DNA of 64,000 nucleotides, from IMG/VR virus record IMGVR_UViG_3300002498_000005, positions 36,349 through 100,348 of that record; one strand, given 5' to 3'. Positions 1 to 64,000 of the stretch are shown here, one piece after another; the first letter of the stretch is position 1, and every line of letters begins with the position of its first letter. Source of the DNA: a virus. Below the pieces are notes generated by a model that saw nothing but the letters and a program-made list of their open reading frames with translations, ran no database searches and had not been told where the DNA came from. The position numbers and the translations under genes are program-made.

Positions 1-57
1 TGATTATGCATAGTATTGTATATTTATACAGTATATAAAAGTATAAAAAAAAGAGAA

Positions 58-540
58 TTACATTCTCTTAATATTCGCCCATTTTGTTTTTTTAAATAAT
101 TCGTATAATGTTTTATTTATTCTTTTGCCCTTCATAAATATAAATGGATTAACAATATAGGCAAATTTTTTAGTCCCCGTTTTGTGTTTGCCTAAAATTT
201 CTTTTTCAACTAAGCTTAATAATAATCTATCTATTGTTCTTTCCGTTTGTTTGGTTTCTTGTATCATTATTTCCCTTGTTAGTAGTTGTCTATTTTTCTC
301 TAATATTCCGTCATCATAATTTATATACTGTATTAGATAATATAAAAATAGGCTTTCTTTACCTGTCAAATCTTCGGATAAGTCAAATAATACATTACTA
401 AATATTTTTATAAATGGTTCGTTTTTATTTAATTCTATAGAATTAATATATTTATCTATGGATGTACTTCTAACTATTCTATCGCCCTGTTGAATTTCTC
501 CCGTAATTGCTCCCGTATCTGTATCAACTACTATGTGCAT
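58..540 (-). CDS. RepL-like winged-HTH replication/maintenance protein
   Basis: FIKIF...LTGKESLFLYYL, HTH (TERTIDRLLLSLVEKEIL) and C-terminal YIVNPFIFMKG, typical of the Firmicute RepL family. Confidence 0.65.
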   Translation of the reverse strand: MHIVVDTDTGAITGEIQQGDRIVRSTSIDKYINSIELNKNEPFIKIFSNVLFDLSEDLTGKESLFLYYLIQYINYDDGILEKNRQLLTREIMIQETKQTERTIDRLLLSLVEKEILGKHKTGTKKFAYIVNPFIFMKGKRINKTLYELFKKTKWANIKRM

Positions 541-561
541 TGTTTATCCCCTTTTCATTAG

Positions 562-629
562 TTACAGTCATTTTTTGACTGTAAAACGCCTAGTTACAGT
601 CAGTTTTTGTCTGTAACTTTTGGCTGTAA
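562..629. promoter_or_regulatory. Tandem operator palindromes TTACAGTCA-N5-TGACTGTAA upstream of the RepL-like gene
   Basis: Perfect copy 562-584, one-mismatch copy 594-616, half-site 621-629. Confidence 0.6.
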
Positions 630-680
630 TCCAGTCATACCAGTACTTTTTGTATTTTGCTCTCTCTTACTCTTAATACA

Positions 681-1394
681 TTAATAATCTACTCTATATT
701 TTGTATTTTCTAAACACTTTATAATTGATTTTTCTATGTTAATATTTTTATTTTTACTTAAAGTTAATACATTATGCACAGAGAATATTATACTTTCTCG
801 CCATCTATTTTCAATTTTTGTATAACTTAACTTAAAATAGACTTTAGAATTGAAAGAATAACTTTCTATATAAATACTGGGTTTAAGAGTATCTAATATT
901 ATTTTATCTTTGTTCTTTTCAAACCAATAATATTCAAGGATATAGTGATAAATGGGTAGTATCTTTAATAGATTAATCTTTCTTTTCAATTGTTTTGTGC
1001 CGTCTAAATACGGTAATTTTATTATAATATTCTTAAATGTATTTCTATATATTAAATAATCTTTAAGGAGTTTATTAAACTTTTCATTGTCTGGAATAAT
1101 AGGCTCTTTTTGATTAACAATAGATATATTGTAACCGTTATTAATACTATCGTATTGTTTAATATAATAGCTTTCTTTGGATGGCAATTGCTCTAGATTT
1201 TCAATGGCTTCTAAGGTTTTATATATAAATGATTTATGGTCATATATATTCCAATCTATTTGAAACTTATAAGAATGATGTTCATTGCTATTTAATAATT
1301 GTTTGTGTTGTTTGATTCTCTTTTCTATATTGGTGCTACTGCCTATATAACATTTGTTATTTACTTTGTTTATTATCTGATATATACCCTGCAT
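681..1394 (-). CDS. GIY-YIG homing endonuclease
   Basis: GIYQIINKVNNKCYIGSS...R...E...GYN motif. Confidence 0.85.
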   Translation of the reverse strand: MQGIYQIINKVNNKCYIGSSTNIEKRIKQHKQLLNSNEHHSYKFQIDWNIYDHKSFIYKTLEAIENLEQLPSKESYYIKQYDSINNGYNISIVNQKEPIIPDNEKFNKLLKDYLIYRNTFKNIIIKLPYLDGTKQLKRKINLLKILPIYHYILEYYWFEKNKDKIILDTLKPSIYIESYSFNSKVYFKLSYTKIENRWRESIIFSVHNVLTLSKNKNINIEKSIIKCLENTKYRVDY

Positions 1395-1429
1395 ATTAGT
1401 CCTTCCTTTACTTGTATGTATTACCTTAT

Positions 1430-1459
1430 ATTATATCATATTATGGTGTGTATTGTCAA
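1430..1459 (-). promoter_or_regulatory. Sigma-A promoter for the GIY-YIG gene
   Basis: TTGACA-18 bp-TATAAT with extended -10 TG on the minus strand. Confidence 0.7.
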
Positions 1460-1468
1460 ATGTGGAAG

Positions 1469-1500
1469 TTATACACAATGTGTTGATAATGTGTGGATAA
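1469..1500. promoter_or_regulatory. Cluster of DnaA boxes
   Basis: TTATACACA 1469-1477, TGTTGATAA 1481-1489 (one mismatch), TGTGGATAA 1492-1500. Confidence 0.55.
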
Positions 1501-2120
1501 GTATAATTAATAGTATATAGTTATGTAGTATACAGTATATATCGTGAGCATATAAGAGTATATAGAAGTGTGTATATGTGATATATACAATATGTGTAAT
1601 AGTTAATTGTAATACTGGTTACATTTTAAAGTCATCTCAGAAATTCGGCTTGTTACCCAAGAAATACACCAAAAAACAGTAATAAAACAACACAAAGCAA
1701 AGTACAGCCAAACACTAGCAAACAACAATAATATACTAAGCTATACAGCTTTAAAATGTGCAATATCTGAACTTGTCTAAAATAATTACCATATTTTAGT
1801 TAAATATAGCCTTAAAACAAGTGTATAATGTACCGTTATAATGTGGTTTGGGTGCATATAGTGCTATATAGTGTAGTGGGGGGTATTTTACAATAATAAA
1901 TACCATAAATTCCCAAATACCCGTATAGCACATTCATCCACACACAAATATCCAAATTCCACCAATTCAAATATCCCGACACTCACCAACAAAACCCCAC
2001 CAAACTCCCCACATCCCAAACATTTCCAATTTCCCCGACAAATCCCACACAAAAATAAAAACATTAATACTTGCATACTATTTTTATCACTGGGCACACT
2101 AATATAAAGAAGGTGATAAA

Positions 2121-2240
2121 ATGATACAACTATGGCTACGACACATTATCAAGCAATTGGCAATCAAAAAACAAAAACAACGTAACCAACAATTAAAAAT
2201 AAATAATTGCTTAGAAAAAATAAATAAACAACGTATATAA
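2121..2240 (+). CDS. Small basic peptide (39 aa)
   Basis: AAGGTGA RBS then ATG; MIQLWLRHIIKQLAIKKQKQ... Confidence 0.3.
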   Translation: MIQLWLRHIIKQLAIKKQKQRNQQLKINNCLEKINKQRI

Positions 2241-2563
2241 TCAGCATAATTGGACATAATACTAACAATACAACAAATCAACACACAAAATAGCACAGCC
2301 ACGCAACAAAAAAATCCACACCAAAATGATGTGAAATAAAAAAAACATAAATAACACAAGTAAAAATATATTATATAATATATTATGATTCCCAGACAAA
2401 CTAAGGACACCCAACATTACAACTAAACATGCAAATTCAAACAACCAGTTAATTGAACATAGTTTTAATGCACATTTTGATAAATAGAATGAATAGTTCT
2501 ATTTATTTTATTGCACAAACATATATAACTTGTCCCACAATACACAATGAAATTATCTAATAG

Positions 2564-2910
2564 GTCATGAATTGTGACCCATAACATATTAACTATATAT
2601 ATAATATTATATATATTAATAGTATTATAGGTATTATATATATAACTATATAACTATATTATAATATATATATTATATAATTATATATATGTTATGAGTC
2701 ATTAATTGTGACCTATTGACAAAATTAACCTGTTGGTGGTATACTTAATCAGTCATTAATAATGACCTATAACATATGTATATAATATTATAATTATATC
2801 TAAACAATATATACTTAGATTATTATATATAACTATATTATTTATTATAAATATTATTATATATAATATAACTATAAAGTTAATATATATTATAAGTCAT
2901 GATTTGTGAC
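2564..2910. repeat. Four GTCA-N7-TGAC palindromes separated by TA-rich tracts
   Basis: Boxes at 2564-2578, 2698-2712, 2752-2766, 2896-2910. Confidence 0.75.
2716..2745 (+). promoter_or_regulatory. Sigma-A promoter between operator boxes 2 and 3
   Basis: TTGACA-18 bp-TATACT with extended -10 TG. Confidence 0.65.
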
Positions 2911-2927
2911 TCTTTAGGAGGTGTAAT

Positions 2928-3245
2928 ATGACAGGTAAATCTGCCCCCACATTAATATATTCTACTGATAAAGGCTTAAACAAGGGGTTTTATCAAATAC
3001 CACAATCTTTTATGCAAGTCATATTTAAGCACTTCTCATATAATCAAGCTAAGATATTATTGACTCTATGCGGTACTAAAGCTGGGTTTAAACCTTCAGC
3101 TAAATGGATGACTCAGCAAACTGGACTTGCCAGTAATGTTTATTTCAAAAATAAAGCAGAACTTATAAAACAAAATTATATTGTCTATGACGCTGCCAAA
3201 AATACAATTTCAATCAATTATGAAAAAATCTATGCTATGCTATAA
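2928..3245 (+). CDS. Small winged-HTH DNA-binding protein
   Basis: AGGAGG RBS; FKPSAKWMTQQTGLASNVYFKNKAELIKQNYI resembles a replication-type HTH. Confidence 0.55.
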   Translation: MTGKSAPTLIYSTDKGLNKGFYQIPQSFMQVIFKHFSYNQAKILLTLCGTKAGFKPSAKWMTQQTGLASNVYFKNKAELIKQNYIVYDAAKNTISINYEKIYAML

Positions 3246-3247
3246 AT

Positions 3248-3539
3248 TTCCTTACTGGAATACTGTGCTATCTCAGAAGGTTTTCGTATGCTCTAAGCGT
3301 TTTTATATCACTTTAGGTATAATCTATCCACCAGCACATTAAATTCAAAACAGGGGGTAAAAACTCTCAAAAACATATGCCTATATCAATACATGTAAAT
3401 TTTAAAATTTAGATTAGGGAAACCTAGTCTTTTTTTTGTTGTCCCCCTGCCAAGTTCCTTACTGGAATATTGTGGCACTAGAGAAGGTTTTGGCATACTC
3501 TAAGACGTTTTATACCATTACTGGCACAATCTATCCACC
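3248..3539 (+). repeat. Two ~85-bp imperfect direct repeats (3248-3332, 3455-3539)
   Basis: Both run TTCCTTACTGGAATA...AGAAGGTTTT...CTCTAAG...TTTTATA...AATCTATCCACC. Confidence 0.8.
3411..3437 (+). terminator. Intrinsic terminator
   Basis: AGATTAGG-GAAA-CCTAGTCT followed by a T run. Confidence 0.7.
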
Positions 3540-3609
3540 TAGGGGTAAAAAATGAAAATAGATAATTTTAATGGCTAAAAATGTAAAGTACCATACATAT
3601 ATGGTAAAC

Positions 3610-3639
3610 TTGACAAAACTTCCCAATATGTGGTATAAT
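3610..3639 (+). promoter_or_regulatory. Sigma-A promoter
   Basis: TTGACA-18 bp-TATAAT with extended -10 TG. Confidence 0.7.
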
Positions 3640-3672
3640 AATGATATAAAGAATGGCAGGAGGAACAACATC

Positions 3673-4254
3673 TTGAGTAGTAGTTATTCATACATATTAA
3701 AAAATTTTAAAGGTAAATATAATTTGTCAGTGCCATATGATTTAGAAAAAAACGAGTTCCCCGTTGAGATAGATGGAGAATACAGCAATTATTATGACAT
3801 ACGGATAGACTGCCGTAAGGGTTTTATATATCATGCGGGGCAATCTACGTTGATGGCATGTTTTGACACTATAAATTTACGGAATAGAGTGCTAAAACAA
3901 TTAGACCCATCTATCATTATAGAGGCTGAAAAAAATTGGTATGATTTTTCGTTTGATGCGAAAGACATAGAGCCAGTGGCAAAAGCTATGCAAGCAAAGA
4001 TATCACACAAAAATCGAAGTCCGTATAGCGTGAAGAATTTACCCCAATATGTTCCTAATAACGCATATTTATGCAAACAAGTTTCCAAGTTTATAATTGA
4101 TAAATATGGGATAGGTCAATACAACAAGGTCATGCAAAAGTATTTCCGCAAATATAAGATTAAGTATAAAAAAGAAGGTCGTCTAAAATATATTCACATT
4201 TTGGACAAGCATAATAAACTACAAGAGGTGCTCGATGACATCAATAAATTATAA
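3673..4254 (+). CDS. Hypothetical phage protein
   Basis: Long ORF; TTG start after AGGAGG and downstream of the promoter (ORF track starts at 3571). Confidence 0.6.
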   Translation: MSSSYSYILKNFKGKYNLSVPYDLEKNEFPVEIDGEYSNYYDIRIDCRKGFIYHAGQSTLMACFDTINLRNRVLKQLDPSIIIEAEKNWYDFSFDAKDIEPVAKAMQAKISHKNRSPYSVKNLPQYVPNNAYLCKQVSKFIIDKYGIGQYNKVMQKYFRKYKIKYKKEGRLKYIHILDKHNKLQEVLDDINKL

Positions 4255-5368
4255 TATCAAAACTGTAGAGGCGCGCATTAGAAGGGTTAATAAAATATTA
4301 GAAGAAAATGAAGATAGCATACAGAGATATTTTGATAATGTGTTTCTTAATAAAGCGACTAAAATCCCATATCATTATTTATTGAATCAATTATCAAATT
4401 ATATTTTATATGACAAGCCATCCTCTCCATACAAAAAAGAGATGCAAGACAAATTTGAAAATTCAGCACTTGGATTGCACGGAGATGGAGAACCATATTA
4501 TTTAAAAGATAAAATAACAATTGAGGAAAAAGATTTGGACATTCCAGAGATAAAAGAGAAGCAAGACCTAATAAATGCCCTAAAAACACAAAAAAAATGG
4601 GCAAAAGAGGCTAAATATGACCAAATATTGATAAAAGAGAGCAAATTACCCCCATTGCGGGCACATTCTATCTGCTGTGTGCCACAATATGAGCAAATTT
4701 TTGAGTTTGAGGAAGAAGATCAGCAATCATATTATTGCCAAGAAAATGAAGATGTGGATATATTTGAAATTGATACTACAAATAATCCTCTCAATTTAGA
4801 CTTATTTGACGAGGATAATTGGAATAAGATTATTTTAAGAGTTCTGCCGTACCAAAATCAAGTTGGCAGTAGAGTGGACAAGCTGGTGACAATTTTTAAT
4901 AAAGTATATCCGCTTTGTGAATTTCGGAAAGTTGAAAGAGATATAATACGGATTTTCCAAGAGTCTAAAAAGAAAGATTATGGATATGAAATTGTCAAAA
5001 ATATTGATGTATCCAAAAAACTTGGCATAGACCAAAATGCGGTCAGTCGCAACATCCAATCGATTTGCAAAAAGCTTTGCGATGCCTATGAGGAATTATT
5101 TACTGATTATTATTACACATTTTTAGTTAAAGGCACTTATAAAAAATGCTCAAAATGTGGAGAAAACAAAATTATTCAAAAATATCATAAGAATAGCAAT
5201 TCGGCAGATGGTCGTAAATCTATTTGTACAGATTGCTTAAAGGCAATGTACAAAGTGTGTAATATATGCGAAGAAAATTTAAACATTGATGAATTTGCTT
5301 TAGATAAAAACACAAAAGATGGGCACAAAAGTTACTGTAAAACCTGTGACGCAAACCGTAAAAAATAA
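4235..5368 (+). CDS. Sigma-region-4-like HTH protein with two C-terminal Zn-ribbon repeats (putative transcription factor)
   Basis: IDVSKKLGIDQNAVSRNIQSICKKL HTH; CSKC..CTDC and CNIC..CKTC. Confidence 0.5.
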   Translation: MTSINYNIKTVEARIRRVNKILEENEDSIQRYFDNVFLNKATKIPYHYLLNQLSNYILYDKPSSPYKKEMQDKFENSALGLHGDGEPYYLKDKITIEEKDLDIPEIKEKQDLINALKTQKKWAKEAKYDQILIKESKLPPLRAHSICCVPQYEQIFEFEEEDQQSYYCQENEDVDIFEIDTTNNPLNLDLFDEDNWNKIILRVLPYQNQVGSRVDKLVTIFNKVYPLCEFRKVERDIIRIFQESKKKDYGYEIVKNIDVSKKLGIDQNAVSRNIQSICKKLCDAYEELFTDYYYTFLVKGTYKKCSKCGENKIIQKYHKNSNSADGRKSICTDCLKAMYKVCNICEENLNIDEFALDKNTKDGHKSYCKTCDANRKK

Positions 5369-5495
5369 AACCATTTGCGGAAAATGCCAAAATTTAGGTG
5401 CAGTTTTTGGGAGTTATATCGGAGTAAAAAATGGGCTGTTCTAAAAGTACGGATTTTTTGCTTCAAAACCACATATATAAGTGAGGAAGTATTTT

Positions 5496-5795
5496 ATGAA
5501 TAAAATTAATGCGAGTGAATTTTGCAAATTATTGTCTCCGCATACAAGAGGACAAGTTAACGCAAAACAATGGAAAGATTTACTAAAGATATTGCAAATG
5601 GAAATTGGAAAACAATTAAATCAAAATGATTGCGAAATACACTTACCGTTTGGAACGTTTTCAAAAATAGAGAATAAACAACAATTTATAAAAAAATCAA
5701 TTAATGGCGTAGAGAATGTGCCGATTAAAAATAAATATCAAGCAAGGTGCTCTTGCAATCAACTAAAGGAGTTAGTTAATGACGGAGAAAATTGA
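5496..5795 (+). CDS. HU/IHF-like DNA-binding protein
   Basis: IHLPFGTF...LKELVN pattern; position matches SPbeta yonN. Confidence 0.55.
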   Translation: MNKINASEFCKLLSPHTRGQVNAKQWKDLLKILQMEIGKQLNQNDCEIHLPFGTFSKIENKQQFIKKSINGVENVPIKNKYQARCSCNQLKELVNDGEN

Positions 5796-7026
5796 ACAAA
5801 AGAAATACGTTATACAACTAAAAATAAATGAAAATCTTGATTATAGAGAAACGGCAATCCGTGCAAATAAAAATTTTAATACAGATTATTGGGACGGCGA
5901 AAGAGTCAGAGATGTAATGCGTAAGTTTCGTAGGAAAGAAAATGAAAAACGAATAGGTGTATCAGAAGGAAATTGTGAATCAAATCTACAATCAAAAGAA
6001 GATAGTAAATATAAATTACAAGAAGATAAAATCAATCAAAAAATACAAGAGCTGCAAAAAGAACGTATTAGAGTTCAAACCGAAAAAATTGAATTAAATA
6101 ACTTATTGCGGCAACAAGTTAGAGCTGATATGACTGAAGATAAAATAGTCGATGCGTTAAAAAATAAGCTAAAAGATATATACGTCTCAAACATCAAACC
6201 TATTCAAAGAAAAAAGAATGACATATCTACATTGGTTGCTTTAGCAGATATGCATTATGGTGTTGAATTTGAGATATTAGATTTAATTGGTAATGTTTTA
6301 AATAAGTATAGTCCTGAAATTTTTGAGCAGAGAATGTGGACAATCTTAAATGATATTGTTATATATGCTAACAAAAATAACATAAATGAAGTAACAATTC
6401 TTAACCTCGGTGATGAGCTGGAGGGAATAATCCACGTTAGTCAATTAATGAGTTTACGATATGGGGCAATTGAATCGGTGATTCTTTTATCTGATTTTTT
6501 AGTTAAATGGATATTAACTTTAGCTCAATATCTAAGAGTAAATTATAAACAAGTTCAGGGAAACCACACAGAATCCAGAATTCTAACTGGAAAGAAGGGG
6601 GACTTCCCTCATGAAAATCTTTCTAAAATAATTATTTGGCATTTACGCTCCGTAATGGAGAGCAAAAATGTACCTAACATAAGTATACAAGAATATAATG
6701 CTGAAGGCAATGTTTATTTTAATTTAAGTGGATACGATATATTAGCCGTTCACGGGCACAACGAAAGTAATAATTTAATTAAATCATTAAATGACTATAC
6801 TATGCTTTATAATAAAAATAATATTGATTATTTAATGGCAGGACATTTACATATGGGGTTATCCGCAGACGCTTGTAAGGATAAAGAAGTCGTGCGCTTC
6901 CCTTCAATAATGGGCGGCAATGAGTATTCTTTAAGTATTAAAAAAATGTCCAATGCTGGTACTAAAATTATATTATTTGAAAAAGATAAGGGCATTACCG
7001 ACGAGCATCGAATTTTGCTAAAATAA
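5779..7026 (+). CDS. Calcineurin-like metallophosphoesterase with N-terminal coiled coil (YonJ-like)
   Basis: DMH, GD, GNH, HGH, GHLH motifs. Confidence 0.85.
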   Translation: MTEKIEQKKYVIQLKINENLDYRETAIRANKNFNTDYWDGERVRDVMRKFRRKENEKRIGVSEGNCESNLQSKEDSKYKLQEDKINQKIQELQKERIRVQTEKIELNNLLRQQVRADMTEDKIVDALKNKLKDIYVSNIKPIQRKKNDISTLVALADMHYGVEFEILDLIGNVLNKYSPEIFEQRMWTILNDIVIYANKNNINEVTILNLGDELEGIIHVSQLMSLRYGAIESVILLSDFLVKWILTLAQYLRVNYKQVQGNHTESRILTGKKGDFPHENLSKIIIWHLRSVMESKNVPNISIQEYNAEGNVYFNLSGYDILAVHGHNESNNLIKSLNDYTMLYNKNNIDYLMAGHLHMGLSADACKDKEVVRFPSIMGGNEYSLSIKKMSNAGTKIILFEKDKGITDEHRILLK

Positions 7027-7079
7027 GAATCGAGTAAAAACTCAAAAAAAGAGTTATTAGGTATAAAATCTCAACAAAA

Positions 7080-7246
7080 AATATGTGATGGCGGAATCTA
7101 TATAATAACCGATGTAAGCGGTTTGTACTTACTGAAAGGGCTTTTATGTAAAGACGCATCAAGTACGGTATGACATCGGGCGCACGGTGAGATTACTTTA
7201 GCAAAAATCATACCTTCCCATGGTGTAAGTCCATGGGTCACATATT
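7080..7246 (+). ncRNA. tRNA-like structured RNA (~165 nt)
   Basis: 9-bp closing stem AATATGTGA/TCACATATT, TGGCGGAAT..AGACGC D-arm-like ends, CCCATGG-7nt-CCATGGG T-arm-like hairpin. Confidence 0.5.
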
Positions 7247-7497
7247 TATTTTATTAAAGCAAATGTTTACCGCTTGCCGATGGCACGGAATATAAATGAT
7301 TCGGTTTGCAAATTATTAAAGCGGTTGACGTTCTAGTAACCAGACCGCTAAATTACCTTGTTGGTAAATTATTAGAAACAAACTAATCCAACTAAAGAAA
7401 ACGAGAAGACGGTCACATAAACAGTGATTTTTGTTTGTTAGTATTCACTTACCAATTCTCCACATCTTAATTTTGAAGGCTTTATAAGATGTAACAT

Positions 7498-7572
7498 GCT
7501 GAAGTAGCTCAATGGTAGAGCCACTGATTTGTAATCAGTAGGTTAAGAGTCCGAATCTCTTCTTTAGCTCCA
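7498..7572 (+). tRNA. tRNA-Thr(TGT)
   Basis: Cloverleaf with GCTGAAG/CTTTAGC acceptor, ACTGA-TTTGTAA-TCAGT anticodon arm, encoded CCA. Confidence 0.9.
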
Positions 7573-7749
7573 ACTGTAGGCGTAACGCCGATTGCCTCCT
7601 CTTATGAGGAGTATCCTACTAGTGGTGCCCCGCTACCAATAAGTGCGGATTATAGATGTCAAAAATAGGTTAATAAATATTAGCCTTCACTTTATGGAGA
7701 GGCTAAATACCTCTCTTGTAAGGTGTAAATTATTGATTGGAGCGAATAA

Positions 7750-7923
7750 ATGATACAAGCAGTAGTAGTGTTAATATGTTGTACAGCAATATTGCTAATC
7801 AACTTTGATCAAAATAGAACTATTAGGGAATATGAGGACATTATCGGAGAGTTAATAGGAGAAAACGAAGCACTGGTTAGTTTATACAATGAAAAAATCA
7901 AAGAAACTTTACATAAAGAATAA
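7750..7923 (+). CDS. Small membrane-anchored protein (57 aa)
   Basis: GGAG RBS; MIQAVVVLICCTAILLINF hydrophobic N-terminus then coiled coil. Confidence 0.5.
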   Translation: MIQAVVVLICCTAILLINFDQNRTIREYEDIIGELIGENEALVSLYNEKIKETLHKE

Positions 7924-7991
7924 AACTATAAAATAGCTGCCAATATGATATGTGCAGCTATTTTCTTTATTATAGGATAAGGGCGTTGATA

Positions 7992-8477
7992 ATGAACATA
8001 CTCTCACTTGACCAAGCCAGCGTAATTTCAGGTTATGCAATATTTGATCTTGGGGGGCGAATAGTTGCTTACGGCATTATAGATCTTTCGAAATTGCCTA
8101 AGTCGACACAGCAAGATCAAGCAAATAAAAGGAATGTTTTAATTAATAATATACACGATTTAGTGCAGAAATATGATATACAACAAATTATCACAGAGGG
8201 AATTTATTACCATTCAAACCAGTCTACATACGAAAAACTTGCAAAGGTTCAGGGGTGTGTGCAAGATTATGCTGTGCGTAAAAATCTGGTTTGTTTTTCT
8301 TGGGCTAATGCGGGTGAGTGGCGCAAATGGATTTCAATAACAGGGAAAAAACGAGAAGATTATAAGGCGGCAACAAAAAGATATGTAATTGAAAATTTTG
8401 ATGTGCCAGACGATTTAGTGGAAGATATCTACGACGCGATAGGGATATGTAGTGCGTATTTTGTGATGCTAAAGTGA
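7992..8477 (+). CDS. RuvC-like Holliday junction resolvase
   Basis: ILSLDQAS..SGYAIF, ITEG, W-R-K, DIYDAIGI RNase H-fold motifs. Confidence 0.8.
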   Translation: MNILSLDQASVISGYAIFDLGGRIVAYGIIDLSKLPKSTQQDQANKRNVLINNIHDLVQKYDIQQIITEGIYYHSNQSTYEKLAKVQGCVQDYAVRKNLVCFSWANAGEWRKWISITGKKREDYKAATKRYVIENFDVPDDLVEDIYDAIGICSAYFVMLK

Positions 8478-8496
8478 CAGGAAGTGAATAAAAGGA

Positions 8497-9489
8497 ATGG
8501 TCAAAAACGAACAACATAGATGTATTTGGTGTGGAAAAATATTAACTGATAAAAATACCTATGTTTCTAGGTCAAGAACAAGCTTTGAAGGGCGCACAAT
8601 TTTTTGCAAGGACTGTATGACAGAAACATATAAAGAATATTATAACAAATTTGGGAATGTCAAAAAGGCAATATGGCACAATTGTAGGAAATTCGACGTT
8701 CCTTTTATTGATGATAGATATTCAATGGTTGAGACACAACTTAACGATAAGGAATATGTAAGCGAAAAAGCTTTTGGCGTTTATATGCAAAAGCTTTATT
8801 CATTTAAGCCCGTAGATGGAGACCCATCTTGTTTTGAAGATGGAAATATTAATATTAAATTTTCTCAGGATGAAAATCTTGATAGCGAAACAGAAAAAAG
8901 CCTTGTTGATAAATGGGGCAACTATTCCTCAAGAGAACTTAATTCTTTTGAAAAAAAATATAACGCACTTAAAAATAACTATCCTGAAAAAACCGCCCTA
9001 CACACTGAGGCTTTGATGAATTATGTTCGTTATCGCTGTAAGGAAGAATTGGCTACCTCTGATGGTGAAGTCAAAGAAGCGGAATCATGGTCAAAAATGG
9101 CTGCTAAGGCTGCTACGGACGCGAAAATTAATCCTTCACAATTATCTGCCGCAGACTTACAGGGTGGGCTAAATAGTTTTAGTGAGATAACAAAAATTGC
9201 AGAAGAAGAATCTGATATTATAAAAAAACTACCTCAGTTTACGTATAGACCTAATGATTCTGCTGATTTTATTATGTGGTGCATTATAAATTATATGCGT
9301 AAAGCCAAGGGGCAAGAAGAAGTAGATTATCATAGTATCTACGCTTTTTATGATCGTAGAAGAGATGAATATATAGAACAATATGGCGATCCTTATGAAA
9401 TCTTTAAAGATGACCCTACCATTGGCAATAGGGATAAGATAGATAAGTTTATTAAAACGTCATATGGCGACGGTGATAAGAATGGCTAG
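8497..9489 (+). CDS. Putative terminase small subunit (YonG-like, Zn-finger N-terminus)
   Basis: CxxC..CxxC, DVPF motif; immediately upstream of the large terminase. Confidence 0.6.
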   Translation: MVKNEQHRCIWCGKILTDKNTYVSRSRTSFEGRTIFCKDCMTETYKEYYNKFGNVKKAIWHNCRKFDVPFIDDRYSMVETQLNDKEYVSEKAFGVYMQKLYSFKPVDGDPSCFEDGNINIKFSQDENLDSETEKSLVDKWGNYSSRELNSFEKKYNALKNNYPEKTALHTEALMNYVRYRCKEELATSDGEVKEAESWSKMAAKAATDAKINPSQLSAADLQGGLNSFSEITKIAEEESDIIKKLPQFTYRPNDSADFIMWCIINYMRKAKGQEEVDYHSIYAFYDRRRDEYIEQYGDPYEIFKDDPTIGNRDKIDKFIKTSYGDGDKNG

Positions 9490-11203
9490 TTTTAAGAACT
9501 TCCAATCAGATAATTTCAAATATGGAGCCGATAATAGAAGTGTTTATAATCCAATATTAAGCCCAACCATCTCGGCATTGAGCGAAACGGACAAAGAGAT
9601 TATAAATTCTAGTAAAGAAAATTATTATAGGTTTGTTAGTTGGGCAAGGTGGTACCCCGATTTATTTTTAGATTTAATTAAACCAAAAACGGGTGGAATT
9701 AATTTACATTTAGATCAAAGAATTTTAATGCGTTCAATTGTACGTTTCCCTAGTACGTCTGGAGTATTTTCAAGAGGATTTGGTAAAACCTTTGATGAGG
9801 TAGCATGTATGCATCTCGTCGGTATATTTTATCCCAGCATTGATTTAGCTTTGACCGCCCAAACAAAAGCCAACGCTTCTGAACTTTTAAAAGATAAACA
9901 TAATGAATTAATGAAGTTTTATCCAATTTTAAAGAATGAAATTGTAAGTGTAAAATTTTCAAAAGATGACGCCGAAATTAATTTTCTTTCTGGAAGTAGG
10001 ATTGACATACTAGCCAATGCAAAATCAAGCCTCGGTCAGAGAAGAAAAAGAATTAATGTTGAGGAATCAAATATCGTAGATCATGATTTGTTTGATAATG
10101 TAATCGCTCCAATTGTTGAAGTTCCGCGGCTTACATTTGGTAAGCTTGGGATTGTTGATCCAGAGGAATTAAATCAGCAAATCAACTTTTTCACAACTTC
10201 TGGGTTTCGTGGTTCGGATGAACATGCTAGGGTGTGTGAAATGATTGATAATATGATGGATTTAAAAGGCGATATGGTATTGGGGAGTAGTTGGAGGTTG
10301 CCATGTTGGTATGGTCGTGGCTCTACTAAATCACAAGTTCTTGAAAAGAAGAAAAAAATGTCATCTGTTTCATTTGCACAAAACTATGAAAGTGACTGGG
10401 TCGGGAATGTTGATGGAGCTTTAGTTGGAATTAATAAGGTCTTAAAACTGCGTAATTTGACAGAAGTAAAAACCAAGGCAGACAAAGCCTTTGACTATAT
10501 TTTAGGAGTTGACGTAGCTCGTTCTCAAAGTAGCACTAATAATCAATCTTCAGTTGCAGTAATTGAAATTCATAGAAATTCTAACGGGAAGATTATTAAT
10601 TTAAATTTAGTTAACCTATTTACGATTTCCAATTCTCTGAATTTTACTGCACAAGCAATTGAGGTAAAAAAAATAAAGAGAGCATTTAATGCTAAAGTGG
10701 TTTGCATTGATGTAAATGGACTTGGAGTTGGACTTTCAGATGAATTGCTCAAAGAAACTTTTGACCCTAATACTGGCGAGAATTTAGGTTGTTGGAAAAC
10801 ACTTAATACCGATAAAGTTCCAGAGGTTCAAAATGCAGAACGATGTTTATACGAATTAACTCCACAATCAGAACGTACAAATTCGATTACTAATTTTATT
10901 AGTGTGGTTGATTCTGGTATCTTAAGATTGCTTGAAAAGCGTAATGACATATATGATTCAGATAATAATGATAATTATGTAGACAATATATTACCATTTT
11001 TACAAACAGATTTTTTAGTAGAAGAAATAGCAAATTTACAATTAGAAACTTTATCTACTGGCAAACTCAAAGTCAAACAGACGAGTAAGAAATATGATAA
11101 AGATAGATATTCTGCCGTTGAATATGCTACTTGGTATGCTATGACATTTGAAAACCGCGATAGCGGTATTAACTTTAATTGGAATGAATTTTGTCATTTT
11201 TAA
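9482..11203 (+). CDS. terL: Terminase large subunit (YonF-like)
   Basis: Walker A SRGFGKT, Walker B INVEE, nuclease GVDVAR, IDVNGLG, KDRYSA. Confidence 0.92.
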   Translation: MASFKNFQSDNFKYGADNRSVYNPILSPTISALSETDKEIINSSKENYYRFVSWARWYPDLFLDLIKPKTGGINLHLDQRILMRSIVRFPSTSGVFSRGFGKTFDEVACMHLVGIFYPSIDLALTAQTKANASELLKDKHNELMKFYPILKNEIVSVKFSKDDAEINFLSGSRIDILANAKSSLGQRRKRINVEESNIVDHDLFDNVIAPIVEVPRLTFGKLGIVDPEELNQQINFFTTSGFRGSDEHARVCEMIDNMMDLKGDMVLGSSWRLPCWYGRGSTKSQVLEKKKKMSSVSFAQNYESDWVGNVDGALVGINKVLKLRNLTEVKTKADKAFDYILGVDVARSQSSTNNQSSVAVIEIHRNSNGKIINLNLVNLFTISNSLNFTAQAIEVKKIKRAFNAKVVCIDVNGLGVGLSDELLKETFDPNTGENLGCWKTLNTDKVPEVQNAERCLYELTPQSERTNSITNFISVVDSGILRLLEKRNDIYDSDNNDNYVDNILPFLQTDFLVEEIANLQLETLSTGKLKVKQTSKKYDKDRYSAVEYATWYAMTFENRDSGINFNWNEFCHF

Positions 11204-11218
11204 TTGGGAGGTGAACAA

Positions 11219-12646
11219 ATGAGCGAAATAATCGATGAGACTAATGAAATAAACAATAAGCCTAAAGAATTTTTTGTACCACGAAATATAATGAAAACTA
11301 ATATCAAACCTATGTGGGCAATGACGTATACTAAGGCTTTGGCACAAACTTATTCTGAAGCTCAAATTCTTGAGTTTTTAAAAGACCCTAGAACTAATTA
11401 TAAAAAATTACAGGGGGTCTCAGAGTATTTATATAATACAAGTAAGCTATATCAAAACTTTTTATATTACCTATCAACAGTAATGACGTTTGATTATATC
11501 ATATTCCCCACCGAGATAGATAATATAAAAGAAAAAACATTGTGGTCGAGACTTGAGACTTCTGCAATGAGAGTCTATAACATTCAGCCTGAGTATAATT
11601 TTCCCCATATGCTAATGCGTACATTACTTAATGGCGAATCGTATTGGTATAACATTTCTACTGATAATGCTGAAATTTTTTCCGAAGTTCCAAGTAAATA
11701 TTGCCAAGCGGCTGGATTTGATAATAATAATTTGTGGAGATATTGGGTTAACTTAACTTTAATTGATCCTAATATGCTTAATGAATTACCGCTAGAAATT
11801 CAGGATGCTTACAACAAATATAATAAAAAGAAAATTAAAACCGAAGATGATAATTTTTATCTTGTAAGTGATCGCGGTTTTGCAATGTTCTGTCATGGGA
11901 CAAGCGAGACGCATGATTATCCATATTTTTCTTCTATGTTTATTGATTTAACTAGACTTGAGGGCGATAAAGATTATTTTAATAACTTTATCAAAGCAGA
12001 TAATATTAAATTAATTCACTGTAAGGTGCCGATAGACGAGAAGTCTGGAATGCCACTAATGGAAAAAGGTGTTATCCAAGATTACCACGATTCTCTAAAA
12101 GAACATTTGCCAGAGAATGTTGCACCTATTACTAACCCATTTGAAACAGAGGGTATTAATTTAGATAGCGCTCAAAAAACGGGCATTAATATTGTTGAAG
12201 TCGCCAAAAAGAACGTACAGGACGATAGCGGAATATCTGATTCTATGTTTGCCGCAGATACAACAATGGGGTTAAAATATTCTACACTTGCTGACTCTGC
12301 GAACATGTATCCTTTACTTGCTTACTTTGAAAACTACGTAAATTTTAAACTTAAAGACCAAAAGTTTAAATGTAAATTCTTGCGAATTAATCATTATGAT
12401 AAATTAGAATGGAATAAATCATTTGCAAGCGGTATGTCAATGTCTGGGGATAACAGAAGTAAGTATATTGCTACTTCACAAACTGGCTTATATGAGTTTA
12501 TTATGACTGCAAAAATGGAAAAAGCCATTGATATTGACTCGTTAATGCCAATAAAAGAAAGTGCATTTACACAGTCTGGCGATGCTGGAAGACCAGAGAC
12601 CACAGAGCCAACTCCATCAACAGAGGAGGTAAATAAAACAAAATGA
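11219..12646 (+). CDS. Portal protein (YonE-like)
   Basis: Follows terL, ~475 aa, C-terminal AGRP motif. Confidence 0.8.
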   Translation: MSEIIDETNEINNKPKEFFVPRNIMKTNIKPMWAMTYTKALAQTYSEAQILEFLKDPRTNYKKLQGVSEYLYNTSKLYQNFLYYLSTVMTFDYIIFPTEIDNIKEKTLWSRLETSAMRVYNIQPEYNFPHMLMRTLLNGESYWYNISTDNAEIFSEVPSKYCQAAGFDNNNLWRYWVNLTLIDPNMLNELPLEIQDAYNKYNKKKIKTEDDNFYLVSDRGFAMFCHGTSETHDYPYFSSMFIDLTRLEGDKDYFNNFIKADNIKLIHCKVPIDEKSGMPLMEKGVIQDYHDSLKEHLPENVAPITNPFETEGINLDSAQKTGINIVEVAKKNVQDDSGISDSMFAADTTMGLKYSTLADSANMYPLLAYFENYVNFKLKDQKFKCKFLRINHYDKLEWNKSFASGMSMSGDNRSKYIATSQTGLYEFIMTAKMEKAIDIDSLMPIKESAFTQSGDAGRPETTEPTPSTEEVNKTK

Positions 12647-12825
12647 AATTGATATATGTAATTGATGAAAGTTACAAAGATGAATTACTATCCAAGGGTT
12701 TTAAGTTTATTCAAAAAACAGAAATAGATAAGGAGACTTGTTGGGTCTTAAAATCAAAAAATAAATTTGATTTTTCTACTCTTGATAGTAGCAAATATTT
12801 TTGTAACAACAAATTATTCTTATGA
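12643..12825 (+). CDS. Small conserved head-module protein
   Basis: GGAGG RBS; between portal and protease. Confidence 0.6.
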   Translation: MKLIYVIDESYKDELLSKGFKFIQKTEIDKETCWVLKSKNKFDFSTLDSSKYFCNNKLFL

Positions 12826-12846
12826 TATAGAAAGGAGGTGAAATTA

Positions 12847-14196
12847 TTGAAGGATAGAATAAAATTTGAGGCAAATATAGATACCAAATCTTTTGAAGTT
12901 TTAAACTCCGAATTTACAAAAGCTAAATGTTATATTTTATATACGGGGCTGAATCGTAATGGCAGTTTAATGAGCAAGGAAACCGTTGAGGCTTCGCTAA
13001 AATCAATTTATAATATTCCAGTTATTGCTGAATTTGTTAATAAAGATGATGGGGAAAAAGATTTTGGAACTCACGGCGGGCGGATAATTATTGATGGCTC
13101 TGGCGTTAAATATGAGCAAACTACTGTTCCATATGGTGTTGTGCCTGAATCGTCTAATCCTCGCTGGGAAATGGTTGAAGATAAAGAATATCTTGTATGT
13201 GAGATTATATTATGGTCTGGGCGTTATGATGACTTAGATGTATTTCTTGCTGACGGGGTTCGTCCACAGAGCATGGAAATTTCTCCACTTGAGTTCGAAG
13301 AAAAAGATAATATATTTGAAATAACATCTTTTGAATTTTCTGCTTTGACAATTCTTGGTTCAGATATTGAACCCTGTTTTGAAGAAGCAAAAATAGAAAC
13401 TTATGAATGCGATACGTTTAAAAAACAGTATGAAGAGATGGTAGACAAATTTACTCAGTATATAAGTTCTTTAAACGAAGAAGACATACCTAAAGTAGAA
13501 GAAACATTCTCTCTTACCATGAAAGAAAAGCTTAATTTATTACAGAATTCTATTGAAGATGAGCGTATAGCGGATGAGGATGACAACACAATTAATTATA
13601 CGTCTTATTGGGTAATGGACTTTGACGATAATTATGTTTATATCAATATCTATGGCTGGTCAAATGATGGTTCTAATAAAGATTATTATGTTCGCGGGGC
13701 TTATATTATAGATGAAAAGAATAGTTCTGCAATAATTAATAAAGAATCTTTTGAAGAAATAATTAATAAATGGGTTACTTTAATTGAGGCAAATACAATA
13801 GATTCTGAACGTGAAACAATGGAGTTAGAATTTAATCAATTAAAAGATGATTATAATCATCTCCAAAACGAAAATCAACTTCTTCAAAATTTCAAAGAAA
13901 ATGTGGAAAAAGATGAAAGAAAAATCGAAATAAAAACAGTTTTAGATGAATTTTCTTTTGATCTTGAAAATTCTGAAGATTATAAAAATTTCCGAGATGA
14001 GGCATTAGAAAAAGAATTATCTGATGACGAAATTCGTAAAGAATGCTTTTCAATTTTAGGGAAATTCAAATTTGAACAAAAACCTAAAAAAGATAAAGAA
14101 AAACCTTTGGCAACTTTTGTTAGTACCAGCTCAATAACAGATAAGGCTGGGGAAAGATATGGTTCCGCTACTCGGTTTTTCACACCAAAAAAATAA
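12847..14196 (+). CDS. Prohead protease/scaffold (YonD-like)
   Basis: NRNGS, FGTH, PYGVVPE, QSMEI, LTILG..EPCFE; acidic coiled-coil C-terminus. Confidence 0.75.
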   Translation: MKDRIKFEANIDTKSFEVLNSEFTKAKCYILYTGLNRNGSLMSKETVEASLKSIYNIPVIAEFVNKDDGEKDFGTHGGRIIIDGSGVKYEQTTVPYGVVPESSNPRWEMVEDKEYLVCEIILWSGRYDDLDVFLADGVRPQSMEISPLEFEEKDNIFEITSFEFSALTILGSDIEPCFEEAKIETYECDTFKKQYEEMVDKFTQYISSLNEEDIPKVEETFSLTMKEKLNLLQNSIEDERIADEDDNTINYTSYWVMDFDDNYVYINIYGWSNDGSNKDYYVRGAYIIDEKNSSAIINKESFEEIINKWVTLIEANTIDSERETMELEFNQLKDDYNHLQNENQLLQNFKENVEKDERKIEIKTVLDEFSFDLENSEDYKNFRDEALEKELSDDEIRKECFSILGKFKFEQKPKKDKEKPLATFVSTSSITDKAGERYGSATRFFTPKK

Positions 14197-14217
14197 TTAA
14201 ATTTATAGGAGGTTAAT

Positions 14218-14691
14218 ATGGCTAATTTAATAAATCTTAGTAAAGTAAAAGCTAGCACAACTATTTTTGATATAGTTGCCCCTGCATCTTATGCCAACGG
14301 ATATTTGGCTACTCTTGGAACTATTAATACTGATGGCACTTATGATTGTGCCGCTCCTGTTGCCGTTACTGATTTGGGAATGGTGGTAGTTCTGGCTGTG
14401 CCTTTGTCTTATGAGGCAGAAAAAGTTGAAAACGATTATGTAATTGCAACTGGCGAAATTGTAAGGGCTTATGTTCCGTATAGTGGTTTTGTTGTTGATG
14501 TCCCAGCCGCAAACATTACTGCTGGAGTCGCATTGGCTGCTGGAAAATATGTTATCCCTGTTGCTGGTGCTGGCAAAATGACTTCTGCTGATGCACTCGG
14601 TGGCACTGAGGCAGTCGCTTTTATAATTGATTCGCTTTACACTAAGTCTGGTGTGTCTATGGCTTCTATTAGATGCATCAAGGCAATATAA
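14218..14691 (+). CDS. Head decoration/capsid-associated protein (YonC-like)
   Basis: Ala/Gly/Val-rich 157 aa immediately before the MCP. Confidence 0.6.
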   Translation: MANLINLSKVKASTTIFDIVAPASYANGYLATLGTINTDGTYDCAAPVAVTDLGMVVVLAVPLSYEAEKVENDYVIATGEIVRAYVPYSGFVVDVPAANITAGVALAAGKYVIPVAGAGKMTSADALGGTEAVAFIIDSLYTKSGVSMASIRCIKAI

Positions 14692-14709
14692 GAAAGGAGG
14701 TTTAATATA

Positions 14710-15696
14710 ATGAATAAATTAACAGATTTACAAACACTCGCACTTGATACTTATAGAAAAGCTCCTATCGGCTATTCCTTAGTCGAATCTAATGAAGCTG
14801 TCAGAAAAGCTGTTCGTGATGCCTGTGGTGGCGAATGGAATTACTATAATTTCATGAAAAATCAATGGGACGTATATGCAGTAATCGCTGAAGTCATGCC
14901 TGTTTCTATGAATGCATCGTTGGCAAATAAATTCAGTGGATTTGCAGACTTTATAGATACTGCAATGGGAGACGAAAATAACTTCATTGTTGAGGATAAT
15001 ACACTTTTCCCAGTTTATACAGTTAGCCGTGGTAATGGAGACGTAGCTCGTCAGAAGATTTCTGGTAGAAGTTTCTCCGTAAGCACAGTTAATAAAGAAA
15101 TTAAATTCTATGATGAATTTGATCGCTTTATGTCTGGTAAGATAGATTTTTCTGCTCTTACAGATAGGGCTTCGGCTTCTTATGCACATTATACAGGACA
15201 ACTTATCTCTGATACTATTTATGGTTCTTATGCAAGTGTAAATACAAACAATAAAGCTACTGGTGCTTATGATGCAGATACTCTTGCTGGCATTATAGAG
15301 CATACTAAAGCCGCTACTGGTGCAGACAGGCTTCAAATTTGGGGTACAACTACTGCTCTTGGATATATCTCTGATGGCTTTGGATATTCTGATGGTGCTA
15401 AAGATGCAGCAAATCAGCTTGGCTTCTATGGTAATTTCCGTGGTACTGATTTAGTTGCTTTCCCACAAGCATATCTTCCACAATCTACTACTTTTGCGGT
15501 AAATGATGCTCACGTTATTATTCTACCTGCTAATGAAAAAATAGTTAAGGTTGCTTTTGAGGGAACACCTTTTGTTGGTATCACTGATGCAATGGCAAGA
15601 AGCGATAGACAAATGGAATTTGTTTATGGTCGTCGTGTAGGTGCCGCTGCTATCACTGTTCCTGACAACATGTTCGGATTCTACAAATTCACTTAA
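14710..15696 (+). CDS. Major capsid protein (YonB-like)
   Basis: 328 aa, strong RBS, biased codon use, followed by a terminator. Confidence 0.85.
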   Translation: MNKLTDLQTLALDTYRKAPIGYSLVESNEAVRKAVRDACGGEWNYYNFMKNQWDVYAVIAEVMPVSMNASLANKFSGFADFIDTAMGDENNFIVEDNTLFPVYTVSRGNGDVARQKISGRSFSVSTVNKEIKFYDEFDRFMSGKIDFSALTDRASASYAHYTGQLISDTIYGSYASVNTNNKATGAYDADTLAGIIEHTKAATGADRLQIWGTTTALGYISDGFGYSDGAKDAANQLGFYGNFRGTDLVAFPQAYLPQSTTFAVNDAHVIILPANEKIVKVAFEGTPFVGITDAMARSDRQMEFVYGRRVGAAAITVPDNMFGFYKFT

Positions 15697-15708
15697 TAAA
15701 GTTTGATA

Positions 15709-15732
15709 TAGGGGTATTTTGAATACCCCTTT
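15709..15732 (+). terminator. Terminator after MCP
   Basis: AGGGGTATT-TTG-AATACCCCT then TT. Confidence 0.65.
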
Positions 15733-15759
15733 CAAATTAAAATTAGAGAGGTATTTTTT

Positions 15760-16413
15760 ATGGCTAGGCTAACAAAAATTGAAAGTATAGAAAAACAATT
15801 AAAGGGGTTAACCCCAGACGTTCAAAAATTAGTGGAAGAATTGCTTGCTGCTAAAACTAAAGATTTGACAGAAGAAAATAAAGCAATTAAAAAAGAATTA
15901 GAAACTCCAAAACAGAAATCTAATGGGCACAGATTTGTTCCAACTAATACAAAAGTTAAGATTCGTAGTAATATAGACGGTACGTTTATATTTTCTCACA
16001 ATAAAGGGAAAGTTAATGTATTTATAACTCTGCCTAATTATGGCGATACTATTGATTTAGATTATGATGAAATTAAAGTAGTTAATAACGCCAAAGGTAA
16101 TTTTTTCAAAAAAGGCATTTTGTCTATTGACGATGTGATGTCCGAAGACGAAAACATTACTATTGAAGACGTATATTACGATTTAGGTATAGCAAAAATT
16201 TATAAGGGTAAGTTTACTCCATTAAATTTTGAAGAACTATTAGATAATAGTGTTTCATACCCAATATTTGAAAAATATTTGCTTGATAATAAAGAAGTCG
16301 CAGAAACGGTAATGATTATAAGTGCCATTCTGCACCGAGAAGGTAGACTTAACGATAATGCTAAAATAGAATTTTTCAGAAAACATTTTAATAATAAAAA
16401 TTTGTATAGGTAG
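15760..16413 (+). CDS. YonA-like virion assembly protein
   Basis: Position after MCP. Confidence 0.55.
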   Translation: MARLTKIESIEKQLKGLTPDVQKLVEELLAAKTKDLTEENKAIKKELETPKQKSNGHRFVPTNTKVKIRSNIDGTFIFSHNKGKVNVFITLPNYGDTIDLDYDEIKVVNNAKGNFFKKGILSIDDVMSEDENITIEDVYYDLGIAKIYKGKFTPLNFEELLDNSVSYPIFEKYLLDNKEVAETVMIISAILHREGRLNDNAKIEFFRKHFNNKNLYR

Positions 16414-16424
16414 GAGGTGGGCTT

Positions 16425-17075
16425 ATGGCTACTTCTTTTAGTGTGCCATTTAGTTATTTCTTATCGCTATTGGATGACCATGATATTGCGACTAACTTAA
16501 CGGATGAGCAATTAACAGACTTGTTATTTACTTTCATAAATCAATCCATGTCTTTATATTTCAAAAGTTGTGATGTTGATTTGGCAGATTATGAAATACC
16601 CGATTATTATACTCAAAGCTATACGGCAAGTGGTGCAAGCTCTGACTTTGTTTTGTCTCAATATCCTACATCACCAGACATCAATGCAATTACATACACG
16701 GTGACAGTAGATGGTACTGCGACAACCGCATATACTTTTACTGAGTCAACAAAAACATTTTCATTGACTTCAATTCCTACAGTTGGGCAAACAGTAGTTT
16801 GTTCGTATGAATTTATAGGGCAATTTAATAATCTAATTTCAAATGAAATCGCTTGGATTTTAGCTTATGGAATGATTATAGGATGGCTAAGTGGTAAAAT
16901 GTATAACCCCTCGAAAATGAAAGAACGGTTAAGTTTAAAAGATTGGAATTCTTCACATTCTCCAGCAAACCTACTTAAGGAGCTTAGGATTTTATATGAG
17001 ATGGCACAAACCAATTTAAGAAATTTAGTTGTGAGTTATAGTTTTAATAGTGGGTATAATTTTGATGAAGAATAG
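16425..17075 (+). CDS. Head-tail adaptor with inserted Ig-like domain
   Basis: EIAWILAYGMIIGW...SPANLL adaptor motif; central Thr-rich beta insert. Confidence 0.6.
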   Translation: MATSFSVPFSYFLSLLDDHDIATNLTDEQLTDLLFTFINQSMSLYFKSCDVDLADYEIPDYYTQSYTASGASSDFVLSQYPTSPDINAITYTVTVDGTATTAYTFTESTKTFSLTSIPTVGQTVVCSYEFIGQFNNLISNEIAWILAYGMIIGWLSGKMYNPSKMKERLSLKDWNSSHSPANLLKELRILYEMAQTNLRNLVVSYSFNSGYNFDEE

Positions 17076-17122
17076 AGATGAGTTATTTATGACTTGTCTC
17101 TATTCTATTTATTTTGTAAATT

Positions 17123-17145
17123 AGCCTATATAATGTAGGCTTTTT
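17123..17145 (+). terminator. Intrinsic terminator
   Basis: AGCCTAT-ATAAT-GTAGGCT-TTTT. Confidence 0.55.
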
Positions 17146-17169
17146 AATAAAAGGGAGGTTTTGTTAGGC

Positions 17170-18048
17170 ATGGCATTAACAGAATATGGACAATTTTTTT
17201 CCAAGTGGTTTGGAGATGCTACTCCAAAAAATGCAAAAAAAGCAACTGGTACATTAACAATTTCTGGGGTGGTATCTGACGCACAAATTGTAACAGTAGG
17301 GTCAAAGACATATGAATTCGATATAGACAATACTATTACTGCGGGACGAATAAAAGTAGATATAGCAGACCTTAGAAATCAAGCAACTGGGACTCTTACA
17401 TTTACTGGTGTACCTGTAGCGGCAGAAACTGTTACGGTTGGAACGGAAGTTTATGAACTAGTAGCGGCAGCAGAAGATATAGCTGTTCCCACTAATATAC
17501 CTGTTGTTCTTGGCGTAACTCTTACGGCAGATAATGCAGTTACGAAATTAGCCGAGGCAATTAGTGCAAACTCTGCTATTGTAGATGCGGTTGGCAATAC
17601 AACTGCTGATACTGTTGTTTTAGTAGCTGATGTAAAAGGTACAGCTGGTAATAGCATAGATACTACTACAACTTGTAGCAATGCAACTTTTGGCGGAGCA
17701 AATCTTAGTGGTGGGCTTGATACTATTACGGCTCCAAATGCAGTAACGGCATTAGTTACGGCAATTACGGTAAATGATACTAGTGTTGTAGCAGCTGACG
17801 GAGCTGGGGATACAGTGGTTGTAACTTATGGCGTAGTTGGTACTGAAGGTAATTCTATAGTAACCACAAAGACGATGACAAATGGTTTGTGGGCTGCCGC
17901 TACGCTTACTGGTGGGCAATATGCAACTCCATTTAAAGCAAGTGCTGGGTTTATTATTATAAGCGGAACGTGGTATATTTGCACAAAACCTTGTGATAAA
18001 TATACAACTGATGCGTGGTATAGTGCTTCTCCAACTATCATATCTTAG
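17170..18048 (+). CDS. Virion structural protein with nested duplicated beta-domain
   Basis: ATGTLT..G..VTVG..YE twice; GTAGNSI / GTEGNSI..L(S/T)GG twice. Confidence 0.6.
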   Translation: MALTEYGQFFSKWFGDATPKNAKKATGTLTISGVVSDAQIVTVGSKTYEFDIDNTITAGRIKVDIADLRNQATGTLTFTGVPVAAETVTVGTEVYELVAAAEDIAVPTNIPVVLGVTLTADNAVTKLAEAISANSAIVDAVGNTTADTVVLVADVKGTAGNSIDTTTTCSNATFGGANLSGGLDTITAPNAVTALVTAITVNDTSVVAADGAGDTVVVTYGVVGTEGNSIVTTKTMTNGLWAAATLTGGQYATPFKASAGFIIISGTWYICTKPCDKYTTDAWYSASPTIIS

Positions 18049-18078
18049 TCAAAATATTAACGAGAGGTGGTGGTATAG

Positions 18079-19284
18079 TTGGGATTTTATGACAATTATC
18101 GCGCAAGAGTACAATCTACTTTAACTGATTCAGAATATGTTAATGAAGATAATAGAAATTTAATTATTGAAAATTTTTTTGTACAGCCTAATTATTATAG
18201 CATTACTAAAAATTATGATGCGGTTACACACTATGATGTTTTAATTGCCGAAGAGAATAAGAAAAAAGATGCTGTTGGTTATAAAATATTAATTTCTTAC
18301 CCATATACTACCACACAATTCTCTATTGGAGATTACATCAATTGGGAGTCAAAAGTATGGTTATTAACTACATTAGATTCCCAATATGATTATTCTATCG
18401 GCGGTAAAATCGTTGAAACTAATATTGATTTAAATTGGCTAGACGACAATTCTACATTAAAATCTTATCGTGCTTATGCAAATAACCGCATTTCTGATGC
18501 TGGGTTTAACGAAAATAAAAATTTATTTGCATTAAATGGAGATATAATTATTCGAGTTCAATCCAATGTTGACACTATTTCATTAAAAGAAAATAAAAGA
18601 TTTATAATAAATGGCAATGCTTATAGAATAACAAATATTAATAATTTTGTTGATGGGTTGCTTGAATTTTATATGGAATCTGCCGATGTGTCTGAATACG
18701 ATGACATCATAAATAATATCGCCAATAACACAGATAATGTTTATACGCTTGAAATCAATCAAGATTCTTTTAATAATATTATTGGTTATTCTTCCACTTT
18801 ATCCGCTACCGTTAAGTTAAATGATGACGTTGTGTCTAAAAGCGTTATTTGGTCAAGTTCCGCACCAACTAAAGTTTCTATAACTTCTGCTGGTGTAATT
18901 ACTTGTCTTGCGCTTGGGAGCGCCGTTATTACGTGTAAAATGGCAGACAATGTATTAATAACAGACACGATAACAATTACTGTCGTTGCATCTACTACCC
19001 CTATAGAAGAAATACGTATTTTACCTAGCATTACAATGATTACACAAGGAGATACGGTAAATTTTTCTGTGTATAAATATTTAAATAATGTTCAGCAGGT
19101 TAAAACATTTGCTGTAACTGCTTCTGGTGTGCCTAATTCTTATTACAATTTAATAAATGTTGATGCCAATCATTTTAGCATTCAAAATCTACAAAGATAT
19201 ATTACTAATGATTTACATGTTTTATGTACATGTGACGATGGCACAACAGCATCTTTTAACATTACCTTATTGGGATTGTGGTGA
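18079..19284 (+). CDS. Head-closure/neck protein with Big_2 Ig-like domains
   Basis: IGDYINW..WL motif; VIWSSSAPTKVSITSAGVIT Big_2 signature. Confidence 0.65.
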   Translation: MGFYDNYRARVQSTLTDSEYVNEDNRNLIIENFFVQPNYYSITKNYDAVTHYDVLIAEENKKKDAVGYKILISYPYTTTQFSIGDYINWESKVWLLTTLDSQYDYSIGGKIVETNIDLNWLDDNSTLKSYRAYANNRISDAGFNENKNLFALNGDIIIRVQSNVDTISLKENKRFIINGNAYRITNINNFVDGLLEFYMESADVSEYDDIINNIANNTDNVYTLEINQDSFNNIIGYSSTLSATVKLNDDVVSKSVIWSSSAPTKVSITSAGVITCLALGSAVITCKMADNVLITDTITITVVASTTPIEEIRILPSITMITQGDTVNFSVYKYLNNVQQVKTFAVTASGVPNSYYNLINVDANHFSIQNLQRYITNDLHVLCTCDDGTTASFNITLLGLW

Positions 19285-19359
19285 ATCCATAATTAAATTT
19301 TAAAGAATAATTTTCTTTGAATAATACATCATTTTTATTGGTTAATTTGGGGGTGAAAA

Positions 19360-20697
19360 ATGAATAAAATGATAAAGTCTACTTTAATTATTAACAATAT
19401 TTCCTATAAAATAATTGGAGATTATAAAAATAAATATGAAAAAGTGATAATTGAAGATGATGATGGCTATAAATATTATATCTCCACGTATAGCATAATT
19501 CATAACCCAAACAAGCCAAGAATTTTTACTAAAAGCAATCCTTTCACGATATATAATATTAATCGTTGGCTCAATATTAATAACAAACAAATTGAATTAA
19601 TTAGTGATAAATATATAAATACTCACGATATGTTAACGTTTAAATGTTTAAGTCCAAATTGTTTATCTATTTTTAATAATAGTTGGAGTAATGTGTATAG
19701 AGGGGTTGGGTGTCCTTATTGCAACGGTAAAAAAGTGAATGTTACGAATTGTTTAGCCACCATTAATCCAGAATTGGCGTTAGAATGGCATCCAGTAAAA
19801 AATGGAGATTTAACTCCATATAATGTTACGGCAAGAAACACCAGAAATGTTTGGTGGGTTTGTAAAAATGGACATGAGTGGGTTAGTTCAATTTATAACA
19901 GGGATAACGGGTCTGGGTGCCCATGTTGTTTTGGAGTAAAAGCGACAACGGAAAACAATTTGTTTGTTAATAATTTTAAATTATGTGAAGAGTGGGATTA
20001 TAACAAAAACGCTAAATCTCCAGAAGATTATACCCCAAATTCTGGGCATAAAGTTTGGTGGAAGTGTAGTATTTGTAATCGAAGTTGGCAAGCTGTTATT
20101 AGGGACAGAAATTCTTCGCATTATGGTTGTCCATATTGTTCTGGAAAGCTTCCAACTGAAGAATATAATTTATTGGTTTTATATCCAGATATTTGTGCAG
20201 AATGGGATTATTTAAAAAATTTAAAGTCTCCCGAAACATATCTGCCACATTCAAAGGAGCATGTATGGTGGACATGTAAAAATAATCATCATTATAAGGC
20301 TCAAATTTCTAATAGAGTGTATGGCACAGGATGCCCTATATGTAAACAATCTAAAGGAGAATTAACAATTCAAAATTGGTTGTTAAATAATAAATTTTAT
20401 TTTGAACCAGAATTTTCTTTTGATGGGTTAATCGGCGATGCTAGGTATCCATTACGTTTTGATTTTGCTATATTTAATGATGAAGAAAAAACAAGTTTAA
20501 ATTGTTTGATTGAATATGACGGGGAATTTCATTTTAAACAATATTTTAAAGAACAAAATTATCGAAAAATGCAAAGATATGATAAAAAGAAAAATGAATA
20601 TTGCGTTAAACATCATATCCAATTACTTCGTATCCCATATTGGGACTTTAATAATATTGAAGAAATTTTAAGTAGGGAGTTGATGTTTAAAAAATGA
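19360..20697 (+). CDS. Zn-ribbon-repeat (DUF4379-like) homing endonuclease with PD-(D/E)XK/Vsr-like C-terminus
   Basis: Repeated EW....N...P...VWWxC..H...GCPxC; RFDF..IEYDGEFH..LLRIPYW. Confidence 0.8.
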   Translation: MNKMIKSTLIINNISYKIIGDYKNKYEKVIIEDDDGYKYYISTYSIIHNPNKPRIFTKSNPFTIYNINRWLNINNKQIELISDKYINTHDMLTFKCLSPNCLSIFNNSWSNVYRGVGCPYCNGKKVNVTNCLATINPELALEWHPVKNGDLTPYNVTARNTRNVWWVCKNGHEWVSSIYNRDNGSGCPCCFGVKATTENNLFVNNFKLCEEWDYNKNAKSPEDYTPNSGHKVWWKCSICNRSWQAVIRDRNSSHYGCPYCSGKLPTEEYNLLVLYPDICAEWDYLKNLKSPETYLPHSKEHVWWTCKNNHHYKAQISNRVYGTGCPICKQSKGELTIQNWLLNNKFYFEPEFSFDGLIGDARYPLRFDFAIFNDEEKTSLNCLIEYDGEFHFKQYFKEQNYRKMQRYDKKKNEYCVKHHIQLLRIPYWDFNNIEEILSRELMFKK

Positions 20698-21242
20698 CTG
20701 AAGATGGTTACAATAAATTTACTGGGTTTTCAAACCTCCCATATAACATTATTAGTAATCTAATTTTGAATGACGAGGAAATCTGGAAATTACTTAATTT
20801 CCCTACAAATGATGCGTTGGCGCAACCCAATTTAACATTGGCTCAAAAGGGAGCGTTAATTTATAAAGGGCAAGAAGATTCAACGCTATTTCGTGTTTTT
20901 ACTACTCCGTTTGTTGATGATGCCTTTGAAGCAAGGCAAACTCATTTACACATATACCCAGTTAAGGTATATCCAGAAAATTATGTAATGGGCGTGGTTG
21001 ATTTTGCAATTGATATAATATGTCATAATAAAATTGCGATTTTATCTAATGCATCAAATAGGTTGGACGTTATGTTTGAGCATATAATGAAAGCACTTAA
21101 CGGTAGCGATATTGAAAGTGTTGGCACTTTATATTTTAATGCAGACAGACAGCATTCGGGAAGCGTAAGTAAACTTATGAGGGTTAATAATTTCTATACT
21201 GGCTATAGAATTATAATGAGTGTGAATTATGCAAATAGCTGA
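20694..21242 (+). CDS. Tail terminator/completion protein (YomW-like)
   Basis: Synteny and size. Confidence 0.55.
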   Translation: MTEDGYNKFTGFSNLPYNIISNLILNDEEIWKLLNFPTNDALAQPNLTLAQKGALIYKGQEDSTLFRVFTTPFVDDAFEARQTHLHIYPVKVYPENYVMGVVDFAIDIICHNKIAILSNASNRLDVMFEHIMKALNGSDIESVGTLYFNADRQHSGSVSKLMRVNNFYTGYRIIMSVNYANS

Positions 21243-22116
21243 AAATAATAGTGTGCTTGAAAAATATTATAATTATAACAATGATATTTGGGGAATGCCA
21301 CAGAAGTATAAAAACATATTGTTTTATCCACTGATGATTAATCAGCGAGAAGAATATGAAAATTTTTATACTTTATTTACGTTTAATAAAGACCAAATAC
21401 CAGATAAAAATATTGGTAAAATGTCTTATCTTAAATTTCTTATTTGTATTTTGCCCAATGTTTATAGGACAGATATAAAAAATATTTTAATCGATTTTTT
21501 GAAAATAATAACTAAAACAGATAATGTTGAAATTTTTGATAATCAGAGCGACGAAGATAAACTGGCTATAGCCAGTTTTTTTTCAATGGTTTCCGAAGAA
21601 GAAATCAATGAGAATAATATACATTATGAATTTTTCACTTTGGAACAATTAAATAAACTTAAGTTTTTTATACAAATTGGTGATTCTAAATTTTCAGAAT
21701 ATGATTTTGATGTCATCCGAGAAATTATTTTAAAACAGTATGATTTAGATTTAGATTATATCCGTGCTTTTGATGCTACCTTGGAAGAGAACTTAAGGAT
21801 TTTACATAGGGGTAATGACGTTACATTTGAAGAACATATATTTGCTTTTAGTGCTTTAATGAAAATCCCAATATGTGAAATAAAAAATATGTTTACAATC
21901 TATCAATTCAATAAAACCATTGAAAGATTGCATATTATAGAAGATTATGAATCTATGAAAGGGTTAGAAAGTGCGGGTTTTATTAAATTTAAAAAAGGAG
22001 AAGTCGCACATTGGCTTTCTCACGTTCCGAAAAAAGGAAGATATGGTGATCTTCTAATCAAAAAAGAAGACTTTATAAAAGATAGTGATATTTTTAAAGC
22101 TTCAGAATCTAAATAA
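21229..22116 (+). CDS. Tail assembly protein (YomV-like)
   Basis: Synteny; MFTIYQF...HWLSH motif. Confidence 0.5.
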   Translation: MQIAENNSVLEKYYNYNNDIWGMPQKYKNILFYPLMINQREEYENFYTLFTFNKDQIPDKNIGKMSYLKFLICILPNVYRTDIKNILIDFLKIITKTDNVEIFDNQSDEDKLAIASFFSMVSEEEINENNIHYEFFTLEQLNKLKFFIQIGDSKFSEYDFDVIREIILKQYDLDLDYIRAFDATLEENLRILHRGNDVTFEEHIFAFSALMKIPICEIKNMFTIYQFNKTIERLHIIEDYESMKGLESAGFIKFKKGEVAHWLSHVPKKGRYGDLLIKKEDFIKDSDIFKASESK

Positions 22117-22141
22117 AATTTTAAAGGGAGTATGATATAAT

Positions 22142-23173
22142 ATGGCTGATAATACATTTTTAGTATCCGTTGCAAATGTTTTGGCATTAAACCCAACTAC
22201 AAATGCAGCACTTTTTTACGGTAAAGCAAATCTTAACAGTGCTTTTACTCTAGCTATGCAAGCTACAGATGTAAGAGGAGGCATAAATAACCCTCGACTC
22301 TTTCAATTTGTCCATGATAGAGATTTAACTGTTTCAATTGAATCTGCAACTTTTGGTAAAGATATCCTTGCGCTTAATGTTGGTTCTACTATTGTAAATG
22401 GTTCGTTAAATGTGTGGAAGTCTGAGTGTGTCACTTTGGCTACAAACGTAGGAACTGTAACGGAAACTCCGATTGGTACTGTCAATGTCCAAAAGGCAGA
22501 TGGAACTTGGGCTGTTGTAACTCCGTCAAGTAAGACAATTACTGTTAGTGGCGGAGGCGATACTAGTGTTTGGGTGCATTATCTATATGCTGACACAGTT
22601 GATCGCATTACAATTGGTACAACTACTCCTCCTAATGTTGTTAAATTAGTATTTACAGCAGAAGTTAGAACACAAGCTGGCGGCGTCGTTGAGTATCTAC
22701 AGATTGAAGTTCCATATTTCCAAGTTGATGGTAATTATGAACTTGCTCTTGCATCAGATGGAGTTAGTACAGAGAAAATTACTGGTACTGCACTTAATGT
22801 TAATAGTACAACATGTGCAAATGGAGATTACTATGCATATGTTTCATGGATACCAAATACAGCAACAGCTATTCCTTATGCTGATATTTTCGTTACACCA
22901 AACGTATTCGAGCCTGATGCGGGAGTTCTTGCAACTCAGCAATTGACGGTAATGGGGGTACGTGGCGGTACTTATGCTAATGTAAATATTACTTCACTTT
23001 GTACTTTTGCGAAGAATGTCGCTGGCGACGCAGACATTTCTGTTGGCGCGTCAACTGGGTTAATTTCCGTAGCTGCAACATCAACGGCGGCAGACACAGC
23101 AGTAATTACGGCAACTTATACAGACGGAACCGTTACATTAACAGATGATTGCATCGTTACTGTACAAGCATAA
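22142..23173 (+). CDS. Major tail tube protein with C-terminal Ig-like domain
   Basis: DVRGGINN motif, Thr/Ala-rich, followed by a terminator. Confidence 0.75.
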   Translation: MADNTFLVSVANVLALNPTTNAALFYGKANLNSAFTLAMQATDVRGGINNPRLFQFVHDRDLTVSIESATFGKDILALNVGSTIVNGSLNVWKSECVTLATNVGTVTETPIGTVNVQKADGTWAVVTPSSKTITVSGGGDTSVWVHYLYADTVDRITIGTTTPPNVVKLVFTAEVRTQAGGVVEYLQIEVPYFQVDGNYELALASDGVSTEKITGTALNVNSTTCANGDYYAYVSWIPNTATAIPYADIFVTPNVFEPDAGVLATQQLTVMGVRGGTYANVNITSLCTFAKNVAGDADISVGASTGLISVAATSTAADTAVITATYTDGTVTLTDDCIVTVQA

Positions 23174-23201
23174 CAATTTTATACTATTAATTACTAGCGA
23201 T

Positions 23202-23237
23202 TTGAGGGGAGTGTATTTTATAATGCACTCCTCTTAA
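23202..23237 (+). terminator. Terminator hairpin after the tail tube gene
   Basis: GAGGGGAGTGTATT/AATGCACTCCTCTT stem. Confidence 0.55.
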
Positions 23238-23314
23238 ATATTACTTAGACAAATCTCAGAGCTTAAATAATAAATTCTGATTAAATATATTTTAAAAAAT
23301 AATGGGGTGAAAGC

Positions 23315-23581
23315 ATGGCAGATGAAAATAAGATTGAAGTTGAAGAAATAACTTCTGAGCTAATAAAAAAACAATCAGTTTCCAAACCATATAAGCCTAA
23401 ATCTACAAAACAAATTTGTAACGTAATAAATAAAACAGATAGAAGATTCGCAATCGATTTTAATGGTTGTGGCATTGGTTTTATAGATAAAACTCCTAAT
23501 AAAACTTCACAAGTTGAAGTTTCTTACATTGGAGAATTCGGAACCAAATCATTTAAAATCGAATCATATAAATTTATTTAA
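23315..23581 (+). CDS. Hypothetical tail-module protein
   Basis: GGGGTG RBS. Confidence 0.6.
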   Translation: MADENKIEVEEITSELIKKQSVSKPYKPKSTKQICNVINKTDRRFAIDFNGCGIGFIDKTPNKTSQVEVSYIGEFGTKSFKIESYKFI

Positions 23582-23599
23582 CAAGGATGGTGTTTAAAT

Positions 23600-23938
23600 T
23601 TGGTTAAGACAATTCACACATTTCATGATGCTATAGTAGCTACTGGGGATGGTACCACATTAAAATTAAATTTTGATATGTCTCCAGAAGCAGTTTTAGT
23701 ATTTGCTATTACTGGGACGGCAACTGCAAGGACTGTAGACTTTAAAGCATTAGATACCAATGGGAAATATACTGATCTTTTATGCACAAATCTTAAGGCT
23801 GGTACTACGGCAGTTAAATCTACGGCGACGACTGATGATGTTTGGAAAGTTGCGGTGGCTGGTTTAGCGGGCGTACAATGTGTCGTATCTGCTGTTTCTG
23901 GCGGGAATCTTACCGTGACGGGTAAACTTGTTATCTAA
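23600..23938 (+). CDS. Small beta-rich virion protein (YomS-like)
   Basis: TFHDA..ATGDG..ITGTATARTVDF..VSGGNLTVTG. Confidence 0.6.
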   Translation: MVKTIHTFHDAIVATGDGTTLKLNFDMSPEAVLVFAITGTATARTVDFKALDTNGKYTDLLCTNLKAGTTAVKSTATTDDVWKVAVAGLAGVQCVVSAVSGGNLTVTGKLVI

Positions 23939-23966
23939 TTAAAATACATATTTTATCACACAAAAG

Positions 23967-24014
23967 ACACTACATATTGTGGTTGAACAATGGTCTTACC
24001 ACCATATATAGTAT
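23967..24014. promoter_or_regulatory. Tandem NrdR boxes
   Basis: ACACTACATATTGTGG and CCACCATATATAGTAT, starts 32 bp apart. Confidence 0.75.
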
Positions 24015-24045
24015 GCTTAAAACCAAAGTAAAGGAAAATTGAAAA

Positions 24046-24327
24046 ATGAATAACGATTACATCTGGACAACTACGGACATTAATCATGTGGCTTATTTGA
24101 TTTCCGTCGGTGGATTTAAAATCCAAGACTTTCATAAAGAAAATAAAAACGGCAAAGAAGTCGTAAGTTTTGTATTTTATGAATCCGAGACCACAATTAA
24201 CAATGAACTAAGAAACTATATTAATAGTGAAATCGCTAAATTTAATCAATCAAAAAATGAACTCCTTTCTCTTATCAGGCAAAATAAATTAACTAAAGAA
24301 GAAATGCTAGGTAAAGTCAATGGGTAG
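24046..24327 (+). CDS. DUF5659-like small protein
   Basis: TTDINHVAYLISVG..F.F pattern; overlaps the recombinase start. Confidence 0.55.
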   Translation: MNNDYIWTTTDINHVAYLISVGGFKIQDFHKENKNGKEVVSFVFYESETTINNELRNYINSEIAKFNQSKNELLSLIRQNKLTKEEMLGKVNG

Positions 24328-25348
24328 ATCGTCAGTTTATAATAGCATAACCTCCGATGAAACATGGGAAGCGGTTAATAAAAAAAATAAGAGTTTATTG
24401 AATGAATTTATTGATTATTTGCGGTCTACTGATAAATCTGCATTAACTATTGTTAATTATGAAAGCGATTTAAAGATTATATTTACGTGGTGTGCGCTTG
24501 AAAATGATAACAAATTTTTCGTTGAATTTACAAAAAGGGATATAATTAAATGTCAAAATTATTTACTCAATGAGATGAAACTTGGGTCTAGCCGTATCAG
24601 ACGTATGAAAAGTAGTATGTCTAGTTTATCGGGTTATATTGAAAATATTTTGGACGAAGATTTTCCAGAATTTAGAAATATTATAAATAAAATACCTCAC
24701 CCCGCTCCTAATGAAGTACGTGAAAAAACTATAATGTCAGAAAAAGATGTGGATAAATTACTGAATTACTTAGTTGAACATAAAGAGTATCAGAAAGCGT
24801 GTGCGGTTGCATTGGCTGTTTGTAGTGGAGCAAGAAAAGCTGAGTTGCTTCGATTTAAAGCATCTTATTTTATTGATGAAAATATTATATACGGTTCACT
24901 TTATAAAACTCCAGAAAAGATAAAAACGAAAGGGCACGGAGTCGCAGGTAAAAAAATCTTCAAGTACGTTCTTATGAACAGGTTTCAATTATATTTTGAT
25001 TTATGGGTGAAAGAAAGAGAAGAGCTTGGCGTTAATATCGATGACTTGTTTATCAATAATGAAGACGATCAATATGTATGTGCGAGTATATCTATGTTAA
25101 ATAGTTGGGCTAATTCATTTTCGAAAATAATTGAATTAGATTTTTATTGGCATTCATGCCGACATTTTTTTACAACATATCTTTCAAAGGCTAATGTTCC
25201 CGCCGAGATTATAAAGGAAATATCTGGGTGGTCGTCCATAGATATGGTATCAAGATACGACGATACTGAAGTAGACGAATCTTTAGGCAAGTATTTTAAT
25301 GCTAATGGCATTAAAAATACAGAATCTAAATCATTAAGTGATTTATAA
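24320..25348 (+). CDS. Tyrosine recombinase (XerD-like; SPbeta YomM position)
   Basis: SAM-like N-domain; catalytic R (GARKAE), K (KTKG), HSCRH, GW, Y (SRYD) all intact. Confidence 0.9.
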   Translation: MGRSSVYNSITSDETWEAVNKKNKSLLNEFIDYLRSTDKSALTIVNYESDLKIIFTWCALENDNKFFVEFTKRDIIKCQNYLLNEMKLGSSRIRRMKSSMSSLSGYIENILDEDFPEFRNIINKIPHPAPNEVREKTIMSEKDVDKLLNYLVEHKEYQKACAVALAVCSGARKAELLRFKASYFIDENIIYGSLYKTPEKIKTKGHGVAGKKIFKYVLMNRFQLYFDLWVKEREELGVNIDDLFINNEDDQYVCASISMLNSWANSFSKIIELDFYWHSCRHFFTTYLSKANVPAEIIKEISGWSSIDMVSRYDDTEVDESLGKYFNANGIKNTESKSLSDL

Positions 25349-25448
25349 ATATTGCGAGGTGCAAACCTCGTTGATATAAAAGTGCCATTTTATTCATTCG
25401 CTGAGTAGGGTGGCACTTTACTTTAATTAAAAATTGAGGAGAATAAGA

Positions 25449-25922
25449 ATGATAGAAAAATATATAAACTATGTTCCTGTTTCAGAAAAAATAGCCTTGG
25501 CTCAAAAAATATCCGCAGTTGTCGTTGATGATCTAGGTATAATAAATAAAAATAGCTTGAAGATATGCTCAACCTGCCTATTTGTTGGAGCCTATGTCGA
25601 AGATAAAGAATTTACTACAAATGATTATGATTATATAAAACAAAATAGGCTTGATAATGAGTTACGCGAAAAATTAGACGCAAAAGAAATAAAAGAATGG
25701 GAAATCGTTTTAGACAATGAAATTAATTTAGTTGCTATGCAACGTAAAATGCAAAGCACAAATGTTATGAAATCTATAACTTCTTTACTGAGTTCTCTTG
25801 AGACAAAAGTTAATTCTACAAACTTTGACAAGGCAATGAAAGAAGTTAATAAAATAATTGACAACCCAGATAGGTTAAGCAAATTTAAAGAGCTACAGGA
25901 AGTAGCTAAAAAATTATCATGA
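25449..25922 (+). CDS. Hypothetical protein (possible tail assembly chaperone)
   Basis: Upstream of the TMP; YVPVSEK motif. Confidence 0.55.
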   Translation: MIEKYINYVPVSEKIALAQKISAVVVDDLGIINKNSLKICSTCLFVGAYVEDKEFTTNDYDYIKQNRLDNELREKLDAKEIKEWEIVLDNEINLVAMQRKMQSTNVMKSITSLLSSLETKVNSTNFDKAMKEVNKIIDNPDRLSKFKELQEVAKKLS

Positions 25923-26440
25923 AAAACATAACTACTGGTAACTATCGTAGCTATAAAGATTTAGTTTCGGTTATTCATACCTATATTAATGCTGATATGG
26001 CTCCTATTTTACAACAAGTAGCTGAAGATATACACCAAACATTATTCGATTTTATTAAAGATAATTGGTATTGGGATAGACCTACTACTGAGTATTACGA
26101 TAGAACGTATGAAGTTATTAATTCTATCACAATAAGCAAGATTAAAACCGTGGGAGGCGGAAGAGAAGTCTCTATTTATTTTGATGATTCTAAAATTAAC
26201 TCCAATCAAGGCGAAGCTGGGAAATGGGATCAACATATGTCTATGGATGGATCGACTTCTTGGGGCGGAATGTCAATTGGAGAATGGGTTGTGCAATGGA
26301 TGGATATGGGACAAAATTCGCAATTCTCTTCCTATAGTGGCATTCATTTTATAAAGAATATCACGGATAATAAAAAACAATTTATAGCAGAAATAAATAA
26401 TCTTTTACAGGCAAAGGGATATATGTGCGTAGTTAAATAG
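25919..26440 (+). CDS. Hypothetical tail protein
   Basis: PTTEYYDRTY motif; directly before the TMP. Confidence 0.55.
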   Translation: MKNITTGNYRSYKDLVSVIHTYINADMAPILQQVAEDIHQTLFDFIKDNWYWDRPTTEYYDRTYEVINSITISKIKTVGGGREVSIYFDDSKINSNQGEAGKWDQHMSMDGSTSWGGMSIGEWVVQWMDMGQNSQFSSYSGIHFIKNITDNKKQFIAEINNLLQAKGYMCVVK

Positions 26441-26454
26441 AGGGGGGTGATTGA

Positions 26455-29400
26455 ATGGCTTTAGCAGATGGTGGAATTGGCATTATTCTTAGTTGCCAGT
26501 TATCCCCCACAGATATTAGTAAAATCCAATCGCAGATAAATTCACTCCAAAATTCAATAAACAAAAAACCAATTAATGTTTTGGGCAATAGCGCGTCTGC
26601 CAAGAGTGCAACGCAAAATCTTGATCAATATGGGAATACTTTAAATAATGTTAAAGACAAGGTAGAAAAAACAAGTAAAAGTGTAAAAAACGCTGGAAAC
26701 AACGTACAAGATTTTAGTAAAAAAATTAAGGGCGTAGGGCAAGTAACAGACGAATTTGGACAGGGATTAACAAATATTATCGGCAAATTTGCCAAATGGT
26801 ACCTTATTGCGGGCGTAGTTACTACCGTAATAGGTGGCATAACTGGGGTAGTTGGAGTTGTAAAAGACTTAAATGACGCAATGGTTAATCTACAAATGGC
26901 GACTGGCGGTAATTCCGAACAAGCCCAAGCATTAATGACTAGTTATAATCAGATGGCTAAAGAAGTTGGTGCCACAACGGTTGAAGTAGCTGATTCAGCC
27001 AATTCATTCTTACGTCAAGGTAAGTCTATAGCAGATACTAATACTCTTATTTATGATTCATTAGTGCTTAGTAAGGTCGGTATGTTAAGCTCCTCTGATG
27101 CAACACAGTATCTTACAAGTGCAATGAAGGGGTATAAAGTAAGCGTTGAAGATACAATTGGTATCGTGGATAAATTATCTGCTGTTGATTTAAAGAGTGC
27201 AACAGATGCGGGCGGATTAGCAGAAGCTATGTCAAGAACGGCAAATATTGCTGATACAACTGGCGTATCAATGGATAAATTAATAGGCTATCTAGCCACG
27301 GTCGGGGAAGTCACGCAAAAAAGCATGGACTCTGTGGGAGAAAGCTTCAAAACAATTTTAACTAGAATGCAAAATGTTAAACTTGGTAAGTTTTTAGACG
27401 ACGAAGGCGAAGATATTTCTAATGTAGAAACCGTTTTATCATCTGTGGGCATTAAACTAAGAACCGATAGTAATACGTGGGCAAACTTTGGCGATGTGTT
27501 AGACGAAGTTGGTGGCAAATGGAGTACCTATAGCGGCGTTCAAAAGAGTGCTATAGCAAACGCTTTTGCGGGTGTAAGGCAAGCCGAAAATTTCCTAGTC
27601 CTTATGAACAACTATGGCACCGCTCTTGATTATACTACTGTTGCGGCAAACAGTGCTGGCACCGCACAAGCAAAAATGGCAAACTACGAAAATTCTGTTG
27701 AAGCTGCGACAAAGCGTATGACGGCATCATATGAGGCTTTTTCGTCTGCTCTTTTGAGTTCTGATAGCTACAAAAATGTTTTAAACTTTTTCTCTGGATT
27801 GCTAGATACTTTTACTTATCTTGCCAGCCACTTAGATGTACTTAATGTAGGCTTTTCTATATTATTTGGCGTACTTGGTTTGAAGGCTATTAAAGTTATA
27901 TCTACTATATCAGGACAAATATATGCGCTTGGTGGCGCCGTCAATATGTTAAAAACAACACTTGCTACATTGGCTCCAGCATTAGGGGTAGCCGTTGTTT
28001 TATACGGAATGTCTAAGGCTATAGAAAAAATACAAGAACTTAATGCAAATTATAAGGAATTAAAAGATGAATCATCCAGTTACGTAAAAACATTTTCAGA
28101 TAATAAAGACGCAATTTCTGGCATGATTTCTTCGTTAGAAGGCGTAACAGAGGGTTCTGATGCATATTATAAAATTTCTAATGAATTAGCAAAAGTATTA
28201 CCACAAATTGTTGACTATACTGACGCCGAAGGTAACGCTCATTTAAAAACAAAAGGGTATATAGACGATCACGTAGCATCTATGAGCGAATTAAGCAAAG
28301 CCTATAACGAAACAGTAAAGGTCGATTATGCTGACGAAATTGCAATGTTAGAAACCTTGCAATCAAAGTATGAGGCATTAGGGTTTGCTAAAGCGAATGC
28401 TATTTCTGAAACTTATGGTACTTCTTTTGAAACATCTGGAGCAATACAAGGAAGTATTGAGGTAAGCCCTGAATTAACATATCAGAAAAAATATTTGGAT
28501 TGGCAAGCCACAAAGATTTCAGAGCAAATCAGAGAAAGTTTAGTCACGAAGATGGTACAAGCCTCTGATATTAATGATGGTCTTAAAGATGCGCTAGAAG
28601 AATATTTAACCAAAGCAATTGCTGGGATGGACGTATCAACGGATAAAAACATAAGTACCGTTGGTAGTAAAATGTTAGAGCTTACGAATTTGTTTGCAGA
28701 AGATATGGCGAATAAACCAGTGGCAGAAATAGGTGCTATAGCTTCCAGCACATATGACTTAGCAAAAGCGCTTGATACTGCATCTGCAAGTTATGACGCC
28801 GCATATGCAGCTACACAAAATTTATTTGATATTCAAGAAAAACTTAACGATGCACAAAAATTAACTCCTGAGATTATAGACGATATTATAAAAAAATATC
28901 CTGAGCTCATGGGGGAAATTACAGATTATAAATCAGCACAAAAAGCCGTTAGCGATGAAATCATAAATCAAGAGAGCATTGCCAATCAAGCGTATGCACA
29001 AATGCTCGCGGCAAATGGTAGTTTTGTCCAAGGAGTATTGGCTAATAATTCTTCTCTTACAAATATGTTATCTTCATATTATGGGGTGGATGTAACTAAC
29101 TGGAACGAAGTCGCCAAGACAAAATATGGTGCAGATAGTAGTTTAGTTGGGTTATTAGGCAATTTATGGAGTAAATATTATGGGCAATCTAAAGTAGCAT
29201 TACAAGCTCAATTATTAGGTATGCAAACAGCGTCTGTCATACTTTCTGGGTTAGGGATGAAGGTATCTTCGGATACCGCTCAAAATATTACCGCTATTAA
29301 AACACTTTTAGCTTATTACGATACTGCCCAAAAATCTTTTGGCGGAGCGGCTAAATTTACTCCTACTAAATCTTCTTCATCTAAGGCTGGTTCTAGCAGT

Positions 29401-30549
29401 TCGAGTCCTACCTCTAATACAAAAACTTATATTGATCTACTTAATGAACAATTAAAAAAGCAAGAAGATATTTTAGAGAGCCAAAAAAAGCCCTATGAAG
29501 ATAAGATAGGTTTAATTGATACCGAAATTGATAGACAGAATGATCTATTGGATATTTTAAAACAACAAGCCGAAGAAGTTGATAAACAACTTTCTTTACA
29601 GCAAGCGATAGATAAACTAACTAACATTAAAAAAGAAAAAAACGTAAGGCTTTATAATGGGGCAACTAAGCAATTTGATTGGGTAGCCGATCCGACAACG
29701 GTTGCAGACCAACAGGCAATTGTTGATAATCTGCAAAAAGAATATGATCTTTATCAAAAAGAACAAGCAATTCAAAAAAGGATCGCTGGGCTAGAAGCCG
29801 AAAAAGACGCTCAACAAAATCTTATCGATCAAATCGAGCAAAGACAAAATCAATTAAAAGATTTTGCGTCTGATATGGGATTATTAGATGACGAGGTTCA
29901 AAACAATATCACAAGTTGGAATCAACTTATTGCTGCTTTACAATCTGCTGGTATTGCTTATAGTGACATATCTGGAATGGCTGGCATCAATGTAGGAGTT
30001 TCGGCGGGTGGAACAACGGCGGCGACTTCTTCGTCGGGAGCTTCGTCTTCCAGTGGGTCTTCTAGTGTGGGCAAGGTTTCTACCATATCTAGTACGCTTA
30101 AATCTGGTTCTAAGGGTGAAAACGTAAAAATTCTTCAAAGCGCTTTAAATGCTTTGGGATATAGTGCTGGAACTGTAGATGGTATATTTGGAACAAAAAC
30201 AAAATCAGCAGTTATCGCATTTCAAAAGGCTACGGGAATTAGTGCTGATGGCATTGTAGGGGCTAATACAAAATCTAAGTTTAAACTTAAGGGATACGAT
30301 AAAGGCGGAGGGATTTATGACACAGAACCCATTATGGTTCATGGTAAACCTAATCGCCCAGAATGGATGTATTCTGCACCTAATGTGGAATCTATAATGA
30401 GTAGCTTGCCCACAATTCTTGCTAATATGGCAAAGGGTGGCGGCGGAATAACGATCCAAAACATGACAGTAAAAGCAAATAATCCTAGCGAATTTATGCA
30501 ACAAATGAAAAATGTAAGTTCTTTAGGCGGGTTAGTTTCGAGGAGGTAG
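26455..30549 (+). CDS. Tape measure protein with C-terminal peptidoglycan-binding domain
   Basis: TP901-type core ([12 protein letters not shown]), TM-like segments, coiled coils, [31 protein letters not shown]. Confidence 0.92.
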
Positions 30550-30552
30550 AAG

Positions 30553-31632
30553 ATGGCATTACAACAACCTTTAGTGGTTTATCCAGCTTTAGATGAAACG
30601 GTAGATGCTACTTCTACCGTTTCTTTTGAGGTTACAATACGTGGCACACAATGCGTGAAATACGTTATTTACATATATGACGTAGCTACTAATACACAAC
30701 AGTATTTGGCTACAGAAACATTGGCAGCAACATTATATGACGGGGATACTCTGAATATTAGCGTTGATATGGCGTCATTAGGAGCAGATAGTTATTACTG
30801 GAAAATTCTTTTGTACGACACGCTAAGTACCTATATAACTTCGATTAATTATACCTTTGAGGCTAGTACGCCTCCAACGATAGCATTTACCCCTTCGGTT
30901 CCATCTATTATTACTTTGCCTTTTTATGAGTTTATTGGAGCTTACACACAAGCCGAAGATATAGGGGTAAAATATTTTTATATTAATTTATATGATTATG
31001 CGACTACACAAACACAGATTACGGCAGGAACGGCAGTGCCCATACAAACATCTGGACAAGTATGGTCAAGTAATATTCGATATATATTTAATGGATTAGT
31101 TAGCGGGAATACTTATCAAGTACAAATTACTGGATATACGCAGGGGAATGTAGCTTTTGCTACGGCATTAACAAGTTTTGACGTGTCGTATAGTGTCCCC
31201 TCTTCTTTACTTAACCCCATAGCTACCCTCAACGAAGATTCGAGCGTTTTAGTTAAAACAGGCAATATATATGCTATTACAGGCACCCCAAGTGGCACAA
31301 TGAGTTTTCAAGCTGATTATCTCTATACTGGCAATACGGGGCTTAATATGGCAACATCCGCTTATGTTCAATTTGCTCTTGATTTTACGGCACCATTTAC
31401 TCAACATTGGATATGCAGTCCTAGCGCAGGGTTTACGGGCGTTTTAGGGGAAATAAAAAATACGGCTGGAGAAAATTATTTATATTTAGGGCATGATGGA
31501 ACTAAATTTTATTTAAATATCAACGGAAATTATTTTTATGATTCTTTAGAAGCCCTAACTACCAATCCTTATATTTTGGCAATTATAAACGATGGTATTA
31601 CGATTTCGTTTTACCATAGGGAGGTAGTATAA
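30553..31632 (+). CDS. Tail tip/baseplate protein (FN3-like)
   Basis: After the TMP; FNGLVSGNTYQVQITG. Confidence 0.6.
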   Translation: MALQQPLVVYPALDETVDATSTVSFEVTIRGTQCVKYVIYIYDVATNTQQYLATETLAATLYDGDTLNISVDMASLGADSYYWKILLYDTLSTYITSINYTFEASTPPTIAFTPSVPSIITLPFYEFIGAYTQAEDIGVKYFYINLYDYATTQTQITAGTAVPIQTSGQVWSSNIRYIFNGLVSGNTYQVQITGYTQGNVAFATALTSFDVSYSVPSSLLNPIATLNEDSSVLVKTGNIYAITGTPSGTMSFQADYLYTGNTGLNMATSAYVQFALDFTAPFTQHWICSPSAGFTGVLGEIKNTAGENYLYLGHDGTKFYLNINGNYFYDSLEALTTNPYILAIINDGITISFYHREVV

Positions 31633-32481
31633 ATGGCGATTATTAATATTTCTATAGTTGGTTCTACGATTGTTGCTGGTAGTACTATAGCAACCCTTCC
31701 TGAATATAATATCGTTCAACTTAATGGCGAGGCTATTGTTGACAAATTAAGAGTGGTAGATTATGCAATGACTACAGCAGAACTTGACGCTCTTTCACTC
31801 TCTGATATATATGTTTGGGATGCTAATACTTTGTTATACGCTCAATTTACTAATAATTTTAATGCTGGCAGTATTGATAACGCAACGACCATTGATAGTT
31901 GGGATATTATCAGATATACAAAAGGATCGATTACTCCTACGGTAATTGCAAAAGAATTAGACGGGGCAGAGAATAGTATAGTCGATTATACGGCGGTTAA
32001 ACCAAATAGTTATTATTATACGATTTTCCCGATATCTGATTCAGCGGTTTTAGCTAAACTACAAACAAACCTTATTACTGAGTGTTATGATTATTATGCA
32101 TTTATTGATGACACGACAGGTGAATCATTTACTTTTAAGAGCAATATCGAACCTCAATCAATAACGTTAAATACCCCCGTAATTACATACGAAGGGTTTA
32201 CTCAATATCCCGCTAAAGCTCAAGGGCAATTAAAATACAGCAGTGGTAGCTTTTCTGCTCTTTCGGGCAATGTAAGTAATGGATTATATGAAGATGATAC
32301 GGTAGTTACAATTGAGGCATTAAAAGCTTTTATATCTAATAATCATTCAAAAATTATGAAAGACCGAAAAGGTAACATACGTAGAGTATTTACTGAGAAT
32401 TTAACAAGCAATGGTGACGAAAAGCCTTCTGAAATACCTACTACAATTTCATTTCAATGGACTGAAGTGGGGGCGGTATAA
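31633..32481 (+). CDS. Distal tail protein-like
   Basis: KIMKDRKG...ISFQWTEVG. Confidence 0.6.
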   Translation: MAIINISIVGSTIVAGSTIATLPEYNIVQLNGEAIVDKLRVVDYAMTTAELDALSLSDIYVWDANTLLYAQFTNNFNAGSIDNATTIDSWDIIRYTKGSITPTVIAKELDGAENSIVDYTAVKPNSYYYTIFPISDSAVLAKLQTNLITECYDYYAFIDDTTGESFTFKSNIEPQSITLNTPVITYEGFTQYPAKAQGQLKYSSGSFSALSGNVSNGLYEDDTVVTIEALKAFISNNHSKIMKDRKGNIRRVFTENLTSNGDEKPSEIPTTISFQWTEVGAV

Positions 32482-33632
32482 TGGCAGTTACATTTACCGA
32501 TTATTTACGTTTTATGCAAACAGCGTCTATTTTTGAGCCTATCGCTCGTTTTGAATTTCTGAACCCAGATGAAACAGCATATGCGTCATTCTCAGGAGAA
32601 GTAACAGGTGGTAGTTTATCTATTAATAGAGCAAATGGTGTTCGTCGTTCTTGTAGTATTAATGTAAATAATATTTATGATGCCTTCACTCCAAATGTAT
32701 TAACTTTTTGGATAAATCAAAAATTTAAATTATATTTAGGATATCGGATAAATGGGGAAGATTATTTTATTCCACAGGGTGTTTTTGGTGTAAGCAACCC
32801 TAAAACAACACATATGGTTAGTGAAAAAAGCGCTATGATTTCGGGTGTTGATAAATTTGGGTTTTTAAATGGGCAACTAGGAGGAAGATTTAGTTCTTCA
32901 TATAATGTACCAGTTAGTAGCAACCTTGTCGATGTTTTAAAAGCGACCCTTCTTGAGTCGGCGATTAATGATCCTGTGGTTCCATTTTTATTGATTGATA
33001 ATTCAATCATAACCCCAAATACTATCACGGAAGCTTATGGGCAAACATATGCGGATTTGCTTTTAGATTTGAATGATATTGTTTCATATAATATGTACTA
33101 TAACAATAATGGTAGATTTACTTGTGAGCCAGATATATTGAATAGTGATAAAGATTCTAAATGGGATTTTAACGCTAATAGTAGAATATATCTAGGTATA
33201 GAACAAAACTATGATTTTGATGGTGCTTATAATATAGTTAAAGTTGTAGGGGACAATGTAAACGGCGATTTGGCTACTGGTATTGCTAGAAATGACGATC
33301 CTTCATCTCCATTAAGCACGTTGCGTATCGGAGATAAATTAGCTCCTATTATTACAAGCACGGTTATTGCTACAGACCAACAAGCACAAGATAGAGCAAA
33401 TTATGAGCTTGCAAGATACACAGCTTTATCTATCAATGCTAACATTCAAAGTGTGCCGTTGTTTCATTTAGATGTTGACACAATTGTAACAGTAATGGAT
33501 AGAGACGCCAAGTTAGATGGCGAAAGATTTTTAATTAATAATCTTGACTTTTCTTTTAGCCCAAAAGACCAATCTATGAGTATTTCGGCAACAAAGGCAA
33601 ATGATTTAGATTTTGAGGTTACAAATAGTTAA
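32481..33632 (+). CDS. Baseplate hub/Tal-like protein
   Basis: VRRSCSI, PQGVF, GVDKF, NIVKVVG, SPLSTLRIG, PLFHLDV. Confidence 0.7.
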   Translation: MAVTFTDYLRFMQTASIFEPIARFEFLNPDETAYASFSGEVTGGSLSINRANGVRRSCSINVNNIYDAFTPNVLTFWINQKFKLYLGYRINGEDYFIPQGVFGVSNPKTTHMVSEKSAMISGVDKFGFLNGQLGGRFSSSYNVPVSSNLVDVLKATLLESAINDPVVPFLLIDNSIITPNTITEAYGQTYADLLLDLNDIVSYNMYYNNNGRFTCEPDILNSDKDSKWDFNANSRIYLGIEQNYDFDGAYNIVKVVGDNVNGDLATGIARNDDPSSPLSTLRIGDKLAPIITSTVIATDQQAQDRANYELARYTALSINANIQSVPLFHLDVDTIVTVMDRDAKLDGERFLINNLDFSFSPKDQSMSISATKANDLDFEVTNS

Positions 33633-33635
33633 TGT

Positions 33636-33664
33636 TTGACATTTCCTCTTAAGTATGGTATAAT
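33636..33664 (+). promoter_or_regulatory. Consensus sigma-A promoter inside the tail module
   Basis: TTGACA-17 bp-TATAAT with extended -10 TG. Confidence 0.75.
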
Positions 33665-33699
33665 AAGAATATAATACCAAGAGAGGATGTAATATTAAT

Positions 33700-34695
33700 A
33701 TGTTAAAAACAGTATGTATTATGCTATTTATATCAATATTAAATTTTACTGGCTGTACAAATAACATACTAAAAGGAGATTCAGGAATGGGTTTTAATAT
33801 AAATAATGCTAGAGAAATGGCAAATTTTATTCAACAACAAATTAATTCTGGGATATCACAGGCATCAATAAAGAATTATAGTGCAGTTGTTATTGATAAT
33901 GGATCAGGCGATGCAGTTGTTAAATTGTCTGATGACCCCTATGGGGTGACTGTGACTGTACAAAACCCTAATGAAATTCCACTTGAACCTATGGATCAAG
34001 TATCGATTAAATGTACCAATGGCAATCTTAATAATGCTGTAATTGAATATAGGAAAACAATTAATTTTGATAATATTTATGTTAATTATAATGTTGGCGC
34101 GGATAAATTTGGAAGAGATAGTGTGGGGAATCAATATGGGACAATTGATGCGCCATTTAGGACGATAAGATATGCTATTAATCGGTTGCCCAAAAATTTA
34201 AATAATAGGAGTGTGGTCATAAACATTCAAGAAGTAATGCCAGAAGGAGAAATTTTATTAATACAAGGATTCCACGGGGGGGCAATATCATTTTCTCCAA
34301 CCGCTGGTGTTTTACCGCCCACTACAATTATAGACAGTGTTACCATATTAAATTGTGATGCAAATTTATATTTCGAAGAATTAGAATGGACTGGCAATTT
34401 TGGGGTTACCCATTCAAATTATGTGGCTATATGGAACTGTGTAAGTACATCTGCAACATATAATGGTGTTTTATTCTCAAGGGGGACAACTGGCGAGATT
34501 CAATCGTGTGTTTTTTCAAATAAAACTGTTGCAATTCATTCTGAGATGGGTTCAAGCATTTATTCTGCTTCTAACGGTGGTACTAGCAATTCTATTGGGT
34601 TGCAAGCAACCGAAAACTCTGTTATAGGCAAAGATGGCACCCAACCTGCTGGAACTCTTGCCGAAGATACTACTGGTGGTTCGGTAATTAGATAG
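33700..34695 (+). CDS. Tail spike-like protein (OB-like N-domain plus beta-helix); alternative starts 33700 (lipoprotein signal) and 33787
   Basis: IYVN..G.D..GTIDAPFRTIRYAI beta-helix cap; MLKTVCIMLFISILNFTGC; second AAAAGGAG RBS before ATG 33787. Confidence 0.65.
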   Translation: MLKTVCIMLFISILNFTGCTNNILKGDSGMGFNINNAREMANFIQQQINSGISQASIKNYSAVVIDNGSGDAVVKLSDDPYGVTVTVQNPNEIPLEPMDQVSIKCTNGNLNNAVIEYRKTINFDNIYVNYNVGADKFGRDSVGNQYGTIDAPFRTIRYAINRLPKNLNNRSVVINIQEVMPEGEILLIQGFHGGAISFSPTAGVLPPTTIIDSVTILNCDANLYFEELEWTGNFGVTHSNYVAIWNCVSTSATYNGVLFSRGTTGEIQSCVFSNKTVAIHSEMGSSIYSASNGGTSNSIGLQATENSVIGKDGTQPAGTLAEDTTGGSVIR

Positions 34696-34706
34696 GAGAA
34701 TCAAAA

Positions 34707-34922
34707 ATGTATAAAGTAACACACACGTTTACATGTAAAGTTTGCAATAAAGAATTCCAACAGACATATCAAAGCGCGACCATCCAAAATCCTGTTGCGA
34801 CTATTCCCGCTGGTTGGTCGCAGTTGCCAGACGGGTATATTTGTAATGATCATATTATAACAATAACTGATAAGCAAGGAACAATAGATTCCGAGTCTAT
34901 AGAAATAGATAAAATAAGTTAA
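34707..34922 (+). CDS. Small Zn-binding protein
   Basis: CKVC...PAGW...CNDH. Confidence 0.55.
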   Translation: MYKVTHTFTCKVCNKEFQQTYQSATIQNPVATIPAGWSQLPDGYICNDHIITITDKQGTIDSESIEIDKIS

Positions 34923-34959
34923 TAAAACTGCTATTTTAATTCATATGGAATAGCCTAAT

Positions 34960-34993
34960 TGAGAGGGGTAATTTTTTGCCTCTCTTTTATTTA
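34960..34993 (+). terminator. Intrinsic terminator
   Basis: GAGAGGGGTA/TGCCTCTC stem then T run. Confidence 0.5.
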
Positions 34994-35089
34994 TGCTTTT
35001 ATTACGTTTGCAAGCGGGATAAAAGCTTGTTAAAGAGGGCGTAGCCAGTACCTATGCCTTTTCTTTTTGTACTGGGAGGAGAAAAATTT

Positions 35090-36340
35090 ATGAGTAAAAA
35101 ATTAATAAAAAATTTTTATGATTGGTGTATAGAAAATAATAGATATGATCTAATAGAAAGATGGGATAATAAATGTAGTCCAAAAGAAGTTGGTTTTACA
35201 TCAAGCAAAGTGTTTGCTTTTAAGTGCCCAAAAAATTTACATAAAAGTGAATTACATAAAATAAGCTATATTACACATGATAATATTCTTCTTAAGTGTA
35301 ATCGATGTAATTCTTTTGAAACGTGGTGTATTGATAATAATAGACAAGACATATTGGATAGGTGGGATTATGATAAAAATGCTTTCCCCCCAAGTGAAAT
35401 TTCTTATGCCCCAAAGAAAAAATATTATTTAAAGTGTGAAAATAGGATTCACGAAAGTAAACTGTGTTCAATAGACTCGTTGACTGCTGGAAATAGGAAA
35501 AATTTCAATTGTATAATATGTGGTTCGCTTGCTCAGTGGGGGATTAATAATATGGGTGAAGATTTTTTAGAAAAATATTGGGATTATGAAAAAAATAAAA
35601 ATGTTGACCCTTGGGCAATCTTAAAAGGTAGCTATAAAAAAGTTTGGATTTATTGCCAAAATAAAATTCATGGTTCATATCTAATAAGTTGTAATCATTT
35701 TACTAGCGGTAGAAGATGCCCTTTTTGTTCGGGTAAAAAGGCATATTATTTAGAATCTCTTGGTTATTTATTCCCTAATGTAATAGAAATTTGGTCTACT
35801 AAAAACAATCAATCTCCGTTCAATTATTTACCTAGTAGTCATACCATTGTTTGGTGGGAATGTAAGCACCATGGAGAATACCAACGTAGCATTAACGTAT
35901 CAAAATTTTGTAATTTCCGTTGTCCCGAATGTTCTAGAGAGCGTTACGAGTCGTTTCTTCAAGAAAAAGTTTGTGCATACATAGTCGAAAATTATAACTA
36001 TAAATTAAATCATGAGCGAAACTGTACTATTATACCAAGAAATCCAAGGCATAAAGGGAATAATAGCACTATGCCATTTGATAATGAAATAGAAGAATTA
36101 AAATTGATTATTGAGGTGCATGGAGAACAACATTATTTAGCAAAATCTTATACTGGTATTTGGGCTGATAAAACAATGTCGCCCGAAGAACAGCTTCATA
36201 AACGTAAGATTTATGACCGCTATAAAAAAAATGTAGCAATTTCTAATGGCTATGCATATTTAGTAATACCATATTGGACAGAGAAAAATGAATCTTATAA
36301 AAAACTTATTGATGAAAAAATTCGTTCATTGTTAAGATAG
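35090..36340 (+). CDS. Zn-ribbon-repeat homing endonuclease
   Basis: Repeated WDY.KN..P..C..H..C..C; PFDNE..IIEVHGEQHY..VIPYW. Confidence 0.8.
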   Translation: MSKKLIKNFYDWCIENNRYDLIERWDNKCSPKEVGFTSSKVFAFKCPKNLHKSELHKISYITHDNILLKCNRCNSFETWCIDNNRQDILDRWDYDKNAFPPSEISYAPKKKYYLKCENRIHESKLCSIDSLTAGNRKNFNCIICGSLAQWGINNMGEDFLEKYWDYEKNKNVDPWAILKGSYKKVWIYCQNKIHGSYLISCNHFTSGRRCPFCSGKKAYYLESLGYLFPNVIEIWSTKNNQSPFNYLPSSHTIVWWECKHHGEYQRSINVSKFCNFRCPECSRERYESFLQEKVCAYIVENYNYKLNHERNCTIIPRNPRHKGNNSTMPFDNEIEELKLIIEVHGEQHYLAKSYTGIWADKTMSPEEQLHKRKIYDRYKKNVAISNGYAYLVIPYWTEKNESYKKLIDEKIRSLLR

Positions 36341-36421
36341 TAGAAACGACTGAATAAAATAAAGATTTTATTCACATGGATAAGGTAGTATTTAAGAGAT
36401 AATAGGGGAATAACGGAGATT

Positions 36422-36450
36422 GAGAGAGGTGAATCACCTCTCTTTTTATT
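36422..36450 (+). terminator. Intrinsic terminator
   Basis: GAGAGAGGTGA-A-TCACCTCTCT-TTTT. Confidence 0.7.
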
Positions 36451-36475
36451 ATACAAAAAAATACGAGGTGGTTAA

Positions 36476-37783
36476 ATGGCTATTCCAACAAAAGCTAATC
36501 TAATAAAAATTTATTCTGACGAAGCTCGCAAAATTAGAGAATTGACAGAACAATTTTATGGTGGAGCGTATCATGCTCGCACAACAAGCGGGAATGTATC
36601 GTGGACTAGCGATTCAAGTTTAGTGACGTATGATACAAGCGCATCTGCTGATATACATATATTAAACCAAGGTGAGGACGGGCTTCTTTATTTACTGAAT
36701 ACTACGTTTGTCAATAATATTATTGATGTAGATTATTTAAATGCGGTAAATGGAGCCATTACTGAATCTTCGCTAATATATGGGGTAGATGCAGAAGTTT
36801 CAGATAATTATGTAATTGATTTACCAATAGCTCCAACAAGCTATGTAGATGGTATGATGATTAATTTTAAGGCGAACACAGCTAATACAGGGGCATGTAG
36901 CTTGAATATAAATGCTTTAGGCGCTAAGACGATTAAGGATATTGCTGGGAATGATTTAATAACTGGAGCAATTCTTGCCGAGCAACTAGTGACTGTAATA
37001 TACAGTGGTACTTATTTTATTATGACATCAGATAGTAAAATGATAAACGCTCCTATTATTACTGCTCCTATAATCCGTAATTGGAACGGGTGGGAAGACG
37101 CTAATGAAACATGGACATACGCAAGTGCTGATAGCCCAACATTCACGTTTACTGTCACGGGAGATTTAACGAGTAAATATTCAGTTGGTATGCGTATTAG
37201 ACTTACGCAAACAACGGCTAAATATTTTATAATAACTGCTATTAGTTATTCATCACCAGACACAACAGTAACTGTATATGGTGGTACAGATTATACGCTT
37301 ACAAGTGCAACAATAACAAATAATTATTATTCAAATGTGAAAGCTCCTTATGGATTTCCGCTTGATCCAGTAAGATGGACAAATATTACAAAAATTACAT
37401 CCGATATTTCGCAAGTGCCGCCTACTCAAAATACTTGGTATAACATTGGTACAGTAACACATACAGTACCTATTGGCGCATGGGAATTAGGTTTTGAATG
37501 TTTGTGTAACCCGTACGATGTCGGCGGTTCATTTGTGGAACAAGAGATAGCGTTGTCAACCTCAAATAATAGCGTCAGTGATGATGAATTTAAATGCAGA
37601 AGTCAATTCCCTGGGGCGTCCGCAGATTTTATGTTTAAAAAACTAAAAACAGTTACGATCACAAGTACAACAGATTACTATTTAATAGACAGAACTACAG
37701 TAGCTAACCAAGACGGTATACGTCATTTATGTGCAACATACGGGGTACCTATTTTAATTAAATCTGTGTGTGCTTACTTATAA
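36476..37783 (+). CDS. Tail fibre / receptor-binding protein 1
   Basis: Y..GMMINFKANTANTGACSLNINALGAKTI fibre motif. Confidence 0.75.
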   Translation: MAIPTKANLIKIYSDEARKIRELTEQFYGGAYHARTTSGNVSWTSDSSLVTYDTSASADIHILNQGEDGLLYLLNTTFVNNIIDVDYLNAVNGAITESSLIYGVDAEVSDNYVIDLPIAPTSYVDGMMINFKANTANTGACSLNINALGAKTIKDIAGNDLITGAILAEQLVTVIYSGTYFIMTSDSKMINAPIITAPIIRNWNGWEDANETWTYASADSPTFTFTVTGDLTSKYSVGMRIRLTQTTAKYFIITAISYSSPDTTVTVYGGTDYTLTSATITNNYYSNVKAPYGFPLDPVRWTNITKITSDISQVPPTQNTWYNIGTVTHTVPIGAWELGFECLCNPYDVGGSFVEQEIALSTSNNSVSDDEFKCRSQFPGASADFMFKKLKTVTITSTTDYYLIDRTTVANQDGIRHLCATYGVPILIKSVCAYL

Positions 37784-38263
37784 TAGGGGGATAAATAATG
37801 TGTAAGGGAGTGATTAAATGAGTATACCATCAAAAGCAAATGCAATAAAAACATATGGCGACGAGATGAAGGAAATAAGGGAGCTAACAGAATTAGGCTC
37901 CTTAAGGACTACTAGCGGTAATACTTCATATACAAGCGCAACATCATTTGATACCTATGATACTAGCGCAAGTAGTGACCCAAATATCCTAAATCGTGGT
38001 GAAGACGGTTTGCTATATCTTCTAAATTCTACATTTAATGAAAATATAATTGATGTGACTTATTTAAACGAAGTAAATAAAGCCGTAGTAGAATCTTCAC
38101 TAATATACGGTGCGGACGTAGGAAGCTCTGATTCTTATGCTATCAGCCTACCCATAGCTCCTACTGCTTATACGAGTGGTATGATGATTAATTTTAAGGC
38201 GAACACAGCTAATACAGGGGCATGTAGCTTGAATGTAAATGCTTTAAGCGCTAAGACGATTAA
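36850..38263 (+). repeat. 87-bp near-identical direct repeat shared by both fibre genes (36850-36936, 38177-38263)
   Basis: 85/87 identical. Confidence 0.9.
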
Positions 38264-39347
38264 AGATGCGAGTGGGAACGATTTATTTACTGGAGCGATT
38301 ATTGGCGGGCAAATTGTTAATGTAATATACGATGGGACAAATTTTATCATGGTATCGGCGCCAACAATGGCTAATTTGGCTCTTAACCAAAACATGTCCC
38401 AGAACGGCTTTATAAATGGCGACTTTCAAGTGTGGCAAATGGGTACAAGTATAGTTCCTGCGGCGGCTAATAAATACTATACGGCTGATATGTGGCAGAT
38501 TAATAGATATGCTAGTACTACTGGGCTGGTGTGTTCGCAAGTTGCTTATGAGTCTAGTGTAGCTAAAAATGCGCTACGAGTGCAACGAACAGCAGGAGAT
38601 ACAGCTCTAAACGCATTTTTTATTAATTATTTCTTTCCTGCGTCTGATAGCCCTAAATATATAGGTAAAAAAGTTACAGTATCATTTAGTGTAAGAATAG
38701 GCGCAAATACAGCAGGGGTTTTTAAAGCTAGGATATTAAGTAAAACTGGTGCGGAAAGTGGCAATGCTGGTGATTTTACAACAATAAAGGAATTAATTTA
38801 CACACCAACAACAACGGAACAAATAATAGTATTAACTAGCGATGTTGTGGCATCAACTATAACGCAAATGGGTTGTCAATTCACCTATACCCCATCAACA
38901 GCTACAGCAGGAGCAAACGACTATATAGAAATAACAAACTGCAATTGGAGCGCTACAGATTTTTATGTGCCGTTTTCCCCTAAAAGCTTTGCTGATGAAC
39001 TGCAAGATTGTATGACTTATTATGAAAAGAGTTACGCTTATGCAACAGCACCAGCAACAAATACCACTACAGGAGCTGTATATTATAGTACTAGTAGTAA
39101 TGCTTCTAACAACGTTCGTATTTATATTCCATATAAGGTAAAAAAACGCACAACTCCAACTAATAAATTTTATTTAGCAGCAGGAACGGCAGATTTATGG
39201 AATTATGAACGTAATGGCGCTACTGGTACAGCGGCTATAACAGACGATCATTCAAACGACAATGCAATTGTTGGTTATATTGGAATAGGTGCGGCATGGA
39301 TTGTAGGCTTAATATATGGGCATTGGGTAGCAGATGCAAGAATATAG
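37818..39347 (+). CDS. Tail fibre / receptor-binding protein 2
   Basis: N-half paralogous to fibre 1; NGFINGDFQVWQ..YTADMW...DELQDCMTYYEKSY..ADARI C-terminal module. Confidence 0.8.
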   Translation: MSIPSKANAIKTYGDEMKEIRELTELGSLRTTSGNTSYTSATSFDTYDTSASSDPNILNRGEDGLLYLLNSTFNENIIDVTYLNEVNKAVVESSLIYGADVGSSDSYAISLPIAPTAYTSGMMINFKANTANTGACSLNVNALSAKTIKDASGNDLFTGAIIGGQIVNVIYDGTNFIMVSAPTMANLALNQNMSQNGFINGDFQVWQMGTSIVPAAANKYYTADMWQINRYASTTGLVCSQVAYESSVAKNALRVQRTAGDTALNAFFINYFFPASDSPKYIGKKVTVSFSVRIGANTAGVFKARILSKTGAESGNAGDFTTIKELIYTPTTTEQIIVLTSDVVASTITQMGCQFTYTPSTATAGANDYIEITNCNWSATDFYVPFSPKSFADELQDCMTYYEKSYAYATAPATNTTTGAVYYSTSSNASNNVRIYIPYKVKKRTTPTNKFYLAAGTADLWNYERNGATGTAAITDDHSNDNAIVGYIGIGAAWIVGLIYGHWVADARI

Positions 39348-39357
39348 GAGGAAAACA

Positions 39358-40440
39358 ATGAATAGTTACAAAATAATGATTGATGCGGGTCACGGCGGCA
39401 AAGATAACGGTGCTAGTAATACTGTAGCTACTGAAAAAGTATTAAACTTAAAAGTCGCTAATTATCTAAAAGAAATGTTAGAGTTTAACGATTTTACCGT
39501 TGGTATGACGAGAACATCTGATGTCTTTGTTGAGCTTTCGCAAAGGTCTGCAATGGCGAATAATTTTAATGCTAATTTTATGGTGGCAATCCACCATAAT
39601 GCTGGAAGAGGTATTGGGTATGAAGTAATTCACTCTATCATAGGTGGCGAAGGGTTAAAACTTGCACAAGAAATATGCGGACAGTTTAAAAATATAAGTC
39701 AAGTACAACATAGAGGTGCATATTCTAGACAGGGTAAAAATGGTGATTATTATGCAGTAATAAGAGCTAGTAAAATGCCAACGGTTATTACAGAATTTGC
39801 CTTTATGGATAGTGATGACTTTCATAATATAAATAGTGATGACAAGCTTAAAAATGAAGCTATCGCAATAGGGAAAGCCATATGTAATGTATTGGGCATA
39901 ACACCTAGAGAAACCGTATTAAAAGGTCAATTGTATAGGGTTAGGATAGCCCTAAACGATGCTAAATCACAAATCGGTGCTTATACTGTTCTCCAAAATG
40001 CCATTGATAAATGCAATAAAGTAAACGGTTATAAAGTATTTAATGAAGCTGGAGAAGTAGTATATCAAAAAGTGGTTACTCCTGCTCCTGCACCTATTCC
40101 TGTGTCAGTTCCACAACCCGTTCAGCCAGTAGCAAAACCAAAATATGATTTTGCAACATTGCAAAATTTAGTAGGTACAACTCCAGATAATATTGCTGGA
40201 GCTAAAACCTTAGAGGCTTGTGCTAAATTTATACTAAAGAAAAAACTTATTAACCCTAAGAATGAAATTGTTAGATGGATACAAAACAGACTAAATTATC
40301 TAGGCTATAATTGCGGTACGGCTGATGGTATCTTCGGTAAAAATACAGACACGGCAGTTAAAAAATTCCAAAGCGCTAATGGGTTAACAGCCGATAGTAT
40401 AGTTGGATTTAATACGTGGAAAAAATTACTAGGACTATAA
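39358..40440 (+). CDS. Endolysin: Amidase_3 with peptidoglycan-binding domain
   Basis: IDAGHGGKD, EK, IHHNA, ITEFAFMD; C-terminal ADGIFG..FQ. Confidence 0.92.
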   Translation: MNSYKIMIDAGHGGKDNGASNTVATEKVLNLKVANYLKEMLEFNDFTVGMTRTSDVFVELSQRSAMANNFNANFMVAIHHNAGRGIGYEVIHSIIGGEGLKLAQEICGQFKNISQVQHRGAYSRQGKNGDYYAVIRASKMPTVITEFAFMDSDDFHNINSDDKLKNEAIAIGKAICNVLGITPRETVLKGQLYRVRIALNDAKSQIGAYTVLQNAIDKCNKVNGYKVFNEAGEVVYQKVVTPAPAPIPVSVPQPVQPVAKPKYDFATLQNLVGTTPDNIAGAKTLEACAKFILKKKLINPKNEIVRWIQNRLNYLGYNCGTADGIFGKNTDTAVKKFQSANGLTADSIVGFNTWKKLLGL

Positions 40441-40471
40441 AATAAAATAGAAATAAAAGGGGGATTTTAAC

Positions 40472-40879
40472 ATGGATATATGGGCACAAATACAACCGAT
40501 TTTAGTATCAACATTGATTGGTATAATGATTGTTGCGATAGGATACGTAGGGGATAAAGCTAAAAAACTTATACCACTTGTTTTTGAGTGGCTGGGAACT
40601 AAAATAAATATGGATAAAGCCATTAAAGTTTGGTGGAAGGTAGATGAATTTTTCAGACTGCACCCTGAACTTATAACAGCAGTCACGGATAAAATAGAAG
40701 CTAAAAGGGATATGTTCGCAACGGAACTCCGAAAGAAAATACCTTTTATAACTGATGAACAAATAGAAGATTTAAGAGAAGCTATAGCAGGAGAAATAAA
40801 CGAAGGTAAAGAAGTTGTACAAACAGAAGTTACAAAGTATGAGGTAACACCCACAACTGAAGAAACCCCAGCCCAATAA
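40472..40879 (+). CDS. Holin
   Basis: Single N-terminal TM, charged C-terminus, follows the endolysin. Confidence 0.65.
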   Translation: MDIWAQIQPILVSTLIGIMIVAIGYVGDKAKKLIPLVFEWLGTKINMDKAIKVWWKVDEFFRLHPELITAVTDKIEAKRDMFATELRKKIPFITDEQIEDLREAIAGEINEGKEVVQTEVTKYEVTPTTEETPAQ

Positions 40880-41022
40880 TACTTCAATGCCTCAACTTGT
40901 ATGGAGATAGGACAACCTGTTAGCACGGAATATGTCCTCCCCTTATTCTTGATTACTAGAATTATGTCAAGGTTACAGAGGCTATGTTTTAATTTAATTT
41001 CATTTATAAGGGGAGTTACAAC

Positions 41023-41733
41023 ATGGTAGATTTATTAACAATACTAAATACTATTAATAACTATGGAATACCACTACTAATATCGGGAATGGTTCTTTTG
41101 GCTGTATGGGAAGGCATCAAATTTGTAATTGCTAAACTTAAAAGAGAATCAGACAGTCAACAAAAACAGGTAAATATGCTAACCGATATGCTTTTTAAAG
41201 TCGTAGAAGAAAAATTTGGATTAGTAAATCCTATAGACTTTTCTAACGATCCTCATACCGATAAGATTGAAGACCTTTTAAATGCTCTATTACAAGAAAC
41301 TGATTGTGATTGTTGTAGTGTTTTTTCCTATCATAATGGTGGAACAGATATGCTGGGAGTGCCATTTCAAAAAATGTCGTGCACAAACCAAAAGGTTAGG
41401 ATGGGTATTTCACCAACTGCAAATAATTTTCAAGCTATGTATAAGTCTAGCCTTCATTATATAGTATCAGCAATAAAGAATACTAAGCATTGTTATATTG
41501 ATGATATAGAAACACTTAAATCTATTGATTACGGAGTATATGATATTTTAAAACAGAACAATATTAAGAGTATGTATTGTGAAGGAATAATGAATTTAAG
41601 CGGAGTAATTATAGGGTATGTGGCAATTAGTTACAAAATAACCCCCATTTCAAAAGATGATGTAGATCAGACAGTGGCTACTCTGAAACAGTTTGCTCAT
41701 TTTATTGAAGGTGTTCGGATAGCAAAAGAATAA
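41023..41733 (+). CDS. Membrane protein with GAF-like domain (lysis module)
   Basis: N-terminal TM; VFSYHNGG..PFQKMSCT...IKSMYC..I....G.IIGYVAISY. Confidence 0.6.
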   Translation: MVDLLTILNTINNYGIPLLISGMVLLAVWEGIKFVIAKLKRESDSQQKQVNMLTDMLFKVVEEKFGLVNPIDFSNDPHTDKIEDLLNALLQETDCDCCSVFSYHNGGTDMLGVPFQKMSCTNQKVRMGISPTANNFQAMYKSSLHYIVSAIKNTKHCYIDDIETLKSIDYGVYDILKQNNIKSMYCEGIMNLSGVIIGYVAISYKITPISKDDVDQTVATLKQFAHFIEGVRIAKE

Positions 41734-41761
41734 TACAATTTTTACCTTATAAATAAGGTTT

Positions 41762-41801
41762 AAGGCTACTATACAGTAATATGTATAGTAGCCTTTTTTT
41801 T
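41762..41801. terminator. Terminator at the convergence of the two genome arms (possibly bidirectional)
   Basis: AAGGCTACTATACA-GTAATA-TGTATAGTAGCCTT-TTTTT. Confidence 0.85.
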
Positions 41802-42219
41802 ATAGTATTTGCTGGTAATAGTCGTGGATATATTCTACTGCTTCAGACATTGTAGTGCAAAATTTAGTTACGTGATTTTTTATCCATGGATGATTATCGG
41901 TTGTGCCGAAAGCAATCACTGGCTTATGTAGTATTCTGTCTGTATAAAATGATTCAATTGCAGTGCCTATACTATCAGGATAATCTAAATTTATTAATAA
42001 AATATCGCTATGGTCGAGCGCTATTAAATCAAAATTTTCACATTCCTTATCAGTAAAAGATTCTGGGTTCATATTAAAATTATAGAAGTCAACTGGGTTA
42101 ATAGTTTTTATGTCGTATACTTCTAATAGTCTTGTTGCTTCACTACGCCACATATTCATAGTATTAAAATCTAGCCCAGTCATTTTTCCGCCGAGATAGC
42201 ATGTAATTTTTTTATTCAT
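41800..42219 (-). CDS. Nucleoside 2-deoxyribosyltransferase-like protein
   Basis: YLGGKM, NP, D..SDIL, SIGTAIE. Confidence 0.75.
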   Translation of the reverse strand: MNKKITCYLGGKMTGLDFNTMNMWRSEATRLLEVYDIKTINPVDFYNFNMNPESFTDKECENFDLIALDHSDILLINLDYPDSIGTAIESFYTDRILHKPVIAFGTTDNHPWIKNHVTKFCTTMSEAVEYIHDYYQQIL

Positions 42220-42248
42220 AAAACACCCCTTTAATTAAAACTATAATT

Positions 42249-42617
42249 TTATTCTTTAATATCTTTTTTACTTAAATAATGAGGCAAGTCATCCCATTGC
42301 AATTCATCTAATTCTTGATGATGCACTATAGCTGCCAAATTCCAAATACAAGCAATGAGATGATCTTCGTCTTCACATCCCATTTTAAGTTGTTCTAAAT
42401 GTCTTTCTGCCGAATTAAGGTATCTTGAAAATGGCATACCTTTCTCCCAATTCCTATCTGCATATTTATTAGCCCCTCTTTCAAAATGAATAGCTAATCT
42501 TTTGATAAAAAATGGACTAATAAGATCATATCTTCCCTTCCCTGTTTCGGGTTCTCTCATTGCATTATTCTCACCAAAAGACATTCTTTTACCACTATCT
42601 TTTAATTTATCGTTCAT
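42249..42617 (-). CDS. dATP/dGTP diphosphohydrolase domain protein (DUF5664)
   Basis: KGRYDLISP..GANKYADRNWEKG..RH..EDHL..WN. Confidence 0.8.
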   Translation of the reverse strand: MNDKLKDSGKRMSFGENNAMREPETGKGRYDLISPFFIKRLAIHFERGANKYADRNWEKGMPFSRYLNSAERHLEQLKMGCEDEDHLIACIWNLAAIVHHQELDELQWDDLPHYLSKKDIKE

Positions 42618-43337
42618 TTATTTTCTTACTTCCTTTAATAAAAAATTATTCGGATTTAAATAGTCATATTTTATTTCAGCCCTATATCTCTCTAAAACCG
42701 CTTCTTCAAATGTATCAAATTGTCCAATATATACACGATTATATTTATTCCCTATTCGTACAGTCCATTTATGAGTGTCTTTACGATAGTGAACGCCCGA
42801 AACTCCCGATGTATTGTTTTTATGTGTTGAAATATTATGCGAATTAATTAAATTATTACAGGGTCTTAAATTAGTTTCTCTATTGTCTAGGGGGTTACGG
42901 TTAATGTGGTCAACAGTAACCTGTGGATTATCAACCACATTTAAAATAAATCGATGCATTAATATTAATTTATTGTTGATGAAAGCATATGGATATGTTC
43001 GATATTTATCTGCCATCCAAGTATATTTTAGAAGTTGTGATAAATTTTTAGTGTCTACTAAAATTTCTGCTTGTTTTTTAGTATATATAATTGCAGTGTC
43101 ATTATTTATAATTTTATAAGTATTTATATATTTTTGTACGCCTTTTAATTTTGATTCATGTATTAAACAACCACAACTCTTAGTTTCTCCCCTTAATAGC
43201 AAACCAGCTCTTGCTTCTTTTTGATTGCCACAATCACACTGACATAGCCAATATGATTCTGAATTTCTAGTGCCAAGATATTTTATTGTAGTTAATTTCC
43301 CAAATTTTTGACCTAATAAATTTCTCCAACGACTAAT
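42618..43337 (-). CDS. HNH-AP2 homing endonuclease (ATT start)
   Basis: Frame open to ATT 8 nt after GAGGTG; LLGQKFGKLT..CQCDCG..SCGC, MHR..DHINRNPLDNR..N, NTSGVSGV. Confidence 0.8.
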   Translation of the reverse strand: MSRWRNLLGQKFGKLTTIKYLGTRNSESYWLCQCDCGNQKEARAGLLLRGETKSCGCLIHESKLKGVQKYINTYKIINNDTAIIYTKKQAEILVDTKNLSQLLKYTWMADKYRTYPYAFINNKLILMHRFILNVVDNPQVTVDHINRNPLDNRETNLRPCNNLINSHNISTHKNNTSGVSGVHYRKDTHKWTVRIGNKYNRVYIGQFDTFEEAVLERYRAEIKYDYLNPNNFLLKEVRK

Positions 43338-43339
43338 TT

Positions 43340-44017
43340 TTAATTCACCTCTATATCATCAAATATAATTGGTATTATTTTTTTAAATTCCGTAAGCATC
43401 GGAATAGCGATTTCGCGCATTTGTGGATGGCTTGCTTTTGCTGTGCGAAGTTTAAAAAAGTGGCGCCATTCCCTCAAATCCATTGTCATTATAATTTCTG
43501 TTTTTAATGCGTTAGGCAATACTGATCTTGCTTGTTCTGGCTTCCAACCAGCACTTCGTAAACTTTTATAAGTATCTTCAGCACGGCACATAGCATTTAT
43601 CCAATTAATCTCGGAGCTGTCTATTTGTGCAAGTTTTGTGCCAATTATTATTTCATAAAAATCATTAGGCGTAAAGTTAGTATAATCGTTTTCAAACCAA
43701 CATGGTTGAATAAAAGTAACTTCGCCCTTATCATAATCACAATAACGAGTGCTTTCTTGACTATAGCTTGCAATCCTATGCCTTACGATTTCGTGGCTTA
43801 CTCCTCTATCGCATATTACACGCACAGATATTTTTTCATGTTCAATAACGGATTCATGCCCTCGTTTTATTATGCTTGATATAAATTTAGTTGCGCTATC
43901 TTCTGTAGTTTTATCTTCACTCTTATAGCAAATTCTGGCGGCTATTTCAATATTTTTTAACATTTGAGCGCCATTAACTTGTCCAATGATTTCAAAGCTG
44001 GGTTTAATTAATTTCAT
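43340..44017 (-). CDS. thyX: Flavin-dependent thymidylate synthase
   Basis: GHESVIEH, RHRIASYSQESTRY, ARSVLP. Confidence 0.95.
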   Translation of the reverse strand: MKLIKPSFEIIGQVNGAQMLKNIEIAARICYKSEDKTTEDSATKFISSIIKRGHESVIEHEKISVRVICDRGVSHEIVRHRIASYSQESTRYCDYDKGEVTFIQPCWFENDYTNFTPNDFYEIIIGTKLAQIDSSEINWINAMCRAEDTYKSLRSAGWKPEQARSVLPNALKTEIIMTMDLREWRHFFKLRTAKASHPQMREIAIPMLTEFKKIIPIIFDDIEVN

Positions 44018-44030
44018 TAAATTTCTCCTT

Positions 44031-44495
44031 TTATTTAATATTAGAACTCCCGAATCCACCGATACGTTCGTTATTAATCGGATTATCCGTGTCAGTTGTT
44101 AAATATTTACTAAATTTTGCTTGTGCAATTCTATCTCCAATTTTAATTTCAAAAGGTAGCCTACCATTATTAGCTAATACAATACCAATATTGCCATCAT
44201 TTTTTGGGTTTTCATAATAAGAGGAGTCTACCCAACCAATGGTGTTTGCAATGACAATATCAAATTTAGCGCCGTTACCAGAGCGAGTATTTACTTCTAG
44301 TATTTCATCTGGCATCATACGTGCTTTTATATCAGTCCATATTGTACGTTTAGTACCAGCCCTTATAATTATATCAACTGGAGAGTAGATATCGTACCCT
44401 GCCGAGCGTGGGTCTGCCCTACGTGGCATCATAAATTCAATTTCTGGTTGTTGTTTGGATTCTTCTTTTACTGGTTCAAAATCTCTTTGTGTCAT
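44031..44495 (-). CDS. dut: Trimeric dUTPase
   Basis: AGYDI, RSG, GWVDSSY, GDRIAQ, RIGGFGSS. Confidence 0.93.
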   Translation of the reverse strand: MTQRDFEPVKEESKQQPEIEFMMPRRADPRSAGYDIYSPVDIIIRAGTKRTIWTDIKARMMPDEILEVNTRSGNGAKFDIVIANTIGWVDSSYYENPKNDGNIGIVLANNGRLPFEIKIGDRIAQAKFSKYLTTDTDNPINNERIGGFGSSNIK

Positions 44496-44510
44496 TTTAT
44501 CGTCCTTTCG

Positions 44511-44696
44511 CTATATAATTTTAGCTTTAACTTCGCTTATGGTGTCATATTTTTCATCCATAAATAAATTTAAATCATGCTCCAATATTTTGGCGAAGCC
44601 GTCTTCTATTTGTTTTCTACTTAGATGATCGGCTTTAGCATCTGCAAATGTATCATATTGGGTTGTTTCATAAACAAATGTGCATTTAATCTTCAA
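44511..44696 (-). CDS. Hypothetical protein
   Basis: GAGGG RBS, TTG start. Confidence 0.5.
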   Translation of the reverse strand: MKIKCTFVYETTQYDTFADAKADHLSRKQIEDGFAKILEHDLNLFMDEKYDTISEVKAKII

Positions 44697-44723
44697 TATA
44701 ATCCCTCATTTAAAATTCATGTT

Positions 44724-44837
44724 TTATTTTTTTATTGCTCGAATAATAGCTTCAATTCCTTCGAGTACCGCTGTGATTAACATAAGAAATCCTACGAATA
44801 TCCAAAAATTTGAAAATATAAATTGTATAAATTCCAT
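44724..44837 (-). CDS. 37-aa single-TM peptide
   Basis: GAGG RBS; MEFIQFIFSNFWIFVGFLMLITAVLEGIEAIIRAIKK; not in the ORF track. Confidence 0.6.
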   Translation of the reverse strand: MEFIQFIFSNFWIFVGFLMLITAVLEGIEAIIRAIKK

Positions 44838-44878
44838 TATTTTACCTCATTTAAAACTGTCATTTTATTCATATTTTT

Positions 44879-44926
44879 ATACCATATATAGTATGCCTAC
44901 ATTTATAATACTACCATATATAGTAT
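44879..44926. promoter_or_regulatory. Tandem NrdR boxes upstream of the dut/thyX cluster
   Basis: ATACCATATATAGTAT and CTACCATATATAGTAT, 32 bp apart. Confidence 0.75.
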
Positions 44927-44930
44927 AGCA

Positions 44931-45101
44931 TTATCTATTTTTTTCTGTGCCACCATTATTTTTTATATAGTCTTTTAATTCTTGGGAAAATTCATGGATT
45001 AAACAAACTGCTTCCCAACCTTTGTTTTTAGTACATATAGCTATCTGGGTTTCGTTAATAGGAATAGTTCCTCCACATAAAGGGTAAATAGATGTTATCA
45101 T
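44931..45101 (-). CDS. Hypothetical protein
   Basis: GGGAG RBS. Confidence 0.45.
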   Translation of the reverse strand: MITSIYPLCGGTIPINETQIAICTKNKGWEAVCLIHEFSQELKDYIKNNGGTEKNR

Positions 45102-45106
45102 TTTTT

Positions 45107-45400
45107 TTACTCCCAACGCCTTCGTCTTTTTTTATTGTGCTGAGGATTGTCACAGTTGCATTTCTTCATAAGTATTTGGTCAGCTTCTAATCTCCCTAAG
45201 CTTAATTCATATCCTCTAATGTTTATTTCCATAGGGTCACCAAGTGGAGCCACTTTACGCATTGTAATTTTTGTGTCGGGCGTTATTCCCATTTCCATAA
45301 GTCTTTTTTTGATTTGGGGTGAGCCACCTACACTTTGTACTATTCCATATTCTGATGGCTTTAATTTACTCAAAGTAATCAACACGCCGTTATTATTCAT
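45107..45400 (-). CDS. feoA: FeoA-domain protein
   Basis: KRLMEMGITP..I....APLGDPMEINIRGYELSL. Confidence 0.88.
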   Translation of the reverse strand: MNNNGVLITLSKLKPSEYGIVQSVGGSPQIKKRLMEMGITPDTKITMRKVAPLGDPMEINIRGYELSLGRLEADQILMKKCNCDNPQHNKKRRRRWE

Positions 45401-45476
45401 TCTTTGGTATCCTTTTTAAAATAATCATTTAATTTATAAATAATTATTTCTGCTTTTTTGTGCTATTACCTATATT

Positions 45477-45845
45477 TTATTTTTTAGCCCATTCACTATA
45501 AACATTTACGAGATGGGGAAAAGTTTTACCATCAAAGAATGTTTGATAATCATTGTCTTCATTAAATAATATAATGGCGCGTTCGTAATTCTCTTTAAAT
45601 CTTTCTTGGTTAACGTCATGCTTCAAGTATCTGGAACATGCTTCATCCATAACTCCCAACAGACTACTGCGAGCAGACGTTAAAAGTCTCCCGTAAAAAT
45701 CTTTATGAATACTATCTGCTAGTTCGTATTTTTCAACCTTATCTTCAACGTTTTGTACGGCGCTAAATATCAAGGCAGATATTTGATTTTCATTTTGGGA
45801 TTTTGTGTATTGTTCCAATAGAGAATATATTTTTTTATTAAACAT
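45477..45845 (-). CDS. Hypothetical protein
   Basis: AGGGG RBS, 122 aa. Confidence 0.6.
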   Translation of the reverse strand: MFNKKIYSLLEQYTKSQNENQISALIFSAVQNVEDKVEKYELADSIHKDFYGRLLTSARSSLLGVMDEACSRYLKHDVNQERFKENYERAIILFNEDNDYQTFFDGKTFPHLVNVYSEWAKK

Positions 45846-45881
45846 TATTTTGATTTCCCCTTTCTAATTAAAATCTAACTT

Positions 45882-46577
45882 TTATTTACTTAATGGGATA
45901 TTATCATATTCTAATAATTCTTTCCTAATATATTTAGCTTCAGCATTCTCTCTAGCATGTACCGCATCTTCAAAATATTTAAACGAGCCTAAATAAATTT
46001 CTTGTTTATTTATTTTAATTCTTGCTCTCCATTTTTGTGATTGCTTTTGCCAATCAACGCCCTTTGCCCCACTATTGTTATGTTTAGATAATTTTGCCGT
46101 TAATGCATTTTCAATATTGGTAACATATTTTAAATTACATCTTCTATTGTCCCATTCGCATTTATTTAAATGATGAATAATAGAATTTGGGCTATCCATA
46201 ATCAATTTGTGGAGTTTGACATTTTTACCTTGTATTCTCGTTATGACATACTTATCAAAATCTAAATACCAATTATGCTCTTTAACTAAATTTAAGTCCT
46301 GAATGTCAAAATAAAAAACGTCGTTAGTATCAGTAATCCCCACACAATAATTATCCTTAATTAGGATTTTTGTTTCTCCTACCGAATTTCTTTTCCTTGT
46401 TTTATAAAGACAGCCACATGATTTAATTCTGCCACTCGTAAGATGTGATGCTCTAACTGATTTAATTGTATGGTTTTCGCATAAGCATTGACAAATATAA
46501 TAATATTTTTTTGTGTCATCTTGACTAATTACTTGGAGATTTCCGAAAATGTCTCCGATTTTAATTATTTTTTCTAT
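45882..46577 (-). CDS. HNH-AP2 homing endonuclease (ATA start)
   Basis: Frame open to ATA after GAGGG; IGDIFGNLQV..CQC.C..SCGC, LHK..HH....DNRRCN, NNSGAKGV. Confidence 0.8.
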   Translation of the reverse strand: MEKIIKIGDIFGNLQVISQDDTKKYYYICQCLCENHTIKSVRASHLTSGRIKSCGCLYKTRKRNSVGETKILIKDNYCVGITDTNDVFYFDIQDLNLVKEHNWYLDFDKYVITRIQGKNVKLHKLIMDSPNSIIHHLNKCEWDNRRCNLKYVTNIENALTAKLSKHNNSGAKGVDWQKQSQKWRARIKINKQEIYLGSFKYFEDAVHARENAEAKYIRKELLEYDNIPLSK

Positions 46578-46586
46578 ATTTATCCC

Positions 46587-47180
46587 TCACTTGCTACTTA
46601 GTGGCACATCAAAATCGTGGGTGACACATGGTCTACTCACCACGTAATCACACATAAATACAAATTTTTGGATAGCTTTCTGTGGATATGGTAACACATC
46701 TTTCCCCGACCTATAGTCTTGCGTATAACACCCCATATGAGTCTCTATCAATGACATAATTTTATTAAAAGATTCTTGATCTAATATTTCTTTTATATCG
46801 TCTTGTTGCTTACAAAATGTAACCATTTCTAGGGGATGAGTAGCAATAGAATATTTTTGTTGTATAATCCCGCTTTTTACACCATCATGTAGAATTAGTG
46901 CAGACGTAATCATATCTTTTTCTATATCCGAATACCTGTCCCCAAACATGGGGCACCTGAGCATTTCTTGAGCAAATCTAACTGCCGCCCTCACATGTAA
47001 TACTAGTCCGCCAGCTTCTCTTGCAAATGCTGGATGAAATTTGTTTGTGCTACTTGCACTCACCTCAAAAAAATAATCTGGCAATTTTCCAATCATTTGA
47101 GTAGTAAATTCTCGAATTTGTTCATTTTTAATATAATTTAATTCTGATTTGAAACATTGAATTTTTTCTTCTGATTTCAT
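46587..47180 (-). CDS. HD-domain phosphohydrolase
   Basis: GGLVLH, LILHD, HP, THMG, CDY. Confidence 0.85.
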   Translation of the reverse strand: MKSEEKIQCFKSELNYIKNEQIREFTTQMIGKLPDYFFEVSASSTNKFHPAFAREAGGLVLHVRAAVRFAQEMLRCPMFGDRYSDIEKDMITSALILHDGVKSGIIQQKYSIATHPLEMVTFCKQQDDIKEILDQESFNKIMSLIETHMGCYTQDYRSGKDVLPYPQKAIQKFVFMCDYVVSRPCVTHDFDVPLSSK

Positions 47181-47878
47181 TATTTCTCCTTCAATTGTAA
47201 TGTGTTTTGGAATTCTCCAAATATTTTTATTTCTGCTTCTATTCTCGCTTTATATGCGGACTCAAAATCATTAAATCTTCCTAATTTAATGTTTTTATTA
47301 TTTTCTGTAATATATGCACACCATTTACCCGTGCTTTCCTTACAAACACCTGTTTTGCCACTTTTATTATTGATGGCTAAATTTTTATTCATAGTATTTT
47401 CTCTACATGTACATGCTCTTAAATTTGATTTGCGATTATTAGTTAAATCATGATCTATGTGGTCTATAAAAACTTTAGAATTTTTAACATCCATTATTAA
47501 GCGATGAAGGGCTATATTTTTGTGTGATTTATTAGCATATACATAACCGTCTCCGCCATGTACCGACCAATAATAATTTTTAATTTTTATATAATCTTCT
47601 TTATCAATTATAAAACTTCTATTATATTCATCATAAACTAAACAGTCATTTCCGTTAAATATATACTGATTATTTTTTCTTTTTTGATTGTTTACTTCTT
47701 TTTTATAGCAACCACAGGACTTTGTTATTCCCCTAGTAAAATTATTTCGTCTAACAATAACTTCCTTACCACAATCACAAATACATCGCCAATATGACGC
47801 CTCATTATATATGTGCGAAAATCCTACAACGGTTAATCTATTAAATTTTTGCCCTGTTAAATCTATAATCTTTCCTAT
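47180..47878 (-). CDS. HNH-AP2 homing endonuclease (ATA start)
   Basis: Frame open to ATA 9 nt after GGAGG; GKIIDLTGQKFNRLTV..CICDCG..SCGC, LHR..DHIDH....NRKSNLR. Confidence 0.82.
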   Translation of the reverse strand: MGKIIDLTGQKFNRLTVVGFSHIYNEASYWRCICDCGKEVIVRRNNFTRGITKSCGCYKKEVNNQKRKNNQYIFNGNDCLVYDEYNRSFIIDKEDYIKIKNYYWSVHGGDGYVYANKSHKNIALHRLIMDVKNSKVFIDHIDHDLTNNRKSNLRACTCRENTMNKNLAINNKSGKTGVCKESTGKWCAYITENNKNIKLGRFNDFESAYKARIEAEIKIFGEFQNTLQLKEK

Positions 47879-47910
47879 TTCGATTAACCTCCATAAATTA
47901 TTCTATACAT

Positions 47911-47940
47911 ATTATACCATATAAATAGTATAATTGTCAA
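47911..47940 (-). promoter_or_regulatory. Sigma-A promoter
   Basis: TTGACA-18 bp-TATAAT with extended -10 TG on the minus strand. Confidence 0.7.
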
Positions 47941-47948
47941 TACTTTCA

Positions 47949-48590
47949 TTATATGCTAATAAATTCATTGGCATAATATGGAGTATTTTTATGATACTTA
48001 TTATTCAATCCAGCAATATATTTTTTATTGTCCTCGAACACATCTAAATCTAGAAATGGATATTGCACACTTCTAATTTGACTATATCCACTATCAGATT
48101 CTACAGTAAATTCAACGGATTGCGCCATTTTGTTGACGTCAACAACTTCACCGAGTGTTAATTTAATTATCTCTGCATCGCCCTCGCTGTCGATGTATTG
48201 GTAAGGAAGCTTCATATCCGTGTGAAAACCATCTATTAAATGTCTTATTTTACGCATTTTTTCTGGGAAGCAACCATTTGTATTAACAATAATCAAACCG
48301 TCGTAATAGGCTTTTAAATCTTCTAAAAACACCGCTATATCACTAGATTTATTTAAAAGGAATTCGCCACCACTTAATATGATGGCGTCTGATAAATATC
48401 CGTTTTGTTTGACTTGAGATAAAATATACATTTTATCACATGTTTCTGTCTCATTTACATCACTTACAAGTGCTTTATAATTAAAACACTTGTAGCAATG
48501 TAAGTTACAACCAATAGTATTGATTATTAAAGAAGTGTGATTAGGTAGGTCAACAAAACTTCGTATAATGTTTTTACTGAATAACATCAT
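47949..48590 (-). CDS. nrdG: Anaerobic RNR activase (radical SAM)
   Basis: GCNLHCYKCFN, LSGGE, NTNG; coupled to nrdD. Confidence 0.85.
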   Translation of the reverse strand: MMLFSKNIIRSFVDLPNHTSLIINTIGCNLHCYKCFNYKALVSDVNETETCDKMYILSQVKQNGYLSDAIILSGGEFLLNKSSDIAVFLEDLKAYYDGLIIVNTNGCFPEKMRKIRHLIDGFHTDMKLPYQYIDSEGDAEIIKLTLGEVVDVNKMAQSVEFTVESDSGYSQIRSVQYPFLDLDVFEDNKKYIAGLNNKYHKNTPYYANEFISI

Positions 48591-50523
48591 TTATATCTTC
48601 TTCCTTAACTCTTTTACGGGTTGTCCAATCTAATCTTCTTGACTTAGACCAGAAATTATATTTACCTCTATAAATACCAGTTGCCGATACTTCAAGACTT
48701 TTCCTAGCTATCATTTTTACATACCCTATTACCCTTGAAAATGTTGCTATATCGTTACTGTGACATTTTGGGCATTCTTTTATATTGGCACCATCTTCAG
48801 CTACTATCATAGTTTTGCAAGACATACAAGAAGTTATAGTAGGAGTTAAAGTTATATAAATAATAGGCTTTTCAAATAATTTTGATAGATACTTAGCAAG
48901 TTGTTTTGGTGGAACTTTGCTTTCAATAAAGTTATGTAGTATGCTACCGCTTGTATAATAACTTTGAAATTCAGCAGAATTTTCTACTTGATTAATAAAG
49001 CTTTCCTCTGAGAATGGAATCATACAACCCGATGTTAAATATACATCTTCACCTTTACCTTGCACAAAAATATTCTTATCATGATTTTTAGCGTATTTTA
49101 AATCATGTCTTGCCAATTTTATTCCTGCATTTTCGGCTGGGGAAGCTTCAATACCGCAAGCCACTTTATCTCTTGCTATAAAACTATCAACTACTTTTCT
49201 CATATGTTGCATTAAATCATGTGCTAGTGTTTTGCCTTCTGGATTATTCAAACCTTCTTTATATCCGATATTGATTAATCCTTCATGCATACCAACAACG
49301 CCGAAAACATTAAAATAGTTTTTAAGATTAGTATTGAACGCAAAAAATGTTGGGTACAAATCTTTATGGCTTTCAATCCATTGTCTTTTTGCCATATGTC
49401 CATCTTCTATTAAATTTAAATAATGTGTAATTTTTTCTTTTAATAAATTAATATCATGCCCATATTCAATAAGCAATCTATTCATATTAATATCAATGAC
49501 TTGAATAGCACCTACGTTGCCTACAGAGGAACCAAATATACCACCAGACGACAATCCTTTGAGCAAAGATAAGTCTATTTGAAGTCTGCAACAAAGGCTT
49601 CTGCTAACTGACGGGTCTCTTGCTTGTAGATATGGGTTTAGTTCTTTATAATGTTGATCTTCAAAAGGTTTTGTTCTAAAGTTTTCAAAATAACATCCGC
49701 CCCAGTTATACATTTTATCAAGCAAGTATAAGAACATTTCATTATCAAAATTAAAGTCGTCATCAATTTGGATTGAAACTAATGGGAAAGTAAATGGTAT
49801 GCCCATACCTGTGCCTTGTGCCATTACATCAATAAAAGCTTTGTTTATTCTATCGAAGTATTGTGTTGGTACTTCATTATATTTATAAGTTTGGATTTCT
49901 CCGCCGACTACTACATATTCGTCTTTAATTTCTTCTGAGGGTTTACCAAATTCTAGCGTACAATTTGAAAAACTACTTTCTGACCCAGATCGAAGTGGCA
50001 TATTGAGTTCCCAAATTAGACTTTGCATTTCTTCTTTTAAATCTCTATCTAACCAAATTTGATTAGCTACCGTCTCTTCGTAATGAAGATAAGACGCTAA
50101 TATAGTGGTCATTTGTGCTAACATAACGGCTCCACTAACTTGTTGTGACATTAACACTACTGTGTTGCTAAAATGTCTGAATAGCTTTTTAAGTCTCTTA
50201 GTTGGCGCTGATGGCACCATATTCCATGCGATAGTGGGGATACCCAACCCTGCTATATCTTTGCACCCTATTGATTGACAATAAGAAGAAAGTTGTTTGT
50301 CGTGGATATAAGTTATCCCCTCTTCGTATGAATCGACCAAGTCTTTAGAAAAAATACTATTCATTAAATATTCTTCTTCGGCTTTGTTTGCTATATTTTT
50401 TCTTAAAAGAGGTAATGAATAAACAAAGTTACTATTTTCTCTTTTAAGATAGTCTGATTTTTTATCGTCATCTTCCCCGATAAATTTGTTGATTAATTCC
50501 CCAGTAGTTTGAAACATTCCCAT
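48574..50523 (-). CDS. nrdD: Class III anaerobic ribonucleotide reductase (no ATP cone)
   Basis: YIHD, SYC, FTFP, SLCCRL, PAEN, CxxC..CxxC, SRVIGY glycyl-radical loop. Confidence 0.92.
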   Translation of the reverse strand: MGMFQTTGELINKFIGEDDDKKSDYLKRENSNFVYSLPLLRKNIANKAEEEYLMNSIFSKDLVDSYEEGITYIHDKQLSSYCQSIGCKDIAGLGIPTIAWNMVPSAPTKRLKKLFRHFSNTVVLMSQQVSGAVMLAQMTTILASYLHYEETVANQIWLDRDLKEEMQSLIWELNMPLRSGSESSFSNCTLEFGKPSEEIKDEYVVVGGEIQTYKYNEVPTQYFDRINKAFIDVMAQGTGMGIPFTFPLVSIQIDDDFNFDNEMFLYLLDKMYNWGGCYFENFRTKPFEDQHYKELNPYLQARDPSVSRSLCCRLQIDLSLLKGLSSGGIFGSSVGNVGAIQVIDINMNRLLIEYGHDINLLKEKITHYLNLIEDGHMAKRQWIESHKDLYPTFFAFNTNLKNYFNVFGVVGMHEGLINIGYKEGLNNPEGKTLAHDLMQHMRKVVDSFIARDKVACGIEASPAENAGIKLARHDLKYAKNHDKNIFVQGKGEDVYLTSGCMIPFSEESFINQVENSAEFQSYYTSGSILHNFIESKVPPKQLAKYLSKLFEKPIIYITLTPTITSCMSCKTMIVAEDGANIKECPKCHSNDIATFSRVIGYVKMIARKSLEVSATGIYRGKYNFWSKSRRLDWTTRKRVKEEDINDVIQ

Positions 50524-50538
50524 AGTTGCATATTCCTT

Positions 50539-50724
50539 TCATTTTGTCAAATTAATTAAGTTAAAAATTCTTAATGTATCGTCAGGAGAATAATAATCTT
50601 TTTCTGAATAATTCTCTTCAAATTCATCTTCTTTGTCTTGTGTGTCATTGTTTTTTTTAGATAATGTCCATACAAAAGCTGATATATTATCTTTTAAATC
50701 CCAAGCCGTTAATTCATCATTCAT
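50539..50724 (-). CDS. Hypothetical protein
   Basis: GAGGTG RBS. Confidence 0.5.
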   Translation of the reverse strand: MNDELTAWDLKDNISAFVWTLSKKNNDTQDKEDEFEENYSEKDYYSPDDTLRIFNLINLTK

Positions 50725-50760
50725 TTGTACACCTCATCAAAATTCTTAATTATTTGGAAT

Positions 50761-53700
50761 TTATTCACGTATGATTGTCCACCCCTTTAATAATATTTCT
50801 TTATCATTATAATCTTGCCACCATCCTTTTGGATTTTCTTCAGACATATGCTCTCCATCCATTTTCCATTTTGCGTCTTCTTTGAATTCTACATTTATGA
50901 TGTCATTAACTTTGAATGGGTTCTTATTATATAATGTTTTTTTTACTTTATATCTGTTGCTATCCCCATTGCATAGGCAATGTAATGATACGACTGGATT
51001 ACTATACTTTGTCTCTATGTCGGTTACAAAGTAGCATGACGGACGCATATTATGGTATAGTGTCTTAATATATCCAAGGTAATCATTTTCAAAAACTGTT
51101 TTTTCTTTTATAGCGTAATCTTCGTTTTTGATGTTTCGGCAAATGTCTCTTATAAGCCCATCTATATTAATTTCTTTAAATGTTTTATCTGTTTCTTGCA
51201 CAGCATATTTTTTAATTAACTCTAAAGGTATCCCTATCTTTGATAGTTGATCTTTATTAATTTGTTTTCTTCCATAGAGATTATTAAAACATTCTATTTG
51301 ATTAATTAACGCCTTAGATTTACCAAACTCACTAAAAAAATCTAGCTTTACTAATATTTCGAGTTGTCTTGAATTTATAGAAGTATTCTTTATATCGCAT
51401 AATAATTCAAAAAAATCATTATATAATTTATCTTTAAATTCATATAATTCATCCGCTATGATATTGTTTAAAAATTTTATACTTCCCAACCCTTTATAAA
51501 TTGTATTAGCCACTTTATCAAAGCTGTAATCTGATTTAGAATTTCTAAATTTGATATTGTCTATTTTTATATCTTTATTATTTGCATATTCAATAATTTT
51601 TGATGTTTTATCGATGTTGTCTTTATTTATGTTTAACATTACCGTTAAGAACTCACCAGTATAATAATATCTTAAATACGCGCATACATAACCTATCATT
51701 GAGTATGGTAAGCTATGATTTAATGAAAACAGATAAGAACTTGCATCTTCTATAACTTTTAAAAATGAATCGATAAGACTTTCTGCCTTTTCTTTGCTTA
51801 CGTCGTATTCCTCTTGCATTGTCTTGATAAATCCGCTTTTGATTAGTGGAATATATTGCTCAGTGCCAGTTTTCTTCGCAAAGCCTCTTCTAACGTTATC
51901 TGCTTGTCCCATTGTAAACCCACAAAATTTATTTAGAAATTCAAGCACAGATTCTTGATAAACAAGATACCCCAATGTTGGTTCAAGGAGTTTATTTAAT
52001 GCCTCATGTCCATTATCATTAAACTCTCCTCTACACATTTTATCTCTATAAGATTCTCCTGCTGGTCTTATAGCACCGTTTCCCATACTAAATAAATCAA
52101 GGTAAGTAATGTTTTTTGATTCACTTTTTATTTTAGATAGTGTTTCTTGGGAAAATAGTTTTTTATAAATACTATGAGCATAATCACCTTCCCATTGGAA
52201 AATTCCTAAACTATTTTCCATAATACTACCCCATACATTTTTATCATTAAAATCTGTATTATCTGGGGTAAGGCGTTCTATGCCAACTAATTCGCATACT
52301 TCATTAATAATTTGAATATTATCTAATCCTAATATATCTAACTTAACAAAGTTTAACGAATCGACGCATTTCATGTCTACTTGACATATGGGGTATTCAC
52401 TTGTGGAGGTAGTAAATGTGCCAAGATATTCATCTATAGGTATGGGGCTTACAACCACACCGCATGGGTGACTACCAACCGATGTAATCATTCCATTTAA
52501 TAAATCAACATACTTAAACAACTCTGGATATTTTATTCTATAAGTATCTTCGTCTGTTTCTATATTGTTACATATATCGTTTACTTCTTCTAATGATATA
52601 TCTAAAGCTCTGGCAACATCTCTAATTGCTCCCTTTGTTGCGATAGTGTTAAATGTAATAATATCAGAACAATATAAACCTTCTTTATTAAATATATAAT
52701 CCTTAACCATATCTCTTTTATCTGGTGGATAGTCAATATCGATATCGCTCAAACTTACCCGTTCGAGATTCATGAACCTTTCAAAGTTCATTTCCCATTT
52801 TATAGAGTCTATATCTGTTATACCTAACAAATATGCACATTCACTACCAGATACCGATCCACGAGAATACCCCTGCCATATATTATTTTTATGGCAAAAA
52901 TTAATTATATCTTCTTGTAGTAACAAATAATCAATAGCACCATTTTTTGCTATACTTTCATACTCGTATTTAATTCTTTGTTTATATCCTTCTTTTTTAG
53001 TTAAACCCTTCTTCTTATAAGCGGAGCTAATTTTATCTTTAAAGATTTTATCACTATTTTCATATAGTTTTGGGTATTTAAAACTTAAGTCAAATTCAAA
53101 AAACTCTACCATTTCGGCGATTTTGTTAGTGCTACTAATTGCTTCGTTAATTTCCTCGTCCGACAAAACGCCTTGGATTTTATATGCAGTAATTAACTCA
53201 TCATATGTTTTAAAAGTTAAATCCCATTCGTCCTCATCTGAAAATGAAATACCCTTAGATTTTTGTAATATATTTCTTGCATCGTAACTTAGTTGATCCA
53301 ATGTATGTGTATCAGTACCACAAATTAAAGGTATTTGATATTGTTTTGCTAGTTTGGTAAGATAAATATTATATACTTTTTGTTCGTTAACATTATGGTG
53401 CTGTACTTCTAAAAAACATCTATGTTTATTTTCCGCTAAAAATTTAATGAACCTATCTTTTAATTCTGTTTGACACTTAAATAAAATGCCAGCTATACAA
53501 GCAGTACATATAATGATATTGTTAGATGTGTTTATTAGTTCATCATAAGTAATGCGCGGGTTATAATAACGATGTCCGTCTTGCTTATTATAGGCTATCG
53601 AAGAAAGTTTATTTAATTCCCTCACACCATCCCAATTTCGTGCAATTAATATACAATGATAATTATCTCGTACCTTTTCCTCTAAGCTCTCGGTAACATA

Positions 53701-53904
53701 AAATTCTTCTCCATGAATATATTTAATTCCTACTTTGTCGCAATATTGTTTCTTTTTAACCCACTGGAATACAGAACCATGTTCACTGAATCCTATCGCG
53801 GTCATACCGAGTTCTTTCGCTTTATCTATATATTTATCAAACTTTGTACCACCATCTATGACTGATAAATCAGAATGTAAATGATAAATTGTGTAATTTT
53901 CCAT
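50761..53904 (-). CDS. dnaE: DNA polymerase III alpha subunit
   Basis: PHP HLHSD, SRGS, FERF, SDIDID, HPCG, KLDILGL, YLVYQE, FSLNHS. Confidence 0.95.
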   Translation of the reverse strand: MENYTIYHLHSDLSVIDGGTKFDKYIDKAKELGMTAIGFSEHGSVFQWVKKKQYCDKVGIKYIHGEEFYVTESLEEKVRDNYHCILIARNWDGVRELNKLSSIAYNKQDGHRYYNPRITYDELINTSNNIIICTACIAGILFKCQTELKDRFIKFLAENKHRCFLEVQHHNVNEQKVYNIYLTKLAKQYQIPLICGTDTHTLDQLSYDARNILQKSKGISFSDEDEWDLTFKTYDELITAYKIQGVLSDEEINEAISSTNKIAEMVEFFEFDLSFKYPKLYENSDKIFKDKISSAYKKKGLTKKEGYKQRIKYEYESIAKNGAIDYLLLQEDIINFCHKNNIWQGYSRGSVSGSECAYLLGITDIDSIKWEMNFERFMNLERVSLSDIDIDYPPDKRDMVKDYIFNKEGLYCSDIITFNTIATKGAIRDVARALDISLEEVNDICNNIETDEDTYRIKYPELFKYVDLLNGMITSVGSHPCGVVVSPIPIDEYLGTFTTSTSEYPICQVDMKCVDSLNFVKLDILGLDNIQIINEVCELVGIERLTPDNTDFNDKNVWGSIMENSLGIFQWEGDYAHSIYKKLFSQETLSKIKSESKNITYLDLFSMGNGAIRPAGESYRDKMCRGEFNDNGHEALNKLLEPTLGYLVYQESVLEFLNKFCGFTMGQADNVRRGFAKKTGTEQYIPLIKSGFIKTMQEEYDVSKEKAESLIDSFLKVIEDASSYLFSLNHSLPYSMIGYVCAYLRYYYTGEFLTVMLNINKDNIDKTSKIIEYANNKDIKIDNIKFRNSKSDYSFDKVANTIYKGLGSIKFLNNIIADELYEFKDKLYNDFFELLCDIKNTSINSRQLEILVKLDFFSEFGKSKALINQIECFNNLYGRKQINKDQLSKIGIPLELIKKYAVQETDKTFKEINIDGLIRDICRNIKNEDYAIKEKTVFENDYLGYIKTLYHNMRPSCYFVTDIETKYSNPVVSLHCLCNGDSNRYKVKKTLYNKNPFKVNDIINVEFKEDAKWKMDGEHMSEENPKGWWQDYNDKEILLKGWTIIRE

Positions 53905-54983
53905 TAAAACAAATCCTCATATTCATCGACTTCTACTCTTTGCTCTTTCGCTACTAAATACTTTCCCAAATACTCACAATCATTACGATGCCCGCAAAGT
54001 GTTTTACAAAAAAACGCTTTAGCATCTTGGTCAGACTGTTTCCCTATTGTAATAATAGGCTCCCAATCAAACTCATCGGTAATCTTATTATTAATCTTTT
54101 GGATAGTATCTTGGATATACTGTTGGGTTTCTTCAATTAATTCATCGGTAACTTCATACCATTTAATACAATCTTCAATAGTATATTTTTGTTTTATTAC
54201 TTCTGGGAAACTATCGATATTATTATCTCTGATAGCATCTTCAATCATAAAATCTACTTCAATATCATCAATTCCATATTCGTGTAAATCTTTAGAAAAT
54301 ATTGATACACATTTAGAAATCCACTCATGTCTACCCAGTTCTCGCGTTTTAAGCTTCCCATTTTTCTGCATATAAGACAATGTAAGATACTTCATCATAA
54401 ACCAGCCAACACGATTAACTTTGTGCCCCATTGCCTCCCTAGCAAGTTTATAAATAATTAACTGTCTGCCAGCTTCTCTTTCTTTTTCGCCAGAAAACAT
54501 ACTAGATGATTTCCAATCTAAAATACATTCTCCATTTTCTTTATCTGTATCGTCGACAGCATCGATATACCCCTGCATATAGACATCTGAAGCAATTTCA
54601 TATAGAAAAAACTGCTCTGTTTTAAACTTATTGTTTAATTTTATAAAATTGATTACAAAATGGTACATAGCAGTAGTCCAATTATTTGCTATTTTCTGAT
54701 CTGGGAATTCTAACCCCATTAATTTACAGTCAGAAATAATACTATCTAATTCTAATTTTAAGTCTACCTGTGTTGCCTTATTATTATATATTTTTTCAAT
54801 AATATCGTGGATTCTATTGCCAGCAACAGAATAGATATTATCAATGCCTTTGTGTCTTGGCTGGCACACATACGATAACCAATATTGATATTCACATTGA
54901 TTAAAAGACTGTAATTTACTATGTGAATAAACTTGTTTGCCTTCTGAAAATAGCTTTTGTAATTCTGGTTGTTGTTGTCTCAC
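53904..54983 (-). CDS. Cas4/AddB-like PD-(D/E)XK exonuclease with Fe-S cysteines
   Basis: SHSKL..C, GYID, DWKSS, QL..Y, CKTLC..C. Confidence 0.85.
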   Translation of the reverse strand: MRQQQPELQKLFSEGKQVYSHSKLQSFNQCEYQYWLSYVCQPRHKGIDNIYSVAGNRIHDIIEKIYNNKATQVDLKLELDSIISDCKLMGLEFPDQKIANNWTTAMYHFVINFIKLNNKFKTEQFFLYEIASDVYMQGYIDAVDDTDKENGECILDWKSSSMFSGEKEREAGRQLIIYKLAREAMGHKVNRVGWFMMKYLTLSYMQKNGKLKTRELGRHEWISKCVSIFSKDLHEYGIDDIEVDFMIEDAIRDNNIDSFPEVIKQKYTIEDCIKWYEVTDELIEETQQYIQDTIQKINNKITDEFDWEPIITIGKQSDQDAKAFFCKTLCGHRNDCEYLGKYLVAKEQRVEVDEYEDLF

Positions 54984-56011
54984 TTGTTAACCCACCTTAT
55001 TTTATTCTGTATCAATGCATTAAAATCGCCAAGTTGTAAATCAGACGGGGATTGTTTCATGCCATTTTTTAAATAATGATTCTCTGCATCATAAATATAC
55101 CCAACTTTATTTTTAACAAATGGTGTATCAACCACCAACTTCAACGCTTGTTCTCTTGCAAATTCTTCTTCTATACCTTCATCATAGGCTAATATAACTG
55201 TACGAACATTTAATGATTTAATAAAAGATTCTTGCGTTAAACTAATGTGACTACCGCCTAACCCTAACCCATAATTAATGCCATAAGACTCTAATTGCAT
55301 TGGAGCTTTTTCAGATTCCAATATTATTACACAATCTTCTTCAACAATATTTGTATAATTCTCACTAAATCCAAAAAGGGTATATGATTTTGAGAATGGG
55401 ATAATGGGCATCCAACGTGATATTTCTTCGGGGACTTTTGTAGAATTATATCTCCCCATAATGCCAATAATTTTACCATTTGTATCACGCCATGCAACCA
55501 CAATGCGATCTGTCTCACGGTCATATCCAATTTTATATTTTTCTTGAACATTGTAATTAATTCCGTCTTTATAAAAAAGCGCACTTGGTTTAATATGATA
55601 GTTGTCTAATATTTTCTCGTCATAAGTTGGAAGTTCAATATAATTAACATCTTGTTCGTTGAATATTTTTTTATAATATCCTCCAAATGGTAATTGGTTT
55701 TGATTCATAAATGTGATATTATCTATATTGAGTATTTCCGAAACAGTCCTTAATGTCTCCCCAAAATTCCATTTATTTCTTTTTTGAATTAGAGTAATTA
55801 AATTACCTTTAATGTTTGTAGAATAACATTTTGAATATAAATTATTTACATTCACACTTACAGATGTCGCGTTGTGCCCATACTCCCTTGCACATCTAAT
55901 TTCATTTTTACTTCTATTTGTAGATATATTATAAAATCCAGTCTTATTTAACAATTCTTCAATTTTATCGTAGTCACCTTGTAAGTATTCATTGAGTTGA
56001 ATTATATTCAT
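54980..56011 (-). CDS. DNA primase (TOPRIM)
   Basis: IIGIMGR, ILESEK, LAYD. Confidence 0.85.
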   Translation of the reverse strand: MNIIQLNEYLQGDYDKIEELLNKTGFYNISTNRSKNEIRCAREYGHNATSVSVNVNNLYSKCYSTNIKGNLITLIQKRNKWNFGETLRTVSEILNIDNITFMNQNQLPFGGYYKKIFNEQDVNYIELPTYDEKILDNYHIKPSALFYKDGINYNVQEKYKIGYDRETDRIVVAWRDTNGKIIGIMGRYNSTKVPEEISRWMPIIPFSKSYTLFGFSENYTNIVEEDCVIILESEKAPMQLESYGINYGLGLGGSHISLTQESFIKSLNVRTVILAYDEGIEEEFAREQALKLVVDTPFVKNKVGYIYDAENHYLKNGMKQSPSDLQLGDFNALIQNKIRWVNK

Positions 56012-56019
56012 AACACATC

Positions 56020-57486
56020 CTACTGATAGTCATGTAGCACTGTACAGTATCCTATCTCTACCCATTTATTCCATGCCCCATTAAATTCATAAAGAATTGT
56101 TTGCCCATCTTGATCATTACGTGTCTTATCCACAAAGCCAATTAAATATTTTTTATTATTGTCTTTTATTATTTTTTTGTATGCTTTTTCAGTTGTCCAT
56201 TTTCCTGTTTTATCATCTTTTGCATAATTGTATGGTTTAACGTCATGTGTCCCTCCATCATATTCATCATCCCACATAGGTCGAAACATAACAATTTCGG
56301 AGAATACTTCTTTAATCTGTTTTGCGTTACTCAAACATGTTGCATCAAGATATCGTTTATTTAATGAGTGTAGAGCTAATTGGTATGTAGGCACTATTGC
56401 TACGTTTTCTTTATTAGCAAGTTGGAATAATTGCTTACTGTCTTCAATTAAATTTTGCCAAACTTGTCCTTCTGATAAATTTTCACCCTTCATTGTATCG
56501 TATAAAAATAATTCAAACCCTTGCCTAGACAATTTTTTAACTACTTTTTTCATCTTAGATGAATTATAATCGTACATTTTTACAAATCTTAATGTATTCT
56601 CATACCTATCATTAATGATGACTTTAGCCTCTTCAATTTTAGCTTTTTGTTCTTCGGAAAATCCACCCTGTTTAAGCTTTTTACGACTTAGGTTGTAATA
56701 TCCGATTTCAAATAACACCATTGACAATAAAAGACGCTTAAATTCATTTGATTTTTGTTCATTTGATATAATACAACATTTGTGCCCATTCTCTATAATG
56801 GGCAATATAAGATTTGCAAATGCCCAAGAGGTTTTACCTATTCCAGAAAATCCAGCAATTAAAAACAAATCACCTTTAGGAATACCCAATGTAATATAAT
56901 TTAATAAATGAGCATTTTTACTATAATTCAATCCCATCTCTGCGCCAGAATCGCATTCTTCTATAAATTTATCATCAATTACAAGTTTTTCGATATCAAT
57001 ATCTGTCGTTCTATCAATTATAAGATGATTAAGCATATACTCATAGTAATCATAAATTTGTTCAGTAGTCATCTTTTTAAATTTTTCGATATCCTGTGAT
57101 ACATTGAAGCCACGCTCATACAAATTTAATAATAAATTAGACTTACATAGAGCATCATAATATGATGGTATGTTATTAATGTCTAATAATAGCTTCATAT
57201 CATGTATGGACTTATATCCCATACGTCGCTCATAGCCATTTTTAAGTACATCTTTATTCGCTACATAAGCACATATACTAATATCGTCGAATTTTTTATA
57301 TCCCTGCCTATGCAATTCTAACCCCAATGCATAATAGAATCGAGCATCTTCAGTCAATAAATCTTTATCACAATTAATTGTATAATCTAAATAATTCTCT
57401 GGGTCTAACCATAAGGCAATTACAAAATTACCTTCGATAATATATCGGTCACTTGTAAGTTCTTTTGGATAAGTATCTAATGTCAT
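56020..57486 (-). CDS. DnaB-like replicative helicase
   Basis: GFSGIGKT, NEQ, YDTMK, QL, DKTR. Confidence 0.9.
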   Translation of the reverse strand: MTLDTYPKELTSDRYIIEGNFVIALWLDPENYLDYTINCDKDLLTEDARFYYALGLELHRQGYKKFDDISICAYVANKDVLKNGYERRMGYKSIHDMKLLLDINNIPSYYDALCKSNLLLNLYERGFNVSQDIEKFKKMTTEQIYDYYEYMLNHLIIDRTTDIDIEKLVIDDKFIEECDSGAEMGLNYSKNAHLLNYITLGIPKGDLFLIAGFSGIGKTSWAFANLILPIIENGHKCCIISNEQKSNEFKRLLLSMVLFEIGYYNLSRKKLKQGGFSEEQKAKIEEAKVIINDRYENTLRFVKMYDYNSSKMKKVVKKLSRQGFELFLYDTMKGENLSEGQVWQNLIEDSKQLFQLANKENVAIVPTYQLALHSLNKRYLDATCLSNAKQIKEVFSEIVMFRPMWDDEYDGGTHDVKPYNYAKDDKTGKWTTEKAYKKIIKDNNKKYLIGFVDKTRNDQDGQTILYEFNGAWNKWVEIGYCTVLHDYQ

Positions 57487-57983
57487 TCAATGTCCCCCAA
57501 AAAATTTGTTAAATCTTTATGTGTTTTAGTGTTAGACGTATTATTATTAATAATATCAACGTCTACCTTTTTCGTATTTTCGACTATTAATTTACGAGAT
57601 TCTTGTTTATCTATGTCATTAATATTATTTTTGATTATTGCAAAAATATATTTTATTTTTCCATATTCATTTCCAAAGTTTTTATTTGATAATGCGTATT
57701 GAATATTTTTATTACAATGATTAAAGGTTTTTAATATAACACCATATGAGTAAGTCTCATGCAATATTTTGACTTCTTTTGAAAGGACTGTGGGGAATTG
57801 CGTCATATTTTTATAGCCCATAATATCGATAAGTTTATCAATTAATATTATCCTACATTTTTTCTCATATACGTATATATCGTATATCTCTTTACTTTTA
57901 TAATATTCTCCATTGTCTGCCCTATAAAAAACATCAGATGTTCCATATTCATTTGTCATTTTGCATTTAACTTTACGTGCCAT
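57483..57983 (-). CDS. YorH-like helicase-associated protein
   Basis: YIFAIIKNNIND motif; upstream of the helicase. Confidence 0.6.
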   Translation of the reverse strand: MARKVKCKMTNEYGTSDVFYRADNGEYYKSKEIYDIYVYEKKCRIILIDKLIDIMGYKNMTQFPTVLSKEVKILHETYSYGVILKTFNHCNKNIQYALSNKNFGNEYGKIKYIFAIIKNNINDIDKQESRKLIVENTKKVDVDIINNNTSNTKTHKDLTNFLGDIE

Positions 57984-57990
57984 AATATAT

Positions 57991-58023
57991 TATGGTAGGG
58001 AGATTATAAAATCTCCCACCATA
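57991..58023 (-). terminator. Intergenic hairpin
   Basis: TATGGT(A)GGGAGATT/AATCTCCCACCATA. Confidence 0.45.
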
Positions 58024-58034
58024 TACCCCCCTTA

Positions 58035-59096
58035 TTATTCGGCGGATTCCTCAACAAAAATATTTTGTAATTCAATTAATTGATCACGAGAAAACGCTTC
58101 ATAATCTTTAAAATTTTGGATGCCATATTCAGATAATTTTATTTTAGCAGTTTCCTTTTGATCTTTAGTGCCAGCCTTAAACGCGCTGGTAACAATTTCG
58201 AGAAGTTCTTGTTTATCGTTCTTTCCATCTACATCAGCAAATTTCTTAGCATCTACCTCTTTTTGCTTAATGTCTTTCATCTTTTTCTTTTCAAATTCAT
58301 TTTCAGAAATTGGCTTTGCAAGAGACGCTTTAATGCCTTCAATAATCGCATCATTATAGTTTTTTGCACCATAGAGTACGTGGGTAGGCATTGTTGAAAA
58401 ACGAGACCCTGCTTCTACAAATCCATCGTCACGGAAATACATGTATCGTTCAGTAGCATCAAGTGATCCGTTTTTTACTATTTTTTCAGATACAATATTA
58501 CAAACAATGTCTGCTTTATATGCAAATGCATTAAAATAATCTTCGGTAAGATTTGAGGAAATTACGTTATAATCTTCACCTTCAAGCTTTTGTTTAATGC
58601 TTTTGATCTTATTGTGTCCGACAAGGAAAAGACCATATTTAGTACGTCTTAAGCGCATAAGTTGATCTTCAATCATTGAAACGACCTTCTTACGTCCTGC
58701 ACCATACCCACCAAAGGCGGCATTAATTGTCTTAACTTGCTTAGTTGGATTTTCAATATTACTCAACCGAATAGTTTCCTTTTCTGCTAAAGAAACCAAT
58801 TCGTCTATTGTATCAATAGAGATAATTTTATATGGGTTCTCTTCTGGATTTTTAACAAGTTCATCAACTAATGCAACGAACTCTTTCCAATTCATCGGAT
58901 TTTCCAACATAATACCATCAAGCCCAGAGAACCCATCTTCATCTCCGATACTAATCAAAAGAAGATTATCTATGTTGCCATATATTTCTTTTGCAATATC
59001 GGCAATAAGTGTACTTTTACCAATTTTTTTTGTACCTATAATTAAGTGTGTAAAATTTTCAAGAGCAACCTTTACATCGTGTCTTTTACCTAACAT
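58035..59096 (-). CDS. Sak4-like AAA ATPase / recombination protein (YorG-like)
   Basis: GTKKIGKS, IDTID, FGGYGAG, AGSRF. Confidence 0.85.
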   Translation of the reverse strand: MLGKRHDVKVALENFTHLIIGTKKIGKSTLIADIAKEIYGNIDNLLLISIGDEDGFSGLDGIMLENPMNWKEFVALVDELVKNPEENPYKIISIDTIDELVSLAEKETIRLSNIENPTKQVKTINAAFGGYGAGRKKVVSMIEDQLMRLRRTKYGLFLVGHNKIKSIKQKLEGEDYNVISSNLTEDYFNAFAYKADIVCNIVSEKIVKNGSLDATERYMYFRDDGFVEAGSRFSTMPTHVLYGAKNYNDAIIEGIKASLAKPISENEFEKKKMKDIKQKEVDAKKFADVDGKNDKQELLEIVTSAFKAGTKDQKETAKIKLSEYGIQNFKDYEAFSRDQLIELQNIFVEESAE

Positions 59097-59114
59097 TATT
59101 TTCCTCCTTTATTA

Positions 59115-60182
59115 TTAAGCGAATAAGTCTTCATCGTCGTCTGGCAATACGTCATCTGTCATAACGTCCTGTATACTAGCTTCTGTAGGAGCAATTGTAT
59201 AAACATTTTTCATAAAATCGTCAACATCATTACCAGTATCTATAGCGCCGTCCTTGTATGTGTAACGCAGATTTGGAGATATAAGTTTATATTCAGTTTT
59301 GTTGTTCCCAAACATATTGCCTGATGGTTTGAAATCATCAATTGTAGCTACACCAAGAGCAATCTCTTCGCGCTGTGCATCAGTCAGCATAGACTCGTCA
59401 AAATCAACCTCTTCTGCACCAGTGAATACCTTAATGCGCCATCCTAATTTAACAAACGTAGAACCAGCAGTAAGATGATTAATACGATTCTCCCAAACGT
59501 CTTTTTGCTTCACGTTTGTCATATCAATCTTTGATCCATCAAAAACCAATGCAATAGGGATATACTGATTCTTTATGTCTTTATCGATATACTGCGACAC
59601 ATAAGCTTTCATATCAATAATTTGGTCATCTATACGTGTCTTATCAAGGCAACCCTCATTATAGAAAAGGTCGAGATGTAAGAACGTACCGCTTTTATCT
59701 TCCTCTTTTGCAAGCCATACTTTTTGAATTTGGTATTCGATTTGAATTTTGCCATTATATGGTCTAAAATTCACGCTACCAGAAACATTAACGCGTTGAG
59801 ATGCTTTTAAATTTTCTGCCAAATAGGTAATAAAATCGTAAGCATGTACAAATGTAATTTGTTCGCCGCCAATATTAGTAGAAAACTGTCGTACATAAGC
59901 GACCTTATCAAGAATATCTGGATTAAATCTGTCCTGCCATGCAATAGTCAATTTTTGAAAATCACTATCCATTGTCATAATTGGATTTTTTGCTTCATTA
60001 GTAGGCTTTGCTCCAGTTAGAGACACAAATTGTCCATCATTTTTAGAAGGCTTTACAAGAAAATTAATACGTTTTGTTTCCCAATCGGCTTTTTTATAAA
60101 CTGGTATGAATCGGGAATTATGATTTTTATCTTCTCCCTTTGGGATTGCTACATTTCCAACAAATGTAAAAGTATTAGCCAA
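59115..60182 (-). CDS. Single-stranded DNA-binding protein (YorF-like)
   Basis: FTFVG N-terminus, acidic tail DDDEDLFA. Confidence 0.75.
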   Translation of the reverse strand: MANTFTFVGNVAIPKGEDKNHNSRFIPVYKKADWETKRINFLVKPSKNDGQFVSLTGAKPTNEAKNPIMTMDSDFQKLTIAWQDRFNPDILDKVAYVRQFSTNIGGEQITFVHAYDFITYLAENLKASQRVNVSGSVNFRPYNGKIQIEYQIQKVWLAKEEDKSGTFLHLDLFYNEGCLDKTRIDDQIIDMKAYVSQYIDKDIKNQYIPIALVFDGSKIDMTNVKQKDVWENRINHLTAGSTFVKLGWRIKVFTGAEEVDFDESMLTDAQREEIALGVATIDDFKPSGNMFGNNKTEYKLISPNLRYTYKDGAIDTGNDVDDFMKNVYTIAPTEASIQDVMTDDVLPDDDEDLFA

Positions 60183-60267
60183 TATTATAGACCCCCATTT
60201 TTATTTTATTTATTTATAATTAACATACTTAGGTATGATAATGAGTTAAAAGATACGTTTTATTTGC

Positions 60268-60315
60268 ATACTATATCTTGTATGCGTTTGTTTCATACAC
60301 CACTATATATAGTGT
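60268..60315. promoter_or_regulatory. Tandem NrdR boxes upstream of the replication operon
   Basis: ATACTATATCTTGTAT and CCACTATATATAGTGT, 32 bp apart. Confidence 0.8.
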
Positions 60316-60357
60316 CTTTTGTGCATTAAAATCAGAATTTTAATTTTATGTTAGTTA

Positions 60358-60546
60358 TTAAATTAGGACTTTGTCTCCCATTTGTTTCATCGTCGCAACA
60401 TCCTTAGCACTAACGTCATTCCAAATTTTAGCAAATATATCCATTACTTCAAATATTGATTTCCAGTTACCATCATTATCTATTAATGTTTGTCCATATT
60501 TTTTCGCTATTTCTTGTAATTCATCAATATAACTACTTTCCATCAT
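60358..60546 (-). CDS. Small protein resembling a tape-measure core motif
   Basis: GAGGG RBS; [30 protein letters not shown]. Confidence 0.5.
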
Positions 60547-60703
60547 TACCCTCTTCTTGGGCTTGTACTCCACAACATTTTTTATATTTTTTACCACTAC
60601 CGCATGGACATAGTTCGTTGCGTCCTGTTTTCTTTTCAGTTCTAACGTATGTAGATACCTTTACTATTGGCGGCTGTCTGTGCCCAATTTCTCTTTTTAC
60701 CAT
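60533..60703 (-). CDS. SEC-C metal-binding motif protein (56 aa)
   Basis: [19 protein letters not shown]; AGGAAGG RBS; missed by the ORF track. Confidence 0.85.
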
Positions 60704-60738
60704 TATTTTCCTTCCTATTATATATAGTAAATTTTGTT

Positions 60739-60891
60739 TTATTTAATAAGTGTCCCTAATGAAGTGGTCGCCTCTAAATATTGTCGAAGCATTTTTTGTA
60801 ACTCTTCTCTAGCAATCTTTCTCATTTTTGCTACGACTTCATCTGTAAATTCAAGATCAATCTTCACTGTCATTGTATCGATTACTCCCAT
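60739..60891 (-). CDS. Small hypothetical protein (50 aa)
   Basis: AAGGAG RBS; [15 protein letters not shown]... Confidence 0.5.
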
Positions 60892-60909
60892 TTCCTTATT
60901 CTCCTTTTG

Positions 60910-61185
60910 TTAAAATTTAAGTTTTATTTTTTTTATGGGTATAGTTCTATATTCGCCAAACCATGCAGTATCATTTATGCATTTACCCGTATTTTTATCA
61001 AATACCCAATATTCTGAACCATCATCGAATTCATGACCTATTCCAAGATCATAAAACTCCTTATCGGTTAACTTAACATCGCTGTCACTTAAAACTATAA
61101 AATCATTGTTATCAAATATCATATTCATTTGTTCGTGTGATGCTAAACCATTTAGATGAAAACTATAATTCATTTTTTTACTCAT
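60910..61185 (-). CDS. Hypothetical protein
   Basis: GAGGAG RBS. Confidence 0.6.
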   Translation of the reverse strand: MSKKMNYSFHLNGLASHEQMNMIFDNNDFIVLSDSDVKLTDKEFYDLGIGHEFDDGSEYWVFDKNTGKCINDTAWFGEYRTIPIKKIKLKF

Positions 61186-61215
61186 TTTACTCTCCTCGTA
61201 GTTAAAATAAGGCTT

Positions 61216-61686
61216 TTATTTATGATGCTTTACTCCATTGTCTTTTGCAAACATAAATTTATCATAATAGTCTGTGCCGTTTTTATTATCAAATGCCCTA
61301 CACGCAGATTTAATTGTACCAATACATAATGCGCTTTTACCATTTTCAAAATAATCAGACTTCATTTTGAATTCATTACCTTCTTTATATGTAGAAGACA
61401 ATTCTACTTCATCGTCAGATTCATAGCATATCCATTCAAAAACTTCGCCAAGCATCTTAAAATAATCGTCTATATATTGCCCTTGTGTTTGTGGCATAAA
61501 ATAATCATTAAAATCATTACGTTCAAACCCATGTCCGTTCCCATCGTCGTCTTTAATGTCAAACCCACATCCATGTCGTCCCCATATTTTTATAACGGTA
61601 TATTCTTTGCCTACTGTAAGAGTGGGTGCTCCCGTTGATTTCATCACACATGGATTTCTAGCAGTTATTTTATCTCCTACCTTCAT
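61216..61686 (-). CDS. Hypothetical protein
   Basis: MKVGDKI SH3-like start; AAAGGG RBS. Confidence 0.6.
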   Translation of the reverse strand: MKVGDKITARNPCVMKSTGAPTLTVGKEYTVIKIWGRHGCGFDIKDDDGNGHGFERNDFNDYFMPQTQGQYIDDYFKMLGEVFEWICYESDDEVELSSTYKEGNEFKMKSDYFENGKSALCIGTIKSACRAFDNKNGTDYYDKFMFAKDNGVKHHK

Positions 61687-61703
61687 AAGTTAACCCTTTC
61701 TAT

Positions 61704-61880
61704 CTATTTATTTGAACTCCAGTATCTTTTGATTTTTTGTTTACATTTTGGGCAAGTATAATAGAATTGAAATTGATATTTTGGATTGTCCGATAAGTTA
61801 ATCCCTTCATTATCTCCGAGATCATCGTTGTTGCAAGATGGGCAAATATCTTTTGTGGTCGATAAAATTGCTTTTTTCAT
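61704..61880 (-). CDS. Small Zn-ribbon protein (58 aa)
   Basis: GAGG RBS; CPSC...CPKC. Confidence 0.55.
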   Translation of the reverse strand: MKKAILSTTKDICPSCNNDDLGDNEGINLSDNPKYQFQFYYTCPKCKQKIKRYWSSNK

Positions 61881-61931
61881 TTGTGCCTCTTTCAGTTAAT
61901 TGGGATATCTTTACTGTCTATTTTTTTAACG

Positions 61932-62483
61932 CTACCCCCTGCCAGCAAACTCTCCATACCACTCTTCTCTCATCTTCTTTGCGAATTTACCCGCTTCGTG
62001 CACATCTTCAAAATGTTTCCATTTGTGATTTTTGCCATTTTGGTCTTGTAATTGCACAATCCAATCTTGAGATTCATTACACCATGAAACGTTTCTATAA
62101 CCAGACTTATTGTTTTTATTTAAGCCGCTCCTATGTTTTAAATTTTCTTTTTGTGTTGTAACTCTTAAATTATTTTTTTTATTATTTAATGGATTATGAT
62201 CTATATGGTCTATTTTATTATTAGCATTGTGTTCGTCCATAATGAGCCTATGTAACACTAAGGTCTTATATTTTGGTTTACCGTTAATCATGCCTAAATA
62301 TTGCATTATTTCCGCATAAAATCCAAATGCGCTTCTATGCCAACCCACATGAATTTTATACCCTATTTTATCAATTTTAGTTAAATCTTCTAAATCAATC
62401 AACACATTATATTTATCGCCATTGCGTCTAATTATATGAAAAATTACTGTATTGCCGATTATTGTATATTTATTTTTTATCAT
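61932..62483 (-). CDS. HNH-AP2 homing endonuclease (ATG start)
   Basis: LHRLIM..DHIDHNPLNN..NLR, NKSGYRNV, YGEFA. Confidence 0.85.
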   Translation of the reverse strand: MIKNKYTIIGNTVIFHIIRRNGDKYNVLIDLEDLTKIDKIGYKIHVGWHRSAFGFYAEIMQYLGMINGKPKYKTLVLHRLIMDEHNANNKIDHIDHNPLNNKKNNLRVTTQKENLKHRSGLNKNNKSGYRNVSWCNESQDWIVQLQDQNGKNHKWKHFEDVHEAGKFAKKMREEWYGEFAGRG

Positions 62484-62506
62484 TTTTCTCCTATAAAACA
62501 CATGTT

Positions 62507-62833
62507 TTATAATATAAATTCTGCGTTATCAGATAGCTGACTCTTAAAATTTTCGGGTATCTTACCCTGACACCATAAATTATCAGTTTCAATAATTCTT
62601 CCGTCATTCATTTTGATTTTGAACTGTCGCCCACTACACCCTTTAAATGGATAAGTATCAGACCCAATATAGTATGATTCGCCTTTTATAAAAATGTGTT
62701 CGTCTTTCTCGGCTACCATATCTTGCCAAAATTTTATATGAAAACATTCACTACCACACGTATCTTTAAACTTACTACTTTCTATAAACTGTCTTTTTTC
62801 AAATGCTTGTCCACATATTTCACATTTAAACAT
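62507..62833 (-). CDS. Hypothetical Zn-binding protein
   Basis: CEICG..C..C..FW..NLWCQG.IP. Confidence 0.65.
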   Translation of the reverse strand: MFKCEICGQAFEKRQFIESSKFKDTCGSECFHIKFWQDMVAEKDEHIFIKGESYYIGSDTYPFKGCSGRQFKIKMNDGRIIETDNLWCQGKIPENFKSQLSDNAEFIL

Positions 62834-62836
62834 TAT

Positions 62837-62998
62837 TTATATTACCTCTGTCTCACACTCATCAGTAGGTACCAGAATACCGCACAAAGGGCACGAATAA
62901 ACATCTTGAATAATTTGGTCATAATTTTCAATAAAGTATTCATTTTCCGCAACTAGAAATTCACAACCGCACTCACATTCGAGTTTTATATATTTCAT
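62837..62998 (-). CDS. Small Zn-ribbon protein (53 aa)
   Basis: AGGTG RBS; CECGC...CPLCG. Confidence 0.55.
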   Translation of the reverse strand: MKYIKLECECGCEFLVAENEYFIENYDQIIQDVYSCPLCGILVPTDECETEVI

Positions 62999-63006
62999 TC
63001 TTTCAC

Positions 63007-63627
63007 CTATTCTTTTATAATAAATGGATCAATCTTAATTAGTTCTTCAATATCCAATTGATATTTTCTTCTTAAATTATGTTTAACATTAAAATATTCT
63101 CTTGAAAGTTTTGTGTAAGCTCTATCGTTATCTGTCGCTTTCTTTTCCGCCTTTTGTAGTCGTTGCATTAAATCTTGTTGATGACGTAAACTCTCGCTAT
63201 TTATTGATTTATCGACTTCTCTATATAATGAGCGTATCATTGAATTCTTTAATACTTGCTCGTCTATTTTTAATACTTGTTTTTTGGCTTTTTTAGCAAC
63301 CCCTATAGATTTGTCACTATAAAAGGTATACACTCCAATACCGCTAGGAATTTCTTCCTTTAATTGTTTATATAACTCATGTGGCATAACGTAATAGTTG
63401 AAATTTCCAATAAATGTATTGTGAGCTTTTGAACGGAAGTCTTGTTTAGTAATCTTTATTTCAAAGCAACGCCACACCCCTTTTGTATCATAAGTAATAT
63501 AATCTACTCGTTCTTTCCCAAACCAACCTATCGTAACTTCAAAGCACCCAAATACTCCCTGTCGTGTTGTCTCTTCCCATATACTTGCTTTTAATTCTTT
63601 CGTGAGTTCAGTTTCCGTCTGTGCCAC
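63007..63627 (-). CDS. MmcB-like PD-(D/E)XK protein
   Basis: FEV..ERVDYI..CFEIKITKQDF..FNYYVMP. Confidence 0.7.
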   Translation of the reverse strand: MAQTETELTKELKASIWEETTRQGVFGCFEVTIGWFGKERVDYITYDTKGVWRCFEIKITKQDFRSKAHNTFIGNFNYYVMPHELYKQLKEEIPSGIGVYTFYSDKSIGVAKKAKKQVLKIDEQVLKNSMIRSLYREVDKSINSESLRHQQDLMQRLQKAEKKATDNDRAYTKLSREYFNVKHNLRRKYQLDIEELIKIDPFIIKE

Positions 63628-63775
63628 CTACTCTTTCAAGCCAAGCATCTATTAAAAACTTTAGTTCAATAGTTTCGATGGTTTGTTCGCCTAGGTTTGG
63701 TATTGAGAATGTTGCATATTGTGTATGTGTAATTAGCTCAACTATTTCTTCGGGAGTTAATTGGTTATTACTCAT
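63608..63775 (-). CDS. Small hypothetical protein (55 aa)
   Basis: AAAGG RBS; overlaps the start of the next gene. Confidence 0.35.
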   Translation of the reverse strand: MSNNQLTPEEIVELITHTQYATFSIPNLGEQTIETIELKFLIDAWLERVGGTDGN

Positions 63776-64000
63776 AGCGATTTAAACGCCTTTCTATATC
63801 TAATAAATATTCAAAACAATTTGCGTATTCGCCAGCCAATAAAATACTACCTTGGCAGAATAATAAACATCTTTTTTCTTTGCTTGCTCCTAAGATTTGA
63901 TATAAGTTTCCTTTTATCCATTTCGAATATAGCTCATTACCCATGGTTATTTGCCTCCGTATTTAATAGCTTGTCCGCAATTTTTACATTGTTACCATAA

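Follow-up and report, generated by a model that had tools for sequence, protein, structure and literature searches.

The window, a 64-kb stretch of a 100-kb phage contig (G000:36349-100348), raises the question of what a short inverted repeat, TAAAA-N6-TTTTA, does at the gene junctions of this phage. The original prediction had proposed an integron-like cassette system served by the tyrosine recombinase encoded between the tail genes, with a dispersed repressor site as the alternative.

Form and frequency of the repeat

The strict 16-bp palindrome occurred in 17 perfect copies in the window, compared with about two expected. Dinucleotide-preserving shuffles of the window (n = 100) yielded a mean of 1.94 copies and a maximum of 6, and none reached 17, in agreement with the originally predicted background of about two. 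All 14 copies listed in the original prediction were recovered, and three additional copies were located inside ORFs (Table 1). The whole contig contained 46 perfect copies (3 in the reversed control), 29 of which were located in the 36 kb to the left of the window. When the spacer of TAAAA-Nk-TTTTA was varied from k = 0 to k = 14 in the contig, 46 copies were found at k = 6 and 1–7 at every other k, and the N6 spacing was strict in 10 genomes. While perfect copies were strongly enriched, copies with one mismatch were at the background level (54 versus 49–89).

The predicted invariance of the arms held for 5 bp, but not their limitation to this length, as 6–7 bp were conserved in part of the sites and the palindrome was extended to AATAAAA-N6-TTTTATT in 19 of the 46 contig sites. 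The element measured 16–20 bp, with no further symmetry seen in the flanks. The first core position was T in 51–90% of sites (giving TAAAAT), and the sixth preferred A, mirroring the first. Some lineages contained a relaxed form, T-N-AAA-N6-TTT-N-A, with independent variation at positions 2 and 15. In three genomes (G040, G003 and G005), these positions lacked complementarity, with (A,C), (G,G) and (A,G) common at junctions, and no excess of compensatory pair changes was found among arm variants. The independent variation of positions 2 and 15 excludes a hairpin and indicates a two-fold symmetric protein on double-stranded DNA. An intrinsic terminator or RNA hairpin was rejected based on the arms being A-U only, the lack of a compensated-pair excess and the common non-pairing variants. 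Half-site centres lie 11 bp apart in this 5-N6-5 arrangement, which matches the geometry of dimeric helix-turn-helix operators, e.g., the CRP site. No description of the motif was found in the literature searched.

Position at gene junctions and promoters

The sites were almost wholly intergenic, occupied dozens of the phage's gene junctions and avoided coding DNA and long conserved operons. Among 207 sites from six genomes, 159 were located at most 60 nt past an ORF stop and 143 ahead of a start led by a Shine–Dalgarno sequence (SD), with a peak at 12–23 nt. Sites were found 2–8 nt ahead of the SD, densely in early arrays and also at operon heads. As predicted, window sites supplied the TAA stop of the upstream gene (minus-strand genes ending at 42249, 45882, 61216 and 62507 and the 37-codon ORF ending at 44724), with the SD and start following 12–23 nt past the site. 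Paired sites likewise bracketed discrete units: the DUF5659 and recombinase genes (23940/25377), the DUF4379 zinc-finger gene (34923/36355), the 37-aa ORF (44711/44852) and an NrdR-like box pair (60247/60327). The module of site and box 1 at 60327 was found again at 23940. At some sites the SD was inside the core and the ATG 1–3 nt past the site (31249, 30342 and 34082 in the genome; 40454 in the window).

At recognisable sigma-A promoters, the site was observed at operator-like positions, either over the -35 or at approximately +1 to +23. In Kirov, N6 was the -35 of a TTGAAG-17-TATAAT promoter at 33768, and the site at 143900 covered +8 to +23 of a perfect TTGACA-17-TATAAT promoter; the window sites at 60247 and 44852 directly followed NrdR-box promoters. 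A -35-like hexamer upstream of TAAAAT was detected at 14 of the 207 sites, close to estimated chance, and no fixed-distance -35 exceeded chance. A PeSL or repeated sigma-70-type early promoter was rejected, as -35/-10 hexamers at 16–18-bp spacing were not found. Many sites were preceded by a stop codon and followed by a terminator hairpin (e.g., window sites 34923 and 36355). Many had a terminator 30–55 nt further on and no gene to serve. The element occurred in both orientations in equal form, and also upstream of promoters, where it is not co-transcribed with the gene.

Table 1. Perfect copies of the repeat and associated genes in the window (window coordinates).
Feature	Coordinates	Strand	Context or evidence
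Perfect copy within ORF	8126..8141		Possibly background
Perfect copy within ORF	21029..21044		Possibly background
Junction site TAAAATACATATTTTA	23940..23955		1 nt past stop of XepA-like gene; upstream of NrdR-box promoter of DUF5659-recombinase unit
DUF5659 protein, 93 aa, upstream partner of recombinase	24046..24327	+	Pfam PF18903, 8.9e-5
YomM-family tyrosine recombinase between tail genes	24320..25348	+	Pfam Phage_integrase, 2.7e-10; alignment
Junction site TAAAAGTGCCATTTTA	25377..25392		28 nt past recombinase stop, just 3' of CGAGGT-GCAA-ACCTCG hairpin
Junction site	34923..34938		Directly past stop codon, then terminator-like hairpin; left edge of DUF4379 gene unit
Junction site	36355..36370		14 nt past DUF4379 gene stop; strong terminator hairpin ~55 nt further
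GGGGG-core site	40454..40469		Where plus-strand late region ends
Junction site	42236..42251		Minus-strand TAA is stop of dGTP-diphosphohydrolase-like gene 42249-42617
Junction site	44711..44726		Between 37-aa ORF and 61-aa gene; past the 37-aa ORF
Junction site	44852..44867		Between NrdR-like box pair (44880-44935) and SD of 37-aa ORF
Junction site	45869..45884		Gives stop to HNH-AP2 gene 45882-46343
Perfect copy within radical-SAM (NrdG-like) gene	48420..48435
Site	60247..60262		Just downstream of replication-operon NrdR-box promoter, ~+1 to +16 of inferred transcript
Site	60327..60342		Just upstream of replication-operon NrdR-box pair
Junction site	60911..60926		Separates small minus-strand genes
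Junction site	61203..61218		Gives stop to gene 61216-61686
Junction site	62494..62509		Gives stop to gene 62507-62833; adjoins HNH gene

Gene exchange, the recombinase and distribution of the motif

In a comparison of four Tyroviruses, homology broke exactly at the site edges: it set in with the opening T or ceased 1–12 nt past the final A. Both neighbour genes were kept at none of 29 informative motif junctions, compared with 186 of 453 motif-less junctions (41%), a contrast inflated by the location of motif junctions in hypervariable arms. One site (N6 = GTTTAC) was joined to two different upstream partners and to two or more downstream ones, in several pairings. Single-gene indels with a site at both ends and a left-arm crossover were observed in two comparisons, Thrax3 (10725/10592) versus PBC2 (11748) and pCD1602_4 (101863/102053) versus LIBA6276 (88388). 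A check of indel breakpoints in related phages was part of the original prediction, and its outcome favours the cassette proposal. In these genome comparisons, the sites mark the exact points of gene exchange between related phages.

The window recombinase was similar over its full length to YomM of SPbeta (yomM matched profile A1 at 8.6e-100), and its catalytic R-K-HxxR-H/W-Y residues were intact in the alignment. No PDB relative was detected at E ≤ 0.01. The adjacent DUF5659 protein was restricted to the closest relatives (phmmer matches in L085 and L086 only). A YomM homolog was present in every complete motif-bearing genome tested for YomM, and approximately 34 of the 39 YomM-bearing IMG/VR contigs tested were strongly enriched in the motif. 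In 26 of 53 loci, a perfect site was located right past the YomM stop codon, with at least eight different cores. In contig G006, a YomM of 56% identity was encoded on an unrelated backbone (23–39% identical elsewhere), and the motif was absent, even in relaxed form. Genome G003 contained the relaxed motif, and YomM was not found in its available 63%.

The motif was conserved in Bacillus Tyroviruses, Clostridioides phiCD211-like phages, the C. botulinum phage c-st and SPbeta (34 sites, 2 expected). It is shared across a very wide range of large temperate siphoviruses from Firmicutes, including many uncultured ones; TR-TP2 and G006, also Firmicutes phages, were without it. Site flanks were lineage-specific, and the usage of positions 2 and 15 differed by lineage, which, together with the absence from TR-TP2 and G006, argues for a phage-encoded reader rather than one from the host. 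The motif, carried by the model phage SPbeta, is directly testable in B. subtilis.

Readings of the repeat and comparison with known systems

The most likely reading, with a probability of roughly 0.42, is that the motif is a double-stranded DNA site of a two-fold symmetric phage-encoded protein, serving as a dispersed operator or roadblock and also as an exchange point. The bound protein would delimit units of expression. In accessory and early arrays, its place would be the gap from a gene's stop codon to the following SD; at operon heads, it would cover sigma-A promoters or lie slightly downstream of them; and it would occupy the flanks of genes inserted into the late operon whose regulation differs from that operon. 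Its reader would be a regulator that blocks transcription, and module exchange between related phages would be a by-product of the same short, exactly conserved sequence recurring at module boundaries. The strict spacing, the all-or-none conservation and the independently read half-sites support an operator. By analogy with MrpR and the SPBRE element of SPbeta, the foremost candidate reader is the YomM-family protein with its recombinase fold. MrpR, itself a recombinase-fold protein, represses from a repeated intergenic element, with ChAP-seq peaks at 10 SPBRE promoters (PMC10516654). A simple immunity-repressor "stoperator" model was not supported by a comparison of the literature with site coordinates, as these 10 peaks were not at the 34 TAAAA sites of SPbeta. 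All-or-none conservation is, on the other hand, unusual for transcription-factor sites. A roadblock also seems redundant where a terminator hairpin already follows the stop codon and site, and a recombination site would more directly explain why exchange points coincide so sharply with the sites and why the placement of a site next to YomM is conserved.

We regard it as possible, at lower odds, that the sites are true recombination sites of the YomM-family tyrosine recombinase. Two monomers would bind the inverted arms and swap strands across the 6-bp core. With a different core at every site of a genome, sites of one genome would not recombine with each other, and the partner would be the site at the same address in a relative that co-infects or is resident, resulting in ordered module exchange as with heterospecific lox, with single-gene cassettes occasionally excised or inserted. 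The Tyrovirus breakpoints, the contrast in kept neighbours, the partner combinations of the GTTTAC site and the two indels are consistent with this, as are the intact catalytic residues and the co-occurrence of YomM with the motif, including the sites 3' of its gene; the A4-N6-T4 inner core also resembles XerH/difH and XerS/difSL sites. However, G006 has YomM without the motif and G003 the relaxed motif with no YomM in its available part, the conserved arms (5–7 bp) are below those typical of tyrosine recombinases, and short-homology recombination at any conserved 16–25-bp junction predicts the breakpoints equally. In Tyroviruses, another palindrome (11-6-11) right past the recombinase gene was proposed as the site of the recombinase (PMC9703825), and it was seen at Kirov 35837.

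Recognition by a phage enzyme that nicks or cuts DNA, or by a factor initiating recombination, is improbable. Breaks at the sites would stimulate general homologous recombination nearby, making them hotspots of exchange with no conservative site-specific step. All-or-none conservation and a bipartite palindrome whose spacer is fixed are typical of nuclease recognition sites (interrupted-palindrome restriction sites), breakpoints cluster at the sites, and the genomes are rich in HNH, GIY-YIG and PD-(D/E)XK nucleases, but none of these co-varied with the motif in tblastn presence/absence tables. The avoidance of coding DNA and long operons and the operator-like promoter positions would also be left unexplained. 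Slightly more doubtful still is a promoter to which an unrecognised small phage sigma factor or activator redirects host RNA polymerase, with TAAAAT as a -10-like element and the start near the second arm, serving middle genes like T4 late TATAAATA/MotA boxes. Late promoters of T4 show comparable strictness and often include the stop codon of the gene upstream, and the frequency of TAAAAT, the short distance to the SD, the density in early arrays and the presence at operon heads fit this proposal. Against it, the element is two-fold symmetric down to the mirrored N1 and N6, has no fixed-distance -35 above chance, in some cases contains the SD in its core with the ATG directly after it, and in many cases is followed by a terminator with no gene to serve. 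Furthermore, the Kirov annotation is without a sigma factor, and YonO, the only phage RNA polymerase of SPbeta, initiates at one place only, upstream of yonK, for its single late operon. A function at the RNA level, in which the intercistronic mRNA would form a UAAAA/UUUUA hairpin or be recognised by a protein or RNase to control processing or translation of the next gene, is disfavoured and very improbable. The site is transcribed in polycistronic arrays just ahead of the SD, but a stem of five A-U pairs with a 6-nt loop is unstable alone, compensatory variation was absent, and a non-pairing second base pair was common in G040, G003 and G005. The equal form in both orientations and the occurrence upstream of promoters, outside the transcript of the gene, also argue against it.

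The integron-like reading is no more likely than an operator or roadblock that doubles as a point of exchange, and the predicted alternative of a dispersed repressor site fits at least as well, given the operator-like positions at sigma-A promoters. The integron-like proposal is partly supported: enrichment, breakpoints and YomM co-occurrence agree with it, with the recombinase as a candidate binder or cutter of the site, whereas the integron-defining features, G006 and the short arms do not. As with integron attC sites and IntI, one-orientation arrays of small genes are separated by recombination-type inverted repeats that often overlap upstream stops, single-gene indels lie between two sites, and a tyrosine recombinase is encoded nearby. 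In contrast, attC sites are 57–141-bp imperfect palindromes used as folded single strands with extrahelical bases and R''-L''/L'-R' boxes, and integrons have attI and Pc next to intI and a specific insertion within IntI. No attI, Pc, IntI insertion or long structured attC was seen here, and the best NCBIfam match of the recombinase, the XerA/integron-integrase model, scored 43.9 bits (cut-off 220).

Xer/dif and Cre/lox cores (XerH/difH, XerS/difSL) have similar inverted arms, a 6-bp centre and A-tracts adjoining the core, and, as in lox variants, different cores would make sites mutually incompatible. Inverted arms around an overlap within the 6–8 bp of tyrosine-recombinase cores were present, but Xer and Cre sites have 11–13-bp arms and occur once per replicon, while here 5–7 bp were conserved in 30–60 copies. 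PeSL cassettes of T4-type phages also flank small accessory genes in hyperplastic regions with short regulatory repeats and have been suggested as places where related phages cross over and shuffle modules. PeSLs are sigma-70 promoters with a stem-loop, of roughly 50–70 bp, whereas the motif lacks -35 and -10 elements as well as a stable stem and consists solely of a 16-bp palindrome of protein-binding type.

Cluster A mycobacteriophage stoperators (L5 gp71 sites) resemble the motif in having 20–35 or more copies of one short site per genome, in very short intergenic spaces, often with stop-codon overlap, at an early promoter and inside operons, in temperate phages of which some are kept as plasmids; many copies in short intergenic spaces, including an early promoter, were also found here. 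Unlike the motif, whose symmetric 5-N6-5 palindrome is kept in phages that infect different host genera, stoperators are asymmetric (13–14 bp), are read by a monomeric immunity repressor and diverge with immunity group. SPBRE and MrpR (YopR) of SPbeta come from the same phage group and combine a repeated intergenic element with a tyrosine-recombinase-fold reader, in a phage that also carries the 34 TAAAA-N6-TTTTA sites and the YomM homolog. SPBRE differs in sequence, being a 15-bp motif present at 10 promoters, and the catalytic residues of MrpR have been lost, whereas the system described here comprises 30–60 sites, mostly at gene junctions, and its candidate protein keeps the catalytic residues.

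Abundance and form of the palindrome

The original prediction had listed 14 perfect copies of the 16-bp palindrome TAAAA-N6-TTTTA in the window and placed their number above background. All 14 were recovered by pattern search, which raised the count to 17, compared with 1.94 on average and at most 6 in dinucleotide-preserving shuffles. The whole source contig (G000, an IMG/VR viral contig of 100,348 bp with the window at bases 36349–100348; completeness estimate 67%) contained 46 copies vs 3 of the reversed control, and 29 of the 46 lay left of the window, within 36 kb occupied by an array of small minus-strand genes. When spacers of 0–14 bp were scanned, 46 copies were found at N6 and 1–7 at every other spacing. 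Perfect copies were enriched more than 10-fold, whereas copies with one arm mismatch remained at background (54 vs 49–89 at other spacers), indicating that the element is all-or-none. No excess of symmetric double changes in the arms was seen. The palindrome extended to ATAAAA..TTTTAT in 21 of the 25 sites of the Bacillus Tyrovirus Kirov and to AATAAAA..TTTTATT in 19 of the 46 sites of G000. Since T was also favoured as the first and A as the last base of the core, the element is essentially two-fold symmetric. The flanks seem biased with respect to gene orientation, but stop codons and A-rich C-terminal codons would account for most of this.

The window encoded PolIII-alpha, NrdD/NrdG, a DnaB-like helicase, a primase, a PD-(D/E)XK nuclease, ThyX and dUTPase, as well as a siphovirus-type virion module with a tape measure of 1364 aa. 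Based on PolIII-alpha, the closest cultured relative was Clostridioides phage pCD1602_4 (52% identity), followed by the Tyroviruses Kirov, Thrax and PBC2 (approximately 44%) and, more distantly, C. botulinum phage c-st. A search with 20 kb of the window retrieved no near-identity match to cultured phages. The RepL-like match (see table), together with ParM/ParG of the Kirov relatives, suggests a plasmid-prophage lifestyle. Homing-endonuclease-like genes were distributed across the replication/nucleotide-metabolism region, several of them adjoining junction sites.

A peak at N6 only was shared by many other genomes. Motif vs reversed control counts were 46 vs 9 and 50 vs 1 in the viral contigs G002 and G005, 25 vs 1 in Kirov, 34 vs 2 in SPbeta, 21 vs 4 in pCD1602_4 and 19 vs 6 in LIBA6276; vB_BcoS-136 and c-st had approximately 23 and 31 perfect copies, respectively. 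Approximately 34 of 39 IMG/VR contigs, a sample picked for a YomM homolog, were enriched (e.g., 57 vs 3 and 61 vs 4). Thomasclavelia phage TR-TP2 and viral contig G006 had no N6 peak, even with the relaxed pattern T-N-AAA-N6-TTT-N-A included. As a variant motif in G006, TTAAT-N6-ATTAA was rejected, its copies being pieces of a promoter-like repeat or dispersed stretches of AT-rich DNA rather than junction sites.

The relaxed form was present in the contigs G040, G003 and G005. Junctions of G040 carried TAAAA..TTTCA (22), TGAAA..TTTTA (20) and TGAAA..TTTCA (12), and in relaxed-motif contigs read in gene orientation both mixed forms were common, as were (G,G) and (A,G). Non-complementary changes of this kind, at one position of a stem of five A-U pairs, are incompatible with a hairpin conserved in RNA or single-stranded DNA; no covariation was found, and an RNA element is therefore the least probable reading, to be given hardly any weight. 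Instead, the variation shows half-sites recognised independently, the predicted reader being either a dimeric protein of two-fold symmetry or a pair of monomers in inverted orientation, bound to duplex DNA. The junction context was constant across genomes and the preferred flanking bases differed by lineage; this lineage-specific usage argues for a phage-encoded reader co-evolving with the site.

Gene junctions and mosaic boundaries

In G000, 38 of the 46 sites lay outside ORFs in a genome that is approximately 86% coding according to a simple gene caller. Junction placement was quantified for 207 sites from six genomes, with upstream ORFs of at least 50 codons. An ORF stop preceded 159 of the sites by no more than 60 nt, and in 68 of these the stop codon was the motif's own TAA. 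An SD-led start followed 143 of the 207 sites, with a distance peak at 12–23 nt. The usual order in gene orientation was upstream stop, site, 2–8 nt, SD, 6–8 nt, start. In long intergenic regions, the site may adjoin the stop and precede a terminator hairpin (window, G002, G005, Kirov and SPbeta); alternatively, the terminator precedes the site and the next start follows after 60–125 nt (window, and the aimR and yorE regions of SPbeta, with one site each just past the upstream terminator). In G002, junction sites were often followed by AGCATAACAG. Insertion of the DUF4379 gene appears to have been accompanied by duplication of a unit made up of a site and a terminator. The 37-codon ORF between two sites heads the nucleotide-metabolism operon; it is hydrophobic and has the appearance of a small membrane peptide.

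Positions of sites and associated features
Genome	Position	Feature	Context
Window	58–540	RepL-like match (Firmicute plasmid replication), weak	
Window	681–1394	GIY-YIG gene, homing-endonuclease-like	
Window	8126, 21029, 48420	Perfect copies beyond the 14 predicted	All within ORFs
Window	23940, 60327	Sites	Upstream of NrdR-box promoters
Window	23960–24016, 44880–44935, 60263–60326	NrdR-like box pairs (ACACTAyATATwGTGG / ACCATATATAGTATGC type)	Precede the DUF5659-recombinase unit, the dUTPase/ThyX operon and the replication/NrdD operon
Window	24320–25348	YomM-family tyrosine recombinase	Between XepA-like gene and tail-chaperone/tape-measure genes
Window	25377	Site	Terminator, site, start
Window	34923, 36355	Sites	Stop, site, terminator hairpin
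Window	34939–35000, 36371–36450	Similar sequences (TTCAyATGGAwAwG...)	Downstream of the sites flanking the DUF4379 gene; each leads into a terminator hairpin
Window	44724–44837 (minus)	37-codon ORF MEFIQFIFSNFWIFVGFLMLITAVLEGIEAIIRAIKK	Good SD; flanked by two sites
Window	44852, 60247	Sites	Directly 3′ of NrdR-box promoters
Window	45882–46343	HNH-AP2 gene, homing-endonuclease-like	
Window	61932–62501	HNH_3 gene, homing-endonuclease-like	
G002	87110	Site	Upstream of NrdR-box promoter; site then box, as in the window
Kirov	33768	Site	N6 is the −35 of TTGAAG-17-TATAAT; also in IMG/VR relatives
Kirov	143900	Site	At +8 to +23 of a perfect TTGACA-17-TATAAT; 97.6% conserved in Thrax3
Kirov (L061)	148378, 148608	Tandem paralogous small genes (MKQRIMCI... 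/ MKKRILCI...)	Own site before each; cores TAAATC, TAAATA
PBC2	11748	Two-site indel	Upstream flank of Thrax3 10725, core/downstream flank of Thrax3 10592
LIBA6276	88388	Two-site indel	Upstream flank of pCD1602_4 101863, core of 102053 (~190 bp on)
G006 (L138–L142)	56, 850, 43878	~60-bp promoter-like sequence, three copies (...GATTAGTGGAATTTTAATTATTTTATTAATATAAA...)	Contig has YomM; junction motif absent

The breakpoint comparison covered the early arms of four Tyroviruses (Kirov, Thrax3, Thrax1 and PBC2; 72–88% identity in alignable regions). Anchoring on the motif yielded 31 site pairs in which one or both 40-nt flanks were conserved; in approximately 20 of these, it was only one flank. Where the upstream flank was replaced, the match set in precisely with the first T of the site or with a single A ahead of it; where the downstream flank was replaced, it ended 1–12 nt past the last A, the longer cases reflecting a shared SD. 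The core was usually identical in both kinds of pair. One site with the core GTTTAC was combined with two alternative upstream and at least two downstream genes, in several combinations across the four Tyroviruses. Two indels had two sites as their bounds, with the crossover located in the left arm in both. These indels and the Tyrovirus homology edges bore out the expectation of the original prediction that breakpoints would fall at the sites. The tandem paralogs in Kirov correspond to a single copy in Thrax3, which indicates that a site was duplicated together with its gene.

In a blind junction test on twelve ordered, non-independent genome pairs, both neighbours were adjacent in the other phage at 0 of 29 informative motif junctions, which sit in the hypervariable arm, vs 186 of 453 motif-less junctions. 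The latter fraction was 50%, 9%, 48% and 32% for gaps of 10–24, 25–44, 45–79 and 80–150 nt, respectively. A small number of motif sites conserved on both sides, located in long intergenic regions with a regulatory role, were removed by the gap filter. The site is real, ancient and strictly defined, a putative protein-binding palindrome at the boundaries of exchangeable gene modules.

Operator, promoter and recombination-site readings

Two non-exclusive mechanisms remain, a dispersed operator or roadblock and a YomM recombination site; a nicking hotspot, a novel promoter and an RNA element are less likely than either. The dispersed operator or roadblock, the repeated copies of which would double as short-homology crossover points, was assigned a probability of about 0.42. 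Sites near visible sigma-A promoters (see table) are in operator-like positions rather than those of a promoter of fixed geometry. A scan of 207 sites found no −35 hexamer at a fixed distance; TAAAAT with a −35-like hexamer upstream occurred at 14 of the 207, approximately chance by our estimate, and the sigma-A reading was rejected since no position in the −35/−10 scan exceeded that estimate. At several sites the SD lay within the core and ATG followed 1–3 nt after the site, so these cannot be the promoter of the next gene; they may be background copies. Transcription of the late operon by the SPbeta RNA polymerase YonO begins at one site only (PMC5467207), and the motif is thus not the YonO promoter. 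A novel promoter is improbable, slightly more so than a nicking hotspot, itself unlikely. Among the NrdR-like box pairs, the one that would place a recombinase gene under NrdR control was unexpected.

As for the reader, MrpR (YopR), the SPbeta master repressor, folds like a tyrosine recombinase but lacks the catalytic residues; it binds SPBRE, an element repeated in intergenic regions, at ten promoters (PMC10516654). The 34 TAAAA sites of SPbeta do not coincide with MrpR peaks, so the lysogeny repressor is not the reader. In the stretch examined, the MrpR-bound promoter regions of yonT, yonX, yopV and yopM had no TAAAA site; identity of the motif with SPBRE was rejected since most MrpR-bound regions there lacked one. 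The DUF5659 partner of the window recombinase was rejected as it was found only in the two closest relatives. By tblastn presence/absence in 10 genomes, no gene tracked the motif cleanly, and only PolIII-alpha, the helicase and a few virion genes were shared. Pfam and NCBIfam searches of 38 window proteins detected neither a sigma factor nor an RNA polymerase, and no conserved regulator was obvious among them.

The other mechanism, possible but doubtful, is a phage-wide set of 30–60 "addressed" sites, at which a YomM-family recombinase would exchange strands with the core as the address. Unique 6-bp cores would forbid intragenomic deletion, and the same junction would be precisely swapped between co-resident relatives. 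SPbeta-like, Tyrovirus, phiCD211-like and c-st-like phages share this conserved family, and a member was found in all complete genomes with the motif that were tested for it. The Kirov recombinase Kirov_46 occupies a tail-module position matching that of the window recombinase, between tail completion and tape measure, and SPbeta yomM lies a few genes past XepA-like yomS (four-sequence profile match 8.6e-100). Catalytic R, K, HxxR, H/W and Y were found in five of six aligned homologs, with K replacing the second R in G005. A search of PDB sequences with the window recombinase gave no match. A perfect site lay a few to approximately 30 nt from the 3′ end of the YomM gene in 26 of 53 IMG/VR loci, with at least eight different cores; the surrounding late regions had only approximately one site every 10 kb. 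Two sites flanked the gene in G000 and G005. Against a link between recombinase and site, the conserved arms measured only 5–7 bp each.

Three further observations speak against the link. The YomM of G006 was 56% identical to that of the window, vs 23–39% for other proteins (PolIII 28%). Its presence on this divergent, motif-free genome indicates that the gene is itself mobile and can exist without sites. In G003, the relaxed motif was present and YomM was not found in the 63% of the genome covered. Tyroviruses have an 11-6-11 palindrome directly 3′ of their recombinase gene, for which a role as attP was proposed (PMC9703825); this palindrome is unrelated in sequence to the motif and was rejected as a form of it.

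Comparison with known systems

No description of the motif was found in the Tsamsa, Tyrovirus, phiCD5763, phiCD211 and SPbeta papers searched. Phage genomes are mosaics, and it has long been asked what brings their exchange points to gene boundaries: either random illegitimate recombination is followed by selection, or short conserved "linker" sequences recombine. Here, one exactly conserved 16-bp palindrome marks exchange points across a large, medically and industrially relevant group that spans B. anthracis/cereus phages, C. difficile plasmid-prophages, botulinum-toxin-converting c-st and SPbeta. If a regulator reads the site, it would constitute a new genome-wide operator network alongside MrpR/SPBRE. 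If the addressed-site reading is true, an enzyme acting at these sites would drive both the modular mosaicism of phages and the gain and loss of single-gene cassettes, and this would be the first integron-like or lox-like system for gene shuffling that is integral to a virus. The integron-like system originally predicted held as a pattern, with arrays, stop-codon overlap, cassette indels and an associated tyrosine recombinase, and failed as integron membership: the likeness to integrons is one of pattern only.

Follow-up and report, generated by a model that had tools for sequence, protein, structure and literature searches.

We have analyzed three HNH-AP2 genes of an uncultured phage from IMG/VR (record IMGVR_UViG_3300002498_000005; 100 kb, 32% GC) in which ATT or ATA takes the place of the ATG of relatives. 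The features described below make it fairly probable that AUU and AUA serve here for low-level initiation, which would damp the output of nuclease from highly expressed nucleotide-metabolism operons. All three genes are on the minus strand of the window studied, a 64,000 nucleotide stretch of the record: g1 (42618..43337, 239 aa, proposed start ATT at 43337-43335, stop TAA at 42620-42618), g2 (45882..46577, 231 aa, proposed start ATA at 46577-46575) and g3 (47180..47878, 232 aa, proposed start ATA at 47878-47876). They are diverged paralogs (~35% identity), free-standing and sited between conserved genes, in the minus-strand order nrdD-nrdG, g3, HD, g2 ... dUTPase-thyX, g1, so that their surroundings are those of nucleotide metabolism. 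In related contigs an HNH gene lies 3' of nrdG (L236) or 3' of the HD gene (L015). A near-identical phage was not found in INPHARED, nor were close orthologs of g2 and g3 found in IMG/VR. The g1 product is present in identical form on a second contig, and one database entry (P0001) corresponds to a 194-aa form of it.

The products of g1-g3 have both the HNH (His-Me finger) motif and the C-terminal AP2 domain of HNH-AP2 homing endonucleases. Matches to PHROG 374 and 99 begin at residue 2-5 of each protein, with E values from 1e-25 to 1e-41. The Pfam HNH_3 match is above the 24.8 bit cut-off for g3 (28.7) and below it for g1 (18.2) and g2 (16.4), while the C-terminal domain matches Pfam AP2 with E values of 3e-6 to 9e-4, every match being under the gathering score. 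Foldseek retrieved the AP2 structures of TEM1, ERF1 and WRI1 with probability 1.0 and I-HmuI (1U3E) with probability 0.97. The HNH residues H128, H144, N152 and R153 (g1 numbering) are invariant in the wider alignment (A2); a closer alignment (A3) was used for the genome and metagenome scans. In the N-terminal domain C34, C36 and S54-C55-G56-C57 are invariant in 56 family sequences and are among the most conserved residues of the family. The invariant N-domain residues, all five Cys and the HNH His and Asn are retained in g1-g3, and the AlphaFold model of g3 has a pLDDT of 92.6, with residues 1-50 at 90-96. Among the three N-domains that of g2 has diverged most, and it scores below all 47 canonical members in a leave-one-out profile; near-cognate and canonical genes as groups do not differ significantly in N- or C-domain scores by the same procedure (p=0.09 and 0.40). 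We therefore regard g1-g3 as intact, free-standing homing endonuclease genes, with cleavage and homing predicted from context.

A sequence-only reading of this DNA had held that the annotated ORFs truncate g1-g3 and that the frames stay open to the ATT or ATA. Minus-strand translations bear this out: each frame is open from the upstream stop through the conserved G..F..L.(V/T)..CxCxC..SCGC region, and no ATG, GTG or TTG is found in frame 5' of this Cys-rich domain in any of the three, again as claimed. The first canonical codons are TTG 43202 (g1), GTG 46343 (g2) and ATG 47494 (g3), which are codons 46, 79 and 129 of the full frames. Shine-Dalgarno (SD) sequences precede the proposed starts at spacings within the 6-9 nt originally given: GAGGTG (43346..43351) is 8 nt 5' of the g1 ATT, GAGGG (46584..46588) 6 nt 5' of the g2 ATA, and GGAGG (47888..47892) 9 nt 5' of the g3 ATA, all on the minus strand. 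In each gene a near-cognate codon thus stands at SD-optimal spacing, and the conserved N-terminus has no canonical start ahead of it. The SD duplex energies, in kcal/mol for a generic Firmicutes-type anti-SD from which that of the host may differ, are -11.7, -10.4 and -10.5, respectively. The median for the chosen starts of the genome is -9.2, and of ATA/ATT triplets taken at random just 0.8% have an SD energy that reaches -10. The lengths of 239, 231 and 232 aa agree with the 231-239 aa proposed. For comparison, the fourth HNH gene (61932..62483, minus strand, 183 aa), which lacks the N-terminal Cys domain, starts with ATG after AGGAG, as had also been stated.

Genome-wide, no ORFs of the locally coding strand other than g1-g3 stay open for at least 45 codons ahead of their first canonical start; other long-open frames look like antisense shadow frames. 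The start-less state is found in 3/3 of these genes and in 0/140 others (Fisher p=2e-6), so the claim that near-cognate starts are systematic holds within this genome. The immediate context of the three starts differs. The thyX stop TAA (43342-43340) falls between the g1 SD and the ATT, which begins 2 nt past it. The HD-domain gene and g2 share a frame, and the TGA stop (46589-46587) of the former overlaps the g2 SD. Directly upstream of g3 is a consensus promoter, TTGACA-18-(TG)TATAAT (47911..47940, minus strand), the sole 12/12 match within 41700-50700; the predicted leader is ~26 nt long and there is no upstream ORF for coupling. No significant RBS-sequestering hairpin was found at the three starts (MFE -3.7 to -9.6 kcal/mol, z -0.28 to -0.68 against shuffles), and there was no Rfam match to known RNA families nearby. 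A phage-encoded initiator tRNA for AUA was considered and rejected, the only tRNA of the genome being a Thr(UGU) tRNA that is not initiator-like. An alternative genetic code was likewise rejected; TGA is an ordinary stop that ends 18 of 143 genes.

The ATT and ATA codons of g1-g3 align exactly with the initiator M of homologs. The closest homolog of g1, P0002 (239 aa, 59% identical), can be aligned from its first residue, its M facing the I of g1, and g3 begins IGKIIDLTG where homologs begin MGKxxDLTG. Among 239 homologs the start codon is ATG in 168, TTG in 30 and GTG in 16. Intact genes with a near-cognate start account for 9 of the 81 homologs at GC<0.35 and for 2-4 of the 158 at higher GC (Fisher p=0.0035). 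Five intact homologs, all at GC<0.35, have a strong SD followed by ATA or ATT and no canonical start (L100, L245, L015, L016b and L253); L161, L019 and L240, also at GC<0.35, probably belong with the near-cognate genes. A crude and insensitive control with flanking genes at low-GC loci gave a first canonical start at least 40 codons in for 1/104 non-HNH and 3/70 HNH ORFs. In a tree built with FastTree the near-cognate starts are scattered over the family, with 10 changes for 12 rows, equal to shuffles, and the nearest relative of every near-cognate gene has a canonical start. The near-cognate state has thus been gained repeatedly and lacks ancient conservation, and no lineage shows long-term retention. 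For the family the claim that near-cognate starts are systematic does not hold: they recur in low-GC phages, but they are found in ~11-13% of low-GC members and are a labile state and not a conserved device. AT mutation pressure by itself would drive ATG to ATA or ATT; this was counted against damping, as were the missing long-term retention and the low score of the g2 N-domain.

If the AUU and AUA codons of g1-g3 are read by initiator tRNA at their optimal distance from a strong SD, initiation would be inefficient. For codons of this kind the initiation rate in E. coli is roughly 0.1-3% of that at AUG. Nuclease synthesis would accordingly be slight beside that of the operon neighbours, whose transcription would stay unchanged. 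At g1 and g2 re-initiation may contribute, by ribosomes that end translation 2 and 9 nt upstream, while g3 would be initiated de novo on the short leader from its own promoter. We infer actual use of AUU and AUA, at a low level that is advantageous or at least tolerated. Initiation at AUA and AUU is measurable in E. coli (bioRxiv 10.1101/063800), and T4 provides an established case of homing endonucleases damped in translation (PMC2988022). The damped translation suggested by the sequence-only reading thus draws support from the homologous position, the strong SDs, the intact frames and Cys ligands, the recurrence, and the excess of start-less over broken genes, and is weakened by the lability of the state and the canonical starts of the nearest relatives.

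The main rival explanation is that the three genes are recent knock-outs, in which ATG was lost by a third-position change under AT pressure and the untranslated genes have not yet accumulated stops or frameshifts. ATG or TTG occupies this codon in the nearest relatives, the N-domain of g2 has diverged to an unusual degree, and homing endonuclease genes are expected to decay once fixed. We nevertheless consider this explanation unlikely. Start-destroying changes make up at most 5% of null substitutions per gene, which gives p ~1e-4 for the start being hit first in three genes independently. Low-GC HNH-AP2 genes, among the best 80 loci by tblastn score, in which broken copies may be under-sampled, comprise 42 intact canonical, 7 intact near-cognate and 3 broken genes; decay predicts a ratio of intact start-less to broken genes of ~1:20 or fewer and not 7:3 (P(≥7/10 | 5%) = 8e-8). 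The other frames over the same DNA carry 17-40 stops, and dN/dS is 0.34 between L015 (ATT) and L016a (TTG). Retention of the five Cys ligands and the HNH His and Asn also argues against decay, as do the first 45 residues of g1, those ahead of its first canonical codon, which by hand count are about half identical to P0002 and so nearly match the whole protein (59%).

Translation from TTG 43202, GTG 46343 and ATG 47494, with the upstream open frames as relics, would give the truncated proteins predicted by gene callers, and P0001 shows that the 194-aa form of g1 has entered a database. A weak AAGGA is also present 5' of GTG 46343. The SD energies at these codons (-3.9, -4.9 and -1.2 kcal/mol), however, are within the bottom quarter of the starts of this genome, and a g3 product started at ATG 47494 would have 8 residues ahead of the HNH motif and be without 128 residues of a compact, confidently predicted fold. 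With ~10% stops, the chance that 45, 78 and 128 codons remain open is 9e-3, 3e-4 and 1e-6, and we judge this explanation very improbable. Still less credence is given to fusion proteins, whose N-termini would be supplied by readthrough of the HD-TGA-g2 stop or by frameshifting from thyX into g1. A single TGA separates the HD gene and g2 in one frame and the g1 ATT is close behind the thyX stop, but adjoining genes share a frame by chance in one case of three, TGA ends genes normally in this genome, neither a significant structure nor an Rfam family was found in the vicinity, g3 is served by a promoter of its own with no ORF ahead of it, and the homologs are stand-alone proteins that start at the same codon. 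Assembly or sequencing errors that changed ATG to ATA or ATT, conceivable in a record from a metagenome assembly, would need three independent hits solely on start codons of one gene family, and with the same state in unrelated assemblies (L100, L245, L015, L253) and the identical g1 product on a second contig they are scarcely credible.

Damped initiation thus remains the preferred reading. A stronger version, in which a strong SD with AUU or AUA is a selected, recurrent design of low-GC phage free-standing homing endonucleases that decouples their dose from the highly transcribed operons they parasitise, perhaps conditionally on IF3, is in our view distinctly improbable. Since IF3 polices near-cognate starts, nuclease synthesis may rise only when IF3 is limiting late in infection; such conditional control of g1-g3 is suggested by analogy to infC. 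In g3, the first cistron after the consensus promoter, the strong SD might also bind ribosomes at the 5' end and so stabilise the operon mRNA.

Gene callers cut g1, g2 and g3 to 194, 153 and 104 aa or miss the N-terminal DNA-binding domain, so that the annotation of homing endonucleases in low-GC phages is systematically wrong. If the near-cognate starts are used, the start codon itself would join the known means of keeping selfish nucleases at a harmless dose, and these genes would offer natural AUA and AUU sites with strong SDs for testing start-codon stringency in Gram-positive hosts.

Several known systems share some of these features. In E. coli, infC (IF3) and pcnB also combine an AUU start with an SD, and initiation there is low or regulated. 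The AUU of infC follows the stop of the gene before it by 3 nt (PMC3592434), which may be compared with the 2 nt between thyX and the g1 ATT. This AUU is retained in infC orthologs and subject to autoregulation by IF3, whereas the nearest relatives of g1-g3 start with ATG or TTG. [quoted passage not shown] T4 uses RBS-sequestering hairpins, poor RBS spacing and coupling. In g1-g3 no stable hairpin of the T4 type sequesters the RBS; the SD is strong and at a favourable spacing, and it is the start codon that is weak. Free-standing endonuclease ORFs of T4 all start with AUG except mobA (GUG), and most HNH-AP2 phage endonucleases (PHROG 374 and 99, with I-HmuI and plant AP2/ERF proteins as fold relatives) start with ATG, TTG or GTG, unlike g1-g3. 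Among the papers searched none describes ATT or ATA starts in phage homing endonucleases. A close parallel in GenBank is I-TwoI of Staphylococcus phage Twort (AF485080.1), an HNH homing endonuclease from a Gram-positive phage of low GC that is likewise associated with ribonucleotide reductase. In the GenBank annotation its CDS begins with ATA (2505) behind a marked RBS (2492-2495), and no canonical start is found ahead of the conserved N-terminus. I-TwoI differs from g1-g3 in being a single, nrdE-intron-encoded gene with another N-terminal architecture, without the CxCxC..SCGC and AP2 domains. A homing endonuclease with an ATT or ATA start thus has an older precedent in I-TwoI, and what is notable here is the occurrence of three in one genome.

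The virus record (100,348 bp, 32% GC, estimated completeness 67%), of which the window spans bases 36349-100348, carries three HNH-AP2 endonuclease genes on the minus strand, g1 (42618-43337), g2 (45882-46577) and g3 (47180-47878), located among nrdD, nrdG, an HD-domain gene, dUTPase and thyX. They are paralogs with a mutual identity of ~35%, and relatives are found on Clostridia and Lachnospiraceae MAG contigs. A small FeoA-like gene (45107-45400), recognized by eye from its translation, also lies amid the nucleotide-metabolism genes. Start codons in the rest of the genome are canonical (118 ATG, 13 TTG and 12 GTG), TGA is used as an ordinary stop, and the sole tRNA encoded is Thr(UGU).

A sequence-only reading had claimed that none of the three genes has an ATG, GTG or TTG ahead of a conserved N-terminal Cys-rich domain (N-domain; G..F..L..CxCxC..SCGC). 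The translated frames confirm this, being stop-free from the upstream stop through the N-domain and lacking these codons throughout. Its placement of putative starts at near-cognate codons (ATT or ATA) 6-9 nt after a good Shine-Dalgarno (SD) sequence, with predicted products of 231-239 aa, is likewise borne out by the sequence and by duplex energies: ATT 43337 in g1 (GAGGTG + 8 nt, -11.7 kcal/mol, 239 aa), ATA 46577 in g2 (GAGGG + 6 nt, -10.4 kcal/mol, 231 aa) and ATA 47878 in g3 (GGAGG + 9 nt, -10.5 kcal/mol, 232 aa), all calculated with a generic Firmicutes-type anti-SD that may differ from that of the host. The genome median is -9.2 kcal/mol, and an SD energy of -10 or better precedes just 0.8% of random ATA/ATT triplets. 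The downstream canonical codons chosen by ORF finders have SD energies of -3.9 (g1), -4.9 (g2) and -1.2 (g3). No other long start-less open region was found among locally coding-strand ORFs in the whole genome; the remaining matches look like opposite-strand shadow frames.

The g1 ATT lies 2 nt past the thyX stop and the g2 ATA 9 nt past the TGA of the HD gene. The HD gene and g2 share a reading frame, separated by this single TGA (46587-46589), which overlaps the g2 SD; a readthrough fusion is formally possible, but the shared frame is probably a coincidence. The leader of g3 is short and has no upstream cistron because its own sigma-70-type promoter (12/12, 47940-47911), the only such match in the region, sits just before the gene. 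No significant hairpin or Rfam family was detected at the three initiation regions, which leaves the start codon as the weak element.

Judged by alignment, the ATT/ATA codons occupy the ancestral start. Homologs open with M-(G/S)-K-x-x-D-L-T-G and g3 with I-G-K-I-I-D-L-T-G; the isoleucines of all three genes align opposite the homologs' methionines. The closest relative of g1 (P0002, 239 aa, 59% identity) runs in register with it from residue 1, M facing I. Counted by hand on this alignment, about half of the first 45 residues of g1, which precede its first canonical codon, match P0002, near the 59% of the whole protein. Gene context is also shared: contig L236 carries nrdD (71% identical), nrdG (56%) and then an ATG-start HNH at the g3 position, and on contig L015 an ATT-start HNH comes after an HD gene (45% identical), as at g2. 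PHROGs 374 and 99 ('HNH endonuclease') match g1-g3 from residue 2-5 onward (E 1e-25 to 1e-41). Pfam HNH_3 and AP2 also match, with only the g3 HNH_3 passing the curated cut-off. An AlphaFold model of g3, built with 56 homologs, has a mean pLDDT of 92.6 (90-96 over residues 1-50); Foldseek pairs its core with I-HmuI (prob 0.97) and its C-terminus with AP2 domains of plants (prob 1.0), and its Cys-rich domain has no PDB match.

A start-codon survey covered 239 non-redundant homologs carrying the N-domain, drawn from IMG/VR, metagenomes and GTDB genomes, with starts called by profile position and SD energy. Most are canonical (168 ATG, 30 TTG, 16 GTG), 12 start far upstream and 13 are near-cognate or have none. 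Near-cognate starts recur, mainly at GC<0.35 (9/81 versus 2-4/158 above, Fisher p=0.0035). Five homologs are strictly start-less, with zero canonical codons from the upstream stop to the N-domain and a strong SD at the correct distance: L100 (AGAGGTGA + 7 nt + ATA), L245 (AGAGGGA + 7 nt + ATA), L015 (AAAGGAGGTG .. ATT), L016b (AAGGAGGAA .. ATT) and L253 (ATA or ATT). Strictly start-less genes have a mean SD energy of -11.9, versus -9.2 in canonical low-GC members (p=0.007). L161, L019 and L240, whose sole canonical codon is within the SD or lacks one, are probable further cases. The L016 contig has two N-domain genes (1796-2512 and 3840-4361), one an HNH-AP2 with a TTG start and the other, with a different C-terminus, using the ATT after AAGGAGGAA. 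A non-HNH ORF of 214 codons that adjoins an HNH on a MAG contig from Clostridia (L164:671-1312) lacks ATG/GTG/TTG in its first 79 codons and may be another near-cognate start beside a homing endonuclease. Human-gut contigs L022-L024, L046 and L049 have an in-frame TAG at the expected Q of YWxCQCDCG, and L025 a stop at the expected W, which suggests stop-codon-recoded phages.

Independent pseudogenisation, the alternative raised by the sequence-only reading, is opposed by several observations. In each of g1-g3, nonsense-generating substitutions are ~20x the start-destroying ones, so that the start codon being hit first in all three genes independently has p ~1e-4, indels not counted; the alternative two frames of this DNA contain 17-40 stops each. 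The low-GC HNH-AP2 genes divide into 42 that are intact and canonical, 7 intact and near-cognate, and only 3 split by stops or frameshifts, although broken copies may be under-sampled, as the best 80 tblastn matches per scan were retained. Decay predicts mostly broken copies (P of 7 or more of 10 at 5% = 8e-8). Leave-one-out profile scores do not differ significantly between near-cognate and canonical members (N-domain p=0.09, C-domain p=0.40), and dN/dS is 0.34 for the pair L015 (ATT) and L016a (TTG). On the other side, the nearest neighbour of every near-cognate gene in a FastTree phylogeny is canonical. The near-cognate label changes 10 times over 12 rows, equal to shuffled labels; the state is thus gained frequently and recently, and long retention in any lineage was not seen on this tree. 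This scatter, a g2 N-domain score below all canonical members and the possible under-sampling limit the functional reading. The most economical reading of these sequence data is that such nucleases require a very low protein level, or tolerate one; AT pressure would then let ATG drift, or drive it, to ATA/ATT while the gene is kept. At the low-GC family rate (7/52), three of three in one genome has p ~0.002, a hint that some factor particular to the phage or its host is involved.

The genome has two other endonuclease genes. The fourth HNH (61932-62483, minus strand) lacks the N-domain and starts with ATG, as had been claimed. A LAGLIDADG ORF lies in an intron outside the window (G000:C1:6109-7140 of the whole record, minus strand); its own promoter, TTGACA..TGGTATAAT, is nearly identical to that of g3, and its start is most likely a TTG 11 nt past TAAGGAG (dG -12.6). 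By start codon, the five are thus three ATT/ATA, one TTG (most likely) and one ATG.

Initiation at AUA, AUU, AUC or CUG in E. coli runs at ~0.1-3% of that at AUG, and infC and pcnB are the only confirmed natural near-cognate cases (bioRxiv 10.1101/063800). The infC AUU sits 3 nt past the preceding stop (PMC3592434), close to the arrangement of g1, and IF3-conditional expression of g1-g3 may be envisaged by analogy. RBS hairpins, unfavourable spacing or coupling restrain the homing endonucleases of the T4 family, which start with AUG throughout, except mobA with GUG (PMC2988022); in g1-g3 it is instead the start codon that is weak. Direct precedent for annotating an ATA start in a homing endonuclease is I-TwoI of Staphylococcus phage Twort (GenBank AF485080.1), annotated with an RBS and an ATA-start CDS, the ATA being verified in the sequence. 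What sets the present case apart is three diverged paralogs in one genome, along with family-level evidence against simple decay.
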